64,000 nt of DNA from Burkholderiales bacterium. Lineage in GTDB: Bacteria; Pseudomonadota; Gammaproteobacteria; Burkholderiales; Burkholderiaceae_C. The stretch spans positions 1,053-65,052 of the forward strand of contig JBBQZI010000001.1 in assembly GCA_038207855.1 (NCBI GenBank), given 5' to 3'. The notes below the pieces were generated by a model. The model made no database searches, was not told the origin of the DNA, and was given only the letters and a program-made list of their open reading frames with translations. Shown here piece after piece: positions 1 through 64,000 of the stretch. The number at the start of each line of letters is the position of its first letter. Within the stretch, counting starts at the first letter, position 1. The translations under genes were made by a program, and so were the position numbers.

Positions 1-2111
1 GCTGGATTGCGGTTGAACTGGGTGACTTCAAGATGGCCACCATCAGCAAAATGAACGCTGACGAACCGATTCTCGATTTCGTTGCCAGATGCGGTAGCGG
101 GCTGGACTTTTTGAACGGCAAGCGGATTCCACTGGATCCAAGCACACCCAATGGGCGCGGGCCGACTGCTACGGCTTGGTGCACCAATCAGAGCGTCGTC
201 GTGCAAGACTATCTGACGAGTCCAATCACCGCGCCCTGGCATGAGGAAGCCCATCAGTACGGCTGGTCATCCTGCGCTGCTTTTCCGATCGTTCGGGCCG
301 GTCTGGTGCGAGGCGCGCTGACCATCTACCATGGTCAAGCGCATATTTTTGATGCCAAGATTTGCAGCTTGCTGAGTGAAATGGCGATCGATATTGGGTA
401 CGCACTGGACCAGATTGATCTGCGTCTGGCGCAGGCAGCGGCCAATGTCGCGCTAAGTAAGAGCGAGGAAAAATTCCGCACCGTGGTGACCAGTTCGCAA
501 GATGGTTTCTGGTTGGTTGACCACACTGGAGACCTGATCGAGGTGAACGAAGCTTATGTGCAATTTTCAGGCTACAGCCGTGAAGAGTTGTTGCAGATGC
601 GCTTTGCTGATCTGCGCGAACTGCAAACCTCACCCGAGGCGTTGCGCCAGCAGATGGAAGAAACCATCAGCAAGGGCAGCGCACTGGTCGAATGCCGCCA
701 CCGCACCAAGAGCGGTGCGCTGAAACTGGTCGAAGTCAGCGCCACCTTCATTCCCGAAAATGGCGGGCAGTTTGCCGCCTTCATTCGGGACCTTAGCCAG
801 CGCGAAGAAGCCAATGCGCGCATCAACCATCTCGCCAACTTCGATTCACTCACTGGCTTGCCTAACCGCAATCTGTTCAAAGAGCAGTTCAAAGCCGCCT
901 TGAGCCTGGCGCAACGCAACAGTGAATCGTTTGCCTGCCTGATGCTGGATCTGGATCACTTCAAGCTGGTCAATGACACGCTCGGACATGGCGTGGGAGA
1001 CCAGTTGCTGATTGAAATCTCACGGCGAATCAAACAAGCACTGCGCGAGCAAGACACCTTGTCCCGCCAGGGTGCCGATGACTTCACCTTGATTCTTCCT
1101 GGGGCAGATGCCGTTGGTGCGGCCATGGTGGCACAAAAGCTGATCTCGGTGGTGTCCCAAACCTGCCAGATTGGCACCCATGAACTGGTGGTTACCGCCT
1201 CCATCGGCATTGCCATTTACCCCCCTGATGGGCAAGATATGGAGAGCCTGGTGAAGAATGCCGAGGTCGCGATGTTCCGGGTCAAACAAAGCCGCCACAA
1301 CGACTTTCGCTTTTTTTCGCCTGACATGCAAGCCAATGCACAGCGCAACCTGTTGCTGTCCAACGCCTTGCGCCATGCCTTGCAATTGCAGCAATTTGAA
1401 CTGCATTACCAGCCGCAGATTTCAATCGCAGAGGGGCGGGTGATTGGCGCCGAGGCCTTGCTGCGCTGGAAACACCCCGAACTTGGGAACATCTCGCCGG
1501 CCGAATTCATTCCGATTGCGGAAAGCACCGGCTTGATCATTCCGATTGGTGAGTGGGTGCTGGAAACAGCCGCAACGCAGGCCAGACAGTGGATGGATCA
1601 GGGCTTGCCACCGATTCTGATGGCCGTCAATCTGTCGGCGGTTCAGTTTAACCACCCGAACCTGGTGCAGATGGTGACCCGCACGCTGGAGCGGGTTGGC
1701 TTAGCTGCCCAATGGCTGGAACTGGAACTGACCGAGGCGGCGGCCATGGATGACCCGCAAGCCGCCGTGCTGACCATGAATCAGCTCTATGAGCAAGGCA
1801 TCCGTATGTCGATTGATGACTTTGGCACCGGCTATTCAAGCTTGAGTTATCTGAAACGTTTCAAGGTTTACAAGCTCAAAATCGACCAGTCTTTTGTGCG
1901 TGACATCACCAACGACCCGGATGATAAAGCCATCGTCACCGCCATCATCAACATGGCCAGGGGTCTGGGGATGCAGACCATTGCGGAGGGTGTTGAGACC
2001 GCTGGGCAATTGGATTTCCTGCGCTTACAGGGATGCGACGAAATTCAGGGCTACTATTTCAGCAAGCCACTACCCGCGTCTGATTTTGAGGCCTTCGTGC
2101 GCCAGCGCTGA
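1..2111 (+). CDS. GAF-PAS-GGDEF-EAL protein (probable c-di-GMP phosphodiesterase), 5'-partial at window edge
   Basis: Frame is open from the window start (WIAVELGDFKMA...). GAF-like SCAAFPI, PAS, degenerate GGDEF (RQGADDF), intact EALLRW and DDFGTGYSSL motifs. Confidence 0.9.
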   Translation, partial: WIAVELGDFKMATISKMNADEPILDFVARCGSGLDFLNGKRIPLDPSTPNGRGPTATAWCTNQSVVVQDYLTSPITAPWHEEAHQYGWSSCAAFPIVRAGLVRGALTIYHGQAHIFDAKICSLLSEMAIDIGYALDQIDLRLAQAAANVALSKSEEKFRTVVTSSQDGFWLVDHTGDLIEVNEAYVQFSGYSREELLQMRFADLRELQTSPEALRQQMEETISKGSALVECRHRTKSGALKLVEVSATFIPENGGQFAAFIRDLSQREEANARINHLANFDSLTGLPNRNLFKEQFKAALSLAQRNSESFACLMLDLDHFKLVNDTLGHGVGDQLLIEISRRIKQALREQDTLSRQGADDFTLILPGADAVGAAMVAQKLISVVSQTCQIGTHELVVTASIGIAIYPPDGQDMESLVKNAEVAMFRVKQSRHNDFRFFSPDMQANAQRNLLLSNALRHALQLQQFELHYQPQISIAEGRVIGAEALLRWKHPELGNISPAEFIPIAESTGLIIPIGEWVLETAATQARQWMDQGLPPILMAVNLSAVQFNHPNLVQMVTRTLERVGLAAQWLELELTEAAAMDDPQAAVLTMNQLYEQGIRMSIDDFGTGYSSLSYLKRFKVYKLKIDQSFVRDITNDPDDKAIVTAIINMARGLGMQTIAEGVETAGQLDFLRLQGCDEIQGYYFSKPLPASDFEAFVRQR

Positions 2112-2135
2112 GGCTGAAATTCGTCGGGGTGCCAG

Positions 2136-3401
2136 TCAAGCTGACGTGCCAGGCGGTACTGTTTGGCTATCGCTTGGTAAAAAAAGCGATTGCAGATTGT
2201 TCAAAAAATCAAAGCCGCGCACGGTTGGCTTGGCATGGTGCAGATCACATTGCATCAAGCCCTGGTGCTCGGCTTGAGCCAAGCCACTGGCAATCGCCGC
2301 CATGGGTAGGCCGGTACGCTCAGAAAACAAGCTCAGATCAAAACCATCCGCCAGACGCAAGCTGTTGAGCATGAATTCAAACGGCAAATCAACACGGCGC
2401 ACTTCATCAATTTGCGCCACGGCATGGCCCGCCAGCGCCTGCGTCATGTAGCGCTCGGGGTCGCGCACACGCACCTGGCGTACCACGCGGTGGGCAAAAC
2501 TAAGCTTGCTGTGGGCCCCCGCCCCCAGCCCTAGGTAGTCGCCAAACTGCCAATAATTCATGTTATGGGCACAAGCATGGCCAGCTTTGGCGTAGGCTGA
2601 GACTTCATAGCGGCGCAGGCCCACTTGGCCCGTCATGTCGGTAATCAAGTCAAGCATGTCAGCGGCCAGGTCGTCGTCAACCGCTGCAGGGGGGTATTTG
2701 GCAAAGAAGGTGTTGGGCTCAATCGTCAGGTGGTAAATCGACAGGTGCGGGGGTTTGAGCGCCAGCGCGGTGGCCACGTCTAGCCGTAAATCATCCAGCG
2801 TCTGGCCTGGCAACGCGTACATCAGGTCAAGATTGAAAGTATCAAAGGCCAGTGCGGCTTCTTCCACTGCCGCCAAAGCTTGCGCGCGGTCATGCACGCG
2901 GCCCAGCGCCTGTAAATTGTTGTCGTTGAAGCTCTGCACGCCAACCGACAGCCGCGTCACACCGGCCGCCCGATAGGCTTTGAAACGGTCTTTCTCAAAC
3001 GTGCCGGGATTGGCCTCAAGCGTGATTTCACAGTCGGCGGCCAGCCGCAACCGCGCCCGAATGCCCGATAGCAATTGGTCAATGGCCTGCGGCGAAAACA
3101 GGCTGGGCGTGCCCCCACCCATGAAAATAGTTTGCACGCCACGCCCCCAAATCAAGGGCAAGGCAGCTTCCAGATCGGCCATCAGGGCATCCATATAGCG
3201 CTGCTCAGGCAGTTCGGCGGCACGCATGGCATGCGAATTGAAGTCGCAATACGGGCACTTTTTCAGGCACCAAGGCAGGTGTACATAGAGTGACAGCGGC
3301 GGCAAGGCGCTCAGCTGCAAGGTGCCGGCGCGCATGTAATGCGCAATGTCGTGGACGGCTGCGGTCTCTTGCACCTGAGCCGCAGGTTGAATGGGGATCA
3401 C
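2136..3401 (-). CDS. hemW: Radical SAM heme chaperone HemW (HemN-like)
   Basis: YVHLPWCLKKCPYCDFN CxxxCxxC motif, GGGTPS, HNMNYW; classic rph-rdgB-hemW order. Confidence 0.93.
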   Translation of the reverse strand: MIPIQPAAQVQETAAVHDIAHYMRAGTLQLSALPPLSLYVHLPWCLKKCPYCDFNSHAMRAAELPEQRYMDALMADLEAALPLIWGRGVQTIFMGGGTPSLFSPQAIDQLLSGIRARLRLAADCEITLEANPGTFEKDRFKAYRAAGVTRLSVGVQSFNDNNLQALGRVHDRAQALAAVEEAALAFDTFNLDLMYALPGQTLDDLRLDVATALALKPPHLSIYHLTIEPNTFFAKYPPAAVDDDLAADMLDLITDMTGQVGLRRYEVSAYAKAGHACAHNMNYWQFGDYLGLGAGAHSKLSFAHRVVRQVRVRDPERYMTQALAGHAVAQIDEVRRVDLPFEFMLNSLRLADGFDLSLFSERTGLPMAAIASGLAQAEHQGLMQCDLHHAKPTVRGFDFLNNLQSLFLPSDSQTVPPGTSA

Positions 3402-4000
3402 GTCAGCCAGCGCTCGCGCATCAACGCCACCATGGCAAGCGCTGCCCGACCGCGGTGGCTGTTGGCGTTCTTAACCTCGATGGGCAGTTGCGCAAAGGTC
3501 TCGCGGAATTCCGGTATGTACATCACCGGATCAAAACCAAAACCGTTCGTGCCAATCGGCGCACGGGCGATCTCGCCGACCACCCGACCGACCGCCACCA
3601 GCGGCTCTGGGTCATTGGGCGCGCGCACTGCCACCAGCGTGCTGACCATGGCGGCACGCCGGTTGTCGACGTCTTTCATTTGCTCCAACAGGGCGCGCAC
3701 ATTGTTGTCGTCCCCCTTTGGGTAACCAAATTGGGTGGCGTAAAAAGCCGTTTGCACGCCGGGCAAGCCACCAAAGGCATCAACACACAAGCCAGCATCA
3801 TCGGCCACCGCTGGCAAGCCGCTGTGCGCCGCCGCGTGGCGCGCCTTGGCCAGCGCGTTTTCAATGAAGGTGTGAAACGGCTCAGGTGCCTCAGGAATGC
3901 CCAGGCTGCCCTGCGTGATGAGTTCCACCCCCAATGGAGCGAACATGGCTTGCAGTTCGACCAGCTTGCCAGGGTTGTTGGATGCCAATACAATTTTCAT
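3398..4000 (-). CDS. rdgB: RdgB/HAM1 non-canonical purine NTP pyrophosphatase
   Basis: ASNNPGK, ENALAKA, GFGFDP, SHRGRA motifs. Confidence 0.95.
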   Translation of the reverse strand: MKIVLASNNPGKLVELQAMFAPLGVELITQGSLGIPEAPEPFHTFIENALAKARHAAAHSGLPAVADDAGLCVDAFGGLPGVQTAFYATQFGYPKGDDNNVRALLEQMKDVDNRRAAMVSTLVAVRAPNDPEPLVAVGRVVGEIARAPIGTNGFGFDPVMYIPEFRETFAQLPIEVKNANSHRGRAALAMVALMRERWLT

Positions 4001-4003
4001 AAC

Positions 4004-4057
4004 AAATAGGCCTCTAGCCCTTATATAACCTGCGTAAGTAGCTATTAATTAGATAGT
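4004..4057 (+). repeat. 54-bp dispersed element copy 1 (contains the rph stop codon)
   Basis: AAATAGGCCTC-TAGCCC-TTATATAACC-TGCGTAAGTA-GCTAT-TAATTAG-ATAGT. Confidence 0.9.
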
Positions 4058-4773
4058 GAATGTTTTTGCAACTGAACCAGTTCGCGAATACCTTTATCGG
4101 CCAGCGTGAGCAGCGCGTCCATCTCGAGCCGGGTAAATGCTGCGCCTTCAGCCGTGCCCTGCACTTCAACAAAATGGCCTGAGCCGGTCATCACCACGTT
4201 CATGTCGGTGTCGCAGCTTGAGTCTTCGAGGTAGGCTAAATCCAGCATTGGCACGCCTTGCACGATGCCCACGGAAATGGCTGCAATGTGATCTTTGATT
4301 GGCGACCGCGTTAATTTTCCCTGCTTGATCAGCCAATGGACAGCATCTTGCGCCGCTACAAAAGCGCCAGTAATGGCGGCGGTGCGGGTACCGCCATCGG
4401 CTTGCAGCACATCACAGTCGAGCTGAATGGTGCGCTCACCAAGAAGCTTCAAGTCAAACACGCTGCGCAGGGCGCGCCCAATCAGGCGCTGAATTTCTTG
4501 GGTACGGCCAGTTTGCTTGCCGCGCGCGGCTTCGCGGTCGCTGCGGCTATGGGTAGCGCGCGGCAGCATGCCGTATTCGGCCGTCACCCAGCCCTCACCA
4601 CTGCCTTTTTTGTGGCCAGGCACTTTTTCTTCAACCGAGGCGGTGCACAGCACTTGGGTGTTGCCAAACTCAATCAGCACCGAACCCTCGGCATGCATGG
4701 TGTAGCTGCGTGTCAGGCGCACCGGGCGCATGGCATTATTGTTCCGGCCATCAAGGCGTAAAAATTCAGTCAT
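4045..4773 (-). CDS. rph: Ribonuclease PH
   Basis: [38 protein letters not shown]. Confidence 0.97.
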
Positions 4774-4797
4774 AGACTTCTCTTCAAACAGGGGGAA

Positions 4798-5712
4798 TCA
4801 GATTTTTTTATTGGCAGTGCGGCGGATCGCTGCATTGATTTCAGCGATTGAGCGCTCAATGGCGGCATCGTCCAGATCTTCCATCTCATCGTCAAGGCCA
4901 TCCACTTGCATCGTCGAGGCAAAACCACCGTCGTCAATCGACTCGGTCGAAATGTTGCCCTCTGCGGATTCAACGGCATCGGGTGTTTCCCACGCCATTG
5001 CGATACACGTGACGTTGTCGCACGACTCGCCACCCAGGCGCAGCGCCTTTTCGACCAGCTCAGGCACAGCCACATCGAGCGGCTTTTGGTCGAGTTCATC
5101 AATGATTTCCTGCTCAGGCACGGTCGACCACAAACCATCTGAGCACAGCATGATGCAATCGCCCTGCTGCAGCGACTGCGGTCCGGTCACAGCAAAAATC
5201 GGCTTGATGGGCGACCCCAAACAGGTATACAGCGCATTGCGGTTCGGAAAGTCAGCCTCAACAGCCAGCGGCGATTTGGCCAGATGGCGCTCAATCAGCG
5301 AATGGTCTTTGGTGCGCGTCAGCAAGCCGGCACGCCGGACAAAATAAAGCCGGGAATCGCCGCAATGCGTCCAGGTGACACGGCCCGACTGCACCACCGC
5401 CGCCACAATCGTGGTGCGCGGCGAATCCAACATGCCCCGGCGGGCCGCGTAGCGCAAAATCTGATGCTGCGCGGCCAACAGTGCATCGTTCAGAAAAACG
5501 CTCGCATCGTCCAATTTCGGTCGTGCCTGCTTTTGAAACAAACTCGCAATCGTCTGCAGGGCCAGCTGGGCTGCAATTTCCCCTTCGGGGTGTCCACCCA
5601 TGCCGTCTGCCAGCAAAAAAAGCAGAGATTCGCGGGTGTAGCAATAGCCCATTCGGTCTTCGTTTTCGTCGCGCCCACCCTTGCGACTGACTTGAAAAAC
5701 TGAAAATTTCAT
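4798..5712 (-). CDS. PP2C-family Ser/Thr protein phosphatase with acidic C-terminal tail
   Basis: RDENED, ADGMGGH, HCGDSRLY, LCSDGLW, DNVT motifs. Confidence 0.92.
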   Translation of the reverse strand: MKFSVFQVSRKGGRDENEDRMGYCYTRESLLFLLADGMGGHPEGEIAAQLALQTIASLFQKQARPKLDDASVFLNDALLAAQHQILRYAARRGMLDSPRTTIVAAVVQSGRVTWTHCGDSRLYFVRRAGLLTRTKDHSLIERHLAKSPLAVEADFPNRNALYTCLGSPIKPIFAVTGPQSLQQGDCIMLCSDGLWSTVPEQEIIDELDQKPLDVAVPELVEKALRLGGESCDNVTCIAMAWETPDAVESAEGNISTESIDDGGFASTMQVDGLDDEMEDLDDAAIERSIAEINAAIRRTANKKI

Positions 5713-6716
5713 TTGGTTTTGCTATGGACCTTGCTGCTCTTGAGCGCTTGTTTTTTGCTGCTCGACAGCAGGCTCTCAAATTGCATGCGCACTTTGGCCC
5801 CCACACCCAACTTGGTGTAGCGGCGCTCAGTACCGCGGTTGAGCACTTTTTGCAAATCAAAAACCGCTTGTGGACGCGCTGCTGGGTCAAGCGCCATGCA
5901 CCACTGCACGATTTCGATCAAATCGTCTGAGTACACCCCTTGCGAGCGCTTCAGTGCCAGTTCCATGCGGTCGCTGGTGGCGCGTTGTGGCGCTTCGGTC
6001 GGTGGGTACCCCTGCATGCAGGCGTACATGCAGGCACCCACGGCATAAATGTCGGTCCACGGGCCCATGACACTGTCGCGCCGGTACATCTCGGGCGCCG
6101 CAAAACCAGGCGTGTACATCGGGCGCACGAAGTTGCCCTCTTTGTTCAAGACCTCGCGGGCCGCACCAAAATCAATCAGCACAGCACGGTTGTCGTCGGT
6201 AATGAATACGTTGGCCGGCTTGATGTCCAGATGCAACATCTTGTGCTGGTGAACAATGCGCAAGCCGCGCAAAATCTCATCAAAGAGCGATCGAATGGTG
6301 GATTCCTGAAAAACCGTTTCCTGCTTGAGATCGCGTGCCGTGACGATGAAGTCTTGCAAGCTGGCGCCTTCAAGGTAATTCATCACCATGTAAACGGTTT
6401 CGTTTTCCCGAAAAAAATTCATCACGCTCACCACCGAAGGGTGGGATATCTGCGCCAGTGAACGGCCTTCCTCAAAAAAACTCTTGAGGCCAAGCCGATA
6501 CAACGACAGTTTTTCAGGCGGAACCTGCGGGCACAAGGTACCCGGCTCGCGCGTGGCCAAGGAGGCCGGCAGATATTCCTTGACAGCCACTTGCAGGCCA
6601 TCCAGGTCAGTGGCCAGGTAAACCACCCCAAAGCCGCCAGCAGCCACCCGGCGCATCACCCGGTAACCACCAATCAAGGTACCTGGAGGAAGTGGAGATG
6701 GCTTTACCTTGGACAT
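5709..6716 (-). CDS. Hanks-type Ser/Thr protein kinase
   Basis: GGFGVVY, VAVKE, HLDIKPAN, DFG, APE motifs; ATGA overlap with the PP2C gene. Confidence 0.92.
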   Translation of the reverse strand: MSKVKPSPLPPGTLIGGYRVMRRVAAGGFGVVYLATDLDGLQVAVKEYLPASLATREPGTLCPQVPPEKLSLYRLGLKSFFEEGRSLAQISHPSVVSVMNFFRENETVYMVMNYLEGASLQDFIVTARDLKQETVFQESTIRSLFDEILRGLRIVHQHKMLHLDIKPANVFITDDNRAVLIDFGAAREVLNKEGNFVRPMYTPGFAAPEMYRRDSVMGPWTDIYAVGACMYACMQGYPPTEAPQRATSDRMELALKRSQGVYSDDLIEIVQWCMALDPAARPQAVFDLQKVLNRGTERRYTKLGVGAKVRMQFESLLSSSKKQALKSSKVHSKTK

Positions 6717-6793
6717 TTTTTTTCAATCAAAGCGCGACAAGCAGCAACAGAATCGGGTTATTCTCAAAGTCATTTCATTGAAGAAACATTCAA

Positions 6794-7711
6794 ATGTCAG
6801 TTTACAGCATGACCGGCTACGCCAGTGCCCAGCAAAGCGCCGCCCAAGACCCATCCGACAGCGAGATCAAGAAAATTTCAGGCAGCCGTCTGGGCCTTGA
6901 AATACGCTCGGTTAACAGCCGATTTCTCGACTTGTCATTTCGACTACCCGAAGAGCTGCGCGCCAGTGAGCCGCTGCTGCGCGAAAAGCTGGGCGCACGC
7001 CTCAAGCGCGGCAAAGTCGAACTGCGGGTATCGGTAGAAAACACCGCACAAGGGTTGGTGGCTGAGCCATCGACCCGCTTGCTGCAACGCCTCAACGCGA
7101 TTCAGGACAACGTCAAGGCCTGGTTGCCAGATGCCCGTGCTTTGAGCGTGGCCGACGTAATCCGCCTGACCAGCGCTGACAGCGCGCCTGAGCAGGACTG
7201 GCAACAAGACATCCTGAGCTTGACTGAGCAGGCCCTGGATGCCCTTATGTCAGCCCGGGCGCGCGAAGGCGCCCGACTGGCAGCCATGCTGCAAGATCGC
7301 ATTGCCCAACTGCGCACCTTGGCCGCACAGGCCGAACCCCTGATTCCCCAACTGGTAGCCCAGCAACGCCAACGTTTCATGGACCGTTGGGCGGATGCCA
7401 TGGGCCTGACCGATGACAAAACCCGGCCCGAAACAGCGCAAGACCGGGCGCTGGCAGAGGCCACGGCCTTTGCCATTCGCATCGATGTCGCCGAAGAATT
7501 GACGCGTCTGACCTCGCATCTGGACGAACTGGAGCGCTTGGTTAAAAAGGGCGGCGAAATCGGCAAACGGCTTGATTTTTTGATTCAGGAACTGCACCGC
7601 GAGGCCAATACCATGGGTTCCAAGTCGGCCGCACTCGAGCTCACGCACATCTCAGTCGATATGAAAGTGCTCATTGAGCAGATGCGCGAGCAGGTGCAAA
7701 ACATAGAATAA
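6794..7711 (+). CDS. yicC: YicC/YloC family endoribonuclease
   Basis: [44 protein letters not shown]. Confidence 0.93.
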
Positions 7712-7742
7712 GCGGTTTGGCCCACGTCAAAGGTACATGGTC

Positions 7743-8363
7743 ATGGACTACCCCGGTAATTTGTTTGTTGTAGCAGCCCCCAGCGGTGCGGGGAAGTCGA
7801 GCTTGGTGAAGGCCTTGCTTGAACTTGATTCGCACGTGCAGCCGTCGGTATCGCACACCACGCGCGCACCACGCGGTCAGGAAAAGCATGGGCGCGAATA
7901 TTTTTTCGTCTCCGAGTCCGAGTTTGATGCCATGGTGGCAGCAGATGCGTTTGTCGAATGGGCGCATGTGCACAATCACCGCTACGGCACCTCCAAGAAA
8001 GCCATCGAGGAACGCATGGCGCAAGGCGCCGATGTCATTCTCGAAATCGATTACCAAGGTGCATTGCAAATCAAGAAGATATTTGCCAATGCCGTCACTA
8101 TCTTCATTCTGCCGCCCAGTTGGGAAGAGTTGCGGTCCCGGCTTGAGCGGCGCGGCGAAGATTCGGCCCCGGTGATCGATGTCCGCCTGCAAAACGCCGC
8201 TGTCGAGGTGGCTCAAGTGGGCCAATTTGACTTCGTTATAATCAACGACTCGTTTGACAAGGCGCTGTTTGACCTCAAATCAATCGTGCATTCACAGCGA
8301 CTCAAGTTCCTTGCGCAGCGTCGCGCAAGGGCAGCAACATTCAAGGCGCTGCACATTGCCTAG
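7743..8363 (+). CDS. gmk: Guanylate kinase
   Basis: [10 protein letters not shown]-loop, [12 protein letters not shown]; start is 7737 or 7743. Confidence 0.96.
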
Positions 8364-8391
8364 TGCGCCTCACCCTGGTTTTGGAGATTTC

Positions 8392-8595
8392 ATGGCCCGT
8401 ATTACCGTCGAAGACTGCTTGTTGCAGATTCCCAACCGCTTTCAATTGGTGTTGGCTGCGTCCTACCGGGCACGCATGCTCAGCCACGGCCACACCGCCA
8501 AGGTTGATTGCAAGAACAAGCCTGGCGTCACCGCCTTGCGTGAAATTGCGGCTGGAAAAGTTGGCATCGAGATGCTGAAAAAGGTGCCGCTTTAA
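8392..8595 (+). CDS. rpoZ: RNA polymerase omega subunit
   Basis: [10 protein letters not shown]...NRFQLVLAA...ALREIA; GGAG SD upstream. Confidence 0.96.
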
Positions 8596-8618
8596 GCGCC
8601 AATGCCTGATCTGCTGAC

Positions 8619-8645
8619 AAAAAGCACCGCTTGCGGTGCTTTTTT
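8619..8645 (+). terminator. Intrinsic terminator after rpoZ (bidirectional shape)
   Basis: AAAAAGCACCGC-TT-GCGGTGCTTTTTT. Confidence 0.85.
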
Positions 8646-8690
8646 ATTGGCAAACGCTCACATTCGGTCAAGGCGCGCTATATTTGACTG

Positions 8691-10964
<2,274 letters not shown>

Positions 10965-10978
10965 ATCGGTGCCCGGAA

Positions 10979-11539
10979 TCAATGCGTGATGGGCGCCGGG
11001 TAGCGCACACCGGTGACTTCGATCTCAACCGAACCCACTGGGGTACTCAATTTGAGCACATCGCCCAGACGGGCTTTCAGCAACGTTCTGGAGATCGGTG
11101 CCACCCAACTGACCTCCCCTTGGCTGCTGACCGCTTCATCAATACCCATGATGGTGATGGTGCGCTCGACACCCGTGTCATCCACATACACCACGGTAGC
11201 ACCAAAAAATATCTGCTCGTTACCGTGGTGCATTGATGGGTCAACCACCTCAGCAATTTCAAGGCGCTTGGTCAAAAAGCGGATTCTGCGGTCAATTTCG
11301 CGCAGGCGCTTCTTGCCGTAAATGTAGTCGCCATTTTCAGACCGGTCGCCGTTGCTGGCGGCCCAATGAACAGCATCGACAATTTTGGGTCGTTCCACGT
11401 CAATCAGGTCAAACAGCTCCTGCCGCAATACCGCGTAGCCCTGAGGCGTGATGTAGTTTTTGCCGTTGGCTGGCAATTCAGGTAACTGCAAATCATCGTC
11501 GTCATCGCCTTCGACTTCCTTGGTAAAGGCTTTGCTCAT
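10979..11539 (-). CDS. greB: Transcription elongation factor GreB
   Basis: WAASNGDRSENGDYIYGKKRLREIDRRIRFL; start trimmed to MSKAFTKE. Confidence 0.95.
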   Translation of the reverse strand: MSKAFTKEVEGDDDDDLQLPELPANGKNYITPQGYAVLRQELFDLIDVERPKIVDAVHWAASNGDRSENGDYIYGKKRLREIDRRIRFLTKRLEIAEVVDPSMHHGNEQIFFGATVVYVDDTGVERTITIMGIDEAVSSQGEVSWVAPISRTLLKARLGDVLKLSTPVGSVEIEVTGVRYPAPITH

Positions 11540-11547
11540 GTTCAATT

Positions 11548-11601
11548 GCTCTTGAAAATAGAGTGGCTTACGCAGCACCTATATGGGCTACAAGGCTACC
11601 A
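11548..11601 (-). repeat. 54-bp element copy 2 (encodes the nadA C-terminus and stop)
   Basis: TGGTAGCCTTG-TAGCCC-ATATAGGTGC-TGCGTAAGCC-ACTCT-ATTTTCA-AGAGC; same 26-bp box spacing. Confidence 0.75.
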
Positions 11602-12704
11602 GGCACTTGACCGCTTTTAAGAGCTGCAGTAAACGCCAGCATCCGGTCAATCGGCAAACGGGCACGCAGGCCCAAGGCCGGGTCCACATGAACCTGGTTG
11701 GCGCCGGTTTCCAGCACGCGGGCTACATCGGCCAAGCTGTTCATGGCCATCCACGGGCAATGGGCGCAACTCTTGCAAGTCGCGCTATTGCCACCGGTGG
11801 GGGCCTCCAGAAACACCTTGCCAGGATTCAGGGTGCGCAGCTTGTGCATCATGCCGTTGTCGGTGGCCACAATAAACTCTTTGGCATCCATCTCGTGGGC
11901 GGCTTTCAAAATGCCTGAGGTCGAGCCCACCGCATCGGCCAGTGCCACCACGTCCGCTGGGGACTCGGGGTGCACCAGCACTTTGGCACCGGGGTGTTGT
12001 TTCATCAAGGCTTGCAAATCCAAGGCCTTGAACTCGTCGTGCACGATGCAGGAGCCGCCCCACATCACCATATCGGCACCGGTTTCGCGCTGAATGTAGC
12101 CGCCCAAATGCCGGTCAGGTGCCCAGAGAATTTTGTGTCCCTGGTCTTTCAAGGCCTTGACCACGTCAAGTGCGCAGCTCGATGTCACCAGCCAATCAGA
12201 GCGTGCCTTGACGGCCGCGCTGGTGTTGGCATACACCACCACCGTGCGATCCGGGTGAGCATCGCAAAATGCGCCGAATTCATCCGCCGGGCAGCCCAGG
12301 TCAAGCGAACAGGTGGCATCCAAATCGGGCATCAGGATGCGCTTTTCAGGCGACAAAATTTTGGCCGTTTCGCCCATGAAACGCACGCCTGACACGACCA
12401 GGGTTTGGGCCGCGTGGTCGCGGCCAAAACGTGCCATCTCCAGCGAATCACTGACCAGGCCACCGGTTTCTTCGGCCAGGTCTTGTAAATCCGGGTGCAC
12501 GTAGTAGTGCGACACCATAACGGCATTTTTTTCTTTCAACAAGCGGCGGATTTTGTCCTTGAGTTGTGCCCGCTCAATCGCTCCAGGCTCAACTGGCACG
12601 CGTGCCCAAGCATGCTTGGTGGCGCAAACCGGCGCACTACCCGTGTTGAAACGTTCGGGCTGCTCGTAATCAACTTCTTTCAGGCCAGCAACTGGTTCCA
12701 TCAT
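11568..12704 (-). CDS. nadA: Quinolinate synthase
   Basis: SHYY, DSLE, TCSLD, VYANTSA, CIVH, HPE, CPWMAMN; AGGAG SD before 12704. Confidence 0.95.
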
Positions 12705-12705
12705 G

Positions 12706-13596
12706 TCAACTCCTGTTTGCGATTGGCTCAGGGCCAAAGCGCATTGAAAAATCAACCGCCTTGACATCCTTGGTTAGCGTCCCGATCGAAATTCGATCAA
12801 CCCCGGTGGCGGCAATCGCCCGCACGCTTGACAGGTTGACACCCCCCGAGACTTCCAGCGTGGCACGCCCGGCATTGATGCGAACCGCCTCGTGCAACTT
12901 GGCCAACCCCATGTTGTCGAGCAACACCATGGTTGCCCCGGCATGCAAGGCTTCCTCAAGTTGCGCCAGGGTTTCCACCTCAATCTCGACAAACTTGGCG
13001 GTAGGCGCAACCTCAGCGGCACGCTGTAACACGGCGGTCACGCCACCGGCGGCGGCAATGTGGTTTTCCTTGATCAACACCGCGTCATACAAACCCAGAC
13101 GGTGATTCACGCCACCGCCAGTCCGCACGGCGTATTTTTGCGCCAGCCGCAAGCCCGGCACGGTTTTACGGGTATCAACAATGCTGGCGCGCGCGCCCGG
13201 AACCTCACGCACGGCCCGCACATACTCACTGGTCTTGCTCGCCACAGCGCTGAGCAATTGCAAAAAATTAAGCGCGGTGCGCTCGGCCGTCAGCAAGGCT
13301 CGGGCTTGGCCATGCACCTCCAGCACCACCTGATCCGCTTCGCAGCGGTGGCCTTCGGGCACATGCCAGATCACCTGCGCGGTCGGGTCAATCTGCTCAA
13401 AAGCGGCCTGCACCCAGGGCGCGCCACAAATCACTGCTTCTTCCCGGGCAATGATGAAGGCACAAGCGCGCAGCGCTGGGTCAACCAGACCCGCCGTCAG
13501 ATCAGCGCTGCCAATATCTTCCTGCAGCGCGCGCGCAACATCCAGCCGCGCCACTTCGGCCACTGCCGATTTTGAAAGTTCCAACAATGAAGTCAT
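12706..13596 (-). CDS. nadC: Quinolinate phosphoribosyltransferase
   Basis: [37 protein letters not shown]. Confidence 0.96.
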
Positions 13597-13663
13597 CAGA
13601 TATCCTCTGGCAAACGCTGCATGGGCCGCTTTTGCCTATGAAAAAATAGTCACCACATCACAT

Positions 13664-14689
13664 TCAGGCGATCTGAACCAACTCATCCGTCGGCTCGCGC
13701 CCCATCAGGGATATGACGGCTTGAGATGGGGTCATTTGCCCATCGAGCAAGGCCACGACCGCCTGGGAAATCGGCATATCCACACCGAGGCAGGCTGCAC
13801 GCTGCACCACTGTGCGGGCACTGTAGACACCCTCAGCCACGTGACCGAGCGCGCCAGTCGCTTGCGCCAGCGTCTGCCCTCGTGCCAGTGCCAGACCCAC
13901 CTGGCGGTTGCGCGACAAGTCGCCGGTGGCAGTCAGCACCAGATCGCCCAGTCCACTCAAGCCCATGAAGGTTTCCGCACGCGCCCCAAGCGCCAGCCCC
14001 AGCCGCGTCATCTCGGCCAAGCCACGCGTGATCAGGGCTGCGCGGGCGTTCAGACCCAGATTCAGTCCGTCACACAAACCAGTAGCAATGGCCAGCACGT
14101 TTTTCACCGCCCCGCCGACTTCCACACCGACGATGTCGTCGTTGGCATAGATCCGCAGTGTTGGGCTGTGAAACGCATTCACCAGCGCCTGGCGAAACGG
14201 CTCGTGCGCACTGGCGGCCACCAAAGCGGTTGGCTGGACGCGCGCCACTTCCAGCGCAAAGCTGGGGCCACTGAGCACACCAGCTACCAAATCAGGAGCT
14301 ACCTGCGCTTGTATTTCATGGGCTAGAAGCCCAAAAGAACCTGAAACCGGGGCTTCAAAACCCTTGCATAACCAAGCCACCGGGGCCGGGCAGTCACGCA
14401 ACGCCTGCAGCATCTGGCGCAACGCCGCCATCGGGGTGGCGATCACCACCAAATCAGACGCGCCAGCCAAACTGACCAACTGCGCCAAGGCCACGGCGCT
14501 GAACATCAGGCTGTCGGGCAACGCCACACCGGCCAGATAACGCGCATTTTCCCGCTGCGACTGCATGGCTGATGCCAGCCCCGCGTCACGCGCCCACAAC
14601 GTGACCTGATGGCCAGCTTGGGCGTTACCGGCCGCATTGGCAGCCAATGCCGTGCCCCAGGCACCCGCACCAATCACTATGATTCTCAT
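13664..14689 (-). CDS. gpsA: NAD(P)H-dependent glycerol-3-phosphate dehydrogenase
   Basis: [40 protein letters not shown]. Confidence 0.96.
14283..14336 (-). repeat. 54-bp element copy 3 (inside gpsA)
   Basis: TTTTGGGCTTC-TAGCCC-ATGAAATACA-AGCGCAGGTA-GCTCC-TGATTTG-GTAGC; reads [18 protein letters not shown]. Confidence 0.8.
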
Positions 14690-14729
14690 AGCTTCTTACG
14701 CAGTGAATACAAGGGCTAGAGGCCTAAAA
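14676..14729 (-). repeat. 54-bp element copy 4 (contains the gpsA ATG)
   Basis: TTTTAGGCCTC-TAGCCC-TTGTATTCAC-TGCGTAAGAA-GCTAT-GAGAATC-ATAGT. Confidence 0.9.
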
Positions 14730-14740
14730 CGCTTAAATAA

Positions 14741-15199
14741 TTATTGAACGGTGACGGCTGGCGCGTCAGCCGTCTGGGTGGCTTGCTGCTGCTCGTACAT
14801 GGCTTGAAAATTGATTTCAGACAGGTGTACCGGCGGAAAGCCGCCGCGCTGAATCAAATCGGCCACGTTACCGCGCAAGTAGGGGTAAACGATTTGCGGG
14901 CAGGCAATGCCCATGATCTGGCCCATTTGCTCTTGCGGCAGGTTGCGAATCTCAAAAATGCCAGCTTGCGTGACTTCCACCAAAAACACGGTCTTGTCCT
15001 TGATCTTGGTTTGCACGGTTGCGGTGACCGAGACTTCAAACACACCCTCGCCCACTGGCGCGGCGTTCACGCCCAGCTGAATATCAACCGTGGGTTGCTC
15101 CTGCTCCAACAAAATAGCCGGCGAATTGGGCTGCTCCAGCGATGCTTCCTTGAGGTAGACGCGTTGAATTTGGAAAATCGGGTTTTGTGTATCTGACAT
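14741..15199 (-). CDS. secB: Protein-export chaperone SecB
   Basis: [30 protein letters not shown]. Confidence 0.96.
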
Positions 15200-15267
15200 G
15201 GCGTTCTCTCAGTTAAAAAATACGGATTTGGTGCAACGGGCGCACCAGGCAATAGCCGGGAATTGTC

Positions 15268-15528
15268 TCAGACGGCCGCCAGCAGCGGCAACAAGCCGCC
15301 CTTGGCATCCAAGGCCATGAGATCGTCGCAGCCACCCACATGGGTGCTGCCAACAAAAATCTGCGGCACGGTGCGCCGGCCAGTGGCGGCCATCATCTGG
15401 TCGCGCTCGGCCGGCAGCAGGTCAATGCGGATTTCTTCGATCTGCTCAACGCCGCGGGCTTTGAGCAGTTGCTTGGCACGAATGCAATAAGGGCAAACGG
15501 CGGTGGTGTACATCTTGACGGCTTGCAT
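15268..15528 (-). CDS. grxC: Glutaredoxin 3
   Basis: CPYC, TVPQIF, GGCDDL. Confidence 0.95.
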   Translation of the reverse strand: MQAVKMYTTAVCPYCIRAKQLLKARGVEQIEEIRIDLLPAERDQMMAATGRRTVPQIFVGSTHVGGCDDLMALDAKGGLLPLLAAV

Positions 15529-15537
15529 AGTGGGCTT

Positions 15538-15945
15538 TCAGGCTTTTTCGACCGGCAAATTGGCTTTGCGCCAGGCGCTCATACCGCCCGAGAGCGAATG
15601 TGAATTTTCAAAACCAAGCTTTTTGGCAATCGACACCGCACGGCTACTGCGCATGCCCGAATGGCAGACCAAAATCACCGGCAACGCTTTATTTTTGATG
15701 GTCGCGGCCAATTTGCCTTCAAGCTGACTCAAAGGAATATTTTTGGCACCCACCACATGACCGGCGGCAAACTCGGGGGGCTCGCAGACATCGACCACCA
15801 CGGCTTTTTCGCGGTTGATCAGTTGCACGGCGCCATCGGCAGTCAATGCGCCGGGGCCTCCATCAGTCAGGGTTGGCCACAGCAGCATGCCTGCTGCAGA
15901 CAGGGCGACGGCGATCAACATCCAGTTGTCGAGAATAAATTTCAC
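15538..15945 (-). CDS. Rhodanese-like domain protein (YibN-like)
   Basis: N-terminal TM helix, GHVVGAKNIP, CHSGMRS, LSGGMSAW; rhodanese-grxC-secB-gpsA order. Confidence 0.9.
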   Translation of the reverse strand: MKFILDNWMLIAVALSAAGMLLWPTLTDGGPGALTADGAVQLINREKAVVVDVCEPPEFAAGHVVGAKNIPLSQLEGKLAATIKNKALPVILVCHSGMRSSRAVSIAKKLGFENSHSLSGGMSAWRKANLPVEKA

Positions 15946-16029
15946 GTGTAAATCCTTGTGTTAGCTTGAACCAGAGCCGCGCATTTTAGAATGCACAGGC
16001 TTGCTCCCACAGACCAACCTTTTAAAACC

Positions 16030-16773
16030 ATGTACAAACTTGTTCTTATCCGCCACGGCGAGTCCACCTGGAACCTTGAAAACCGCTTCACCGGCTGGAC
16101 CGATGTTGACCTGACTCCATTGGGTCTTGAGCAGGCCGTGCTAGGCGGTCGCCTACTCAAAGCTGAGGGCTACGACTTTGACGTGGCCTACACCAGCGTG
16201 CTCAAACGGTCCACCCGCACCCTATGGCATGTGCTCGACGAACTCGATCGTACCTGGCTACCGGTGGTCAATAGCTGGCGCCTCAATGAGCGCCATTACG
16301 GGGCCTTACAAGGCTTGAACAAGTCAGAAACTGCCAAACAATATGGCGACGCGCAAGTGCTGGCCTGGCGTCGCAGCTACGACACACCGCCACCAGCACT
16401 GGAGCCTGCTGACCCACGCTGTGAGCGCAGCGACATTCGCTACGGCAAGCTGCTGCCCGATCAAATCCCACTGACCGAATGCTTGAAAGACACGGTGGCG
16501 CGCGTCATGCCATTCTGGAACGAAGCGCTCGCTCCGGCCATTCAAAAAGGCAAACGTGTTCTGGTGGTGGCGCATGGCAATTCAATCCGCGCTTTGGTTA
16601 AATACCTCGACAATATTTCTGACAATGACATCGTCGGCCTCAACATACCCAATGGGATTCCACTGGTTTACGAGCTGGATGACCACCTGAAGCCGATCCG
16701 GCATTACTATCTGGGCGATGAACAGGCGGCCGCCAAGGCAGCCGCCGCAGTGGCAGCGCAGGGGAAGACCTGA
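16030..16773 (+). CDS. gpmA: 2,3-BPG-dependent phosphoglycerate mutase
   Basis: [28 protein letters not shown]. Confidence 0.97.
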
Positions 16774-16864
16774 AATTTTTCTTCAGCTCTAACGGAACCT
16801 GTGCCACCGCCAAACCTCTAACCGCATCAAGTCAACTCGCCCTCACAAGCGCTGGAATCACACA

Positions 16865-18337
16865 ATGGGTCAAAAACTGAAAATCACCGGCTGGATTTCT
16901 GCTGGCATCATCGCCGGGGCGCTCACCACGGTGTCGCTGCAAACCGTTGCGCGTGGCACTCTGGCACCGCTGCCGCTGGAAGAACTGCAGCAGCTTGCAG
17001 CCGTCTTTGGCATGATCAAAAGCAACTACGTGGAGCCGGTCGATGAGAAAAAACTCATCACCGATGCCATTGCCGGCATGGTGGCCGGGCTCGATCCACA
17101 TTCGGTTTACCTCGACAAAAAAGCCTTGAAGGATTTCAACGAAGGCACCACCGGCAAGTTTGTCGGTGTCGGCATCGAAATCTCGCAAGAGGATGGCCTG
17201 ATTAAAGTGGTGTCGCCGATTGAAGGTTCACCGGCTTTCCGGGCCGGCCTCAAGCCAAATGATTTGATCGTCAAGATTGACGACACACCGGTCAAGGGCA
17301 TGACGCTCAACGAAGGCGTCAAACGCATGCGTGGCGAGCCCAACACCAAGGTGCTGCTGAGCATTTTCCGCAAGGAAGAAAACCGCACCTTTCCGGTCAC
17401 CATCGTGCGCGAAGAAATCCGTACCCAATCCGTGCGCAGCAAGGTCATCGAGCCGGGTTACGCCTGGATTCGTCTGAGCCAGTTCCAGGAGCGTACGGTG
17501 GCCGACTTTGCCCGCAAGATGGAAGAAATTTACAAGCAAGAGCCCAAGCTCAAAGGCTTGGTACTCGACTTGCGCAACGATCCAGGTGGCTATCTGGATG
17601 CAGCTGTGGCCATTTCTGCGGCGTTTTTGCCGGAAAACGTAACGGTCGTGTCGGCCAATGGCCAATTGCCGGAGAGCAAGTTCACCTACAAGGCATCAGC
17701 GCGGTATTACGCGCGCCGCGGTGGCACAGACCCACTGAAGCACCTGGAAGAAGTAACCCACGGTGCCCTGAAATCAGTCCCGCTGGTGGTACTGGTCAAC
17801 GAAGGCTCAGCTTCGGCCAGCGAAATCGTGGCCGGTGCGCTGCAGGATCACCAACGCGCCAAATTGCTCGGTAGCCAGACCTTTGGCAAGGGCTCGGTGC
17901 AAACCGCGGTCTGCCTTGACTCGACGTTCCGCATGGACAACTGCCCGACGGCGGCACTTAAACTCACCACCAGCCGCTACTACACACCGAGCGGCAAATC
18001 CATTCAGGCCAAAGGTATCGTGCCCGATGTCATGGTTGATGAATCCGCAGAAGGCAACCTCTTTGCCGCTTTACGCACCCGTGAAGCCGACCTTGAAAAG
18101 CACCTCGGCAGCGGCCAGGGCGCTGAAGTGAAAGACGACGGCCGCGAAAAAGCCCGCGAAGAAGCGCGCAAACGGCTTGAAGAGGAAATGAAAAAGCCGG
18201 TATCCGAGCGCAAGGCACCCGAGTATGGTTCTGACAAAGACTTTGCACTGCTTCAGGCCATCAACCAGCTCAAAGGCTTGCCGGTTTTGGTTAGCAAGAC
18301 CCAAGTCGAGCGTCCCGAAGAAAAGAAAGAAAATTAA
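16865..18337 (+). CDS. ctpA: S41 carboxyl-terminal processing protease
   Basis: LDPHS, PDZ domain, LDLRNDPGG, SASASEI, FGKGSVQ. Confidence 0.92.
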   Translation: MGQKLKITGWISAGIIAGALTTVSLQTVARGTLAPLPLEELQQLAAVFGMIKSNYVEPVDEKKLITDAIAGMVAGLDPHSVYLDKKALKDFNEGTTGKFVGVGIEISQEDGLIKVVSPIEGSPAFRAGLKPNDLIVKIDDTPVKGMTLNEGVKRMRGEPNTKVLLSIFRKEENRTFPVTIVREEIRTQSVRSKVIEPGYAWIRLSQFQERTVADFARKMEEIYKQEPKLKGLVLDLRNDPGGYLDAAVAISAAFLPENVTVVSANGQLPESKFTYKASARYYARRGGTDPLKHLEEVTHGALKSVPLVVLVNEGSASASEIVAGALQDHQRAKLLGSQTFGKGSVQTAVCLDSTFRMDNCPTAALKLTTSRYYTPSGKSIQAKGIVPDVMVDESAEGNLFAALRTREADLEKHLGSGQGAEVKDDGREKAREEARKRLEEEMKKPVSERKAPEYGSDKDFALLQAINQLKGLPVLVSKTQVERPEEKKEN

Positions 18338-18379
18338 GCGCTTGTGGGACTACTCTGTCCCCAACCCATTGGTTCCGCC

Positions 18380-19141
18380 ATGACCGACGACGACCTGCTG
18401 CGGTACTCGCGCCACATCCTGCTCAACGAGATTGGGGTTGAAGGCCAGCAGCGCATTCAAGCTGCCCATGCGCTGATCATCGGCGCTGGCGGTCTGGGTT
18501 CGCCGGTTGCGCTTTATCTGGGTTCAGCCGGGCTCGGTCACATCACCGTGGTCGACGACGACACGGTTGATATGACCAATCTGCAGCGCCAAGTTGCGCA
18601 CACCGTGGCACGCGTTGGTCAGCCCAAGGTGCAATCGGTTCAAACCGCCATTGCCCAACTTAACCCTGGCGTCCAAGTCACCACGATAGCCCAGCGGGCC
18701 GACGCGGCACTGCTCGATAAGCTGGTTGCCCAGGCCGACGTGGTACTGGACTGCTGTGACAACTTTGCCACCCGTCACGCGATTAACCTGGCGTGTGTGG
18801 CGCACCGCACACCGCTGGTGTCTGGTGCAGCGATTCGCTTTGATGGTCAGGTCACGGTGTATGACCCGCGTGACGTAAAGTCCCCCTGCTACGCCTGCGT
18901 TTTCCCGCCCGAGGCAACCTTTGAAGAAACCCGCTGCGCCACCATGGGTGTGTTTGCGCCGCTGGTTGGCATCATCGGCACCATGCAAGCGGCCGAAGCA
19001 TTGAAACTGATCACCGGTGCCGGACGGACGCTAACCGGCCGGCTACTGTTGCTGGATGGCAGGAGCATGGAATTTACCGAGATCACGATTGGGCGCAACC
19101 CCGGTTGCCCGATTTGCGGCTCACGGGCCAGCCCCGGTTAA
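18380..19141 (+). CDS. MoeB/ThiF family adenylyltransferase
   Basis: RYSRH, GAGGLG, NLQRQ, DCCDN, two CxxC motifs. Confidence 0.92.
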   Translation: MTDDDLLRYSRHILLNEIGVEGQQRIQAAHALIIGAGGLGSPVALYLGSAGLGHITVVDDDTVDMTNLQRQVAHTVARVGQPKVQSVQTAIAQLNPGVQVTTIAQRADAALLDKLVAQADVVLDCCDNFATRHAINLACVAHRTPLVSGAAIRFDGQVTVYDPRDVKSPCYACVFPPEATFEETRCATMGVFAPLVGIIGTMQAAEALKLITGAGRTLTGRLLLLDGRSMEFTEITIGRNPGCPICGSRASPG

Positions 19142-19668
19142 CGTTTGTTCGCTGATGCTGAAAATGCGTAACAACTGCCGTGGCGCTTGCGAAAGTCGCT
19201 TGGCAGTTCGGGCGCGGGGTCGGCAAACAAGCCTCTTTTGGCGGCACGGGCGCTGAGTTCTTCCGCCGCATAAGGACCCTGGCTGCGACGCCAGCGCGAT
19301 GACCAAGCCTGCCCCGCCTGCACCATGGCAGCCCCGACATCCTGCCCATGCAGACGCACGCGCGCCAAGCCACGGCCATAAACATCAGAATACTTGACAG
19401 TAACGCTGACGCGCTGGTGGTCCACCATACTCACCAGCGCCGCCCGGGCGGCCAAGCCGCCGCGTTGGCATATTTCGGGAGCATCCAGACCCACCAAGCG
19501 CAGCTTACGCGGCGCATGACCACCATCGGGCTTAAGCCACAGCGTGTCGCCATCTGGAATGCCAACAACCTGCCCCAAATACACCTCCGCTCGCACGGCC
19601 TGCGCTAACGCACAGGTGATCCAGACAACGCCAGCCCAATACCAACAAGTTTTCGTTCTTTTCAGCAT
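19138..19668 (-). CDS. Thermonuclease (SNase-like) family protein
   Basis: DGDT, RLVGLDAPE, DVYGRGLA, ARAAKRGLF; N-terminal signal-like segment. Confidence 0.88.
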   Translation of the reverse strand: MLKRTKTCWYWAGVVWITCALAQAVRAEVYLGQVVGIPDGDTLWLKPDGGHAPRKLRLVGLDAPEICQRGGLAARAALVSMVDHQRVSVTVKYSDVYGRGLARVRLHGQDVGAAMVQAGQAWSSRWRRSQGPYAAEELSARAAKRGLFADPAPELPSDFRKRHGSCYAFSASANKR

Positions 19669-19796
19669 GCAAGCCGCACCTCAACTTTTGACACCGATAG
19701 ACCAGCCTTTTTGGGCGATCAGGTCAAAATCAGACCTGTTAGACTTCACACGCAAATCCCACGCAAACTAGCCGCCGCACCCACATCGCTCCCCCT

Positions 19797-20564
19797 ATGG
19801 TCGAATTGCACAAACTCCGTCTCGATGATGCACGCGCCTTGCTGGAGCACGGCAACCACACGCTGCCCAAGATTCAAGACGGCGAGCTGAATTACCTGCA
19901 AGCAATCATCGACAAGCTCGGTGAATTGTCACTCAAAGACCCTCTGACCGGTCTCTCGAATCGACGTTTTTTCCAGACCGTTCTCGGACGCGAAGTCGAT
20001 GCAGTGGCCCGCTCCGGCGAGCCTGCATTGTTGTTGATGCTCGACATTGATCATTTCAAGAACGTCAACGATACGCACGGCCACCCGGCGGGTGACAAAG
20101 TGCTGCAAATCGTTGCTAAAACACTGGAGGCTTGTGTTCGCCCAATGGACACGGTGGCTCGCTTTGGTGGCGAAGAATTCGTCATTATTTTGCCGAGTTG
20201 CCAAGGGCAATATGGCCAGCAAGTTGCCGAGCGGATCCGCGAATCAATTGCCAAATTGAATATCAGCATCGCACCAGGTGTCACCATCAAGGTCACCATC
20301 AGCATTGGCGGTGCGTATGCCCCGATCTGGGTGCGATCGACCCCCGAGTTGTGGCTCGATCGGGCTGACATCGAACTTTACCGAGCCAAGTCGGAAGGTC
20401 GTAATCGCGTTTGCATTGAACACCAGCCGATTTTGTCAGTCAGCGCAGAAGAGAAAAGTTTGTTATTTGGCCCACTCTCGCTGGGTGATCCTGGCTGGAT
20501 CGTCGGCATGGTCAGTGATGGTTCTGTCGGTTCATCAGGCAGCGCAATGAATAGAGCAAACTGA
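19797..20564 (+). CDS. Diguanylate cyclase (GGEEF)
   Basis: DPLTGLSN, DIDHFK, RPMD I-site, RFGGEEF. Confidence 0.92.
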   Translation: MVELHKLRLDDARALLEHGNHTLPKIQDGELNYLQAIIDKLGELSLKDPLTGLSNRRFFQTVLGREVDAVARSGEPALLLMLDIDHFKNVNDTHGHPAGDKVLQIVAKTLEACVRPMDTVARFGGEEFVIILPSCQGQYGQQVAERIRESIAKLNISIAPGVTIKVTISIGGAYAPIWVRSTPELWLDRADIELYRAKSEGRNRVCIEHQPILSVSAEEKSLLFGPLSLGDPGWIVGMVSDGSVGSSGSAMNRAN

Positions 20565-20565
20565 A

Positions 20566-21402
20566 ATGAGCGAACTGAACACCCCTCCTATTGAAGAAAA
20601 AGCGGCGAGTTCCCTGCCCTTGAAGCCACTCGGAAAAGTAGTGGCCGTCACCAGTGGCAAAGGCGGCGTGGGCAAAACCTTTGTCTCGGCCAACCTGGCC
20701 GCTGCCCTGGCCAAGCGTGGACAAAAAGTGCTGGTGCTCGATGCTGACCTCGGGCTGGCCAATTTGGACGTGGTGCTGAACTTGTACCCCAAGGTCACTC
20801 TACACGACGTATTCACTGGCAAGGCCAAGCTTGAAGATGCCATTGTGCGCGCACCGGGAGGTTTTTCGGTACTGCTGGCTGGCTCGGGCATGGTGGAGTA
20901 TTCCCGCCTGACGCCCAATGTGCGCAATGATTTTTTGCACATCATGGCTGGACTGGTGCCGCATTACGACATTGTGCTGCTCGACACCGGTGCCGGCATT
21001 TCGGATGTGGTGCTTTTTGCAGTGTCGATGGCCTCTGAAGTGCTGGTGGTGGCAACGCCAGAGCCCACCTCGCTGACCGATGCCTACGCCACCATCAAGG
21101 TGCTGGTAGGTCAACAAAAACGCAAAATTATCCGCATGGTGATCAACCAGACTGCCAGAATGGGCGATGGCCGCGCGATCACCACCCAGTTGCAGCAGGT
21201 GCTCGACCGCTTTGTCATCGCAGCGCCCGAGGACAAGGTCAAACTGATTCACATGGGTGATATTCCAGCCGATCCATCGGTTCGTCAGGCCGTGATGCGC
21301 CGCCAATTGCTGATTCAGACCATCCCGGGATGCCCCGCAGCGCTGGCTATTTCACAACTGGCAGGCAAAATTGAAGACACGCTGATCGCTCGCCCAAAAT
21401 AG
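20566..21402 (+). CDS. MinD/FlhG(FleN)-like ATPase
   Basis: TSGKGGVGKT, DADLGLAN, DTGAGIS, PEPTSLTDAYA. Confidence 0.9.
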   Translation: MSELNTPPIEEKAASSLPLKPLGKVVAVTSGKGGVGKTFVSANLAAALAKRGQKVLVLDADLGLANLDVVLNLYPKVTLHDVFTGKAKLEDAIVRAPGGFSVLLAGSGMVEYSRLTPNVRNDFLHIMAGLVPHYDIVLLDTGAGISDVVLFAVSMASEVLVVATPEPTSLTDAYATIKVLVGQQKRKIIRMVINQTARMGDGRAITTQLQQVLDRFVIAAPEDKVKLIHMGDIPADPSVRQAVMRRQLLIQTIPGCPAALAISQLAGKIEDTLIARPK

Positions 21403-21424
21403 GGCTGAGGCGACCCACAAAAAA

Positions 21425-21847
21425 TCACGCGCGCCCTATGATGGATGCGGTCGCCATCAGCTCTTCAAGCAGCGCCAGCGAGACCGTTCCGGAAACCGCG
21501 TAAGGATCAAGCGCCGGTTTCTCTGCGTACTTGAGCAAGATGGACGCATTGATGCGTGTCATGTTGACCTCCCCCATGGTCCAGCCAGCAAAGCGGCGTT
21601 CGGAAATTTCTTCATAGTGCAACAACACCACATCTTTGTGGCGCGTGTCACGCTGGATGTGACCATAGAGATCACTGATGGCCATGCGGCCACCTTCAAG
21701 AGCTTGCAAAAAAATACCGCCGCCGTAACACAGAACGCCGGTGACACCGCAGTCAGGGTTATGTGCACGTGACTGGTGCAAGATGGATTCAATCGCCTCA
21801 GGGCTGGTGTCAAGTGCGCGACTTGCATACAACAAACGAACCAACAT
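21425..21847 (-). CDS. Stand-alone BLUF blue-light sensor protein
   Basis: LLYAS, N..GVTGVL, FLQALEG, D.RH, RRFAGWTM (Tyr, Gln, Trp and Met conserved). Confidence 0.92.
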   Translation of the reverse strand: MLVRLLYASRALDTSPEAIESILHQSRAHNPDCGVTGVLCYGGGIFLQALEGGRMAISDLYGHIQRDTRHKDVVLLHYEEISERRFAGWTMGEVNMTRINASILLKYAEKPALDPYAVSGTVSLALLEELMATASIIGRA

Positions 21848-21849
21848 GG

Positions 21850-22551
21850 TTAACCTTTCCGGGGAATAAGAGATAAAAACTCGCGACGCAGGTTGGCATC
21901 CTTGAGAAAGCTGCCGCGCATGACTGAATTGATCATTTTGCTGTCGACATCCTTGACACCGCGCCAACTCATGCAGAAATGACTGGCCTCCATGACGATG
22001 GCCAGACCGTCAGGCTGGGTTTTTTGCTGAATCAGGTCGGCCAGTTGCACCACGGCTTCTTCCTGGATTTGTGGCCGCCCCATGACCCATTCGGCCAATC
22101 TGGCGTACTTGGACAAGCCGATGACATTGGTGTGTTCGTTGGGCAATACGCCGATCCATATTTTGCCCATAATCGGACAAAAATGGTGACTACAGGCGCT
22201 GCGAACGGTGATCGGGCCGACGATCATCAACTCGTTCAAGTGTTCTGCGTTTGGAAATTCAGTGATCGGAGGCGCCGCAACGTAGCGGCCCTGAAACACT
22301 TCCTTGAGGTACATCTTGGCAACGCGGCGAGCGGTCTTGTCGGTGTTGTGGTCATGCTCGATGTCAATCACCAAACTACCCAGCACACCCTTCATTTTTT
22401 CTTCTACTTCGTCAAGCAACAACTCCAGTTCACCCGGTTGAATAAATTCAGCAATGTTGTCGTTGGCATGAAAACGCTTGCGTGCCGCCTGGACGCGCTC
22501 GCGTATCTTGACTGATACCGGCGTTCCTTCATCTTGTTCAACTGGGTTCAT
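21850..22551 (-). CDS. folE: GTP cyclohydrolase I
   Basis: TARRVAKMY, SACSHH, IGLSK, RPQIQE, HFCMSWRGV. Confidence 0.93.
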   Translation of the reverse strand: MNPVEQDEGTPVSVKIRERVQAARKRFHANDNIAEFIQPGELELLLDEVEEKMKGVLGSLVIDIEHDHNTDKTARRVAKMYLKEVFQGRYVAAPPITEFPNAEHLNELMIVGPITVRSACSHHFCPIMGKIWIGVLPNEHTNVIGLSKYARLAEWVMGRPQIQEEAVVQLADLIQQKTQPDGLAIVMEASHFCMSWRGVKDVDSKMINSVMRGSFLKDANLRREFLSLIPRKG

Positions 22552-22579
22552 GGTTTTGATCAGATTAATTGAGGCCTGA

Positions 22580-22588
22580 ATCGTAGCA
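22580..22588 (-). promoter_or_regulatory. Putative extended -10 promoter for folE-BLUF
   Basis: TGC-TACGAT on the minus strand, 28 nt upstream of the folE ATG. Confidence 0.4.
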
Positions 22589-22605
22589 GTCTTTTTATAT
22601 TAGGG

Positions 22606-22659
22606 TTATTAGGCTATAGCCCTTATACACATTACGGTAATAGCTACTAATTTAATAGC
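22606..22659 (+). repeat. 54-bp element copy 5 (contains the clsB stop)
   Basis: TTATTAGGCTA-TAGCCC-TTATACACAT-TACGGTAATA-GCTAC-TAATTTA-ATAGC. Confidence 0.85.
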
Positions 22660-23854
22660 GTTTTCCATTCATAAAGATCATACTGCGCATAATCCAGAGC
22701 GCCAAGCGGTCCAGCACCTTCTGCCAAACCGGTCTTGCCGCATGCTGCACCGGATCAACCCGCTGCGCACTGTGCGTCAAAGCCTGCTCCAATTGTTGAT
22801 TCAAATCACGTGCAAAAGCGGCATCTTCAACCACCACATTAGCCTCGCGGGCCAGCAAGAGGCTCAAAGGGTCCATATTGGACGAGCCTACCGTCACCCA
22901 GAGGCCATCAATGACCCCGACCTTGGCATGCAAAAAACTGGCACGGTATTCGTAGATTTCGACACCTGCGGCCAGCAATCGGCCGTAAAGCCCGTGTGCC
23001 GCGTGGTACTGCATAAAGTACTCATACCGTCCCTGCAACAGCAAGCGCACACGTACACCGCGCCGTGCCGCATGAATCAAGCCCCTGCGAATCTTGCGGC
23101 CAGGTAAAAAGTAGGCATTGGCCAAAATGATGTCACTGCGCGCTTCCCCCAATGCCTGTCGATAGGCCCGTTCAATCCGGGTGCGATTGCGCACGTTGTC
23201 GCGCAGCACCAATTCGGCCCTGGCACCGCCACTCTGACTCAAACTGTCGGCAATGGGCTGCTGCTTTTCCCGCACAGCCTGTTGCAGCGCTTGCCAGGCA
23301 CTGGCCCAGTCCACCTGCTGGGCGCTTTGCGCGGCCTGCAAACGCCACCAGAACTGCGCCATGGCGGTATGCGCTGTCTGGACAAGGGGGCCGGTTACCC
23401 GTACCGCAAAATCAAAGCGTGGCGAAACAAGGGGGCCGTAACGCGGATCAAACCAGTCATCAAGCACGTTGATGCCACCACAGAATGCGACTTGCCCGTC
23501 AACCACACACAGTTTGCGGTGCAAGCGCCGCCAGCGGCTGGGCACCAGCAAGCCCAGCTTTCCGAGTGGCGAAAAAATGCGCCATTGAACACCTGCAAGT
23601 TCAAGCTGCTCTGGCCAAGGCGAAGGAAAACCAGGCGTGCCGACACCATCAACCACCAGAAAAACGGCCAGACCACGCTGTGCTGCACGCACCAGCGCAA
23701 GCAAAACGCCCTCGCCCGATCCGACCACATTGAAAATATAAGTTTCAAACCGAACCTCATACGTGGCGGCATCAATGGCATCAATCAGTGCCGGGAAATA
23801 CTCCTGCGCACCCTTCAAAAGCTTGAGTTGATGGCCGCTGTGGCGTTCTGTCAT
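22652..23854 (-). CDS. clsB: Cardiolipin synthase B
   Basis: Two HKD motifs (HRKLCVVD, HAKVGVID); downstream of a YbhP-like EEP gene. Confidence 0.9.
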   Translation of the reverse strand: MTERHSGHQLKLLKGAQEYFPALIDAIDAATYEVRFETYIFNVVGSGEGVLLALVRAAQRGLAVFLVVDGVGTPGFPSPWPEQLELAGVQWRIFSPLGKLGLLVPSRWRRLHRKLCVVDGQVAFCGGINVLDDWFDPRYGPLVSPRFDFAVRVTGPLVQTAHTAMAQFWWRLQAAQSAQQVDWASAWQALQQAVREKQQPIADSLSQSGGARAELVLRDNVRNRTRIERAYRQALGEARSDIILANAYFLPGRKIRRGLIHAARRGVRVRLLLQGRYEYFMQYHAAHGLYGRLLAAGVEIYEYRASFLHAKVGVIDGLWVTVGSSNMDPLSLLLAREANVVVEDAAFARDLNQQLEQALTHSAQRVDPVQHAARPVWQKVLDRLALWIMRSMIFMNGKRY

Positions 23855-23864
23855 GCAGTTTCCG

Positions 23865-24611
23865 TCAGGTCGGCAGGGTGAATTCGGCAATCAGCGGCAA
23901 GTGGTCTGACATGCGCCACCAAATTCGCCCGCGCGGCACCGTCAGGCTAACGGGCACCAGACCGCGGGAAAACACATGGTCTAGTTGCGCCATCGGTAGC
24001 CGCGAGGGAAATGTTGGCTGCGGCTTGCCGGACCAACTGTGCAAATCGACCCGCTTGAACGCGTCCTTGACCCACATACCCCAGTCGTTGAAATCACCCG
24101 CCACCAGCAGCGGCGCATCCGCTGGTATTTCACGTTCGATAAAGCGCTGCAACTGCAGCACCTGGCGCACCCGACTCACCCGGATCAGGCCCAAATGCAC
24201 CACCAGCACATGCACGTTATAGCCTTGCACAGCCAGCACCACGTGCAATAGACCACGCTGCTCCAGCCGGTGATCGGACATATCTTCGTGCTGGTGCGTC
24301 AAAATTGGCCAGCGCGACAGCAACGCATTACCATGCTCGCCATCGCGCGTGATGGCGTTGGTGCGGTAGATCGCCTCATAGCCCAGCGGGGCCAAAAAGT
24401 CAGCCTGACTTAATATCGGCCACTTTGCAAAATGCTTTTCTTCGCGACGATTGCCCAGGCGCACCTCTTGTAGACACACTACATCGGCATCGAGCGACTC
24501 TACCGCCAGCACCAGGTTGTGAATTTCCAGTCGGCGTGTCGGGCCGATACCCTGCACACCTTTGTGAATGTTGTAAGTGGCGACCCGCAGCAGGTTCGGG
24601 TTGAAACTCAT
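23865..24611 (-). CDS. Endonuclease/exonuclease/phosphatase family protein (YbhP-like)
   Basis: TYNIHKG, CLQEV, HGNALLSR, AGDFNDW, SDHLP. Confidence 0.9.
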   Translation of the reverse strand: MSFNPNLLRVATYNIHKGVQGIGPTRRLEIHNLVLAVESLDADVVCLQEVRLGNRREEKHFAKWPILSQADFLAPLGYEAIYRTNAITRDGEHGNALLSRWPILTHQHEDMSDHRLEQRGLLHVVLAVQGYNVHVLVVHLGLIRVSRVRQVLQLQRFIEREIPADAPLLVAGDFNDWGMWVKDAFKRVDLHSWSGKPQPTFPSRLPMAQLDHVFSRGLVPVSLTVPRGRIWWRMSDHLPLIAEFTLPT

Positions 24612-25114
24612 CGCGTGGGCCTCTGTGCGGCAAAGCGCGGCATCATCAAACAAGCCTCTGCATTGGACGGCGAAAAACACGCTTCGGCCGCGTCCCGGTA
24701 GTGCAACCACCGGAAAGCGGTATGCTCGCGGGCGCTCAGACGCACCGGGGTTCCAGCTGGCACTTGCAGACCAAACAGGTGCTCGGTGTTGCGTACGACA
24801 CCCGGCGCGTAGCGGTAGCGCCACTGTGAGTAGATTTCATAAATATTTTCGAGCTGCCAGTCTTGTAAATTTTCTGCAAAGGCCGAACCGCTTGTGCAGT
24901 CAATACCGGTTTCCTCGGCCACCTCGCGCCGTGCCGTTTGCTCAAACGACTCATCGGGCGAGTCTTTGCTGCCAGTGACCGATTGCCAAAAGTCATCCGC
25001 ATCCGCCCGCTTGATCAATAGCACATCAAGCGCCGGGGTATAAATGACCACCAGCACAGACTCGGGAATTTTGAAGGTTGCAGGCTCAAATGACTGCAAG
25101 TGCGGTGTTGCCAT
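24608..25114 (-). CDS. nudB: Dihydroneopterin triphosphate diphosphatase (Nudix)
   Basis: KIPESVLVVI, FWQSVTGS, AREVAEETG Nudix box; next to aspS; start is 25114 or 25123. Confidence 0.9.
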   Translation of the reverse strand: MATPHLQSFEPATFKIPESVLVVIYTPALDVLLIKRADADDFWQSVTGSKDSPDESFEQTARREVAEETGIDCTSGSAFAENLQDWQLENIYEIYSQWRYRYAPGVVRNTEHLFGLQVPAGTPVRLSAREHTAFRWLHYRDAAEACFSPSNAEACLMMPRFAAQRPTR

Positions 25115-25124
25115 TGTTTCCATG

Positions 25125-25153
25125 AAAAAAGGGCATCTAACTGGATGCCCTTT
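25125..25153 (-). terminator. Intrinsic terminator after aspS
   Basis: Minus strand AAAGGGCATC-CAGTTA-GATGCCCTTTTTT. Confidence 0.8.
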
Positions 25154-25183
25154 CATTCTGCCTGAAACCCAGTTGGGCCAGTA

Positions 25184-27022
25184 TCAAGTGGCGTTCGCCA
25201 ACTCGGTGTTACGCAGGCGAATATGCAGTTCGCGCAATTGCTTTTCGTCAACCAGAGACGGGGCTTGCGTCAGCAAACACTGGGCACGCTGGGTTTTCGG
25301 GAAGGCAATCACATCGCGAATCGACTCTGCACCGGTCATCATGGTCACGATGCGATCCAGGCCAAACGCCAGACCACCATGCGGCGGTGCGCCGTATTGC
25401 AGTGCGTCGAGCAAGAAACCAAATTTGATCTGGGCTTCTTCCGGCGTGATCTTCAGCGCGTCAAAGACTTTTCGCTGCACCTCAGCACGGTGGATACGCA
25501 CCGAGCCGCCACCCATTTCCCAGCCGTTCAACACCATGTCGTAGCCCTTCGAAATGCATTTGCCCGGGTCTGACACCATCAGGTCTTCATGCCCATCTTT
25601 GGGTGCCGTAAAGGGATGGTGAACCGCCATCCAGCGGTTGGATTCTTCGTCGTGCTCGAACATCGGGAAGTCCACCACCCACAGCGGAGCCCAGCGGTCT
25701 TCAAACAGGCCATTCTTTTTGCCAAATACGCTGTGACCGATCTTGATGCGCAGGGCACCGATGGCATCGTTGACGATTTTTTCCTTATCAGCGCCGAAGA
25801 AAATCAAGTCACCATTCTGGGCGCCAGTGCGCTCAAGCACAGCGCTCAGTGCCTTGTCGTGGAGGTTCTTGACGATCGGGCTTTGCAAGCCAGGCCACCG
25901 TGCGGGACCCTCCAGGTCTGGGCCTTTGGCTGCATCGTTGACGCGAATGTAAGCCAAGCCCTTGGCACCGTAGATCTTGACAAAGTCGGTGTAGGCATCG
26001 ATCTCGCCGCGGCTGATACCACCGCCCTCTTTCGATCCGCCGGGCACACGCAGCGCCACCACGCGACCACCCTTCATGGTGGCGGCACCGGCGAACACCT
26101 TGAAATCAACATCGGCCATGACATCGGTGAGCTCGGTAAATTCCAGCTTGACGCGCAAATCGGGTTTATCCGAGCCAAAGCGATGGGCCGCTTCCTGGTA
26201 CGTCATGACCGGGAATTCACCCAAATCCACACCCAGCGTGTTCTGGAACACGGTCTTGATCATGCCCTGGAACATGTCCCGAATTTCCTCTTCTGTCATG
26301 AACGAGGTTTCAATATCAATCTGGGTAAATTCAGGTTGACGGTCAGCACGCAGGTCTTCGTCGCGGAAGCACTTGGTAATTTGGTAATAACGGTCAAAAC
26401 CAGCCACCATCAGCAACTGCTTGAACAACTGGGGCGATTGCGGCAAGGCAAAGAAATGACCGTCATGCACGCGACTGGGCACCAAATAATCACGCGCGCC
26501 TTCGGGCGTGCTTTTGGTCAGCATAGGCGTTTCAATATCGACAAATCCGTTGGTATCGAGAAACTTGCGCACTTCCATCGCCACCCGGTAGCGCAACATC
26601 AGGTTGTTTTGCATATACGGGCGGCGCAGATCAAGCACGCGATGCGTCAGGCGCGTGGTCTCGGACAGGTTTTCTTCGTCCAATTGGAACGGTGGGGTGA
26701 CGGAAGGGTTGAGTACCGTCAACTCATGGCACAACACTTCAATCTTGCCGCTTTTGAGATTGTTGTTGACAGTGCCATCCGGGCGAGCACGCACCAGGCC
26801 TTTAACCTGGATGCAAAACTCGTTGCGCAGGTCTTCTGCCACACTGAACATCTCGGCACGGTCTGGGTCGCAGACCACCTGTACGTAGCCTTCACGGTCA
26901 CGCACATCGACAAAAATCACGCCACCGTGGTCACGCCGACGGTTCACCCAGCCACACAGGGTCACAGTTTCGCCCATCAGGGCTTCGGTCACCAGACCGC
27001 AATAATGAGAACGCATTGCCAT
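25184..27022 (-). CDS. aspS: Aspartate--tRNA ligase, probably non-discriminating (Asp/Asn)
   Basis: [35 protein letters not shown]. Confidence 0.97.
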
Positions 27023-27041
27023 AGGAACTGCTTTCGAAAAA

Positions 27042-27707
27042 TTATTTGGGTAAAAGACCCACAGATACGGTCGGTGCTACCGACCCCATCGAGATCACAT
27101 AAGTCAAGGCTTCGTCCACGCTCATCCTGAGCTCAATCACGTCAGCGCGTGGCAACATCAAGAAGAAACCACTGGTTGGATTCGGCGTGGTTGGCACATA
27201 AACGCTGACAAAGTCAGTGCCCAGGTGCTCGGCCACCTCGCCATTGGGATTGCCCGTCTGAAACGCGATAGTCCATGAGCCAGCGCGGGGATACTGCACC
27301 AACAAGGCTTTGCGAAACGCATTGCCATTGCTGGAGAACAGTGTGTCTGAGACCTTTTTGACGCTGTTGTAAATCGATTTAAAAACCGGAATACGGGTCA
27401 GCAGGCGATCAACCTGGGTCAACCACCAGCGCCCCGCCACGTTCGACACCAGCGCACCGGAGACCAGCAAACCACTGAACACCAGCACCACACCAAGACC
27501 TGGGATGTGTTTGAAACGCTCCCAAAAACTTCCCATGGACTCAGGCGACACAGCCTGCAAAGCTGTCAATAGCGCGACAAAAATACCATCGAGCAAGCCC
27601 ATTAGCCATAACAGCACCCAAATGGTGATGGCCAACGGCAACCAAACCAGCAGGCCGGTCAGCAAGTATTTTTTTAAAGGCACAGATTTTTCCCGTTTAA
27701 CGGTCAA
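27042..27707 (-). CDS. DUF502 membrane protein
   Basis: [26 protein letters not shown]; start uncertain. Confidence 0.88.
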
Positions 27708-27710
27708 AAA

Positions 27711-28043
27711 TCAGCTGTGGCAGGCACAACCGCCGCCACAGCCGGTTGCCGCGGGCGCAGCGGCAGTCGCCGTGTCTGATTTATCAGACTTGGCAGGCGT
27801 TGATTCAGTGGCACTGCCGCCCTCGGCCGCCACCGGTGCCGCGACCGATGTGCCGCTGCTGCCGCCCTTGAAATCGGTGGCGTACCAGCCCGAACCTTTA
27901 AGCTGGAAACCCGCTGCGGTCAACTGTTTAGTGAATGTCGCTTTACTGCAGGCCGGGCACTCAGTGAGCACTGGATCCGACATTTTTTGCAACACGTCTT
28001 TGGCAAACCCGCAGGTGTCGCACTTGTAAGCATAAATAGGCAT
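27711..28043 (-). CDS. FmdB family zinc-ribbon protein
   Basis: MPIYAYKCDTCG, CPAC, FQLKGSGWYATD. Confidence 0.92.
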   Translation of the reverse strand: MPIYAYKCDTCGFAKDVLQKMSDPVLTECPACSKATFTKQLTAAGFQLKGSGWYATDFKGGSSGTSVAAPVAAEGGSATESTPAKSDKSDTATAAAPAATGCGGGCACHS

Positions 28044-28125
28044 GGTGTTCAGACTTGAATGAGATTCGCAAAGCCTGCCATTATAAAGTCGCGTACCCCG
28101 AATTCAAATAGTGCGGCAATACAGG

Positions 28126-29691
28126 CTAGAAAAGCCGAACCCGAACCAGAAACTGCATCACCAGCAAACCCAGCACAAATCCGACACCGCCGTAGACGAT
28201 GCTGGACAGCAGGCGATTGGTTTTTTTCTGCTCCACCAGCAAGGCCTGCAACTCATTGCCGCGTCCCTTGGCATTACTTTGCAAAAAGTCAAACAACAGT
28301 CGTGGCAACTCTGGCAAAAGTTTGGCGTAGCGTGGGCCTTCGTTGCGCAACTCATCAAGCAGCTTTTTCGGGCCAATCTGATCCAGCATCCATTTTTCCA
28401 GAAACGGCTTGGCGGTGTTCCACAAATCCAGCTCAGGGTCGAGCTGGCGGCCCAGTCCTTCAATATTGAGCAGGGTTTTCTGCAGCAACACCAGTTGCGG
28501 TTGGATTTCGACATGAAACCGGCGCGAGGTCTGAAACAAGCGCAACAGCACCATGCCAAGCGACAACTCTTTCAGGGGCCGGTCAAAGTACGGTTCACAC
28601 ACCGAGCGCACCGCAGACTCCAGCTCGTCAACCCGGGTCGACGCAGGGACCCAGCCCGACTCAATGTGCAACTCAGCGACACGCTTGTAATCACGGCGGA
28701 AAAATGCCGTAAAGTTTTGCGCCAGATATTCTTTGTCGACCTCGGTCAAGGTGCCAACAATGCCAAAGTCAAGCGAAATGTAGCGGCCAAAGGTGGCTGG
28801 ATCGACACTGACCTGAATGTTGCCCGGGTGCATGTCACCATGGAAAAAGCCATCGCGAAATACCTGGGTGAAAAATATCGTGACCCCATCACGCGCCAGT
28901 TTGGGTATGTCTACGCCGGCGGCACGCAGGCGGTCTACCTGACTGATCGGAATGCCTTTCATGCGCTCCATCACCATCACATTAGGCATGCAATAGTCCC
29001 AATACATTTCGGGAATCAAGATCAGATCCAGGTCGGCCATGTTGCGCCGCAATTGCGCGGCACTCGATGCCTCACGTACCAGATCAAGCTCGTCGTGCAG
29101 GTATTTATCGAACTCGGCCACCACTTCACGCGGCTTGAGCCGCTTGCCATCGTCCGACAAACTCTCCACCCAGCCAGCCATCATGCGCAACAAATCAAGG
29201 TCTTTGTCAATGACGTCGAGCATGCCGGGGCGCAATACCTTGACTGCCACTTCCCGGTGACTGCCATCACGCATCTTGAGCACGGCAAAGTGCACCTGCG
29301 CAATCGACGCACTGGCAATCGGCTGGCGATCGAACGAAACAAAAATATCGTCAACTTTGCGCTTGAAGGCTTTCTCGATGATCGCCACCGCCACGGCGCT
29401 GTCAAACGCCGGCACTTGATCTTGCAACATTGCCAACTCATCGGCAATATCAACCGGCAGCAGATCGCGCCGGGTTGACAGTACCTGGCCAAACTTGACA
29501 AAAATCGGACCGAGACTCTCAAGCGCTTGGCGGATGCGCTGTCCGCGTGGGGCATCGAGCTTGCGCCCGACCGTGACCACCCGGGCGATGAAACGCAGCC
29601 AAGGCTTGTTGAAACTGGTCAGAACCAGTTCATCGAGTCCGTGGCGCAACAGCACCCAAACAATGAAAATACCCCGAAATAGGCGTGTCAT
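28126..29691 (-). CDS. ubiB: Ubiquinone biosynthesis kinase-like protein UbiB
   Basis: [37 protein letters not shown]. Confidence 0.96.
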
Positions 29692-30239
29692 TGGGCTGAG
29701 TTGCCAGGAACGATCGCTGCAGCCTTTGCCACAAACTGGCGCAGCCCTGCGACCAGCCCTTGCGCCATCTGGCTCAGGGTGTGGGCAGGCACATCACCCA
29801 CGATGCGGGCCAGGTCTTCTTCCATATCCCAGCGTACATGCTCAGCTAACCAATTCACCTCAGCGGCCAATTGCACATCACCCTCAATTCGCACAGCAGG
29901 CTTGTCGCCGCGCAAGGCAGCTTGTACCAGTGCCAGAGGCGATTCATCGGTCATGGTCAGTACCAAGTCAGGCGGCGCCTGGGCACTGGCCAAGTCCAGC
30001 AGACCAGCCGGGGTGGCTTCAAGCTTGAGTCTGAAGCTACGCCACTGGACCAGCATGACCCGGCCCTTTTGGCGCGCCAGGCGTGCAGTGGCTTCGCCCT
30101 CTTGCATCAACACGTGGTTCAGCAGCAAGACGATTCGCCGCTGTGCCTCGTCAACGGCCCAGGCCGGTGGCTGCAAGTTGGGAAGAGGAAGTTTCTGAAG
30201 CGCTTGCTCCAGATATGAAAAAGGGGACTGTGTTGCCAT
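29688..30239 (-). CDS. ubiJ: UbiJ-like SCP2 sterol-binding domain protein
   Basis: [23 protein letters not shown]; lies between ubiE and ubiB. Confidence 0.78.
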
Positions 30240-30275
30240 AGTCCCCGATTATTCCCTGAAATTGAGTCGTTTTGA

Positions 30276-31247
30276 TTACTGCAGCGCTTGAACCCCTGCG
30301 ACCAACCAGCCACTTTGACCGCCTTTAGGCTTGGTCATGTTCCAAACTTCGCGGAACGGGCTTGGGCCAACGGAAGGCTGCTCACGGATCATGCCGGAGA
30401 ATTCAACGCTGGCCATGTAATCATCGCCCAGGTCTTCAATGCCCAGCAAGTGCGCTTCAATCATGACCACCTCGGTCAGATTTACCGGACCACCGGTATG
30501 GGCCTCACGATCAGCCAATTGAGACTGGATTTCCTTCAGCATGGTATCGGTCATCATGACGCGCAAGGCCGCGATGTCGGATTTATCCCAGGCGGCCTGC
30601 AATGACACGAAATTTGCCTTGGCAGACTTGAGAAAACCTTCAGCGTCAAATCCAGCGGGAATGCCCCATGTCTGCGAACCCGCTAGGCCCGACCCTATCA
30701 TCGAAGCCGAACCACTGGCAGGCGAGCCAGCATCAAAAGGCATCGAATTGCTGCGCTCAAAAGGACGTGCTGATGCATCATTGCCAACGTTTTCCGGACG
30801 GTAACTGGCTGGCGTGGCCGCCTGTCCGCCCGGTGCAGCGCCTTGAAACGCAAATGGGGATGAAATGGCAGCGCCACCCTGCGGTTTGCGCGAACGCATG
30901 AACCAGCCAACGGCCATCATGATTCCCAGCGCCAGCAGGGCAAACATCAAAAATTGCCCCATCTCCGCACCCAGCCCCAGCGAGCTTGCCAGCCAGGCAA
31001 GCCCCAAGCCAGCGGCCAAGCCACCCAGCATGGCACCCCAAGGACGCTTGGGCGCTACGGCACCAGCCGCCGCCGGCGTTGCCGGTCTTGCGACGGAGTT
31101 TGCCGTACTCTGTGATGGTGCGATCTGACGTTGCGTCACATTACTGGACTGCTTGCCAAAAGACATGCCACCACCCATGCGTTTCGCCTCGGCCTGCCCT
31201 GCCACCAATGCCAAACACATCGTTACCAACCCAAGCCATCGTTTCAT
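30276..31247 (-). CDS. Tim44-domain protein
   Basis: AKRMGGGMSFG, LQAAWD, SVEFSG, EVWNM, WLVAGVQ. Confidence 0.88.
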   Translation of the reverse strand: MKRWLGLVTMCLALVAGQAEAKRMGGGMSFGKQSSNVTQRQIAPSQSTANSVARPATPAAAGAVAPKRPWGAMLGGLAAGLGLAWLASSLGLGAEMGQFLMFALLALGIMMAVGWFMRSRKPQGGAAISSPFAFQGAAPGGQAATPASYRPENVGNDASARPFERSNSMPFDAGSPASGSASMIGSGLAGSQTWGIPAGFDAEGFLKSAKANFVSLQAAWDKSDIAALRVMMTDTMLKEIQSQLADREAHTGGPVNLTEVVMIEAHLLGIEDLGDDYMASVEFSGMIREQPSVGPSPFREVWNMTKPKGGQSGWLVAGVQALQ

Positions 31248-31293
31248 GCGAACTCCAAAGAACTTTTTACAAAAAAATACGCGTTGATTTATC

Positions 31294-32025
31294 TCAACAC
31301 TTAATCCCGACATGCAAGGCTACCAGACCACCCGTCATATTGTGGTAATCCACATGGCCAAAACCACTAGCTTTCATCAGGGTTTTGAGCTCTTCCTGCC
31401 CGGGGTGCATGCGAATCGATTCGGCCAGATACTGGTAGCTTGAGGCATCACCAGCCACCAACGAACCCAACTTGGGCAACACCTTGAATGAATACCAGTC
31501 ATAGGCTTTCTCCAGCGGTTTGGCCACTTTGGAGAACTCCAGAACCAGCAACTTGCCACCGGGCTTGAGCACGCGGTTCATCTCTTTGAGGGCTGCATCT
31601 TTATGCGTCATGTTGCGCAGGCCAAAGGCCACGCTGACCAGATTGAAATGCTGATCTGGGAAAGGCAGCTTTTCAGCATCACACACCACCGTGGGTAGCA
31701 CCACACCCGCGTTGACCAGCCGGTCGCGCCCGGTGCGCAGCATGGCCTCATTGATGTCGGTGTGCACCACCAAGCCGCTTGGCCCGACCTTTTTGGCAAA
31801 TGCCAAAGCCAGGTCACCAGTGCCACCGGCAATGTCCAGCGCCCGATCGCCCTCATGCAAATTGGCCACCATCACGGTGTAAGCCTTCCAGGCCCGGTGC
31901 AAGCCCATCGACATGAGATCGTTCATCAGGTCATATTTGGGTGCTACCGAATCAAACACGCCCTTGACTTGGCTGGCTTTTTCGGTCTCGTCAACACTCT
32001 TGAATCCAAAATGTGTCGTGCTCAT
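31294..32025 (-). CDS. ubiE: Ubiquinone/menaquinone C-methyltransferase
   Basis: [34 protein letters not shown]. Confidence 0.97.
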
Positions 32026-32067
32026 GGCTTTAGTGGTGGTGAAACCAGGTTGGGTAAATTCATAACG

Positions 32068-32121
32068 AAATTAGCTTCTAGCCCTTATAAAATAAGCGCT
32101 AGAAGCTATTATATTGATAGC
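32068..32121 (+). repeat. 54-bp element copy 6 (intergenic, DUF971-ubiE)
   Basis: AAATTAGCTTC-TAGCCC-TTATAAAATA-AGCGCTAGAA-GCTAT-TATATTG-ATAGC. Confidence 0.9.
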
Positions 32122-32127
32122 TATCAA

Positions 32128-32541
32128 TCAGTGACTGGCGCAACTGCTGGTGGCTTTGTCCGGCATCGGGGTGTCGCGGTCAGACCCGGCGGCCAGCAGT
32201 CGGGCGTTGTAGTCGGCCCAGAGTTTATCTTGCTGGGAGCCCAGAAAATACAGGTAATCCCAGGTAAAAATGCCGGTGTCGTGGCCATCCGAAAACGTTG
32301 GTTGCACCGCGTAATTGCCAACCGGCTCCAAGCCCGTCACGGTCACGTCGCGTTTGCCCGTTTGCAGGGTTTCCTGCCCCGGGCCGTGGCCCGCTACCTC
32401 GGCTGATGGCGAATAAACTCGCATCAACTCAAACGGAATGCGGAACTCGGTGCCGTCTGAGAAGCTGATCTCCAGCACGCGTGACTGGCTGTGCAGCGTG
32501 ATGTTCTGCGGCGCTGGAGCGCCGGATTGCGTACTTGCCAT
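32128..32541 (-). CDS. DUF971 / GBBH-like N-terminal domain protein
   Basis: RVYSPSAEV.GHG, PVGNYAV, FSDGHDTGIFTW. Confidence 0.9.
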   Translation of the reverse strand: MASTQSGAPAPQNITLHSQSRVLEISFSDGTEFRIPFELMRVYSPSAEVAGHGPGQETLQTGKRDVTVTGLEPVGNYAVQPTFSDGHDTGIFTWDYLYFLGSQQDKLWADYNARLLAAGSDRDTPMPDKATSSCASH

Positions 32542-32582
32542 GGTGTATCTCCTTATGTAGTTTGAAATGAGGCAATGGTCGA

Positions 32583-35500
32583 TCAGACCAGCACGCGCTC
32601 AATGCCGCCATCATTGGCCAGCTTAACGTAATCGGGCATCCACTGGTCACCCAGAATTTGATTGGCCATTTCGACCACAATGTAATCCGCTTCCAGCAAG
32701 CCGTTTTGCAGGTCTTCGCCAAAGCGGCTCAAGCCTTGCAAACAAGCCGGGCACGAGGTCAGCATTTTGATGTTGGCTTGTGGGCCCACCGCACCGGAGG
32801 CGCGCAACTGCGCTTCACCCTTACGGATTTCTTCTTCCTTGCGAAAACGCACCTGGGTTGAGATGTCCGGCCGATTCAGCGCCAGCGTGCCGGATTCACC
32901 GCAGCAGCGCTCCGACTGGATCACGTTGTCACCCAGCAAGGCCTTGACGGTTTTGAGCGGTTCCTGCAGCTTCATCGGGCTGTGACACGGGTCGTGGAAC
33001 AAAAAGCCACCGGCATTGGGCAGCGTGATGCCCTTCTCAAGCAAGTACTCATGGATGTCAATCATGCGGCTGCCCGGAAATATCTTGTCAAACTCGTAAT
33101 CCTGCAACTGGTCATAACACGTGCCACAACTCACCACCACGGTCTTGATGTCGAGGTAATTGAGCGTGTTGGCCACGCGGTGAAACAGCACGCGGTTGTC
33201 GGTGATCATCTTCTCGGCTTTGTCAAACTGACCACCGCCGCGCTGCGGATAACCGCAACACAAGTAGCCCGGTGGCAGCACGGTTTGCACCCCCGCGTGC
33301 CACAGCATGGCCTGCGTAGCCAAGCCAACCTGGCTGAACAAACGCTCCGATCCACAACCAGGGAAATAAAACACCGCTTCGGTCTCGGCCGTGGTGGTGT
33401 TCGGGTTGCGGATGATCGGCACGTAGTCTTTGTCTTCAATATCGAGCAAGGCACGCGCGGTTTTCTTCGGCAGGCCACCCGGCAACTTCTTGTTGACGAA
33501 GTGGATGATCTGCTCTTTGATAGGGGCCGTGCCCAACGTGGCCGGCGGTGCCTTGGTCTGCTTGCGGCCGATGACCCTAAACACATCGACCGCCATGCGC
33601 TGCGCCCTAATCGCCACATTGACCATCACCGAACGGGCTAGTCTGATGGTCTCCGGGTTGCTCGCATTGAGCAAAAACATGGCCGCAGCACCGGCTGGAC
33701 GGAACGTCTTCTTGCCCATCTTGCGCAACAGGTTGCGCATGTTCATGGAAACATCACCAAAATCAATGTTCACCGGGCACGGGCTCAAACACTTGTGGCA
33801 CACCGTGCAGTGGTCCGCCACGTCTTCAAACTCTTGCCAATGCTTGATCGACACACCGCGGCGCGTCTGCTCTTCGTACAAAAACGCTTCCACCAGCAGC
33901 GAGGTCGCCAAAATCTTGTTGCGCGGGCTATAGAGCAAATTGGCGCGCGGCACATGGGTGGCGCACACCGGTTTGCACTTGCCACAGCGCAGGCAATCTT
34001 TGATGCTGTCGGCAATCGCACCAATGTCGCTCTGCTGCATGATGAGCGACTCATGGCCCATCAAGCCAAAACTTGGCGTGTAGGCGTTGGTCAGGTCGGC
34101 ATATATAGGTAAATTGCCCTCTAGCCCATGTCCTGCTTGCGTAAGTAGCTCCTTATTTCGAAGCAACTTACCTTTGTTGAATCGCCCTTCGGGGTCAATC
34201 CTGGCTTTGTAGTCGGTGAACGGCTGCAGTTCGGCATCGGTCAAAAATTCAAGCTTGGTGATGCCAATGCCGTGCTCTCCCGAGATCACGCCGTCCAGCG
34301 AACGCGCCAGCGCCATGATGCGTTTGACCGCGCCATGGGCGGCTTGCAGCATCTGGTAATCGTCGCTGTTGACCGGGATATTGGTGTGCACATTGCCATC
34401 ACCGGCGTGCATGTGCAGCGCCACCCAAACGCGGCCTTTGAGCACACGCTGGTGGATCGCGTTGCATTCCTTCAAGATCGGCTCAAAAGCCGCGCCTGAG
34501 AAAATTTGCTGCAAAGGCTGACGAATTTGCGTCTTCCAGCTGGCGCGCAAGGAATGGTCCTGCAGCTGGATAAACAGCGGCTCCACATCCTGCAGCCAGC
34601 CGGCCCAAAGCCTGCGAACCTCGCTCAGCAGACCCAGCGCCTGGGCGACCCGGTCTTCCAGCAACTCTGCAGCAGTAATATCACCCGCATCATCCAAATG
34701 GCCCAAAGGCAACTTGCCCTGGCTGAAAAAATCTTCCAACGCATCGCACAGCGCCAGTTTGTTGGCCAGACTGAGCTCGATGTTGATGCGCTCAATGCCA
34801 TCGGTGTATTCGGCCATGCGCGGCAACGGAATCACCACGTCTTCATTGATCTTGAAAGCGTTGGTGTGCTTGGAAATCGCCGCGGTGCGCTTGCGATCCA
34901 GCCAGAACTTTTTGCGCGCCTCGGGGCTGATGGCAATGAAACCCTCGCCGTGGCGGGTATTGGCCATGCGCACCACTTCACTGGTAACGCGCGCCACGTC
35001 GTCCGCATCATCGCCGGCAATATCGCCAAACAGCACCATCTTGGGCACCGTGCTGCTGGAGCCCGCTTGCTGCAATCCACCGCGCTTGCTCTTGGTCGCA
35101 TACCCGACCGCCTTCAGGTAACGGTCGTCCAGGTGTTCCAGCCCGGCCAGTACCACACCGCTGCGCTTTTGCTCAGCAAACATGTAGTCCTTGATGTCCA
35201 CAATGCTCGGCACCGCGTCTTTGGCATTGCCAAAAAACTCCAGACAGACGGTGCGGGTGTGTTTGGGCATGCGGTGCACCACCCAGCGCGCGCTGGTGAT
35301 CAGGCCGTCGCAACCCTCTTTTTGAATGCCGGGCAGACCGCTCAAAAACTTGTCGGTCACGTCCTTGCCCAAGCCTTCTTTGCGGAACGTCTTGCCGGGA
35401 ATATCCAGCCGCTCAGTGCGCAACGGGGTCTTGCCATCGGCCTTGAAATACTGCAGCTCAAAACTGGCCACCTCGACGTCATGGATCTTGCCCATGTTGT

Positions 35501-36515
35501 GGTTGATGCGGGTCACCTCGAGCCACTCGGCCTGTGGCGTCACCATGCGCCAACTGGCCAGGTTGTCCAGCGCCGTACCCCACAGCACAGCCTTCTTGCC
35601 GCCGGCATTCATGGCAATGTTGCCGCCAATGCACGAGGCCTCGGCCGAAGTCGGGTCGACCGCAAAAACGAAACCGGCGCGTTCGGCTGCTTGCGACACG
35701 CGCTGCGTCACCACACCGGCTTCGGTCCAGACGGTGCCGACCTCGTGCTCCAAGCCAGGCAGGCGACGCATTTCGACCTCAGTCATCGCCTCCAATTTTT
35801 CGGTGTTGATCACCACGCTTTTCCAGGTCAATGGAATCGCGCCGCCGGTGTAGCCAGTGCCGCCGCCGCGCGGAATGATGGTCAAACCCAGCTCGATACA
35901 GCCCTTGACCAGGTGCGCCATTTCAACCTCGGTGTCGGGTGTCAGCACCACAAACGGGTACTCGACGCGCCAGTCGGTGGCATCGGTCACATGACTGACC
36001 CGCGACAGGCCATCAAATTTGATGTTGTCTTTGGCGGTTAATTTGGACAAAGTTTTTTGCGCTTTGCGACGCAGCATGGCGGTTTCAACAAACGCTGCAT
36101 CAAACGCCTGCACCGCCTGGCCCGCCGCTTCGAGCAGACGGCCAACCAGCGCATCGCGCTCAGGATCAAACTGGGGTGTGCGACGCTTTTGCACCTCGCT
36201 CAAGCGGTGCTGCAAGGCCTCTACCAGCAGCACCCGGCGTTTCGGGTTGTCCAGCAGGTCATCCTGCAAATAGGGGTTGCGCTGGACTACCCAAATATCA
36301 CCCAGCACCTCGTACAACATGCGCGCCGAACGGCCCGTGTGACGCTCTTCACGCAGGCGGTTCAGCCAACCCCAGGCTGCATCGCCCAGCAGGCGAATGA
36401 CGATTTCTCGGTCAGAAAAAGAGGTGTAGTTGTAGGGGATTTCGCGAATGCGTTCCTGCCCGTGTGGCACAGAGGCATCGGGCAACAAATGGAGGGCTTG
36501 AGTGGGAGCGTTCAT
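32583..36515 (-). CDS. Large FAD-linked oxidase / Fe-S oxidoreductase (DUF3683 type)
   Basis: [30 protein letters not shown], two CxxCxxCxxxC motifs, C-terminal CCG domains. Confidence 0.9.
34111..34164 (+). repeat. 54-bp element copy 7 (inside the FAD oxidase gene, antisense)
   Basis: AAATTGCCCTC-TAGCCC-ATGTCCTGCT-TGCGTAAGTA-GCTCC-TTATTTC-GAAGC; protein reads [18 protein letters not shown]. Confidence 0.88.
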
Positions 36516-36742
36516 GGGTTCTAGGCAAGGACAGCCGTTGCGGGGTCAATTGCACAAAATACAAGCGCCCGTAGCTGGGCAGGCGATGTTACCGCAGCGC
36601 AGCATTGCCCTACTGGGGAGGTGGTCGAGATCAGCCAATCGAAACGATTGCACGCCCTGAGCACTTTGTTTGCAGCGGTCATCTCAGCATAAACCCTGAT
36701 GACGACACCCAGTAATCTGCGTTTAATCAAGATTCACGCAGA

Positions 36743-36787
36743 GTGACATACTTTTGACGCAAATGTTTCACATCTGGTCGTTATGCT
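36743..36787 (+). promoter_or_regulatory. Putative tandem Pho boxes and -10 upstream of ugpB
   Basis: 11-bp-period units GTGACAT-ACTT / TTGACGC-AAAT / GTTTCAC-ATCT, then TATGCT at 36782; loose match only. Confidence 0.35.
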
Positions 36788-36814
36788 TCGCCCTGTCACT
36801 TATAGGAGACCTTG

Positions 36815-38125
36815 ATGAAATTGAAACTGGCATTGCTTGCCGTTGCGGCAACATTTACGCTTTCTGCGCAAGCCGCAACCGAAATCCAGTGGTGGCACTC
36901 CATGACAGGCGGCAATGGCGACCGAGTCACCAAGATGGCCGAAGGCTTCAACGCCAGCCAGAGCAACTACAAAGTCGTCCCGGTCTACAAGGGCCAATAC
37001 GCCGAGTCGATGACGGCTGCCATTGCCGCCTACCGGGCCGGCGCAGCACCCAACATCGTGCAGGTGTTCGAGGTCGGCACAGCGACGATGATGTCAGCCA
37101 AGGGCGCGATCAAGCCGGTGTACCAATTGATGAAGGAATCTGGCGAGAAGTTTGACCCCAAGGTCTACGTGAAGGCTGTCGCTGGCTACTACACCGATCG
37201 CAATGGCAACATGTTGTCGTTCCCTTTCAACTCATCAACAGTTGTTTTCTACATCAATAAGGACGCGTTCAAGAAGGCTGGACTGGACCCGAACGTAGCA
37301 CCAAAGACCTGGAAAGAATTCGCTATAACGGCTGGCAAACTCAAGGCCAGCGGTCAGCAATGTGTCTACACGACAGGCTGGCCATCATGGGTGCACGTGG
37401 AAAACTTCAGCGCCTGGCACAACCTGCCCATCGGCACGCTTGAAAATGGCATGGGTGGCACGGCGACCGAGTTCAAAATCAATTCGCCGCAGCACGTTGC
37501 GCACATCCAGGAAATGGCTCAGTTCGCCAAAAATGGCTGGTTTACCTATAGCGGACGAACCAATGAGGGCGAAGCACGCTTTTTCAGTGGCGAATGTGCC
37601 ATGTTGACATCGAGCTCTTCAGCGCTTGATAAGATCAACGCAAGCGCCAAGTTCCCGTTCTCCGTTAACTTCATGCCTTACGACGACAGCATCAAGGGTG
37701 CGCCGCAAAATGCCATCATCGGTGGTGCCAGCCTGTGGGTACTCGGCGGCAAGAAGCCGGTCGAATACAAGGGCGTGGCGCAGTTCCTGAACTACCTCTC
37801 CAGCCCTGAACTGCAGGCCAAATGGCATCAGGGCAGCGGCTACGTGCCGATCACTTACGCGGCAGCCGAACTCACTGCCAAGTCTGGCTTCTACCTGACA
37901 CACCCGGGTGCCGACGTGGCTGTGAAAGAACTCAACCTGAACCCACCGACCGCCAACTCAAAGGGCCTGCGGTTTGGCAACTTCGTCCAGGGGCGCGCGG
38001 TGATCGAGGAAGAGATTGAAGCCGCACTCGCCGGCAAAAAGACCGCTCAGGCCGCGATGGACGATGCCGTTTCGCGTGGCAATGACATCCTGCGCAAGTT
38101 CCAGCGTAGCGCCGGAGACAACTGA
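36815..38125 (+). CDS. ugpB: sn-glycerol-3-phosphate ABC transporter substrate-binding protein
   Basis: Signal peptide, WWHSM, QVFEVGTATMM, PFNSST, IIGGASLW. Confidence 0.95.
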   Translation: MKLKLALLAVAATFTLSAQAATEIQWWHSMTGGNGDRVTKMAEGFNASQSNYKVVPVYKGQYAESMTAAIAAYRAGAAPNIVQVFEVGTATMMSAKGAIKPVYQLMKESGEKFDPKVYVKAVAGYYTDRNGNMLSFPFNSSTVVFYINKDAFKKAGLDPNVAPKTWKEFAITAGKLKASGQQCVYTTGWPSWVHVENFSAWHNLPIGTLENGMGGTATEFKINSPQHVAHIQEMAQFAKNGWFTYSGRTNEGEARFFSGECAMLTSSSSALDKINASAKFPFSVNFMPYDDSIKGAPQNAIIGGASLWVLGGKKPVEYKGVAQFLNYLSSPELQAKWHQGSGYVPITYAAAELTAKSGFYLTHPGADVAVKELNLNPPTANSKGLRFGNFVQGRAVIEEEIEAALAGKKTAQAAMDDAVSRGNDILRKFQRSAGDN

Positions 38126-38142
38126 GCCTCGTTTGCACCATC

Positions 38143-38177
38143 AACACCGGCCGCGGTCAATTACCGCTGTCGGTGTT
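38143..38177 (+). other. Intercistronic stem-loop between ugpB and ugpA (likely mRNA stabiliser or partial terminator)
   Basis: AACACCGGCCGCGGT-CAATT-ACCGCTGTCGGTGTT. Confidence 0.55.
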
Positions 38178-38191
38178 ATGCCTGAGCCACC

Positions 38192-39073
38192 ATGGATAAA
38201 CGTGTTTTCTTTCGTTCTCGCTGGCTGCCCTATCTATTGGTTGCGCCGCAACTCGCCATCACGATAGTGTTTTTCTTCTGGCCTGCTGGTCAGGCGCTGT
38301 GGTTTGCGTTTCTACGCCAGGACGCATTCGGCATGAATGCCGAATTCGCCGGTCTTGAAAACTTCATCTACCTGTTCAACGATTCCGCCTACCTCGATTC
38401 ATTCAGGGTAACCGCCATCTTTTCTCTGCTAGTGGCGACTGGCGGCATCGTGATCGCGCTGGCGCTGGCGGTGCTGGCCAACCGCGTCATCCGCGGTGCG
38501 CTGCTGTACCGAACGCTGCTGATCTGGCCCTATGCGGTGGCAGCCGCCGTAGCGGGGGTGTTGTGGGGCTTCCTGTTTGCGCCATCAATCGGCATCGTGA
38601 CCTTTGTTTTGAAACAGTTTGGCATCGACTGGAACTGGGTGCTGCAGGGCGACCAAGCCATGCTGCTGGTCGTGATCGCGTCGATCTGGAAACAGATTTC
38701 ATACAACTTTCTGTTCTTTCTCGCTGGTTTGCAATCCATTCCAAAATCCCTCATAGAGGCTGCCGCCATTGACGGTGCACGCCCGATGCGGCGCTTCTGG
38801 ACCATCGTCTTTCCGCTGCTATCGCCGGTAACGTTCTTTTTGCTGGTCGTCAACATCGTCTATGCATTCTTCGACACTTTTGGTGTCATCGATGCCACCA
38901 CTGGCGGCGGACCTGCCGGGGCGACGCAGATTCTTGTCTATAAAGTCTATGTCGATGGTGTCAAATCGGCTGACCTCGGGGGCTCGTCGGCCCAGTCGGC
39001 AATTTTGATGTTGATCGTCGTTGCCCTGACCGTGGTTCAGTTCCGGTTCGTGGAACGTAAGGTAACTTACTGA
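38192..39073 (+). CDS. ugpA: G3P ABC transporter permease
   Basis: [18 protein letters not shown] motif. Confidence 0.95.
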
Positions 39074-39921
39074 TGGTCGAACACCGCCCGGTACTGACGT
39101 TCATGACGCATCTGGTGCTGGTGCTCGGCATCATCGTTATCGCCTTTCCTTTGTACGTCACTTTTGTCGCTTCAACCTTGACGCTTGATCAAGTGCTTGA
39201 GGTGCCGATGCGGCTGCTGCCAGGCGACCAGTTCTGGGCCAACTACAGCCAGGTACTAAGTTCGGGTTCGACACGGGGTTCTTCCGCGCCGGTGGCGCAG
39301 ATGATGCTCAACAGCCTCATCATGGCGCTGGTGATTGCGGTCGGCAAGATCGCCATCTCGATCATCAGTTCATTTGCCATCGTCTACTTCCGATTCCCGC
39401 TGCGCAAATTCTTCTTCTGGATGATTTTCATCACCCTGATGCTGCCAGTCGAGGTGCGCATCATCCCGACCTTCAAGGTGGTGGCCGACCTGGGCATGCT
39501 CAACAGTTACGCTGGCTTGACCCTGCCGCTGATCGCGTCTGCCACTGCAACGTTTCTGTTCCGCCAGTTCTTCATGACGGTGCCCGACGAGCTCGCCGAG
39601 GCCGCGCGCATGGACGGCGCTGGGCCCATGCGCTTTTTTTTCGATGTGCTGCTGCCGCTGTCGGCGACCACCATCGCAGCACTGTTCGTGATCCAGTTCA
39701 TCTACGGCTGGAACCAGTACTTGTGGCCACTGCTGATTACCAATGACGAGTCGATGTACACGGCCGTCATCGGCATCAAGCGCATGATTGTGGGCGGCGA
39801 CGCGTTGACCGAGTGGAACCTCGTCATGGCCACCGCCATCCTAGCGATGCTGCCGCCAGCGCTGGTCGTGGTGTTGATGCAGAAGTGGTTTGTCAAAGGG
39901 CTGGTCGATACGGAAAAGTAA
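39073..39921 (+). CDS. ugpE: G3P ABC transporter permease
   Basis: [28 protein letters not shown]. Confidence 0.95.
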
Positions 39922-40949
39922 TGGCTTCAATCACATTAAAAAATATCGTCAAGCGCTACGGCACGGGCAAAACTGCCAACCAGGTCATCCACGGGGTTAG
40001 CGCCGACATTTTGGACGGCGAATTCGTCGTCATTGTCGGGCCCTCTGGCTGCGGCAAGTCCACCCTATTGCGCATGGTGGCTGGACTGGAAGAAGTTACT
40101 GGCGGCGATATTTCGATTGGCAACCGGGTCGTCAACAAGCTGGAGCCGTCGGAGCGCGACATCGCCATGGTGTTCCAAAACTATGCGCTGTACCCGCACA
40201 TGAGTGTGTTTGACAACATGGCCTACGGACTGAAAATTGCCAAGGTTCCGCCAAGTGAAATCAAGGCGCGGGTCGACAAGGCCGCCAAAATACTGGAGAT
40301 TGGTGCGTTTTTGATGCGTAAGCCGCGCGACCTGTCGGGTGGTCAGCGCCAGCGCGTTGCCATGGGCCGTGCCATCGTGCGACAGCCGCAGGTGTTTTTG
40401 TTTGACGAACCTTTGTCCAATCTGGATGCCAAGCTGCGTGCCCAGACCCGCCTTGAAATCCAGAAACTGCACCGCGAACTCGGCATCACCAGCCTGTTTG
40501 TTACCCACGATCAGGTTGAAGCCATGACGCTGGCCCAACGCATGATGGTGATGAATGCCGGCGTGATGGAGCAGTTTGGCACGCCAGAAGAGGTCTACAA
40601 CCGACCGGCCAGCACTTTCGTGGCTGGCTTCATGGGCTCGCCACCGATGAATTTATTGCAAAACGCCCCTGACGCACCGGCCAACACCATCGTCGGCATT
40701 CGCCCCGAACACCTGGACATTACCCCGAGTGGCTGGGGATTGAAGGTTGAGGCGGTTGAGATGCTGGGCGCCGAGCGACTCACCTATGGCCGCTGGACCC
40801 ACGGCAGCGCTGACGAATTGGTCATCATCCGCACCGAAGAATCGCACGCCGCGCCCGCGCTGGGCAGCACCATCTGCGTCACGCCCCGCTCGGACAAAAT
40901 TCACCACTTTGAGGCGGCGAGCGGCAAACGCAAAGAGATCACCACATGA
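39921..40949 (+). CDS. ugpC: G3P ABC transporter ATPase
   Basis: [26 protein letters not shown]; TAATG overlap with ugpE. Confidence 0.95.
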
Positions 40950-41719
40950 AAACCACACTGACAAATTGGCCCTATCCACGTTGGGTTGCCCACCGCGGCG
41001 CCGGCAAACTGGCCCCCGAAAATACGCTGGCGGCTTTTCGTTGCGGTGCTGCCCACGGCTACCGCATGTTCGAATGCGATGTCAAGCTGAGTGCTGATGA
41101 CGTGCCGTTTTTGATGCACGACGACACTTTGCAGCGCACCACCAATGCGCGCGACGTACTCGGCGCGGGCCAAAGCGCCGTGGCTGGCGACTACCCGTGG
41201 GGCAAACTAGCCATGCTTGATGCAGGCAGTTGGCATTCCCGCGCCTTTGTTGGCGAACCGTTGCCGACATTTGAGGCGATTGCCCGCTACTGCCTGCACA
41301 ACCATTATTTTTTGAACATCGAAATCAAACCCACTCCGGGCACCGAATACCACACCGGCCAGGTAGTGGCGCAGCATGCCGCGCGGCTCTGGCTTGGCGC
41401 TGCGGTGCCGCCTTTGATGACCTCATTTGATGTGGCAGCACTGGAAGGAGCGCTGCAAGCCCAGCCCGAATTGCCGCGCGGCCTGTTGCTGGAATACCTG
41501 TGGACCGGCTGGCTGGAAACCGCGTTGCGCCTGGGTTGTGTGGCCATCGTGTGCGACCACGCGCTGTGGGACACCTCCAGCATCACCCAAGCCAAAAGCG
41601 CCGGTTTCAGAACGCTGAGCTACACCGTCAATGAGCTAACAACGGCACAACAATTGATCGATTTGGGCGTGGACGGCATCATCACCGACCGGGTTGATTT
41701 GTTTTCACCTGCAGCCTGA
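40946..41719 (+). CDS. ugpQ: Glycerophosphodiester phosphodiesterase
   Basis: [31 protein letters not shown]. Confidence 0.95.
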
Positions 41720-41752
41720 ATGCAAGCCATTGCAGCGCACGGCAACAGCGGT

Positions 41753-42031
41753 TCAGCTCCGCCAGCCGCGCTGCAACCACCACTGACAACTTGCAGCACA
41801 CGCCACCAAAGCCAGGTAGGTCAGCATCATGCCATCATGCCCAAATAGCAACAGTCCAGCAACAAGCAGCACCACGCATACTACAAAATTAATAGCTATC
41901 TGTGCAAGCAGTCTATGGGCTGCAGGTCTTTTTTTCATAAAAATCTTGGACAGGATCGGCACCAGCAAGGCCAGCCAGAAGGCCGGTGCCAGTAAGTTGA
42001 TGGCGTGGTTGAGCAGCGCGAGAATGCCCAT
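41753..42031 (-). CDS. Small membrane protein of unknown function
   Basis: About three hydrophobic segments; divergent from hemA. Confidence 0.7.
   Translation of the reverse strand: MGILALLNHAINLLAPAFWLALLVPILSKIFMKKRPAAHRLLAQIAINFVVCVVLLVAGLLLFGHDGMMLTYLALVACAASCQWWLQRGWRS
41880..41933 (-). repeat. 54-bp element copy 8 (inside the small membrane protein gene)
   Basis: AAAAAGACCTG-CAGCCC-ATAGACTGCT-TGCACAGATA-GCTAT-TAATTTT-GTAGT; reads KRPAAHRLLAQIAINFV. Confidence 0.8.
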
Positions 42032-42102
42032 CAATGGATCCTTGAGGAAAAGAAAAAATGATACAAGTCAAAGTGCATGGACAGTGATTTTATAATCTGG
42101 CC

Positions 42103-43362
42103 ATGGCAGTCTGGGCATTAGGCATCAATCACACGACCGCACCGCTCGATCTGCGCGGTCGGTTTGCGTTCGCCATCGACCAGGTCGCGCCCACTTTGCA
42201 TGCCTTGCGCGGTGCGCTGACCCGAACACCCGAGGCGGCGCTGATCTCCACTTGCAACCGCACAGAAATTTATTGCGCTGGCGAACAAGCCCAGCTACAG
42301 CACACGCTGGACTGGCTGGCGCACAGTGGCGGCGTTTCATCTGAACTGTTGCGCGCCCACTCCTACACCCTCGAAGATGGCTTGGCTGCGCGTCATGCGT
42401 TTCGGGTTGCCAGCGGGCTCGATTCCATGGTGCTGGGCGAGCCGCAGATTCTGGGCCAGATCAAAGATGCGGTCCGCGCTGCCGAAGCCGCCGGTGCGCT
42501 GGGCACCACCCTGAGCCAACTGTTTCAACGCTCGTTTGCAGTCGCCAAAGAGGTCCGCACATCAACCGAAATTGGCGCGCACTCCATCAGCATGGCAGCC
42601 GCTGCGGTGCGACTGGCCGGTCAATTATTTGAAGACCTGAGCGAGGTCAAGGTGCTGTTTGTGGGTGCCGGCGAAATGATCGACCTGTGCGCCACCCACT
42701 TTGCCGCCAAAAAGCCCAAAAATATCACCATTGCCAACCGCACGCTATCGCGCGGCGAAGAATTGGCCAACAAGTTTGGCGCTGATGTGATGCGCCTGGC
42801 TGATCTGCCGGACCGGCTACACGAGTTTGATGCGGTGGTCAGCTGCACCGCCAGCACGTTGCCACTGATCGGGCTGGGCTCGGTTGAGCGGGCGTTGAAG
42901 CGCCGCCGCCGCCGCCCCATGTTCATGGTCGACCTGGCTGTGCCACGCGACATCGAAGTTGAAGTCAAAGCCCTTGAGGATGTCTATCTCTACACGGTGG
43001 ACGATCTGGCCAGCGTGGTGCAAACCGCCCAAGCCAGCCGCCAGGCTGCCGTGGCGCAGGCCGAAGCCATTGTTGATGCCGGCGTGCAGAGCTTTTTGCA
43101 CTGGATCGAGCAGCGCAACACGGTTCCGCTGATCCAGCAACTGTGCGCCCAAACCGATGAGTGGCGCGCCATTGAAATTGCCCGCGCCCGCAAGCTGCTG
43201 GCCAAGGGTGAAAACGTCGATGCCGTGCTGGAGGCGCTGTCGCGCGGTCTGACGCAAAAAATGCTGCATGGTGCCATGGCTGAATTGCGCGGCGGTGACG
43301 CAGCGGCCCGTGAGCGCGCCAGCACCGCGGTGCACCACTTCTTTTTGCGCAAAGAGCGTTAG
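42103..43362 (+). CDS. hemA: Glutamyl-tRNA reductase
   Basis: [36 protein letters not shown]. Confidence 0.97.
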
Positions 43363-43482
43363 CTGCACTGCCGTTGCAGCCCAGCCGATGCTTGGGTCAG
43401 CAAGAATACTTGCAGATCGGATGAGCACAGCGTCATCCGACCATTCACTTGCCATTTTTGGTTTTACCCCACCTCACTCGCC

Positions 43483-44601
43483 ATGAAACCCTTTCTTCGC
43501 CAACAACTTGCCCGCTACGCTGACCGCCTGGGCGAGCTTGAATTTTTGCTGTCACGCCCGGACATCATGAGCGACATGGCGCAGTTTTTACTGCTCTCGC
43601 GTGAGCACACCGATGTAGCCGCCGTGGCCAGCCGCTGGCTGCGCTACCAGCAGCGCGAATCTGACTTGGCAGCCGCCCAGGAACTGCTCAAAGCCTCCAG
43701 CGACGATGCCGATATGGCAGAAATGGCGCAAGAAGAAGTCGACAGCGCCAACGCCGAGTTGCAGCAGCTCGATACCGAATTGCAGCGCATGCTACTGCCC
43801 AAAGACCCGGATGACGCACGCCCGGCGTTTGTCGAAATCCGCGCTGGCACCGGTGGCGACGAATCAGCCCTGTTTGCCGCCGACCTGGCCCGCATGTATC
43901 TGCGCTACTGTGACCGCAAGGGCTGGAAGCACGAGATCATCAGCGAATCTGCCAGCGAACTTGGCGGCTACAAAGAGCTGGTGCTGCGCGTTGAAGGCGG
44001 GGCTGGTGACGGCCCCTCCGGTAGCGGAGTCTATGGCGCACTCAAGTTCGAGTCGGGCGGCCACCGCGTGCAACGCGTACCGGTGACCGAGACCCAGGGT
44101 CGCATCCACACCAGCGCTTGCACCGTGGCCGTGATGGCCGAGCCCGATGAAGCCGAAGCTATCAAGATCAACCCGGCCGATCTGCGCATTGATACCTACC
44201 GCGCGAGCGGTGCCGGTGGCCAGCACATCAACAAAACCGACTCGGCTGTGCGCATTACCCACCTGCCCACCGGCACCGTGGCGGAATGCCAGGATGGCCG
44301 CAGCCAGCACGCCAACAAGGCCCAGGCGTTGCGCGTGTTGACCGCCCGCATTCAAGAAAAAGACCGTGCCGAGCGCGCTGCCAAAGAGTCGGCCGAGCGC
44401 AAAGGCCTGGTCGGCAGCGGCGACCGCAGCGACCGCATTCGCACCTACAACTTTCCCCAAGGCCGCCTGACCGACCACCGCATCAACCTGACCCTCTACA
44501 AATTGTTGACCATCATAGAAGGTGACTTGGATGATGTGATTGGCGCCCTGCAAGCGCACGAGGCAGCGCAGCAACTGGCCGCGCTGGAACTCAATGCTTG
44601 A
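43483..44601 (+). CDS. prfA: Peptide chain release factor 1
   Basis: [10 protein letters not shown] (PxT), GAGGQH, RTYNFPQ. Confidence 0.97.
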
Positions 44602-44607
44602 GTAACC

Positions 44608-44661
44608 AAATATGCTTCTAGCCCTTATGTAACATGCGTAAGTAGCTATTATTTATATAGT
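44608..44661 (+). repeat. 54-bp element copy 9 (fills the prfA-prmC spacer)
   Basis: AAATATGCTTC-TAGCCC-TTATGTAACA-TGCGTAAGTA-GCTAT-TATTTAT-ATAGT. Confidence 0.92.
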
Positions 44662-44663
44662 AA

Positions 44664-45575
44664 ATGACTGATATCGGCACACACACTCAAACACTGGCGC
44701 AAGCCCTGCTGAGCCTGCAGACGCAGGGGCTGGAGCGGCTCGACGCGCAATTGCTGCTGCTGCATGTGCTCGGCCAGCCGCTAGCGCAGCGTGGCTGGCT
44801 GCTGGCGCACAACACCAATCTGTTGCCCACTGCCATTGAAAGCCAGCTCCAGCTGCTGGCGCAGCGCCGCCTGGCGGGTGAACCCGTGGCCTACCTGACG
44901 GGCTCTAAAGCGTTTTACGGTCTGGATTTACAGGTTAACCCCGATGTATTGGTGCCCCGGCCCGATACCGAAACCCTGGTCGATTGGGCGCTGGAGCAGC
45001 TGGCGGCGCTGTTAACACCACCGACCACGGCACACGACCATTCTTTGCACAGCGCATGCGCAGCACCGAGCGTGCTTGATCTGGGCACCGGCAGCGGGGC
45101 CATTGCCTTGGCGCTCAAGGCCAAGCAGCCAGCGTTGCAAGTCTGGGCGACCGATTTCAGCGCAACAGCGCTCGCCACGGCCCAGATTAATGCGCAGCGA
45201 CTCCAGCTTGGCGTGCAGTTCAGCCAAGGAGCCTGGTTTGCCGCCCTGCCCGCCCGCGCCATGGCGTTCGACTGCATCGTCTCCAACCCGCCCTATATCG
45301 CCGATGCCGACCCGCACCTGGCTGCCCTCAGCTTTGAGCCACAGTCAGCTCTCACCAGCGGTGTTGACGGGCTTGATGACCTGCGCCAGATCATTGCCGA
45401 TGCGCCACACCACTTAAAGGCCGGCGGTTGGTTGCTGTTGGAGCATGGCTACGACCAAGCGCTCGCGGTACGCCACTTGCTGCAAGCACGCGGCTTTGCC
45501 CAAGTGCAATCGCGCTGCGACCTTTCTGGCATTGAGCGCTGCAGCGGCGGGCAATGGCCAGCCCAACGTCAATGA
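44664..45575 (+). CDS. prmC: Release factor glutamine methyltransferase
   Basis: PRPDTE, DLGTGSG, SNPPY. Confidence 0.95.
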   Translation: MTDIGTHTQTLAQALLSLQTQGLERLDAQLLLLHVLGQPLAQRGWLLAHNTNLLPTAIESQLQLLAQRRLAGEPVAYLTGSKAFYGLDLQVNPDVLVPRPDTETLVDWALEQLAALLTPPTTAHDHSLHSACAAPSVLDLGTGSGAIALALKAKQPALQVWATDFSATALATAQINAQRLQLGVQFSQGAWFAALPARAMAFDCIVSNPPYIADADPHLAALSFEPQSALTSGVDGLDDLRQIIADAPHHLKAGGWLLLEHGYDQALAVRHLLQARGFAQVQSRCDLSGIERCSGGQWPAQRQ

Positions 45576-45844
45576 ATCCACCCCCAAAACCCCGCACCAT
45601 GCCGCTATTTGCCATCCCTACCCCGACGCCTCCCCATCAGCCGCTTGAAGGCCGACTGACTGAGCTGGAAATCAAAGCCAGCTTTGCCGAAGACCTGATC
45701 GACAAGCTCGACCAGATCATCACGCGCCAACAAGACCAGATCGATGCCCTGACCCACGCCATCGCGCACTTGCGCCAGCCCGCGTTGAACCAGGACAATG
45801 CCCCAACGCGCGACCCGCGCGATGATTTGCCACCGCATTATTGA
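45572..45844 (+). CDS. slyX: SlyX family protein
   Basis: LTELEIKASFAEDL...QQDQI...PPHY; start uncertain. Confidence 0.85.
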   Translation: MNPPPKPRTMPLFAIPTPTPPHQPLEGRLTELEIKASFAEDLIDKLDQIITRQQDQIDALTHAIAHLRQPALNQDNAPTRDPRDDLPPHY

Positions 45845-45951
45845 AGCCCTGCGCAATGCCACGTCCAACCCTGCCGCTGTCAGGGTTTCATCAAAAACAC
45901 GATCAAACAAAAGTGAAATAATCACGCCCATTATTTAGAGGACATCCAACC

Positions 45952-46269
45952 ATGAGCGACACCCAACAACGCATTGACGACCTGGTCAAACAAAACGACA
46001 TTTTGCTGTTCATGAAAGGCACGGCAAGCTTTCCGCAATGCGGCTTTTCGGGCCGTGCCGTGCAGATTTTGAAAGCTTGCGGGGTTGACCCCAAAGCCAT
46101 CAAAACCGTCAACGTGCTTGAAGACGATGAAATTCGTACCAGCATCAAGGACTACAGCAACTGGCCGACGATTCCGCAGTTTTACCTGAAGGGTGAATTC
46201 ATCGGCGGCTCAGACATCATGATGGAAATGTATGAAAACGGCGAGTTGCAAAAACTGCTGAACCCTTAA
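45952..46269 (+). CDS. grxD: Monothiol glutaredoxin Grx4
   Basis: FMKGT, CGFS, WPTIPQ, GGSD. Confidence 0.96.
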   Translation: MSDTQQRIDDLVKQNDILLFMKGTASFPQCGFSGRAVQILKACGVDPKAIKTVNVLEDDEIRTSIKDYSNWPTIPQFYLKGEFIGGSDIMMEMYENGELQKLLNP

Positions 46270-46889
46270 TCCCACAGCCGCTTGGCCCCTAGCACCGCGT
46301 TGGGGTAAGCGGCCTGCCCGCGTGAGCCGTTGTAGCGGCCCAGCGCCAGGAACAAGTCGCCGCCCTCACGGTCCAGATAGTGGCGCAAGATGACACAGCC
46401 AAAGCGCAAGTTGGTCTGCATGTTAAACAGCTTGCCGGCATCGCCATCGCCCAGCAGCCGCGTCCAAAACGGCATCACCTGCATGTAGCCGCGCGCGCCG
46501 ACGCTGCTGACGGCAAATTTGCGGAAATTGCTCTCCACCTGGATCAATCCCAACACCAGCGACACATCAAGCCCAGCGCGCGTGGCTTCATACCAGACGG
46601 ACTGCAAAAACTCTTGGCGCACCCTCCAGTCGGGTTTCTTCTTTCTCAGTCGCTCGCTCATGACACCCAGCCAGCGCAGGTAAACCAGCCGTGATTCGGT
46701 GTCTGGAAACTCCGGAACCAAAGGGGCATGGTTCGCAATGGCAGAGCTCAGCGCTGTCCGCACCGAGTCAATCAACGGCTCCTCGGCCTGCCTGCCAGCC
46801 CAGGATTGCTCTTGAAACAAGAGCGCACTAAGCCCTGCTAATCTGGGCAAAGTCCGTAAAACGCTTGCTATAAAGGTGCGCCGGGTCAA
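46266..46889 (-). CDS. Lytic transglycosylase (SLT domain)
   Basis: IQVES, GARGYMQVMP, YNG motifs; RR-containing N-terminus. Confidence 0.9.
   Translation of the reverse strand: MTRRTFIASVLRTLPRLAGLSALLFQEQSWAGRQAEEPLIDSVRTALSSAIANHAPLVPEFPDTESRLVYLRWLGVMSERLRKKKPDWRVRQEFLQSVWYEATRAGLDVSLVLGLIQVESNFRKFAVSSVGARGYMQVMPFWTRLLGDGDAGKLFNMQTNLRFGCVILRHYLDREGGDLFLALGRYNGSRGQAAYPNAVLGAKRLWD
46808..46861 (-). repeat. 54-bp element copy 10 (degenerate, inside the SLT N-terminus)
   Basis: TTTTACGGACT-TTGCCC-AGATTAGCAG-GGCTTAGTGC-GCTCT-TGTTTCA-AGAGC; same spacing. Confidence 0.6.
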
Positions 46890-46931
46890 TTCAATCCTTT
46901 ATTAATCGCAATAGTCCATTTGACCAAGTAG

Positions 46932-46985
46932 CGTCATTCCCGCGAAAACGGAAATCCAGTGCTCCGATCGTCATGGATGCCCGCC
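46932..46985 (+). repeat. CGTC-type REP-like palindromic element overlapping the proS 3' end
   Basis: CGTCATTCCCGCGAAAACGGAAATCCAG...TGGATGCCCGCC. Confidence 0.65.
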
Positions 46986-48722
46986 AGCCAGTTTGCCAAT
47001 CAGGAGCGCGGCGATGTCAGACAGAGGTACCGCCGTGGCGGCATCGTCGCGGCGGTGCTGGTATTCAACGTTGCCTTCTTTCAATGCCCGGTCGCCAATG
47101 TTGACGCGGTGCGGCACACCAATCAGCTCCCAGTCGGCAAACATGGCACCTGGGCGTTCGCCACGGTCGTCCAACATCACGTCCACGCCAGCAGCCAGCA
47201 ACGCGCAATAGAGCGACTCCGAGGCCGCTTTCACTTCGGCTGAGCGATCGGCGTTGATCGGGCAAATCACCACGGTGAAGGGTGCCAGCGCATCGGGCCA
47301 GATGATGCCACGGGCGTCGTGGTTTTGCTCAATGGCAGCAGCGGGCAAGCGGGTGATGCCGATGCCATAGCAGCCCATTTCCATGAACTGCGGTTTGCCG
47401 TTGTGGTCCAAGAAAGTGGCTTTCATGGCCTGGCTGTATTTGGTGCCTAGGTAAAACACATGGCCCACTTCAATGCCGCGCTCAATCGCCAGCACGCCTT
47501 GGCCGTCGGGCGATGCGTCACCGGCCACCACGTTGCGCAGGTCTGCCACCACGGTCGGGTCAGGCAAATCGCGACCCCAATTGACACCTGTGAAGTGATA
47601 GTCTTCTTCGTTGGCACCGCAAACCCAGTCGCTCATCACAGCGACCTCGCGGTCAACCACCAGCTTGACCGGCTGTTTCAAACCAAGAGGGCCGAGGTAG
47701 CCCGGTTTGCAACCAAAGTGATCTTCAATCTCGGGCACACTGGCAAAGCGGAACGCACTAAGGCCGGGTAATTTACCAACCTTGACCTCGTTCATGTCAT
47801 GGTCACCGCGCAGCAGCAGCAGCCAGACTTGCGTTTTGACGATTTCACCCTTTTCATTGAGCGCATCGGTGGCGAGTACCAGTGACTTGACCGTGTGCTG
47901 CAGCGGCAGACCCAGCAGGTCGGCCACGGCAGCACAGGTACTCTTGCCCGGTGTAGCGGTTTTATTCATCGATTGAGTGCCCGCCTTGGGTGGACCAACC
48001 GGGGCCAGTGCTTCGGCTTTTTCCATGTTGGCGGCGTAATCGCTGCCCGGACAATAAACAATGGCGTCTTCACCGGTGGCGGCAATCACCTGGAACTCTT
48101 CACTTAAATCACCACCAATGGCACCGCTATCCGCCGCCACCGCGCGGTAGGTCAGACCGAATCGGTCAAAAATACGCCGGTAGGCAGCGGCCATGACCTG
48201 GTAGCTGGCTTGTGCCGAAGCCTGGTCGCGGTCAAAGCTGTAGGCATCTTTCATGATGAACTCACGGCCCCGCATCAGACCAAAGCGCGGCCGGCGCTCG
48301 TCGCGAAATTTGGTCTGGATCTGGTAAAAATTCTTTGGCAACTGCTTGTAGCTGCGAATTTCCTGGCGCGCGATATCGGTAATCACTTCTTCGCTGGTCG
48401 GCTGCACGACAAAGTCGTTGCCGTGACGGTCTTTGATCCGCAGCAGCTCCGGGCCCATTTTGTCAAAGCGGCCGGTTTCCTGCCAAAGCTCGGCCGGTTG
48501 AACCACCGGCATGCTGAGCTCCACGGCCCCCGCGCGATTCATTTCTTCACGCACGATCGCCTCCACTTTTTGCACCACGCGCAAGCCCATCGGCATCAGC
48601 GTGTAAATGCCGGCCCCGAGCTTTTTGATCATGCCGGCGCGCATCATCAGCTTGTGGCTGACCACTTCGGCATCCGCTGGGGCCTCTTTGAGAGTTGAAA
48701 TAAAAAATTGAGAGGCTTTCAT
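46971..48722 (-). CDS. proS: Proline--tRNA ligase
   Basis: [37 protein letters not shown]. Confidence 0.97.
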
Positions 48723-48814
48723 GGGCAAATCCAGCAATAAAGACAGGGTTGATTCGCTTGATTCACAGCAAGGGCTGTGCATAATCGAAGCAATTTAAAA
48801 ATTGGGGTTTGATT

Positions 48815-49408
48815 ATGCTTGACCGGGACGGCTTTAGGCCGAACGTCGGCATCGTCCTGCTCAACCAGAAAAATCAGGTGTTTTGGGGCAAGCGTATTCG
48901 GACGCACTCCTGGCAGTTTCCGCAAGGTGGCATCGATCGGGGCGAAACCCCCGAGCAAGCCATGGTGCGTGAACTGCATGAAGAAGTTGGCCTGCAACGC
49001 GAGCATATTCGCATTGTGGCCCGCACCCGAGACTGGTTGCGCTATGAGGTGCCAGACCGTTTTATACGCCGCGACTCACGCGGTTTTTACAAGGGCCAGA
49101 AGCAAATCTGGTTTTTGCTGCAACTGGTCGGCCACGACTGGGATTTGAACTTGCGTGCCACAAGCCACCCCGAGTTTGATGCCTGGCGCTGGAATGACTA
49201 CTGGGTTCCGCTCGATTCGGTGGTGGAGTTCAAGCGTGAGGTCTATGTGACGGCGCTCACCGAGTTGTCGCGCTATGTGCCGCGTGGCAACGAGCATCGC
49301 AACCGATTTTTGCGCCAAGGATGCACCGAGATGCCGGGTGCCAACTTTGAGCTACCGCCAGGTGGAACTTTTGAGCCAGACCAGCAAACCGGAAATGAAC
49401 ATGTTTGA
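48815..49408 (+). CDS. rppH: RNA pyrophosphohydrolase
   Basis: [30 protein letters not shown]. Confidence 0.96.
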
Positions 49409-49901
49409 CTTGCGATTGTTTTGCCTGCGCTTATTGGGCCTTGCGTGTCTGGTGGGTACCAGCCTTGGGGTCTCTGCGCAATTGGCCGATCAAGACCCAG
49501 ACTGGAAAGAATCCGACACGCCCGCGCCACCGGCCTTCAGCCACAACAAACTGTTGCCGCTGGACATGCCGCCCTATGTCTCGGTGCGATTTGGCATCGA
49601 CCCGGCGACGATCACCATCACGCCCGACGGCATCGTCCGCTATGTGGTGGTCACCACCAATGCCAGCGGCTCGGTCAATGCGCAGTTTGAAGGCATTCGG
49701 TGCGCCACCGGTGAGGTCAAAACCTACGCCCGTGCCAGCGGTGCTGGCGCATGGTCGATTATTCAAACGCCAGAGTGGCGCGGCTTAACTGACAACCAAC
49801 CCTCCAAACATGCCTGGGTCTTTGCGCGACAGGCAGCCTGCGATGGACGTGCCGCAGCGGCCAGTTCAACCGCTGACATCATCAGAGCCATGAAAAAGTA
49901 A
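49395..49901 (+). CDS. CNP1-like family exported protein
   Basis: Signal peptide, WKE..PPAF, DGIVRY, EGIRC. Confidence 0.8.
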
Positions 49902-49937
49902 GCTGCAAACCGTCGGCTGAGCGGTGCTTACCGGGAT

Positions 49938-51083
49938 TTAACGGGGTTTAGCGGCCAGCACCAGGTTATCGCGGTGCACCATCTCGGGCTCGGCCGCGTA
50001 GCCCAGCAAGGCCTCAAACGCGGCAGACGGTTTACGACAAATCAGGCGCGCCTCGGCGCTGGCGTAATTGGCCAAACCGCGGGCCACCTCAGTGCCATTG
50101 GCAGCACGAATCGCAATCACATCACCACGCGAAAAATCACCCTCCACGCCGGTCATACCAATCGGCAGCAGGCTGGAGCCGCCCAGACGGAGTTTTTCAA
50201 CGGCACCGGCATCCACCGTGACGGAGCCACGCATTTGGAGATGATCAGCGATCCACTGTTTGCGTGCCTGGGTCTTCTGCGTCGGAGCCACCAGCAGCGT
50301 GCCAATCGACTCACCCAAACTCAACCGTAACAGCGCATCGGGCTCACGACCCCAGGCGATGATGGTCGAGGCACCCGAACCCGCCGCCCGCTTGGCCGCC
50401 AATATTTTGGTGATCATGCCGCCACGGCCCAGGCTGGAGCCAGCGCCACCCGCCATGACTTCCAGGGCCGGATCACCGGCTTGCGCCGTATGAACAAATT
50501 GAGCGCTGGTATCTTTGCGCGGGTCGGCGGTGTACAGTCCTTTTTGATCAGTCAAAATCACCAACGCGTCGGCCTCGACCAGATTGGCCACCAACGCACC
50601 CAGGGTGTCGTTGTCACCAAACTTGATCTCGTCGTTGACCACGGTGTCGTTCTCGTTGATGACCGGCACCACACCAAGTTTGAGCAGAGTCAACAAGGTC
50701 GAGCGGGCATTCAGGTAGCGTTCGCGGTCAGCCAGATCGGCGTGCGTGAGCAGCACCTGGGCGCTGCCCAGACCATGCTCGCGCAGCTTGGTTTCGTACA
50801 TTTGCGCCAGACCCATTTGCCCAACGGCGGCGGCGGCCTGCAATTCATGGATGGCACGGGGTCGCGTGGTCCAGCCCAGGCGCTTCATGCCTTCGGCAAT
50901 AGCACCGCTGGAGACCATGATGACCTCACGCCCCTGCTTCACCAGCACCGCCATCTGCCGGCACCATTCACCAATGGCAACTTCGTCCAGGCCTCGTCCC
51001 TCATTGGTCACCAGGCTGGAGCCTACTTTGACGATCACACGGCGGGCATCACGCAATGGAGAATGAGCTTTTTCTTGAGTCAT
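49938..51083 (-). CDS. proB: Glutamate 5-kinase
   Basis: VKVGSS, VSSGA, INENDTV, FGDND, GGMITK, PUA domain. Confidence 0.97.
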
Positions 51084-51135
51084 TTTGGCCTGTAGCCCTT
51101 TTACTATATGCGCAAGTAGCTATTAAATATATAGC
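51082..51135 (+). repeat. 54-bp element copy 11 (fills the obgE-proB spacer)
   Basis: ATTTTGGCCTG-TAGCCC-TTTTACTATA-TGCGCAAGTA-GCTAT-TAAATAT-ATAGC. Confidence 0.92.
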
Positions 51136-51138
51136 AAA

Positions 51139-52537
<1,399 letters not shown>

Positions 52538-52548
52538 GACTCAGCTCC

Positions 52549-52860
52549 TTATGCAGTGATGGCGCCGATCAGCAGTTCAGTGAACTGCTGGCGATGCCCT
52601 TGACGTTTTTGATAGTGCTTGCGACGGCGCATTTTGAAAATGCTGACCTTGTCGTGCTTACCATGTGCCAACACTGTGACACTAACAGTTGCGCCGGACA
52701 CCAAGGGTGTGCCAACCTTTAACTCTGCGCCGCTACCGACTGCCAGAACCTGGTCAAACACAATCTCTTGGCCAACGTCCGCAGCAATCTGTTCTACTTT
52801 AATTTTTTCGCCAGCAGCAACTTTATATTGTTTGCCACCAGTTTTTATGACCGCGTACAT
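52549..52860 (-). CDS. rplU: 50S ribosomal protein L21
   Basis: [18 protein letters not shown]. Confidence 0.98.
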
Positions 52861-53007
52861 ATTAACCTCTTCGATATAGCTCCGCGAACGGATTTTCGCA
52901 GAGCCTCGGATTATGTCACAGCACAACCTGAAGCGCAAATAAAGCGTTTCAGGCCGTCCCAAAACCACTGCAAACATAGTGCAAACGCGCCGTGGGACAA
53001 TCTCAAG

Positions 53008-55071
53008 ATGCACCTACTATTTGAAGAAACCGGAAAATTCCTGGCCGGACGCCTGCTCTCCGAGACCGATGCTTCGGCACAGGTCGAGCTTGATAGCGGC
53101 AAACGGGTCAAGGTCAAGGCGGCCAATATCCTGATCAAGTTCGACAAGCCCGAACCAGCCCAGCTGATGGCAGCCGGACAGGCCGTCGCCAGCGGCATCG
53201 AGCTGGAGCTGGCTTGGGAGTTTGCCAACGAAGAAGAGTTTGGCTTTGCCGACTTGGCACGCGATTATTTTTCCGCCCAGGCCACTCTGGCTGAGCAGGC
53301 CGGCATGTTGTTCGCCTTGTATGACGCGCCGCATTACTTTCGCCGCGCCGGCAAAGGGCGCTTTCGCAAAGCTTCGGCTGACATTTTGGCGCTGGCGCTG
53401 GCCGCTATCGAGAAAAAGAAACAAGTCGCCCTGCAAATTGAAGATTGGGTGAAGGCCTTGAGTGCGGGCGAGTGCCCGCAGCCAATTCGCGACCAGCTCT
53501 ACAAAATTCTGTTCAAACCCGACAAAAACGCGCCAGAGTACAAGGCGGTGGTTGAGGCCTCACGCGCCACCCATCTGGGTCCGCTGGACCTGCTGATCAA
53601 GGCCGGTGCGATCGATTCACCCTACCAGTTTCACTGGAAGCGCTTTCTGCTGGAAAACTTCCCCAAAGGCACCGGTTTCCCAAAAGTTGAGGCTCCGCTC
53701 ATCACCGACGAGTTGGCTCTGTCCACGGCCCGCGCCTTCTCGATTGACGACTCAGCCACCACCGAGATTGACGATGCCCTGTCGGTTCAGGGCCTGGGTA
53801 GCGGCACGGTGCTGCTGGGCATTCACATCGCCGCGCCAGGCCTGGCCATCAAACCGGGTAGCGCGATTGACCAGCTCGGCCGCTCGCGCCTGTCGACCGT
53901 TTACATGCCGGGCTACAAGCTCACCATGCTGCCCGACGAGGTGGTGCAAAACTACACCCTGATGGAGGGTCGCGACTGCCCGGCCGTGTCGCTGTATGTC
54001 ACGCTTGATGAGGCCACGCTGGAGATCAAGGAAAGCGTGACCAAGCTGGAGCGGGTGCACATCGGGGCCAATTTGCGCCACGATCAGTTGGATGCCGTGG
54101 TCACGACCGCTTGGTTGGAAGACCCAGCGTTTATGCATGAAATTGACCCGCATCCCTTACAGAATAAGCGCGAGCAGCTATCATTTTTATTCCGCTTGGC
54201 AAAAGACCTGAAAGCCAAGCGCGAGATCGTGCGCGGCAAGCCCGAGAACTTCAACCGGCCCGATTACAACTACCGGCTGGTCGGCAATGACGGCGCTGAG
54301 CCACAAGGCTCCGAAGAAGTGCACATCAGCATTCGCCAGCGCGGCGCACCGCTCGATTTGATTGTGTCCGAGGCCATGATTCTGGCCAACAGCACCTGGG
54401 GCGGCTGGATGGCTGAGTTGGGTGTGCCGGGCATTTACCGCAGCCAGGCCAGCATGGCACCGGGCGTGAAGGTGCGCATGGGAACCAAAGCGCAGCCGCA
54501 CGCCGGTATTGGCGTGAAAAGCTATGCCTGGAGCAGCTCGCCACTGCGCCGCTACGTTGATCTGGTTAACCAATGGCAAATCATTGCCTGTGCCCGCCAC
54601 GGCAAAACTGCTGCGCTAGCGGCCCCCTTCAAGCCCAAAGATGCCGAGCTGTTTTCCATCATCAGCAGCTTTGATGCGGCCTACTTTGCCTACAACGGTT
54701 TTCAGAACGCCATGGAGCGCTTCTGGATTTTGAAATACATCGAGCAGCAAGGCATTACCGAAATTGAGGCCACCCTGTTCAAAGACAACCTGGTGCGGGC
54801 CGACCACCTGCCGCTGGTATTGCCGGTAGCCGGGGCGCAAAGCCTGCCACGCGGCGCGCGCGTGATGGTGCGCCTGGGTGACATTGACGAGGTGTCGCTG
54901 GATATTCACGGCACCGTCACGGCGCGGCTGGATGCCGAGCCCGATGCAGCCCTGGACGACGAGGCAGAAGACGACGACACCGTGGTTGGGCCGATTGCCA
55001 TTGCCATGGACCTCAGCGATGGCGAAGCTTCCGGCAGCGCCGCTGCCCCTGGCGATCATCCCGAGCCGTGA
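53008..55071 (+). CDS. RNB-domain (RNase II/R family) exoribonuclease
   Basis: [15 protein letters not shown] catalytic motif, [17 protein letters not shown]; start trimmed to MHLLFEE. Confidence 0.9.
54140..54193 (+). repeat. 54-bp element copy 12 (inside the RNB gene)
   Basis: AAATTGACCCG-CATCCC-TTACAGAATA-AGCGCGAGCA-GCTAT-CATTTTT-ATTCC; reads [17 protein letters not shown]. Confidence 0.75.
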
Positions 55072-55925
55072 ACCTGCGGTCATTCAGCACCCTGCAAATC
55101 GCGCTTGGCGCGTCCATTGCCGTGCACGCAGTACTGCTGACGGTGCGCTTTGTCGACCCTGAAGCCTTCAACCGGGTGTTTGAAGACACCCCGCTGGAAG
55201 TCATTTTGGTCAACGCCCGCACCAACGAGAAGCCTGAAAAAGCCCGCGCCATTGCCCAAGCCAATATGGCCGGTGGTGGTGAGCTGGAAAAGGGTCGTGC
55301 CACCAGCCCGCTGCCGCCCGCCCTGATTTCCATGACGGGCGAAGACAGCGAACAAGACCAGCAGCGCCAATTGCGCGACATGCGCGAGCAGCAAAACCTG
55401 ATGCTCGCGCAAGTCAAGACAATCTTGGCGGCCATGCCACCACCCGATCCACAACAAGTCAACCCGACACCCGAGCAAGCCCTGCGTGAGCAAAAACGCC
55501 GCCAACTGATCCGGCTGCTGGCGGAAATTGAGCGGCGCATCAACGAAGAAAATGCCCGCCCCCGAAAGCGTTACATCAGTCCCGCCACGCGCGAAGCGGT
55601 CTACGCTGTCTACTACGACCATTTGCGCCACGCCATTGAAGACAAAGGCACAGAAAACTTTCCGCAATTAAACGGCCAAAAGCTTTATGGAGAGCTCACC
55701 ATGATCGTCAACGTCAACCACGATGGCCGGGTGATCTCGACTGAAGTGGTGCAAAGCTCAGGTATACCGGCACTCGACCGGCGCGCGCAAGCCATTGCCA
55801 AAAGCGCAGCACCTTTTGGCAAGTTCAGCCCGGCCATGCGCCGCCAGGCAGACCAAATTGCGGTCGTGTCGCGCTTCAAATTCACCCGTGATGACACGCT
55901 TGAAACCAAACTCAGCGCCAAATAA
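55068..55925 (+). CDS. TonB/TolA C-terminal domain protein
   Basis: N-terminal TM helix with SxxxH, coiled coil, SSG..ALD C-terminal domain. Confidence 0.85.
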   Translation: MNLRSFSTLQIALGASIAVHAVLLTVRFVDPEAFNRVFEDTPLEVILVNARTNEKPEKARAIAQANMAGGGELEKGRATSPLPPALISMTGEDSEQDQQRQLRDMREQQNLMLAQVKTILAAMPPPDPQQVNPTPEQALREQKRRQLIRLLAEIERRINEENARPRKRYISPATREAVYAVYYDHLRHAIEDKGTENFPQLNGQKLYGELTMIVNVNHDGRVISTEVVQSSGIPALDRRAQAIAKSAAPFGKFSPAMRRQADQIAVVSRFKFTRDDTLETKLSAK

Positions 55926-55948
55926 AACCAAGCACTTTTAAAGCCACC

Positions 55949-56794
55949 ATGAGCAACGATCTTTATTGCGTGATGGGCCATCCGGTGGCCCACAGTCAAT
56001 CACCCTGGATTCACACCCGTTTTGCTGAACTGACCGGGCAAAAGCTGAACTACACCAAGCGTGAAATCCCGCTCGATCACTTTGCCGACAGCGTGCAAGC
56101 ATTCAACCTTGAAGGCGGACGCGGCTGCAACATCACCGTGCCCTTCAAGTTTGAAGCGGCTGCGCTGGCTACCCACACCAGCGAACGCGCCCGGCTGGCC
56201 CAAGCCTGTAACGTGCTGACTTTCAAAGATGGGCAAATCCTGGCTGACAACACCGATGGCATCGGACTGGTCGATGACATCGAGCAAGGCGCACAAATTG
56301 GGCTGCTGGGAAAACGCATTTTGCTGATGGGTGCCGGTGGTGCAGCCGCTGGCGTGCTGGGGCCGCTGATCCATGCAAAACCGGCCCACATCAGCGTGGC
56401 CAATCGCACAGTCCACAAGGCGGCCGACCTGGTGGCGCGCCACCAGTCGTTAGTATTGCTACAAAATACAGAGCTATCCGCGCATGATTTAAAAGGGCTA
56501 GAGGGTGATTTTGATGTTGTTATCAATGCCACCGCCAGTAGCCTGGGCGGCCATGGCGTACCGGTCAGCGCGACGGTGCTCAAGCCCGGTGCACTGGCCT
56601 ACGACATGATGTACGGGCCCAGTGCCAAGGCTTTCATGGACTGGGCGCGTGCGCACGGTGCCGTGGCGCGTGACGGCCTGGGCATGCTGGTCGAACAAGC
56701 CGCGCAAGCCTTTCTGATCTGGCGTGGTGTCATGCCGCCGGCGCAGCAGGTGCTGGCCGAACTGCGCCAGCACCTGAGCACATCCGCAAAATGA
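55949..56794 (+). CDS. aroE: Shikimate dehydrogenase
   Basis: HSQSP, NITVPFK, NTDG, GAGGAA, NRT, INAT, GLGMLVEQA. Confidence 0.96.
   Translation: MSNDLYCVMGHPVAHSQSPWIHTRFAELTGQKLNYTKREIPLDHFADSVQAFNLEGGRGCNITVPFKFEAAALATHTSERARLAQACNVLTFKDGQILADNTDGIGLVDDIEQGAQIGLLGKRILLMGAGGAAAGVLGPLIHAKPAHISVANRTVHKAADLVARHQSLVLLQNTELSAHDLKGLEGDFDVVINATASSLGGHGVPVSATVLKPGALAYDMMYGPSAKAFMDWARAHGAVARDGLGMLVEQAAQAFLIWRGVMPPAQQVLAELRQHLSTSAK
56458..56511 (-). repeat. 54-bp element copy 13 (inside aroE, antisense)
   Basis: AAATCACCCTC-TAGCCC-TTTTAAATCA-TGCGCGGATA-GCTCT-GTATTTT-GTAGC; protein reads LQNTELSAHDLKGLEGDF. Confidence 0.85.
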
Positions 56795-57576
56795 AGGCCG
56801 CACTGCGATGGCTGCTGTTGGTGCTACTGGCTGGCGTGCTGCTGCAATTGTTTTTTGTGGCACGCATCGCCACCATGCTGGTGATCGACCCGCAATCCAC
56901 GGCATTTGAGCGCTCTGAGGCCTGGCGGGTCGTCACTGAAAAGGGCACCCTGCGCTGGCGCCAACAATGGACACCCTACGCGCAAATATCCGACAAACTC
57001 AAGCGCGCCGTGATCGCCAGTGAAGACGACGGTTTTGCCAACCACGATGGGGTGGATTGGGACGCGCTGGAAAAAGCCTGGCAGAAAAACGCCAAGGCCG
57101 AAGATCAGGCTGCCAAAGCACAAGCCAGAGATGCCGCCAGACAGGCCGCGCGAAAAACCCCGGCCAAGCCCACCGCCGCGCCACCAGCAAAGCCAGCCAA
57201 AGCGCCCAAAGTAGTGGGCGGCTCCACGATTACGCAGCAACTGGCCAAAAATCTGTTTTTATCGGGCGAGCGCACGCTGTTGCGCAAGGGACAGGAATTT
57301 GTCCTGACCTTCATGCTCGAAGCCCTGCTGAGCAAGCAGCGCATTTTGGAAATTTACCTTAACAGCGTCGAATGGGGTGAAGGAGTCTTTGGTGCTGAGG
57401 CTGCGGCGCAGCATTACTTTCGCAAGCCTGCCGCCCAGCTGAATGCCTATGAAGCGGCGCGTCTGGCGGTGATGCTGCCACGTCCCAAATATTTTGAGAA
57501 GCTGCCCAACTCCAGCTACGTTGCCGGTCGTGCTGCCATCATTGCCCGTCGACTTGAAAGCGCTGAGCTGCCATGA
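56791..57576 (+). CDS. mtgA: Monofunctional peptidoglycan transglycosylase
   Basis: ASED, GGSTITQQLAKNL, RK..E, ILEIYLN; Ala/Lys/Pro-rich insert. Confidence 0.93.
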   Translation: MKAALRWLLLVLLAGVLLQLFFVARIATMLVIDPQSTAFERSEAWRVVTEKGTLRWRQQWTPYAQISDKLKRAVIASEDDGFANHDGVDWDALEKAWQKNAKAEDQAAKAQARDAARQAARKTPAKPTAAPPAKPAKAPKVVGGSTITQQLAKNLFLSGERTLLRKGQEFVLTFMLEALLSKQRILEIYLNSVEWGEGVFGAEAAAQHYFRKPAAQLNAYEAARLAVMLPRPKYFEKLPNSSYVAGRAAIIARRLESAELP

Positions 57577-58205
57577 AACCGGCTGCACTGGAGTTGCTGG
57601 CCAAGCTGATGGGCTATTTTTTGCTCGGCTTGATCCGCATTTTGACCGGTGCACAAGCACGCTGGTGGGGTTGCCCACCGAAGGCTGAGCAACGCATCTA
57701 CTTTGCCAATCACCAGAGTCACGCCGATCTGGTGATGATCTGGGCGGCGCTGCCGAAGGAACTTCGCCATAGCACCCGCGCTGTGGCAGCACGCGACTAC
57801 TGGACCAAAACCCGGTTCAGAAAATGGATCACCAGCGCGGTGTTCAATGTGATTTACGTCTCGCGTGAGCGCCACGCGGACGAAGACCCGCTAGAGCCGC
57901 TCATTGAGGCCATGCAGGCTGGCGACTCGTTGATCCTGTTTCCCGAGGGCACCCGCGGTTTTGCTGATGAGCCCCAAGCCTTCAAAGCCGGGTTGTACAA
58001 CCTAGCCTTGAAATTCCCTCAAGTTGAGTTGGTGCCAGCCTGGATCAACAACGTCCAACGCGTCATGCCCAAAGGCGAAGTAGTGCCGGTGCCGGTGTTG
58101 TGCTCGGTAACTTTTGGTGTGCCAATGCAGCTACTGCCCCGAGAAGACCGCCAGACCTTTTTGACGCGTGCCCGCAGCGCCGTGCTGGCCCTGCGCGATG
58201 TTTGA
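57573..58205 (+). CDS. Lysophospholipid acyltransferase (PlsC-like)
   Basis: NHQSHAD, FPEGTR. Confidence 0.9.
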   Translation: MKPAALELLAKLMGYFLLGLIRILTGAQARWWGCPPKAEQRIYFANHQSHADLVMIWAALPKELRHSTRAVAARDYWTKTRFRKWITSAVFNVIYVSRERHADEDPLEPLIEAMQAGDSLILFPEGTRGFADEPQAFKAGLYNLALKFPQVELVPAWINNVQRVMPKGEVVPVPVLCSVTFGVPMQLLPREDRQTFLTRARSAVLALRDV

Positions 58206-58223
58206 AGTGAGCGTTTTTTTCAC

Positions 58224-59222
58224 ATGTACCAAGCCCTGAAAAACCTCACCGCGACACAACAAGTGGGTGCCCTGTTTGTGACGGTGTTTGGCCTGCTGCT
58301 GCTGGCCGTATTAGCGGTTTTTTTGCACTCGATGCGTGAATTTGACGACGCACAAGCCAGCCAGAGGCACAGCGACGACGTGTCAAATCTGACGCAATTG
58401 CTGAAAACCAGTTGGCTGCTGATTTTTGTTTTCTGGCTTGCCTGGCTGGCCGGTGACATTTCCCGACTGATCTTGTTTGGAACAGGCTCATTTTTTGCCC
58501 TGCGCGAATTTTTGACACTCTCGCCCACCCGCCACGGCGACCATCGCAGCCTGGTGCTGGCATTTTTTGGTGTACTGCCGTTTCAATACTGGCTGGTGGG
58601 CACTGAGCATTTCGACTTGTTCACCGTGTTCATTCCCGTTTATGTATTTCTTGCATTGCCAGTGGCCAGCGCGCTTGCCAATGACCCGCAACGCTTTCTG
58701 GAGCGCAATGCCAAGTTGCAGTGGGGCATCATGGTGTGCATCTACGGCATGAGTCACGTGCCTGCATTGCTGCTGCTGAACTTTCCGCATTACGACAAGA
58801 AGAATGCTTTTCTGGTGCTCTTTTTGGTGTTGGTAGTGCAAACCTGCATGGTCACCCAGCATTTGGTTGCGCGCCGCTTGATGGCACTGAAAAAACCAGC
58901 TGTTGCGCCACAAATCAGCCAGAGCTTTACCTGGCGCAGCTGGTGGGCTGGCATGGCAGCCGGTAGCCTGCTGGGTGCGCTGCTGGCCGGCATTACCCCG
59001 TTTGTGCCAGGACAGGCCTTTGCCATGGCATTTATTGCCTGTGCGGCCGGCTCAATGGGACACCTGGTGATGAAAGCCCTGAAACGTGACCGAGGTATCC
59101 CGATCTGGCGTGGCCACGGCAAGGGCGTGACCGGTGCTGGCGGCATGCTCGACCGAATTGACTCACTGTGCTTTGCAGCCCCGATCTTTTTTCATTCGGT
59201 GCGCTGGTATTTTGGACTTTAG
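58224..59222 (+). CDS. Phosphatidate cytidylyltransferase-like membrane protein
   Basis: Polytopic; KRDRG, GGMLDRIDSL; the SPxKT motif is altered. Confidence 0.85.
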   Translation: MYQALKNLTATQQVGALFVTVFGLLLLAVLAVFLHSMREFDDAQASQRHSDDVSNLTQLLKTSWLLIFVFWLAWLAGDISRLILFGTGSFFALREFLTLSPTRHGDHRSLVLAFFGVLPFQYWLVGTEHFDLFTVFIPVYVFLALPVASALANDPQRFLERNAKLQWGIMVCIYGMSHVPALLLLNFPHYDKKNAFLVLFLVLVVQTCMVTQHLVARRLMALKKPAVAPQISQSFTWRSWWAGMAAGSLLGALLAGITPFVPGQAFAMAFIACAAGSMGHLVMKALKRDRGIPIWRGHGKGVTGAGGMLDRIDSLCFAAPIFFHSVRWYFGL

Positions 59223-59409
59223 CAAGGCTGCAACACCGCACTGCGGACTTTGCGCCTTCTGCAGAACAATATCTTCATGACGCGCATTGAGTTGGACTTC
59301 GATGGTCCGACTGTGCCGCGCTGCTGTCCGCGCTTACCGCAGGCTGCTGCCTTTGGGTGACTTTGGCTAGGCCTGCAATGACAGCTTCAACCATTGCGGC
59401 TATTCATTC

Positions 59410-61380
59410 TCAAGTTAGTTTGGAGTCGCCAACCATAGTCAGCCGCCTCAAAATCACGGCGAACAGATCTTCGGGTTCAACCGGCTTGGTAATGAAATCA
59501 CTGACTCCGGCTTCAAGACACTCAGTCCTGATATGTTCAAAAGCATTGCCCGTCATCATGACGATGGGAACTTGCTCGCCACCCGACATGGCACGAATAT
59601 GGCGCGTAGCCTCCAGCCCACCCATCTTGGGCATCTGCATGTCCATCACGACAATCGCATAGGCTTGGGATTTGGCCTTGGCGACTGCGACAGTTCCATC
59701 TTCGGCGTCATCCACCACTAGTCCGAGTTCTTCCAACAGCATCCGGAATAGCCGGCGCGTGATGCTGTCATCGTCCACCAGCAAAATGCGTTGCCCTGAG
59801 AAGTCTCTTCGCAGCATCTGCTCTGGCGAACTGTCTGGTTTGGGATTGAACACTATGGTTTCTATGACACGCCTCTGCACTGGTTTCTTGAGGTTCGCCG
59901 TAAACCAAAAGGTGCTTCCGATGCCGGGAATGCTGTCGACCCCTGCGCTACCGCCCATGAGTTCTGCAATACGCTTGGCAATCACCAGCCCGAGCCCGGT
60001 TCCACCGTACTGCCGGGTATCTGAGTTGTCGGCCTGCTCAAACGGAGAAAAGAGTCTGGCTGCCGTCTGCGCACTGATACCAATGCCGGTGTCCTGCACC
60101 TCAAAACGCAGCAGGGCGTGTTCATCAGACTCTTGCTCCGCCCGCACGCGCAGGGTGATGGTTCCAGTTTCGGTGAATTTAAGGGCGTTGCTGAGGTAGT
60201 TGAGCAGCACCTGTCGTAGCCGGGTCGCATCGCCCAACAAGGGGGGCATGTTGGCTTGCATCTCGATACGCAGATTGATATTCTTCAGTAGCACGTTGCC
60301 CCGCAACATGTCCACGATGTCGGTTGCGATCTGCCTGACGTTGATTTCGACGTGCTGCAGTTCGACCTTTCCGGCTTCAATTTTTGCGAGATCCAGCACA
60401 TTAGAGACGATGCTCAAGAGATGGGCTGCGGCTGCATCGATATGGGCCAGGCATTCTTCCTGTTGGGGCTCAAGACCAGTGCGGCGCATGGCATAGGCCA
60501 TACCTTTCATGACATTGAGCGGCGTGCGGATTTCATGCGACATGGTGGCCAGGAATTGGCTCTTGGCGATGTTGGCGCTTTCAGCCGCCTCCTTGGCGGC
60601 AAGCGTGGCACCCATCGCCCGCTCCAGTTGTTCAACATAAAGCCTGATCTTCCCTTCGGCCTGCGCGCGCATGTCCTCCGACGCATCCAATCTGGCGATC
60701 ACTGCCCCCATTTCCGCTGCTGCCAATTTTGCGGCCCCCATTGCAGCCATATTGGCATGCTCTGAAGCCTTTTTGACCGCGTCAGCAACCACCATCGCTG
60801 CTTTCGCAGCGTTTTGTTCAACCGCTTGCTTTGCTGCCGTCACTGCGTGCTCTGCAGCGGTGGCGGCTTCTTGCGCGGACTGCGATGCCAATGCCATCGC
60901 CCGCTCTACGGCTGCCAAGGCATCAGCTGCTGCCGCCACCGCGGCACTTTCTGTGCTTTGAGAGGCCCTCGCGAAAACCGTCGCCACTTGGGCCAACGCT
61001 TTTTCAACATCTTTTGCCGTAGTCAGCTTGGCGGTATTGACCGCCTGTGCAGTTGCAGACGCAACGTCTCTGGCGGACCGTGACACCAACTCGGCAGCCT
61101 TTTCTACAGAGGATTTCGCTTCGGTTGCCGCCACCATTGCCACTCGTGCAGCAGCTTCTGCGGCGACTAAAACTGCCTGCGCAACCGTTTGCGCAGCCGT
61201 TGCAGCATCATGCTCGACGGCCTGTTTAGCGGCGGCCTCTGCATGCGCGGCCGCTAAAGCGACAGCTCTCGTGGCCAGTGACGCCAATGCCACTACGTTT
61301 TGCTGACCTTCTTTGTGCGGTCGATGGTCTTCTTGCAAAACAGCGCCCTCAGTGGCCATCGGCTTGCTTGTGCGATTCAT
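59410..61380 (-). CDS. Hybrid histidine kinase / response regulator with Ala-rich N-terminus
   Basis: [36 protein letters not shown] domain (VDDD, MDMQMP, ITKP). Confidence 0.92.
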
Positions 61381-61426
61381 AGTTGATCCATTGTGAACGA
61401 AGGGTTGGATACCAATGCACCCATGA

Positions 61427-63413
61427 CTAGATCGGGGGTTTTGGCGCCTTGCGGCCAGATGCGGAAATCTTGACGGTGGTTACAGTAGGATGGATTTCAG
61501 CATAAGTATGACAAGAACTGGCACGAACAACGGCTGACGCCGCTACCAGTTGTTCAAACTCCTTTAACGGTATCGGGCGGCTGAACAAATAACCCTGCAT
61601 CAGGTCACAGCGATGCACAGCGCTCAGAAAATATTGTTGTGCTTTGGTTTCTACGCCCTCGGCGACCACTTTTAACTTCAGGCTGTAGGCCAGCCCAATA
61701 GTGGCAGCGCAAATCGCTACAGCGTTGTCGCTGGTCTCGATGTCCCGCACAAAGCTCTGGTCGATCTTGATCTGATCCAACGGCAGGCGACTTAGGTACG
61801 ACAGCGAAGAATAGCCAGTGCCAAAATCATCAAGCGAAAATCCGACTCCCTTGGACTTGAGTGTGCCCATCTTGGTGATCACGTCGTCCACGTTGTTGAT
61901 CAAAATACTCTCTGTCAGCTCGAGTTTCAGTCGTTGCGGGTTGGCACCGGTTCGATCCAGGATAGCCAAAACATGATCAACAAAATCTGCTTCCTGAAAC
62001 TGCACGGCACTGACGTTGACGGCAAGCGTCAGATGACTCAACCCGGCATCGGTTGACCACTCGGCAATCTGGGCGCAAGCGGTCTTCAGAACCCAAGCAC
62101 CCAGCGGCAGAATCAGTCCAGTCTGTTCTGCCATCGGGATGAATTCTGCAGGGGACACCATACCCCGCTGCGGATGCAGCCATCTCAACAGTACCTCGGC
62201 ACCTATGATGTCGCCGCTACGCGTGACCTGGGCTTGGTAATACAGGAAAAACTGCTGCTGCGCCAGGGCTGTTCGTAAATCAGATTCGAGCGCCGCCTTG
62301 GCATCCACTTCAGCTTGCATTTGCGGATCGAAAAACCGCAAAGTATTACGCCCGGCTGCTTTGGACTGGTACATCGCGAGATCAGCACGCTTCATGATCT
62401 CATCGATGCTGTCACGCTGGTCGGTAAACATGGCGATACCGATGCTTGAGGTAGCACGGCATTCACGGCCATCCAGAACGTATGGTGCCTGCAATGCAGC
62501 AACAAGCTTGCAACCAATAATTTCGGCTTGACTCACCGCATCATGGAGGTTGCTGCCCAATTTATCTAGCATCACAACAAATTCGTCGCCCCCAAGGCGG
62601 GCCACGGTGTCGCCATCACGCACACAGGTGATCAGGCGTTGCGCGGCTTGTTGCAGCAAGATATCGCCAATGTGATGGCCCACGGTGTCATTGATATTTT
62701 TGAAATTATCAAGATCAACGAATAACAGAGCACCGGTCTGCTTGTGACGCGCACCCGCAGTAAGGGCCTGCTCCAGTCGATCCATCAACAACCTGCGGTT
62801 GGGCAGCTCGGTCAGCGGGTCATAAAAGGCCAAATTGGTGATTTGATGCTCGGCCGCCTTCTGGCTGCTGATGTCGCTAAAAGCCGCGACATAGTGGGTT
62901 GTTGCGTCATACTTGTTCTTGACGGCTGTGATGGACAACCATTCAGGGTAAATTCGTCCGCTTTTGTTCCGGTTCCAGATTTCCCCTTGCCAACTTCCGG
63001 TCTTGTCAAGGCTTGCAAACATCGCTGAATAAAAGGCATTGTCGTGTCGACCTGAACTCAGCATGCGCGGATTTTGCCCAATTACCTCGTCAGGCGTGTA
63101 CCCGGTAATGTCACTAAAAGCCTTGTTCACCCGCAGAATTTTTCGCTCGGAATTGATGATCGTCATACCTATTTGCGACTCAAATGCAGTTGCCGCAATT
63201 TTCAGTTCGGTTTCAATCTGCCTCTGTTCGGTGATGTCGCGGACAATGCCAATACCATGGTGGCTATTGCACCAACGGAAATGGGATATTGACAATTCAA
63301 CCGGAAAGTCATCGCCACCCTTGCGGATAGCTGTTGCTTCAAAACGCCGATCCAGGTCTCCGCCCATCGCGCCAGACTTGAACATGGCTAAGCCGGCGCT
63401 GAGTACCCCCCTG
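61427..63413 (-). pseudogene. PAS-PAS-GGDEF-EAL gene, 5'-truncated by IS insertion (residual ORF 61427-63385)
   Basis: ORF starts in the middle of a PAS domain. The frame is open up to the IS end and hits TGA at 63416-63418. RLGGDEF, EVLLRW and DDFGTGYSS are intact. Confidence 0.75.
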
Positions 63414-64000
63414 TGTCAAACTAGCTGTCGCCCACATTAATTGCGGATGATCCGCACCGGAGCGACCTACTATGCAAAGAAATCAATACACCCCAGAATT
63501 CAAAGAACAAGCCCTGAGCAAAGCCAGGCAGCGCGGCCAGCGCACACTGGAGTCGGTGGCCAATGAAATCAACGTATCCCTGGGCAGCCTCAAAGGATGG
63601 CTCAAGATGGCCAACAGGCAAGCCGCATCATCGACATCGGTGAGCTTGCCCTGCGACGCTGGCGCACCGCACTGGAGCGCTGCGCAACGTCTACAGGCGC
63701 TCAAAGAGACACACACATTGGAAGGCTCGACACTGAGCTCCTGGTGCCGAGAGAAGGGCTTGTTTGAGCATCAATTGAAGCAATGGAACGATGCGTTTTG
63801 CAGTAGCACCGACCCACTACAAAACCAGGTCAAGGCTGAACTGCGGACCCTCAAAACCAAGAACGAACAACTGCAGCGTGATCTGCATCGCAAGGACAGG
63901 GCACTGGCTGAAACCGCCGCCTTGTTGGTGCTGCAAAAAAAGTTCCAGGCGCTGTTGCAGGACGCGGACAAATGATCGCCCTGCACCAGCGAGCCACCAT
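63414..64000 (+). mobile_element. IS3-family insertion sequence, left part
   Basis: Begins 5'-TG; HTH orfA; A-AAA-AAG at 63936-63942; orfB ATG at 63972 in the -1 frame; exact left end uncertain by about 2 bp. Confidence 0.85.
63472..63975 (+). CDS. IS3-family transposase OrfA
   Basis: YTPEFKEQA HTH, WCREKGL, leucine-zipper region, ALAETAALLVLQKK. Confidence 0.88.
   Translation: MQRNQYTPEFKEQALSKARQRGQRTLESVANEINVSLGSLKGWLKMANRQAASSTSVSLPCDAGAPHWSAAQRLQALKETHTLEGSTLSSWCREKGLFEHQLKQWNDAFCSSTDPLQNQVKAELRTLKTKNEQLQRDLHRKDRALAETAALLVLQKKFQALLQDADK

Follow-up and report, generated by a model that had tools for sequence, protein, structure and literature searches.

Very short DNA words such as USS, DUS, Chi and HIP1 are known to accumulate in situ within genes. 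The uptake sequences of the Pasteurellaceae (USS) and Neisseriaceae (DUS), which have a core of 9–12 bp, are present in hundreds of copies in both orientations, arise in situ, also within genes, where they use few preferred frames and the less constrained parts of proteins, are evenly spaced, occupy orthologous sites, form lineage dialects and are enriched downstream of genes (PMC2817400, PMC3630211). REP/BIME elements and the REPIN-RAYT system likewise reach copy numbers in the hundreds; they lie between co-oriented or convergent genes, in many cases in contact with a stop codon, and are vertically inherited, with lineage variants and loss in some lineages (PMC3733652, PMC2817692). Two other types of repeat enter coding sequences: the Rickettsia palindromic elements (RPEs), which are short repeats read through in frame in housekeeping genes and are insertions that add residues, and the BRE elements of Polaromonas, Rhodoferax, Acidovorax and Delftia, which are 75–91 bp long with 69% G+C, often form tandem arrays and lie partly within coding sequences (Hot et al., 2011; PMC3110155). 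In addition, Tong et al. (2017; PMC5217627) described pentamer pairs as “potential novel motifs”, among them ATAGCT(N)22CAAAAG (Polaromonas naphthalenivorans CJ2), GCTTAT(N)5AAGCG (Acidovorax ebreus TPSY) and, for Rhodoferax ferrireducens T118, a set of 140 pairs; GCTAT/ATAGC pairs with a distance of 12 bp are given in their supplement, as is a TTGCG box that precedes GCTAT by 21 bp. These pairs occur in 114–171 copies, mostly intergenic, many between convergent and few between divergent genes, and were given with no full-length model, intragenic overlay, evolutionary analysis or function.

The word described here occurs in a window of 64,000 nucleotides of a Burkholderiales bacterium, whose genome of 3.116 Mb is of the Rhodoferax/Polaromonas type and carries about 540 copies. 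It is about 56 bp long (56–59 bp): an A/T run is followed, at fixed distances, by a GGCCTCTAGCCC box, a TGCG box and the dyad AGCTAT-N7-ATAGC. A profile search of the whole genome returned 528–541 copies, or one per 5.8 kb, with 276 on the plus and 252 on the minus strand. Indels are rare, as the 538 aligned copies contain only four insert columns, and the information of the aligned motif sums to about 55 bits. The spaced pattern TAGCCC-N11-GCG-N5-AGCTA has 243 matches in the genome and the same pattern reversed has none, which excludes a chance origin. The two ends of the motif are dissimilar (the A/T run plus GGCC on one side, ATAGCA on the other), its sole inverted repeat is the internal dyad, and copies with the full internal 5-bp palindrome are in 5-fold excess. 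Neighbouring positions are linked, so that sub-types exist, which additive binding in its simple form does not predict; positions 21-22 and 30-31 are weakly linked.

The word shares with USS and DUS all the traits listed above, and differs from them in its length and four boxes, in adding DNA to spacers, which they are not known to do, and in not being tracked by competence genes. With REP and REPIN elements it shares the preferred type of spacer, copy number and mode of inheritance. However, it is not a G+C-rich palindrome (its stem is only 5 bp and A/T-rich), it has no compensatory pairs, inverted dimers or Y1_Tnp co-occurrence, and 44% of its copies are intragenic overlays. Unlike RPEs, it leaves protein length unchanged and recodes native codons, and by the description of BRE it also differs from that element, being A/T-rich (about 40% G+C) and occurring as single dispersed units of fixed length. 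The pairs of Tong et al. are very probably the same family seen piecemeal, an identity that is suggested by their spacings and not by their genomes. The original prediction recognised no named family in the word, pieces of which had been listed before as unexplained motif pairs.

That prediction had claimed 13 copies in the window (Table 1). A profile built from these 13 recovers 12 of them at E<=0.01 and no further window copy; the copy at 46808(-) is marginal. The claimed orientations are all correct and the geometry is indeed invariant, with the box 26 bp ahead of the GCTAT arm and a dyad spacer of 7 bp. The claim of a TAGCCC box in all 13 was too strong, since 41880 reads CAGCCC, 46808 TTGCCC and 54140 CATCCC. 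The copies at 14283, 34111, 54140 and 56458 are intragenic (gpsA, a FAD/FeS oxidoreductase gene, an RNase R-like gene and aroE, respectively), which the original prediction had missed, and in several other cases a copy overlaps with a start or stop codon. At five sites of the window, the motif recurs with unchanged orientation in the sister species G005, G010, G017, G020 and G021. G008, used for comparison in the table and below, has no copy in the 400 kb searched.

Table 1. Copies of the word in the window, with strand, nhmmer score and context
Copy	Position	Strand	Bits	Context and comparison
1	4001..4059	+	54.2	Intergenic between minus-strand genes 3398-4000 and 4045-4773; 3' end overlaps stop codon of upstream gene
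2	11546..11604	-	25.2	Weak member; junction of overlapping minus-strand ORFs 10979-11578 and 11568-12755
3	14281..14339	-	36.2	Within gpsA, sense frame; native-codon overlay, zero added length; equal length to five motif-poor orthologues in alignment; Pfam NAD_Gly3P_dh_N span 159 aa vs 152 profile positions
4	14674..14732	-	39.8	Start of gpsA, ATG and codons 2-5 within dyad; spacer 63 bp vs 62 bp in G008, alike in length, different in sequence
5	22603..22661	+	34.5	Intergenic; degenerate copy at same site in G008
6	32065..32123	+	47.7	Intergenic, minus-strand genes on both sides; spacer 102 bp vs 30 bp in G008
7	34108..34166	+	40.5	Antisense within 1310-aa DUF3683/FAD-oxidase/Fer4/CCG oxidoreductase (32583-36515, minus strand); in inter-domain linker (Pfam), where G008 orthologue is 10 aa shorter
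8	41878..41936	-	31.4	Overlaps start of small ORF; orthologous copies in G020, G005, G021
9	44605..44663	+	49.5	Fills 62-bp spacer between genes 43483-44601 and 44664-45575
10	46806..46864	-		Marginal, under profile threshold; right geometry, TTTGCCC and GCTCT-N7-AGAGC
11	51079..51137	+	53.6	Intergenic; orthologous copies in G021, G020, G010
12	54137..54195	+	32.1	Within RNase R-like gene 52768-55071, sense frame, both TAGs mutated; no gap vs G008 orthologue; kept in G010, G020, G017, G005
13	56456..56514	-	43.6	Antisense within aroE 55949-56794; length-neutral; kept in G005, G017, G010, G020

Genome-wide, 238 of the 538 copies are intragenic, 127 in sense and 111 in antisense orientation, and 185 of these 238 fall in two reading frames. 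When 23 genic copies were compared with their G008 orthologues, 17 aligned without a gap and none corresponded to an insertion of 18–20 aa; in the 14 top-scoring genic copies, Pfam domain spans minus profile length range from -20 to +17 residues and are mostly about 0. Since neither comparison shows added length, the reading of genic copies as RPE-like in-frame insertions was dropped. In 16 gap-free genic copies, high-information positions match the consensus in 86% of cases in G000 vs 50% in G008, and among the 162 differing high-information sites the consensus base is found in G000 at 143 and in G008 at 9. The low-information positions of gap-free copies are still 53% identical to the orthologue. 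This has been accompanied by amino-acid changes in essential genes, where local identity is 0.2–0.7 vs 0.7–0.9 globally. To judge from these alignments, genic copies arose in situ, native codons having moved closer to the motif one base at a time.

Intergenic copies behave differently in that many of them are added DNA: motif-bearing spacers are longer than their G008 counterparts by a median of 56 bp, vs -1 bp for motif-free spacers, and some copying process must therefore also have existed. The genes that flank copy 9 overlap each other in six motif-free genera, as seen in a junction comparison of 19 genomes. Copies prefer the 3' ends of genes, and their spacer density is 2.0 per kb between convergent, 1.14 between co-oriented and 0.27 between divergent genes. 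They show no orientation bias relative to transcription (88 vs 92 copies in co-oriented spacers), and Watson-Crick pairs in the dyad are as frequent as independent columns would give, with no compensatory covariation; the signal therefore acts at the DNA level. Spacing is more even than random, with 42 gaps below 1 kb vs 81 +/- 8.5 expected, and only three pairs lie closer than 300 bp, all of them direct, with no inverted dimers. The original prediction had compared the role of the word with that of matS, KOPS or DNA-uptake sequences. Co-orientation with local GC skew is found for 58% of copies in G000 (p=0.0015), and in the complete genome G020 (dnaA at base 400) 25 copies are co-oriented vs 30, assuming a terminus opposite dnaA. 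Replichore polarity of the KOPS, Chi or matS kind is thus weak or absent. One site, which lies downstream of rplT, is conserved between genera; there, the box and an extra inverted half pair into a terminator-like hairpin.

Copies persist at their sites over evolutionary time. At orthologous sites the boxes have been retained while the spacers have diverged, and copies follow the dialect of their own genome, e.g., CCCCCG in G005 and G021. Co-assembled variant contigs differ by 7.0% at high-information vs 16.3% at low-information positions (p=0.0009), the former evolving 2.3 times slower than the latter. A search for recently copied members found none: pairs that agree at 30 or more of the 38 variable positions all share long flanks and are redundant contigs or local duplications, not products of transposition. 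A search by exact protein for close strains, as a source of presence/absence polymorphism, returned no contig on record. Within the Comamonadaceae, 38 of 52 genomes have at least 106 copies under the sequence-only model R1. Under the same model, six species of one genus have 0–7 copies and are nested in the gene tree among motif-rich species; at least three nested lineages have lost essentially all copies. As independent loss lineages we count G007; G008; G004, G014 and G016 as one group; G023; G279; and the six motif-free genera. Base composition was rejected as the cause, because G+C fails to separate motif-rich from motif-poor genomes. Such repeated loss implies that the function of the motif is dispensable and, as the losses within one genus are clean, that its putative reader can be found by phylogenetic profiling.

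Several candidate genes were compared with this distribution, and none of ComEC, PilO, TfoX and RAYT matches it. The original prediction had proposed to look for a co-occurring RAYT; the Y1_Tnp/RAYT family (PF01797) was found in 41 of the 44 genomes, motif-free genomes among them, but not in the motif-rich G403, which has 270 exact pattern matches. For lack of correlation, RAYT was rejected as the driver. ComEC and the type IV pilus protein PilO are present in every genome tested, which makes uptake possible and no more, and TfoX is uncorrelated with the motif across the genomes tested. There is therefore no specific tie to competence, and competence genes were rejected as correlates of the motif. 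A literature search found no report of natural transformation in Comamonadaceae.

How the word was spread and what holds it in place can be read in several ways. One is that it is an old non-autonomous MITE-, REP- or RPE-like element, copied by a transposase or domesticated transposase and now largely fossil, whose intragenic copies are in-frame insertions. The longer motif-bearing spacers, the parting at one junction of genes that overlap in motif-free genera, the sub-types with linked neighbouring positions and the repeated total loss, which resembles REPIN decay after loss of RAYT, would all suit such an origin. However, genic copies add no length and retain host codons at variable positions, which largely refutes this reading for them. 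Moreover, as the original prediction had stated, neither terminal inverted repeats nor target duplications were seen at the junctions inspected, the filled-versus-empty comparisons included. The long flanks shared by all near-identical pairs, the distribution of Y1_Tnp/RAYT, the current constraint on high-information positions and the lack of any match in the plasmid and phage collections searched point the same way, and we regard a mobile origin as distinctly unlikely. The earlier preference for a multipartite site under selection over a decaying MITE is supported by the orthologous sites, the length-neutral overlays, the box constraint and the lack of recent copies. An RNA-level element that acts after transcription, be it a terminator, an mRNA stabiliser, a small RNA or a riboswitch-like leader, would explain the preferred position downstream of genes and the terminator-like hairpin at the rplT site. 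It is highly improbable in view of the missing orientation bias and of the lack of base-pair covariation both within the dyad and outside it (only neighbouring positions share mutual information), and of the Rfam search that the original prediction had called for, in which the window had no match at gathering scores and five copy-bearing loci had none at E<=0.1. Consensus scans for terminators and promoters stayed at the level of shuffled sequence; terminator-like sites are no commoner than there, and only two weak ones touch copies. Of similar motifs, dif, the OxyR/LysR T-N11-A architecture, the R388 nic region and the DnaA box do not fit the spacing on inspection.

Another reading places the benefit in the host chromosome: a topoisomerase, a nucleoid-associated protein or a similar factor would land on the word where transcription units have their 3' ends, and weak natural selection acting on the host, effective at large population size, would maintain it with no transmission bias. 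The spacer niche, which is the one occupied by REP elements (PMC3733652), is consistent with this, as the densities follow where transcription-driven positive supercoils accumulate, and so are the even spacing, the orientation-independence and the conserved site downstream of rplT. Nevertheless, a function that at least three nested lineages have lost essentially completely is dispensable, and the amino-acid changes in essential genes and the splitting of translationally coupled genes would be hard to repay by a tiny benefit per site. Nor do we know of any nucleoid protein or gyrase site with such length and information content. Thus, we consider a purely host-level function unlikely.

The explanation that we favour, and hold on balance to be probable if only just, is that the copies are binding sites for a dispensable trans-acting factor and are kept by biased fixation, likely via a transmission advantage. 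The tracking of dialects at fixed sites, together with the recoding of genes, implies a trans-acting reader that co-evolves with hundreds of sites. This reading makes the word a cis-acting signal on double-stranded DNA that is recognised by one sequence-specific factor, a putative protein that is probably a multimer; from the geometry we infer a dimer on the dyad with further contacts 1 and 2.5 helical turns upstream. With no ongoing transposition, copies persist at fixed chromosomal sites, where biased fixation of single substitutions would push each site towards, and hold it at, the current word of the lineage. This bias would operate even inside essential genes, at the cost of amino-acid changes, and once the factor is lost from a lineage, genic copies would decay and intergenic copies would be deleted. 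The bias would most likely stem from a transmission advantage that word-bearing DNA has when cells take up, transfer or recombine DNA, as for USS in Pasteurellaceae and DUS in Neisseriaceae; weak selection at the level of the host, for a chromosomal function like that of REP/BIME, comes a close second.

More specifically, but possible rather than probable, the word could be the recognition signal of a new DNA-transfer or recombination system of the Comamonadaceae and thereby a third class of self-DNA signal. If so, this class would be structurally new, with about 56 bp and four boxes read by a multimeric, repeatedly lost factor, and its transmission bias would be strong enough to recode essential genes and separate coupled genes. 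To our knowledge, a word of about 56 bp and 55 bits is far beyond any known uptake sequence (9–12 bp core), and we are not aware of uptake sequences that add DNA to spacers or split overlapping gene pairs. The reader, whether it serves as a receptor for uptake, acts in recombination or transfer, or is a nucleoid or topology protein, would represent new chromosome biology.

In-situ accumulation thus extends from very short words to a 56-bp, four-box word in a large and ecologically important family that includes freshwater, glacier and wastewater bacteria. About 8% of the genes of this genome are recoded by it, and it accounts for odd A/T-rich, rare-codon patches in Comamonadaceae genes. The word can also serve as a sensitive taxonomic and binning marker, and the genomes G323, G046 and G258 carry it as dialect copies that the exact pattern misses.

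The word, a dispersed element of 56 bp with fixed geometry, occurs as originally described at all 13 places in the window, as seen by inspection of the sequence. A profile HMM built from these copies and iterated over the whole assembly (3.116 Mb, 309 contigs, 58% G+C) puts the copy number at 528-541, slightly inflated by redundant contig pairs, with 276 copies on one strand against 252 on the opposite one. In the window it recovers 12 of the 13 and none extra, the copy at 46808(-) being a marginal variant; the TAGCCC spelling of the box, which had been claimed for every copy, is not literally present in three. The alignment of 538 copies has just four insert columns, and its consensus, with a summed information of about 55 bits, has an A/T run followed by GGCCTCTAGCCC, then TGCG after about ten variable bases and AGCTAT-N7-ATAGCA after another five, semi-variable ones. 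The exact pattern TAGCCC-N11-GCG-N5-AGCTA has 243 matches in the assembly and none when written backwards as a control. The box of the marginal copy is similar to the CTTTTGCG box that published motif pairs (PMC5217627) imply for Polaromonas naphthalenivorans, and on this likeness the copy may represent a second dialect, or lineage-specific variant, coexisting at low frequency.

Gene calling by a simple codon-usage method (2935 genes, 90% coding) places 238 of the 538 copies wholly within ORFs, 127 sense and 111 antisense. Those of the window lie in real genes, namely gpsA, aroE, an RNase R-like gene and a gene for a 1310-aa FAD/FeS oxidoreductase. Genic copies occupy all six frames. Two of these, which hold 185 of the 238, read the conserved TAGs out of frame and yield peptides rich in Ala and Leu; copies in the remaining frames have mutated stop triplets. 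Spacers between co-oriented genes hold 88 and 92 copies in the two orientations, convergent spacers 75 and divergent spacers 21 (1.14, 2.0 and 0.27 copies per kb, respectively). Gaps below 1 kb between copies number 42, against 81 +/- 8.5 for random placement. Polarity follows the local GC skew in 58% of copies, a weak trend (p=0.0015). In the complete genome of a sister species (G020), 25 of the 55 exact-pattern matches are co-oriented and 30 are not, with replichores set by dnaA at base 400 and a terminus assumed opposite; this exact-pattern subset on G020:C1 comprises 17 forward and 38 reverse matches, with no flip between these replichores.

Genic copies were first read as RPE-like insertions, an origin ruled out by orthologue comparisons. 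In five motif-poor congeneric species the aroE and gpsA orthologues are equal in length, and the peptide spanning the motif is homologous. For gpsA this native peptide is conserved, and the differences in the assembly are mainly synonymous and spell the boxes. The comparison genome G008, a motif-poor relative, has no copy of the word in the 400 kb sampled. Among the 23 genic copies with an orthologue there, 17 align gap-free and the other six with gaps of 2-15 aa, none having a gap of 18-20 aa. In 16 gap-free cases the assembly matches the consensus at 86% of the 23 high-information positions and G008 at 50%, and of the 162 differing sites the consensus base is in the assembly at 143 and in G008 at 9. 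Low-information positions are 53% identical (67% in the flanks), which indicates that the tract is homologous and was not overwritten wholesale. Pfam domains spanning 14 top-scoring genic copies deviate by -20 to +17 residues from profile length, mostly near zero.

Between genes the length does change. Motif-bearing spacers whose flanking orthologues are both present in G008 (n=21) are longer in the assembly by a median of 56 bp, compared with -1 bp for 117 motif-free spacers; certain G008 spacers have the same length and retain a degenerate copy. At one junction of the window (Table), motif-bearing genomes have spacers of 60-94 bp carrying the word, including dialect copies in two other genera, while stop and start codons overlap in six motif-free genera (e.g., ATGA, GTGA; overlap 1-8 bp) and motif-poor congeners have 3-21 bp or an overlap. 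With a length gain in spacers and length-neutral genic copies, the word has thus come about in two ways: spacers have gained DNA, and genes have been recoded.

Once established, copies persist. Five window sites are each shared by up to four of five motif-bearing sister species (G005, G010, G017, G020, G021) at 73-83% DNA identity, with conserved boxes and diverged variable positions, and each copy follows the dialect of its own genome, e.g., CCCCCG after TAGCCC in G005 and G021. No copy pair in the assembly is alike at variable positions without long shared flanks; similar pairs trace to redundancy among MAG contigs or to local duplications, and there is therefore no sign of recent copying. 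Two such duplications are ordinary segmental ones and not element mobility. The redundant contigs, co-assembled strain variants or paralogous regions, serve as a within-population comparison: over 47 kb at about 92% identity with 12 copies, high-information positions have diverged by 7.0%, low-information ones by 16.3% (p=0.0009) and the flanks by 9.2%.

Locations of the features discussed (window numbering unless a contig or locus is named; contigs belong to the assembly, G000)
Feature	Location	Remark
Shared sites	41904, 44634, 51108, 54164, 56484	Word in same orientation in sister species
Marginal copy	46806-46864(-)	CTTTGCCC in place of CTCTAGCCC of other copies
Gene used for tree	43483-44601	
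Junction	44601/44664	
Gene pair	43483-45575; also loci L209-L223	Translationally coupled in six motif-free genera
Local duplication	C15:17014 and 17441	Copy plus >100 bp flank
Local duplication	C11:16312 and 18838	Copy plus >100 bp flank
Redundant contigs (include)	C111/C108, C239/C8, C26/C6, C59/C167, C307/C23	
rplT downstream copy	L180-L184 (G257, G353, G124, G317, G405), near base 2500 of each	Intergenic
Y1_Tnp-like ORF	C61:5478-5813	
IS200-type TnpA	C72:10979-11344 (L206)	Y1_Tnp, E=4e-44

The exact pattern is present in 92 of 401 family genomes and 47 of 166 genera, although it badly undercounts dialect copies; in extended form, it occurs in genomes named Rhodoferax, Polaromonas, Giesbergeria, Simplicispira, Curvibacter, Candidatus Aalborgicola and unclassified Burkholderiales. 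A sequence-only covariance model, made from 142 copies of many genera that align without any gap, scores 38 of 52 genomes at 106 copies or more, several of these having 0-5 exact-pattern matches. Its counts are 0-7 for six species of the window's genus and 9 for G279, and a further six genera yield no copy. In a gene tree (Table), for which four of the six motif-free genera gave usable sequence, these form a separate clade, and the motif-poor congeners are nested among motif-rich species, which implies at least three independent losses, a count based on one gene with moderate support. G+C content does not separate the motif classes.

The word very probably acts at the DNA level and not as RNA. 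Copy orientation in the assembly is unbiased relative to transcription, Watson-Crick pairs in the dyad are as frequent as independent columns would predict, and mutual information between columns is restricted to neighbouring positions. A search of Rfam with the window and five copy-bearing loci gave no match, and terminator and promoter scans were no higher than shuffle level. Copies whose internal 5-bp palindrome is complete are in 5-fold excess, which is due to a single common sub-type rather than to compensatory change. A copy just 3' of rplT (ribosomal protein L20) is conserved in at least two other genera; its TAGCCCTTG box and an additional inverted half upstream of it, CAAGGGCTAG, pair to give the rplT transcript a 10-bp hairpin with a T-rich tail after it, terminator-like in appearance.

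Copies persist at fixed sites, shift base by base towards the consensus of their lineage, have boxes under present-day constraint, are indifferent to the direction of transcription and are lost wholesale in nested lineages. Jointly, these findings point to a cis signal recognised by a putative trans-acting, dispensable factor, whose specificity would drift while the sites follow by biased fixation. A fossil mobile element would account for the spacer copies and fails to account for the genic ones. As to what maintains such a signal, the word has costs, since essential proteins are recoded and coupled genes separated; in view of these costs and of its dispensability, a USS/DUS-type transmission bias is somewhat likelier than a REP/BIME-type benefit to the host. 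Word length and the added spacer DNA agree fully with neither model. For Comamonadaceae, the literature search found no report of natural transformation or of uptake sequences.

Among known repeats, BREs (PMC3110155) differ in being longer, G+C-rich and tandem, and a REP survey (PMC3733652) does not mention the word's family. Tong et al. (2017; PMC5217627) listed as potential novel motifs ATAGCT(N)22CAAAAG in P. naphthalenivorans (125 copies), GCTTAT(N)5AAGCG in A. ebreus (114 copies) and 140 pairs in R. ferrireducens, noting the same convergent-spacer preference as in our assembly; their supplement has GCTAT/ATAGC 12 bp apart with an upstream box at a fixed distance. Judged by their spacings, these pairs very probably represent the word's architecture in another dialect.

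None of the candidates examined for the putative protein reading the word tracks its distribution. Y1_Tnp/RAYT occurs in motif-free genomes and is missing from the motif-rich G403, ComEC and PilO are universal among the genomes tested, and TfoX is uncorrelated. A single Y1_Tnp-like ORF of about 240 aa (E about 1e-10 to 1e-15, a weak match), resembling a domesticated RAYT, is found in 41 of 44 Comamonadaceae genomes, with a distribution among them unrelated to that of the word. The assembly also encodes a canonical IS200-type TnpA, with similar copies in G004, G010, G014 and G005.

Follow-up and report, generated by a model that had tools for sequence, protein, structure and literature searches.

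A ~55-nt DNA Word of the Comamonadaceae, with a Putative DNA-Side Reader, Shares Codons with Unrelated Proteins

The stretch of Burkholderiales DNA analyzed here (64,000 nt, the window below) raises the question of how one dispersed DNA motif comes to lie within the coding sequences of unrelated proteins, and whether it is maintained there as DNA. An earlier note had named copies in genes for an FAD oxidase, AroE, an SLT-domain protein, and an RNB-domain ribonuclease, and had likened them to in-frame Rickettsia palindromic elements (RPEs). The reading we favor, with a probability of about 0.6, is that a ~55-nt DNA word, Comamonadaceae-wide, at gene ends and within frames, is read as DNA by putative machinery, with proteins adapting to it. 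The dual coding is real, with a DNA-side reader that is putative.

An HMM profile seeded with copies from the window and then iterated on the whole Rhodoferax genome (G000, 3.1 Mb) yielded 506 matches at E < 1e-3. HMM detection favors copies with intact cores, so that apparent conservation within this genome is inflated. The element is ~55 nt long, with conserved blocks (CTAGCCC, GCG, AGCTA, and ATAGC) and free, AT-rich spacers between them. The blocks make up two adjoining imperfect palindromes in sister genomes; in the dialect of genome G020, TAGCGCTT is able to pair with AAGCGCTA, and AGCTAT with ATAGCT. The first stem of the G000 consensus pairs at only ~5 of 8 positions, and no covariation was found among G000 copies (maximum mutual information 0.13). 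The exact pattern of the element matched 133 times in forward and 113 times in reverse orientation, 246 matches compared to 0 for a reversed-pattern control. The copies are not products of recent copy-paste; their mean pairwise identity in G000 is 0.575, identity of at least 90% is seen in just 4 of 127,260 pairs, and nearest-neighbor identity is 0.78 (0.73 in a column-shuffled control). Related genomes use different dialects (TAGCCCTTAT in G000, TAGCGCTTAT in G020, and TAGCCCCCGT in G005), and a dialect switch could be observed at orthologous sites in an intergenic copy, in PurK (a synonymous change), and in the FAD oxidase (Gly to Ala).

Copies of the element in the window
Location of copy	Copy position	Copy strand	Reading in gene	Encoded residues	Bits	E-value	Host gene
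Intergenic or gene-end reference copy	4004..4058	+			55.5		
gpsA	14283..14333	-	sense, S2		35.9	1.7e-8	13664..14689, minus
Overlapping gpsA start	14675..14727	-			41.0		
Gene end	22608..22660	+			33.3		
Intergenic	32068..32121	+			48.2		
FAD-oxidase/Fe-S fusion gene	34111..34166	+	antisense, A0	19	38.6	2.4e-9	32583..36515, minus, 1310 aa
Small membrane-protein ORF	41879..41933	-	S2	KRPAAHRLLAQIAINFV	30.9		minus, ~95 aa (spanning ORF 104 codons)
Filling junction between two genes	44608..44662	+			50.4		
Filling junction of two minus-strand genes	51082..51136	+			54.3		
RNB-domain ribonuclease gene	54140..54190	+	sense, S0	18	29.6	1.7e-6	52768..55071, plus
aroE	56457..56511	-	antisense, A0	LLQNTELSAHDLKGLEGDF	43.0	1.1e-10	55949..56794, plus

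Three of the four sites named earlier (FAD oxidase, RNB, and aroE) are copies, with genome-wide E-values of 1e-6 to 1e-10; the fourth is not. That SLT site (46808..46861, at the 5' end of a small minus-strand ORF with an SLT domain) was rejected as a family member, the HMM being silent there at E < 10 genome-wide and giving no match to the local segment with filters off at E ≤ 1e6. The copies in gpsA, where the frame used is open in the consensus, and in the small membrane-protein ORF were absent from the earlier note. The latter copy is common to G020, in the same place, in an alignment conserved on both flanks. At the junction corresponding to the intergenic copy at 32068, no counterpart was found in G020, whose spacer is ~81 nt shorter, while the G020 orthologue of the junction-filling copy at 44608 is present in the G020 dialect (TAGCGC for TAGCCC).

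Genome-wide, 207 of the 506 copies fall within genes as called by a crude, purpose-made caller, and 187 (~37%) are deep inside them, in all six frames. There are ~190 intact genes carrying the motif, often codon-for-codon over their own protein sequence, and the hosts are real housekeeping genes such as RecC, PurL, DnaX, PurK, UvrD, and MutS. Outside genes, the median distance of a copy to a gene end is ~20 nt; 26% of junctions with copies are convergent (13% genome-wide) and 7% divergent (13% genome-wide). GC skew and copy orientation show a weak association (odds ratio 2, p 0.002).

The use of reading frames is not a passive filter. Deep copies occupy frame S2 in 85 cases, A1 in 62, A0 in 17, S1 in 9, S0 in 8, and A2 in 6, and the intergenic copies that are open in the same frames make up 31%, 59.5%, 0.5%, 39%, 2.5%, and 21%, respectively. 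The dominant frames are the two stop-free ones that give helix-friendly peptides, and A0, which serves aroE and the FAD oxidase, is ~28 times more frequent than its open fraction of intergenic copies would predict. Read in A0 and S0, the consensus contains four and two stops, respectively; 17 genes use the former and eight, including the RNB gene, the latter. In the A0 copies, position 42 is changed from A to C in 16 of 17 and is A in none, position 21 is likewise never A, and the core blocks are 0.88-1.00 intact. In the S0 copies, T is lost at position 13 in seven of eight and at position 52 in six of eight. Thus, in the stop-bearing frames, changes are limited to stop-forming bases, and the rest of the motif is intact. 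The earlier claim that the antisense-read FAD oxidase and aroE copies carry GAG for a consensus TAG was borne out in both genes, and both peptides quoted for their shared pattern were found, including ELSAHDLKGLEGDF. Loss of stops in sense-read copies held for RNB, where both TAG triplets are gone (TAGCCC became CATCCC, and the ATAGC block TTATTC), and fell away for SLT, which has no copy.

The peptides by themselves do not account for the motif. Their synonymous codons were resampled (two sets of 1000) and scored with the HMM, the codon-shuffled control that had been proposed for this locus, and the real copies outscored all: 38.6 bits versus 23 for the best resampled sequence in the FAD oxidase, 43.0 versus 27 in aroE, and 29.6 versus 21 in RNB, with 0/1000 resamplings matching the real score in these genes and in gpsA. 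This supports coexistence of DNA motif and reading frame beyond what the peptide requires. As for the AT-rich codons said to stand out in these segments, rare codons are enriched there and make up 9/19 inside the motif and 33/282 in the rest of the gene for the FAD oxidase, 7/19 and 45/262 for aroE, and 4/18 and 34/273 for RNB.

Synonymous-site conservation, the other measure suggested, gave a divided answer. Within Rhodoferax, synonymous-codon identity is higher inside the motif than outside in aroE only (0.68 versus 0.55), and plain identity is no higher inside in the FAD oxidase (0.55 versus 0.61) and RNB (0.58 versus 0.61). Rare-codon retention inside and outside is 0.40 and 0.29 in the FAD oxidase, 0.34 and 0.24 in RNB, and 0.47 and 0.17 in aroE. 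The DNA constraint is not universal, because the DNA signal at these sites is gone in many lineages, several of them with unchanged length.

Across genera, two intragenic copies, in aroE and PurK, have been kept. Six genera (Rhodoferax, Polaromonas, Acidovorax, Alicycliphilus, Comamonas, and Paracidovorax) carry the aroE motif at identical codon positions, spelled in rare codons that end in A or T, within GC3-rich genes. The PurK motif is likewise kept in place in 12 of 29 other genera, with an AT3 of 0.53-0.79 inside it and 0.07-0.24 elsewhere in the gene. Synonymous sites are saturated among the genera retaining these rare-codon islands; that the islands stay at the same codons from one Comamonadaceae genus to another therefore supports DNA-level maintenance there. 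The earlier proposal that motif and frame are both maintained is accordingly supported for aroE and PurK, and is weaker within Rhodoferax for the FAD oxidase and RNB.

Copies are shown to enter genes in two ways, by whole-unit insertion and by in-place replacement of a compatible native segment. Whole units lie in loops or linkers of the FAD oxidase, a GluQ-RS-like gene, and a MoeA-like gene; the latter two inserts are present in some Rhodoferax genomes and absent from others, and the first adds a clean 18 aa to the linker that follows the Pfam domain FAD-oxidase_C, at a point where seven other families have KLLPG..GDL. Replacement with little or no length change is seen in PurK, MutS, a DnaE-like gene (0 aa at the motif relative to other families in these three), aroE, gpsA, and part of RNB. 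The aroE copy covers a native strand/loop ahead of the FDxxINAT motif, and the residues that it encodes align gaplessly with native ones in the solved V. cholerae AroE (3o8q), with 4 to 5 aa gained relative to distant orthologues. In gpsA, the copy lies between the KG and SGPS motifs, over native residues, and is gapless there against a solved GpsA (3k96), relative to which the protein is 5 aa longer. The RNB protein gains 8 aa over other families, and the 3' half of its motif covers a native RE(E/Q)LxxLxRLA helix. The RPE analogy drawn in the earlier note thus fits the FAD oxidase (+18 aa) and does not fit aroE or RNB.

Net lengths at motif sites were surveyed against a motif-free genome, G061 (2.0 of its 3.6 Mb covered). 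At 58 usable sites, the difference was -3 to +2 in 26, +3 to +13 in 22, and at least +14 in nine, compared to -3 to +2 in 152 of 172 control windows and at least +14 in none; gains of at least three residues were found in 55% of motif windows and 9% of controls, a comparison confounded because G061 belongs to the same family and a site with a net of 0 may hold an old insertion, common to both genomes, that has since lost its DNA signal. Amino-acid identity to G061 is 0.33 within the motif and 0.63 in the flanks. Full insertions account for six of the ten top-scoring copies and three of the 48 others (one-sided hypergeometric p ~4e-4, with a post hoc cut), a bias that is consistent with an insertion-first history.

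These lengths bear on the alternative that the element is selfish, RPE- or MITE-like: all intragenic copies would descend from a small mobile palindromic unit inserted in frame, only those inserts at tolerant sites that lacked stops or were soon repaired would have survived, to decay neutrally now, and the apparent maintenance would reflect survivorship and detection bias. RPEs are in-frame insertions of ~100-150 bp (PMC10969869), and, as with them and intragenic MITEs, a dispersed palindromic repeat is found here in frame in unrelated housekeeping genes, adding a stereotyped peptide; the three genes with clean, element-size inserts behave in this way. The excess of length gains in motif windows, the enrichment of the best scorers for full inserts, and synonymous sites of the FAD oxidase and RNB that are not clearly slower also favor it, as do intragenic repetitive (REP) elements reported in repair and replication genes of other taxa (PMC3733652). 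Against it, the copies in PurK, MutS, the DnaE-like gene, aroE, and gpsA are strong (36-51 bits), change length by 0 to +5 aa, and lie in structured segments, codon-for-codon on native residues. Unlike RPEs, the element is only ~55 nt long, its copies are not near-identical, its sites are conserved across genera despite saturated synonymous sites, and its dialects switch at orthologous sites. No terminal inverted repeats were seen, nor any target-site duplications at those insertion junctions that were inspected, which are diverged. We consider this alternative unlikely.

On the reading that we prefer, putative cellular machinery would read the word as DNA, and this reading would keep or regenerate it against GC3 mutation pressure, either because a putative binding site is under selection or by a drive comparable to that of REP/RAYT systems or DNA uptake sequences. 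Host proteins would adapt around the word. Once in place, as aroE and PurK show, the word can hold its codon positions from genus to genus, forming a rare-codon island. Judged by analogy, motif recognition could resemble that of REP elements or uptake sequences. GTAG-tagged REPs (Di Nocera et al. 2013, PMC3733652) are likewise short imperfect palindromes headed xTAG(C) that lie no more than tens of bases from gene ends, are enriched at convergent and depleted at divergent junctions, supply stop codons, and in some cases lie inside replication and repair genes; however, only a handful of REPs are intragenic, compared to ~37% of copies here, and the G000 dialect is mostly without stem pairing. 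Homologues of PF01797 (Y1_Tnp) are present in 5/5 motif-bearing genomes, yet also in 3/5 motif-free ones. No RAYT-like gene flanked by copies was found in G000; next to the candidate at C61:5145-5825 there is just a single weak copy, on one flank.

One specific version of the main explanation is that the element is a very long uptake or recombination signal, better matches being preferentially taken up or recombined, so that matches build up in place by point mutation where the protein tolerates an encoded peptide. Known uptake sequences have 9-12-nt cores, lie inside ORFs in 34.5-65% of cases, and favor frames with preferred codons (Findlay & Redfield 2009, PMC2817400). They share with the element a high copy number (hundreds here) in both orientations, a large in-ORF share (37-41% here), a strong frame bias (to two or three frames here), length-neutral presence in some genes, stereotyped peptides, and dialects between related lineages; conserved orthologous positions and an orientation indifferent to transcription (94/183) also fit. 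However, at 55 nt, four conserved blocks, and ~55 bits, the element exceeds the length of every known uptake sequence several-fold, its codons are rare, and point mutation does not make the true whole-unit insertions that exist. The weak association with GC skew, the lack of enrichment of motif-bearing genes for genes common to G061, and the fact that we found no literature report of sequence-specific uptake in Comamonadaceae weigh further against this version, which we regard as quite improbable. Chance resemblance or a codon-composition artefact is refuted for the FAD oxidase, RNB, and aroE and is practically negligible overall: native Ala/Leu/Gln-rich helices do share short strings with the motif center (PurK of genome G040 has GCACAAGCCGCT, the motif GCGCAAGCAGCT), and the SLT site is a false positive of this sort, but the genome-wide E-values and the resampling and reversed-pattern controls speak against it.

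The element is very probably the same as motif pairs described by Tong & Mrazek (2017, PMC5217627), namely GCTTAT-N5-AAGCG in Acidovorax ebreus (114 copies) and ATAGCT-N22-CAAAAG in Polaromonas naphthalenivorans (125 copies). Of the genomes surveyed there, Rhodoferax ferrireducens T118 had the most motif pairs, and those of Comamonadaceae lay near gene ends, often between convergent genes. They were classed as uncharacterized and intergenic, with 4-14% in genes, and the literature we found lists the motif only as uncharacterized. In-frame copies, stop loss, constant-length overlay, and cross-genus conservation go beyond that description.

The residue encoded by a copy can follow the lineage dialect, as the Gly to Ala switch in the FAD oxidase illustrates. 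A bolder form of the favored reading, which we put forward tentatively and at less than even odds, is that a sequence-reading process (uptake-like drive or templated conversion) actively writes and rewrites the ~55-nt signal onto Comamonadaceae coding sequence, codon by codon. If so, hundreds of proteins, including PurK, AroE, MutS, and GpsA, would carry one of a few stereotyped peptides whose residues switch with the lineage dialect, and, among dispersed signals that are dual-coded with protein sequence, none longer than this element would be known.

A repeat search of the window recovered a family of ca. 55–60 nt on both strands. An HMM trained on seven unambiguous copies from the window and then iterated over the whole source assembly (G000; 3.1 Mb, 309 contigs, 58% GC) returned 506 matches at E<1e-3, 440 of them with E<1e-5. 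The consensus contains four nearly invariant blocks, TAGCCC, GCG, AGCTA, and ATAGC, each 90–100% conserved, while the AT-rich spacers between them are almost free. The earlier note had named four intragenic copies. Those in the FAD oxidase, aroE, and RNB genes had significant genome-wide E-values, but the 46808 site, ascribed to SLT, produced no HMM match at any threshold; it lies at the 5′ end of a small SLT-domain ORF on the minus strand. The quoted peptides were found as described, as were the changes of TAG to GAG and of TAG to CAT/TTC. No Rfam family matched anywhere in the window, and no covarying pairs indicative of RNA-type structure were detected across the 506 copies. Mean pairwise identity among copies was 0.575, and identity to the nearest neighbour was 0.78, compared to 0.73 in a column-shuffled control. 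The copies are thus almost as unlike one another as independent draws from the column frequencies, which speaks against both a recent burst of copy-and-paste and gene conversion that would homogenise the copies.

Locations of motif copies and associated features (window coordinates unless a contig of the source assembly is named)
Feature	Location	HMM score (bits)	E-value (genome-wide)
FAD oxidase copy	34111-34166	38.6	2.4e-9
aroE copy	56457-56511	43.0	1.1e-10
RNB copy	54140-54190	29.6	1.7e-6
N-terminal part of the longest RNB ORF (TTG start)	52768-53010		
Hydrophobic ORF of ~95 aa with copy in frame	41760-42065 (minus)		
A2 copy between two enzyme domains (L114)	C58:5005-5057	50.6	
IS200/IS605-type Y1 transposase match (strong, 150 bits) plus fragmentary Y1_Tnp matches	C72:10964-11335, C64:13188-13501		

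Since coding scores of 150-nt flanking windows were too noisy to class the copies, we used our own simple ORF-score gene caller (2959 genes, 90.6% coding). These calls place 207 copies within genes, and 187 of these are separated from both ends of the gene by 20 codons or more (deep copies). A further 201 fall between genes, and 98 overlap the end of a gene. The hosts sampled were ordinary genes by Pfam (among them RecC, PurL, DnaX, PurK, UvrD, and MutS, together with a class-I tRNA-synthetase-like protein and a DnaE-like PHP protein). Genome-maintenance genes (RecC, DnaX, DnaE-like, UvrD, and MutS; contigs C71, C13, C80, C18, and C9, loci L098, L100, L103, L105, and L109) made up 5 of 18 sampled hosts, mostly of the best-scoring copies and uncorrected for gene length, which echoes reports for REPs and neisserial uptake sequences. 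Motif-bearing genes were not enriched for conserved genes: homologues in a motif-free genome of the same family (G061) were found for 0.50 of them and 0.47 of the others (p 0.5).

Deep copies are read by their host genes in all six frames, sense (S) or antisense (A).

Reading frames of deep copies and openness of intergenic copies in the same frames
Frame	Deep copies	Encoded pattern	Intergenic copies open	Examples
S2	85	NRPLALxEYAQxAIxxIA		
A1	62	AIxxIAAxAYSIRARGLF		
A0	17	LLxxxELLxQxxQGLEAxF	0.5%	aroE, FAD oxidase
S1	9		39%	
S0	8		2.5%	RNB
A2	6		21%	

In the consensus only S2 and A1 contain no stop; A0 has four and S0 two. If copies were inserted anywhere and those that stayed open were passively kept, 0.6 copies would be expected in A0, ca. 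28-fold fewer than the 17 observed, and S1 and A2 are under-used four- to five-fold relative to the same filter. Position 42 is never A in the A0 copies and is C in 16 of the 17, giving GAG (Glu); position 21 is likewise never A, and conservation of the core blocks remains at 0.88–1.00. Among the S0 copies, the T of TAGCCC is gone in seven of eight and the T of ATAGC in six. The loss of stop triplets, noted earlier for individual genes, is therefore general across the genome. In part this is true by definition, since a gene that is intact cannot contain an in-frame stop. What does not follow from the definition is that the rest of the core is unchanged and that a frame with four stops is favoured.

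Several individual copies raised questions of annotation. The longest RNB ORF acquires a low-complexity N-terminus from its TTG start, and the true start is probably further downstream. The ~95-aa hydrophobic ORF was missed by the gene caller; it is conserved with an R. ferrireducens-like genome (G020) on either side of its copy, so it probably encodes a genuine small membrane protein. The L114 copy lies in a single open frame between OHCU-decarboxylase and M20 peptidase domains, where it may bridge two once-separate genes into a fusion, or the gene call may have merged two genes.

Overlapping DNA and protein codes are usually short (uptake sequences, Chi, binding sites) or else arise from plain insertions, as with Rickettsia palindromic elements (RPEs), to which the intragenic copies had been likened. 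The likeness holds for a minority of copies. In the FAD oxidase, 18 extra Rhodoferax residues stand where seven other families read KLLPG..GDL, and GluQ-RS-like and MoeA-like genes carry the insert in some Rhodoferax and lack it cleanly in others and in outgroups. It fails for copies that overlie native sequence. The PurK copy (46.6 bits) overlies an Ala-rich helix ahead of YVGVLxVEFF, in a block of 39 residues in the source genome and 38–39 in three other families; neither MutS (44.9 bits) nor the DnaE-like protein (51.2 bits) has gained length on balance. AroE is only 4–7 residues longer than in other families and five longer than an AroE of solved structure from Vibrio. The added length falls upstream of the motif, whose encoded stretch aligns gaplessly to native Vibrio residues. 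GpsA behaved in the same way against Coxiella GpsA, with little length change and no gaps over the motif. RNB gained eight residues, and the 3′ half of its motif overlies a native RE(E/Q)LxxLxRLA helix.

All deep copies were then compared with 2.0 of the 3.6 Mb of G061, which yielded 58 usable sites. Net length change was −3 to +2 residues at 26 sites, +3 to +8 at 17, +9 to +13 at five, +14 to +22 at seven, +23 or more at two, and −4 or less at one, although, G061 being of the same family, a zero change could in some cases conceal an old insertion common to both genomes that is no longer recognisable at the DNA level. Comparisons with other families and with solved structures escape this caveat. 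Control windows in the same proteins fell within −3 to +2 in 152 of 172 cases and never reached +14, and amino-acid identity to G061 was 0.33 in the motif window and 0.63 in the flanks. Full inserts accounted for six of the ten top-scoring copies and 3 of the 48 others (hypergeometric p ~4e-4, with a post hoc cut).

The codon-shuffling control named in the earlier note was run by re-encoding the same peptides synonymously, with codons either drawn by genome usage or permuted inside each gene. In 1000 resamplings the scores peaked at 21–27 bits and never attained the 29.6–43 bits of the real copies. The richness of the motif segments in rare codons was also confirmed. Within Rhodoferax, plain synonymous-codon identity was higher inside the motif than outside at aroE (0.68 vs 0.55), but not at FAD oxidase (0.55 vs 0.61) or RNB (0.58 vs 0.61). 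Restricting the comparison to rare codons, which corrects for codon bias, gave higher retention inside than outside in all three (0.47 vs 0.17, 0.40 vs 0.29, and 0.34 vs 0.24, respectively), the orthologues not being independent. In several lineages the signal was lost with length unchanged. These sequence comparisons provide modest evidence for maintenance within the genus.

Across genera, the alignments make a strong case. The aroE site scored 13–37 bits in Polaromonas, Acidovorax, Alicycliphilus, Comamonas, and Paracidovorax, which keep CTA CAA AAA ACA GAG CTx ... CAA GxG CTx GAG in genes only ~65% identical in protein and otherwise GC3-rich; the signal was absent at the same length from Variovorax, Ramlibacter, and some Rhodoferax. 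The PurK site scored 11–31 bits in 12 of 29 other genera, with third-position A+T of 0.53–0.79 inside the motif and 0.07–0.24 in the rest of the gene. Support for dual coding, as proposed in the earlier note, is thus strong for aroE and PurK and weak for FAD oxidase and RNB.

The motif is spelled in lineage-specific dialects: TAGCCCTTAT in the source genome, TAGCGCTTAT in G020, and TAGCCCCCGT in a further motif-bearing genome, G005. In the G020 dialect, the word consists of two adjacent imperfect palindromes, the first of which is degraded in the source genome. A dialect switch was seen at the orthologous intergenic copy at 44608; PurK differs synonymously (GCC/GCG), FAD oxidase has GGG-CTA versus GCG-CTA (Gly versus Ala), and aroE encodes Gly in Rhodoferax and Ala in Acidovorax-type genomes. 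Visible in only 3 of ~7 pairs between the source genome and G020, the switch taken alone is at most suggestive.

The close relatives of the source genome are Rhodoferax. The exact four-block pattern occurred 246 times in the source genome; 14 of 24 further Rhodoferax genomes contained it, with 17–201 occurrences each. It was absent from 16 other families of the order, and a reversed-pattern control gave ~0 matches. A three-block pattern had 66–82 matches in two other genera within the family and none in a further three. Intergenic copies hug gene ends (median ~20 nt), and are enriched at convergent junctions (26% vs 13%) and depleted at divergent ones (7% vs 13%). Orthologous junctions can differ: the source genome has a copy at 32068 (window 32025–32153) where the G020 spacer (L094–L096) is ~81 nt shorter, and G020 has a 33.6-bit copy just past the orthologue of the gene ending at 59222 (L091–L093), where the source genome has none. 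Orientation showed no preference relative to transcription (94/183), and was weakly linked to GC skew (odds ratio 2, p 0.002). On contig C1 of G020, copies were 23−/8+ in the first 0.9 Mb, then 18+/6− to 1.66 Mb, and mixed beyond, with no clean two-replichore pattern among the copies listed; inversions, local gene strand, or replication could produce such blocks.

An association with a RAYT gene was considered and rejected: a Y1_Tnp homologue is present, but such genes are not confined to genomes with the motif and this one lacks flanking copies; no motif copy lies within 2.5 kb of the C72 and C64 matches. The ~90-bp Betaproteobacterial repeat BRE, often tandem and present in only four copies in R. 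ferrireducens (PMC3110155), was judged different by description alone (copy number and tandem habit). Tong and Mrazek (2017) reported uncharacterised motifs from A. ebreus and P. naphthalenivorans that very probably belong to the present element as parts of it; no genome in their survey had more spaced motif pairs than R. ferrireducens T118 (PMC5217627). Di Nocera et al. (2013; PMC3733652) describe REPs that supply stop codons and that are now and then located within genes for repair and replication, and uptake sequences shape proteomes, with 34.5–65% of copies in ORFs (Findlay and Redfield 2009; PMC2817400). No description of the intragenic behaviour of the motif in Comamonadaceae was found in the literature.

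The best reading, to which we assign a probability of about 0.6, is that a REP-like DNA word enters genes, is stripped of stops, and is kept at the DNA level. Entry would take two routes, insertion as a unit and in-place replacement of compatible segments; stops would then be removed by minimal changes, and a putative reader or drive would maintain the word afterwards. A 55-nt word with ~25 constrained bases shares the reading frames of ~190 genes in one genome; each copy specifies a run of 18 residues, and the word has survived the separation of genera. For this reason it shapes the sequence of core enzymes and makes rare-codon islands, and in Comamonadaceae it can mislead gene callers, alignments, and selection scans (dN/dS). 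The family is also open to testing, since Acidovorax and Comamonas are tractable and a reader can be sought by comparing related genomes that have the motif with others that lack it.
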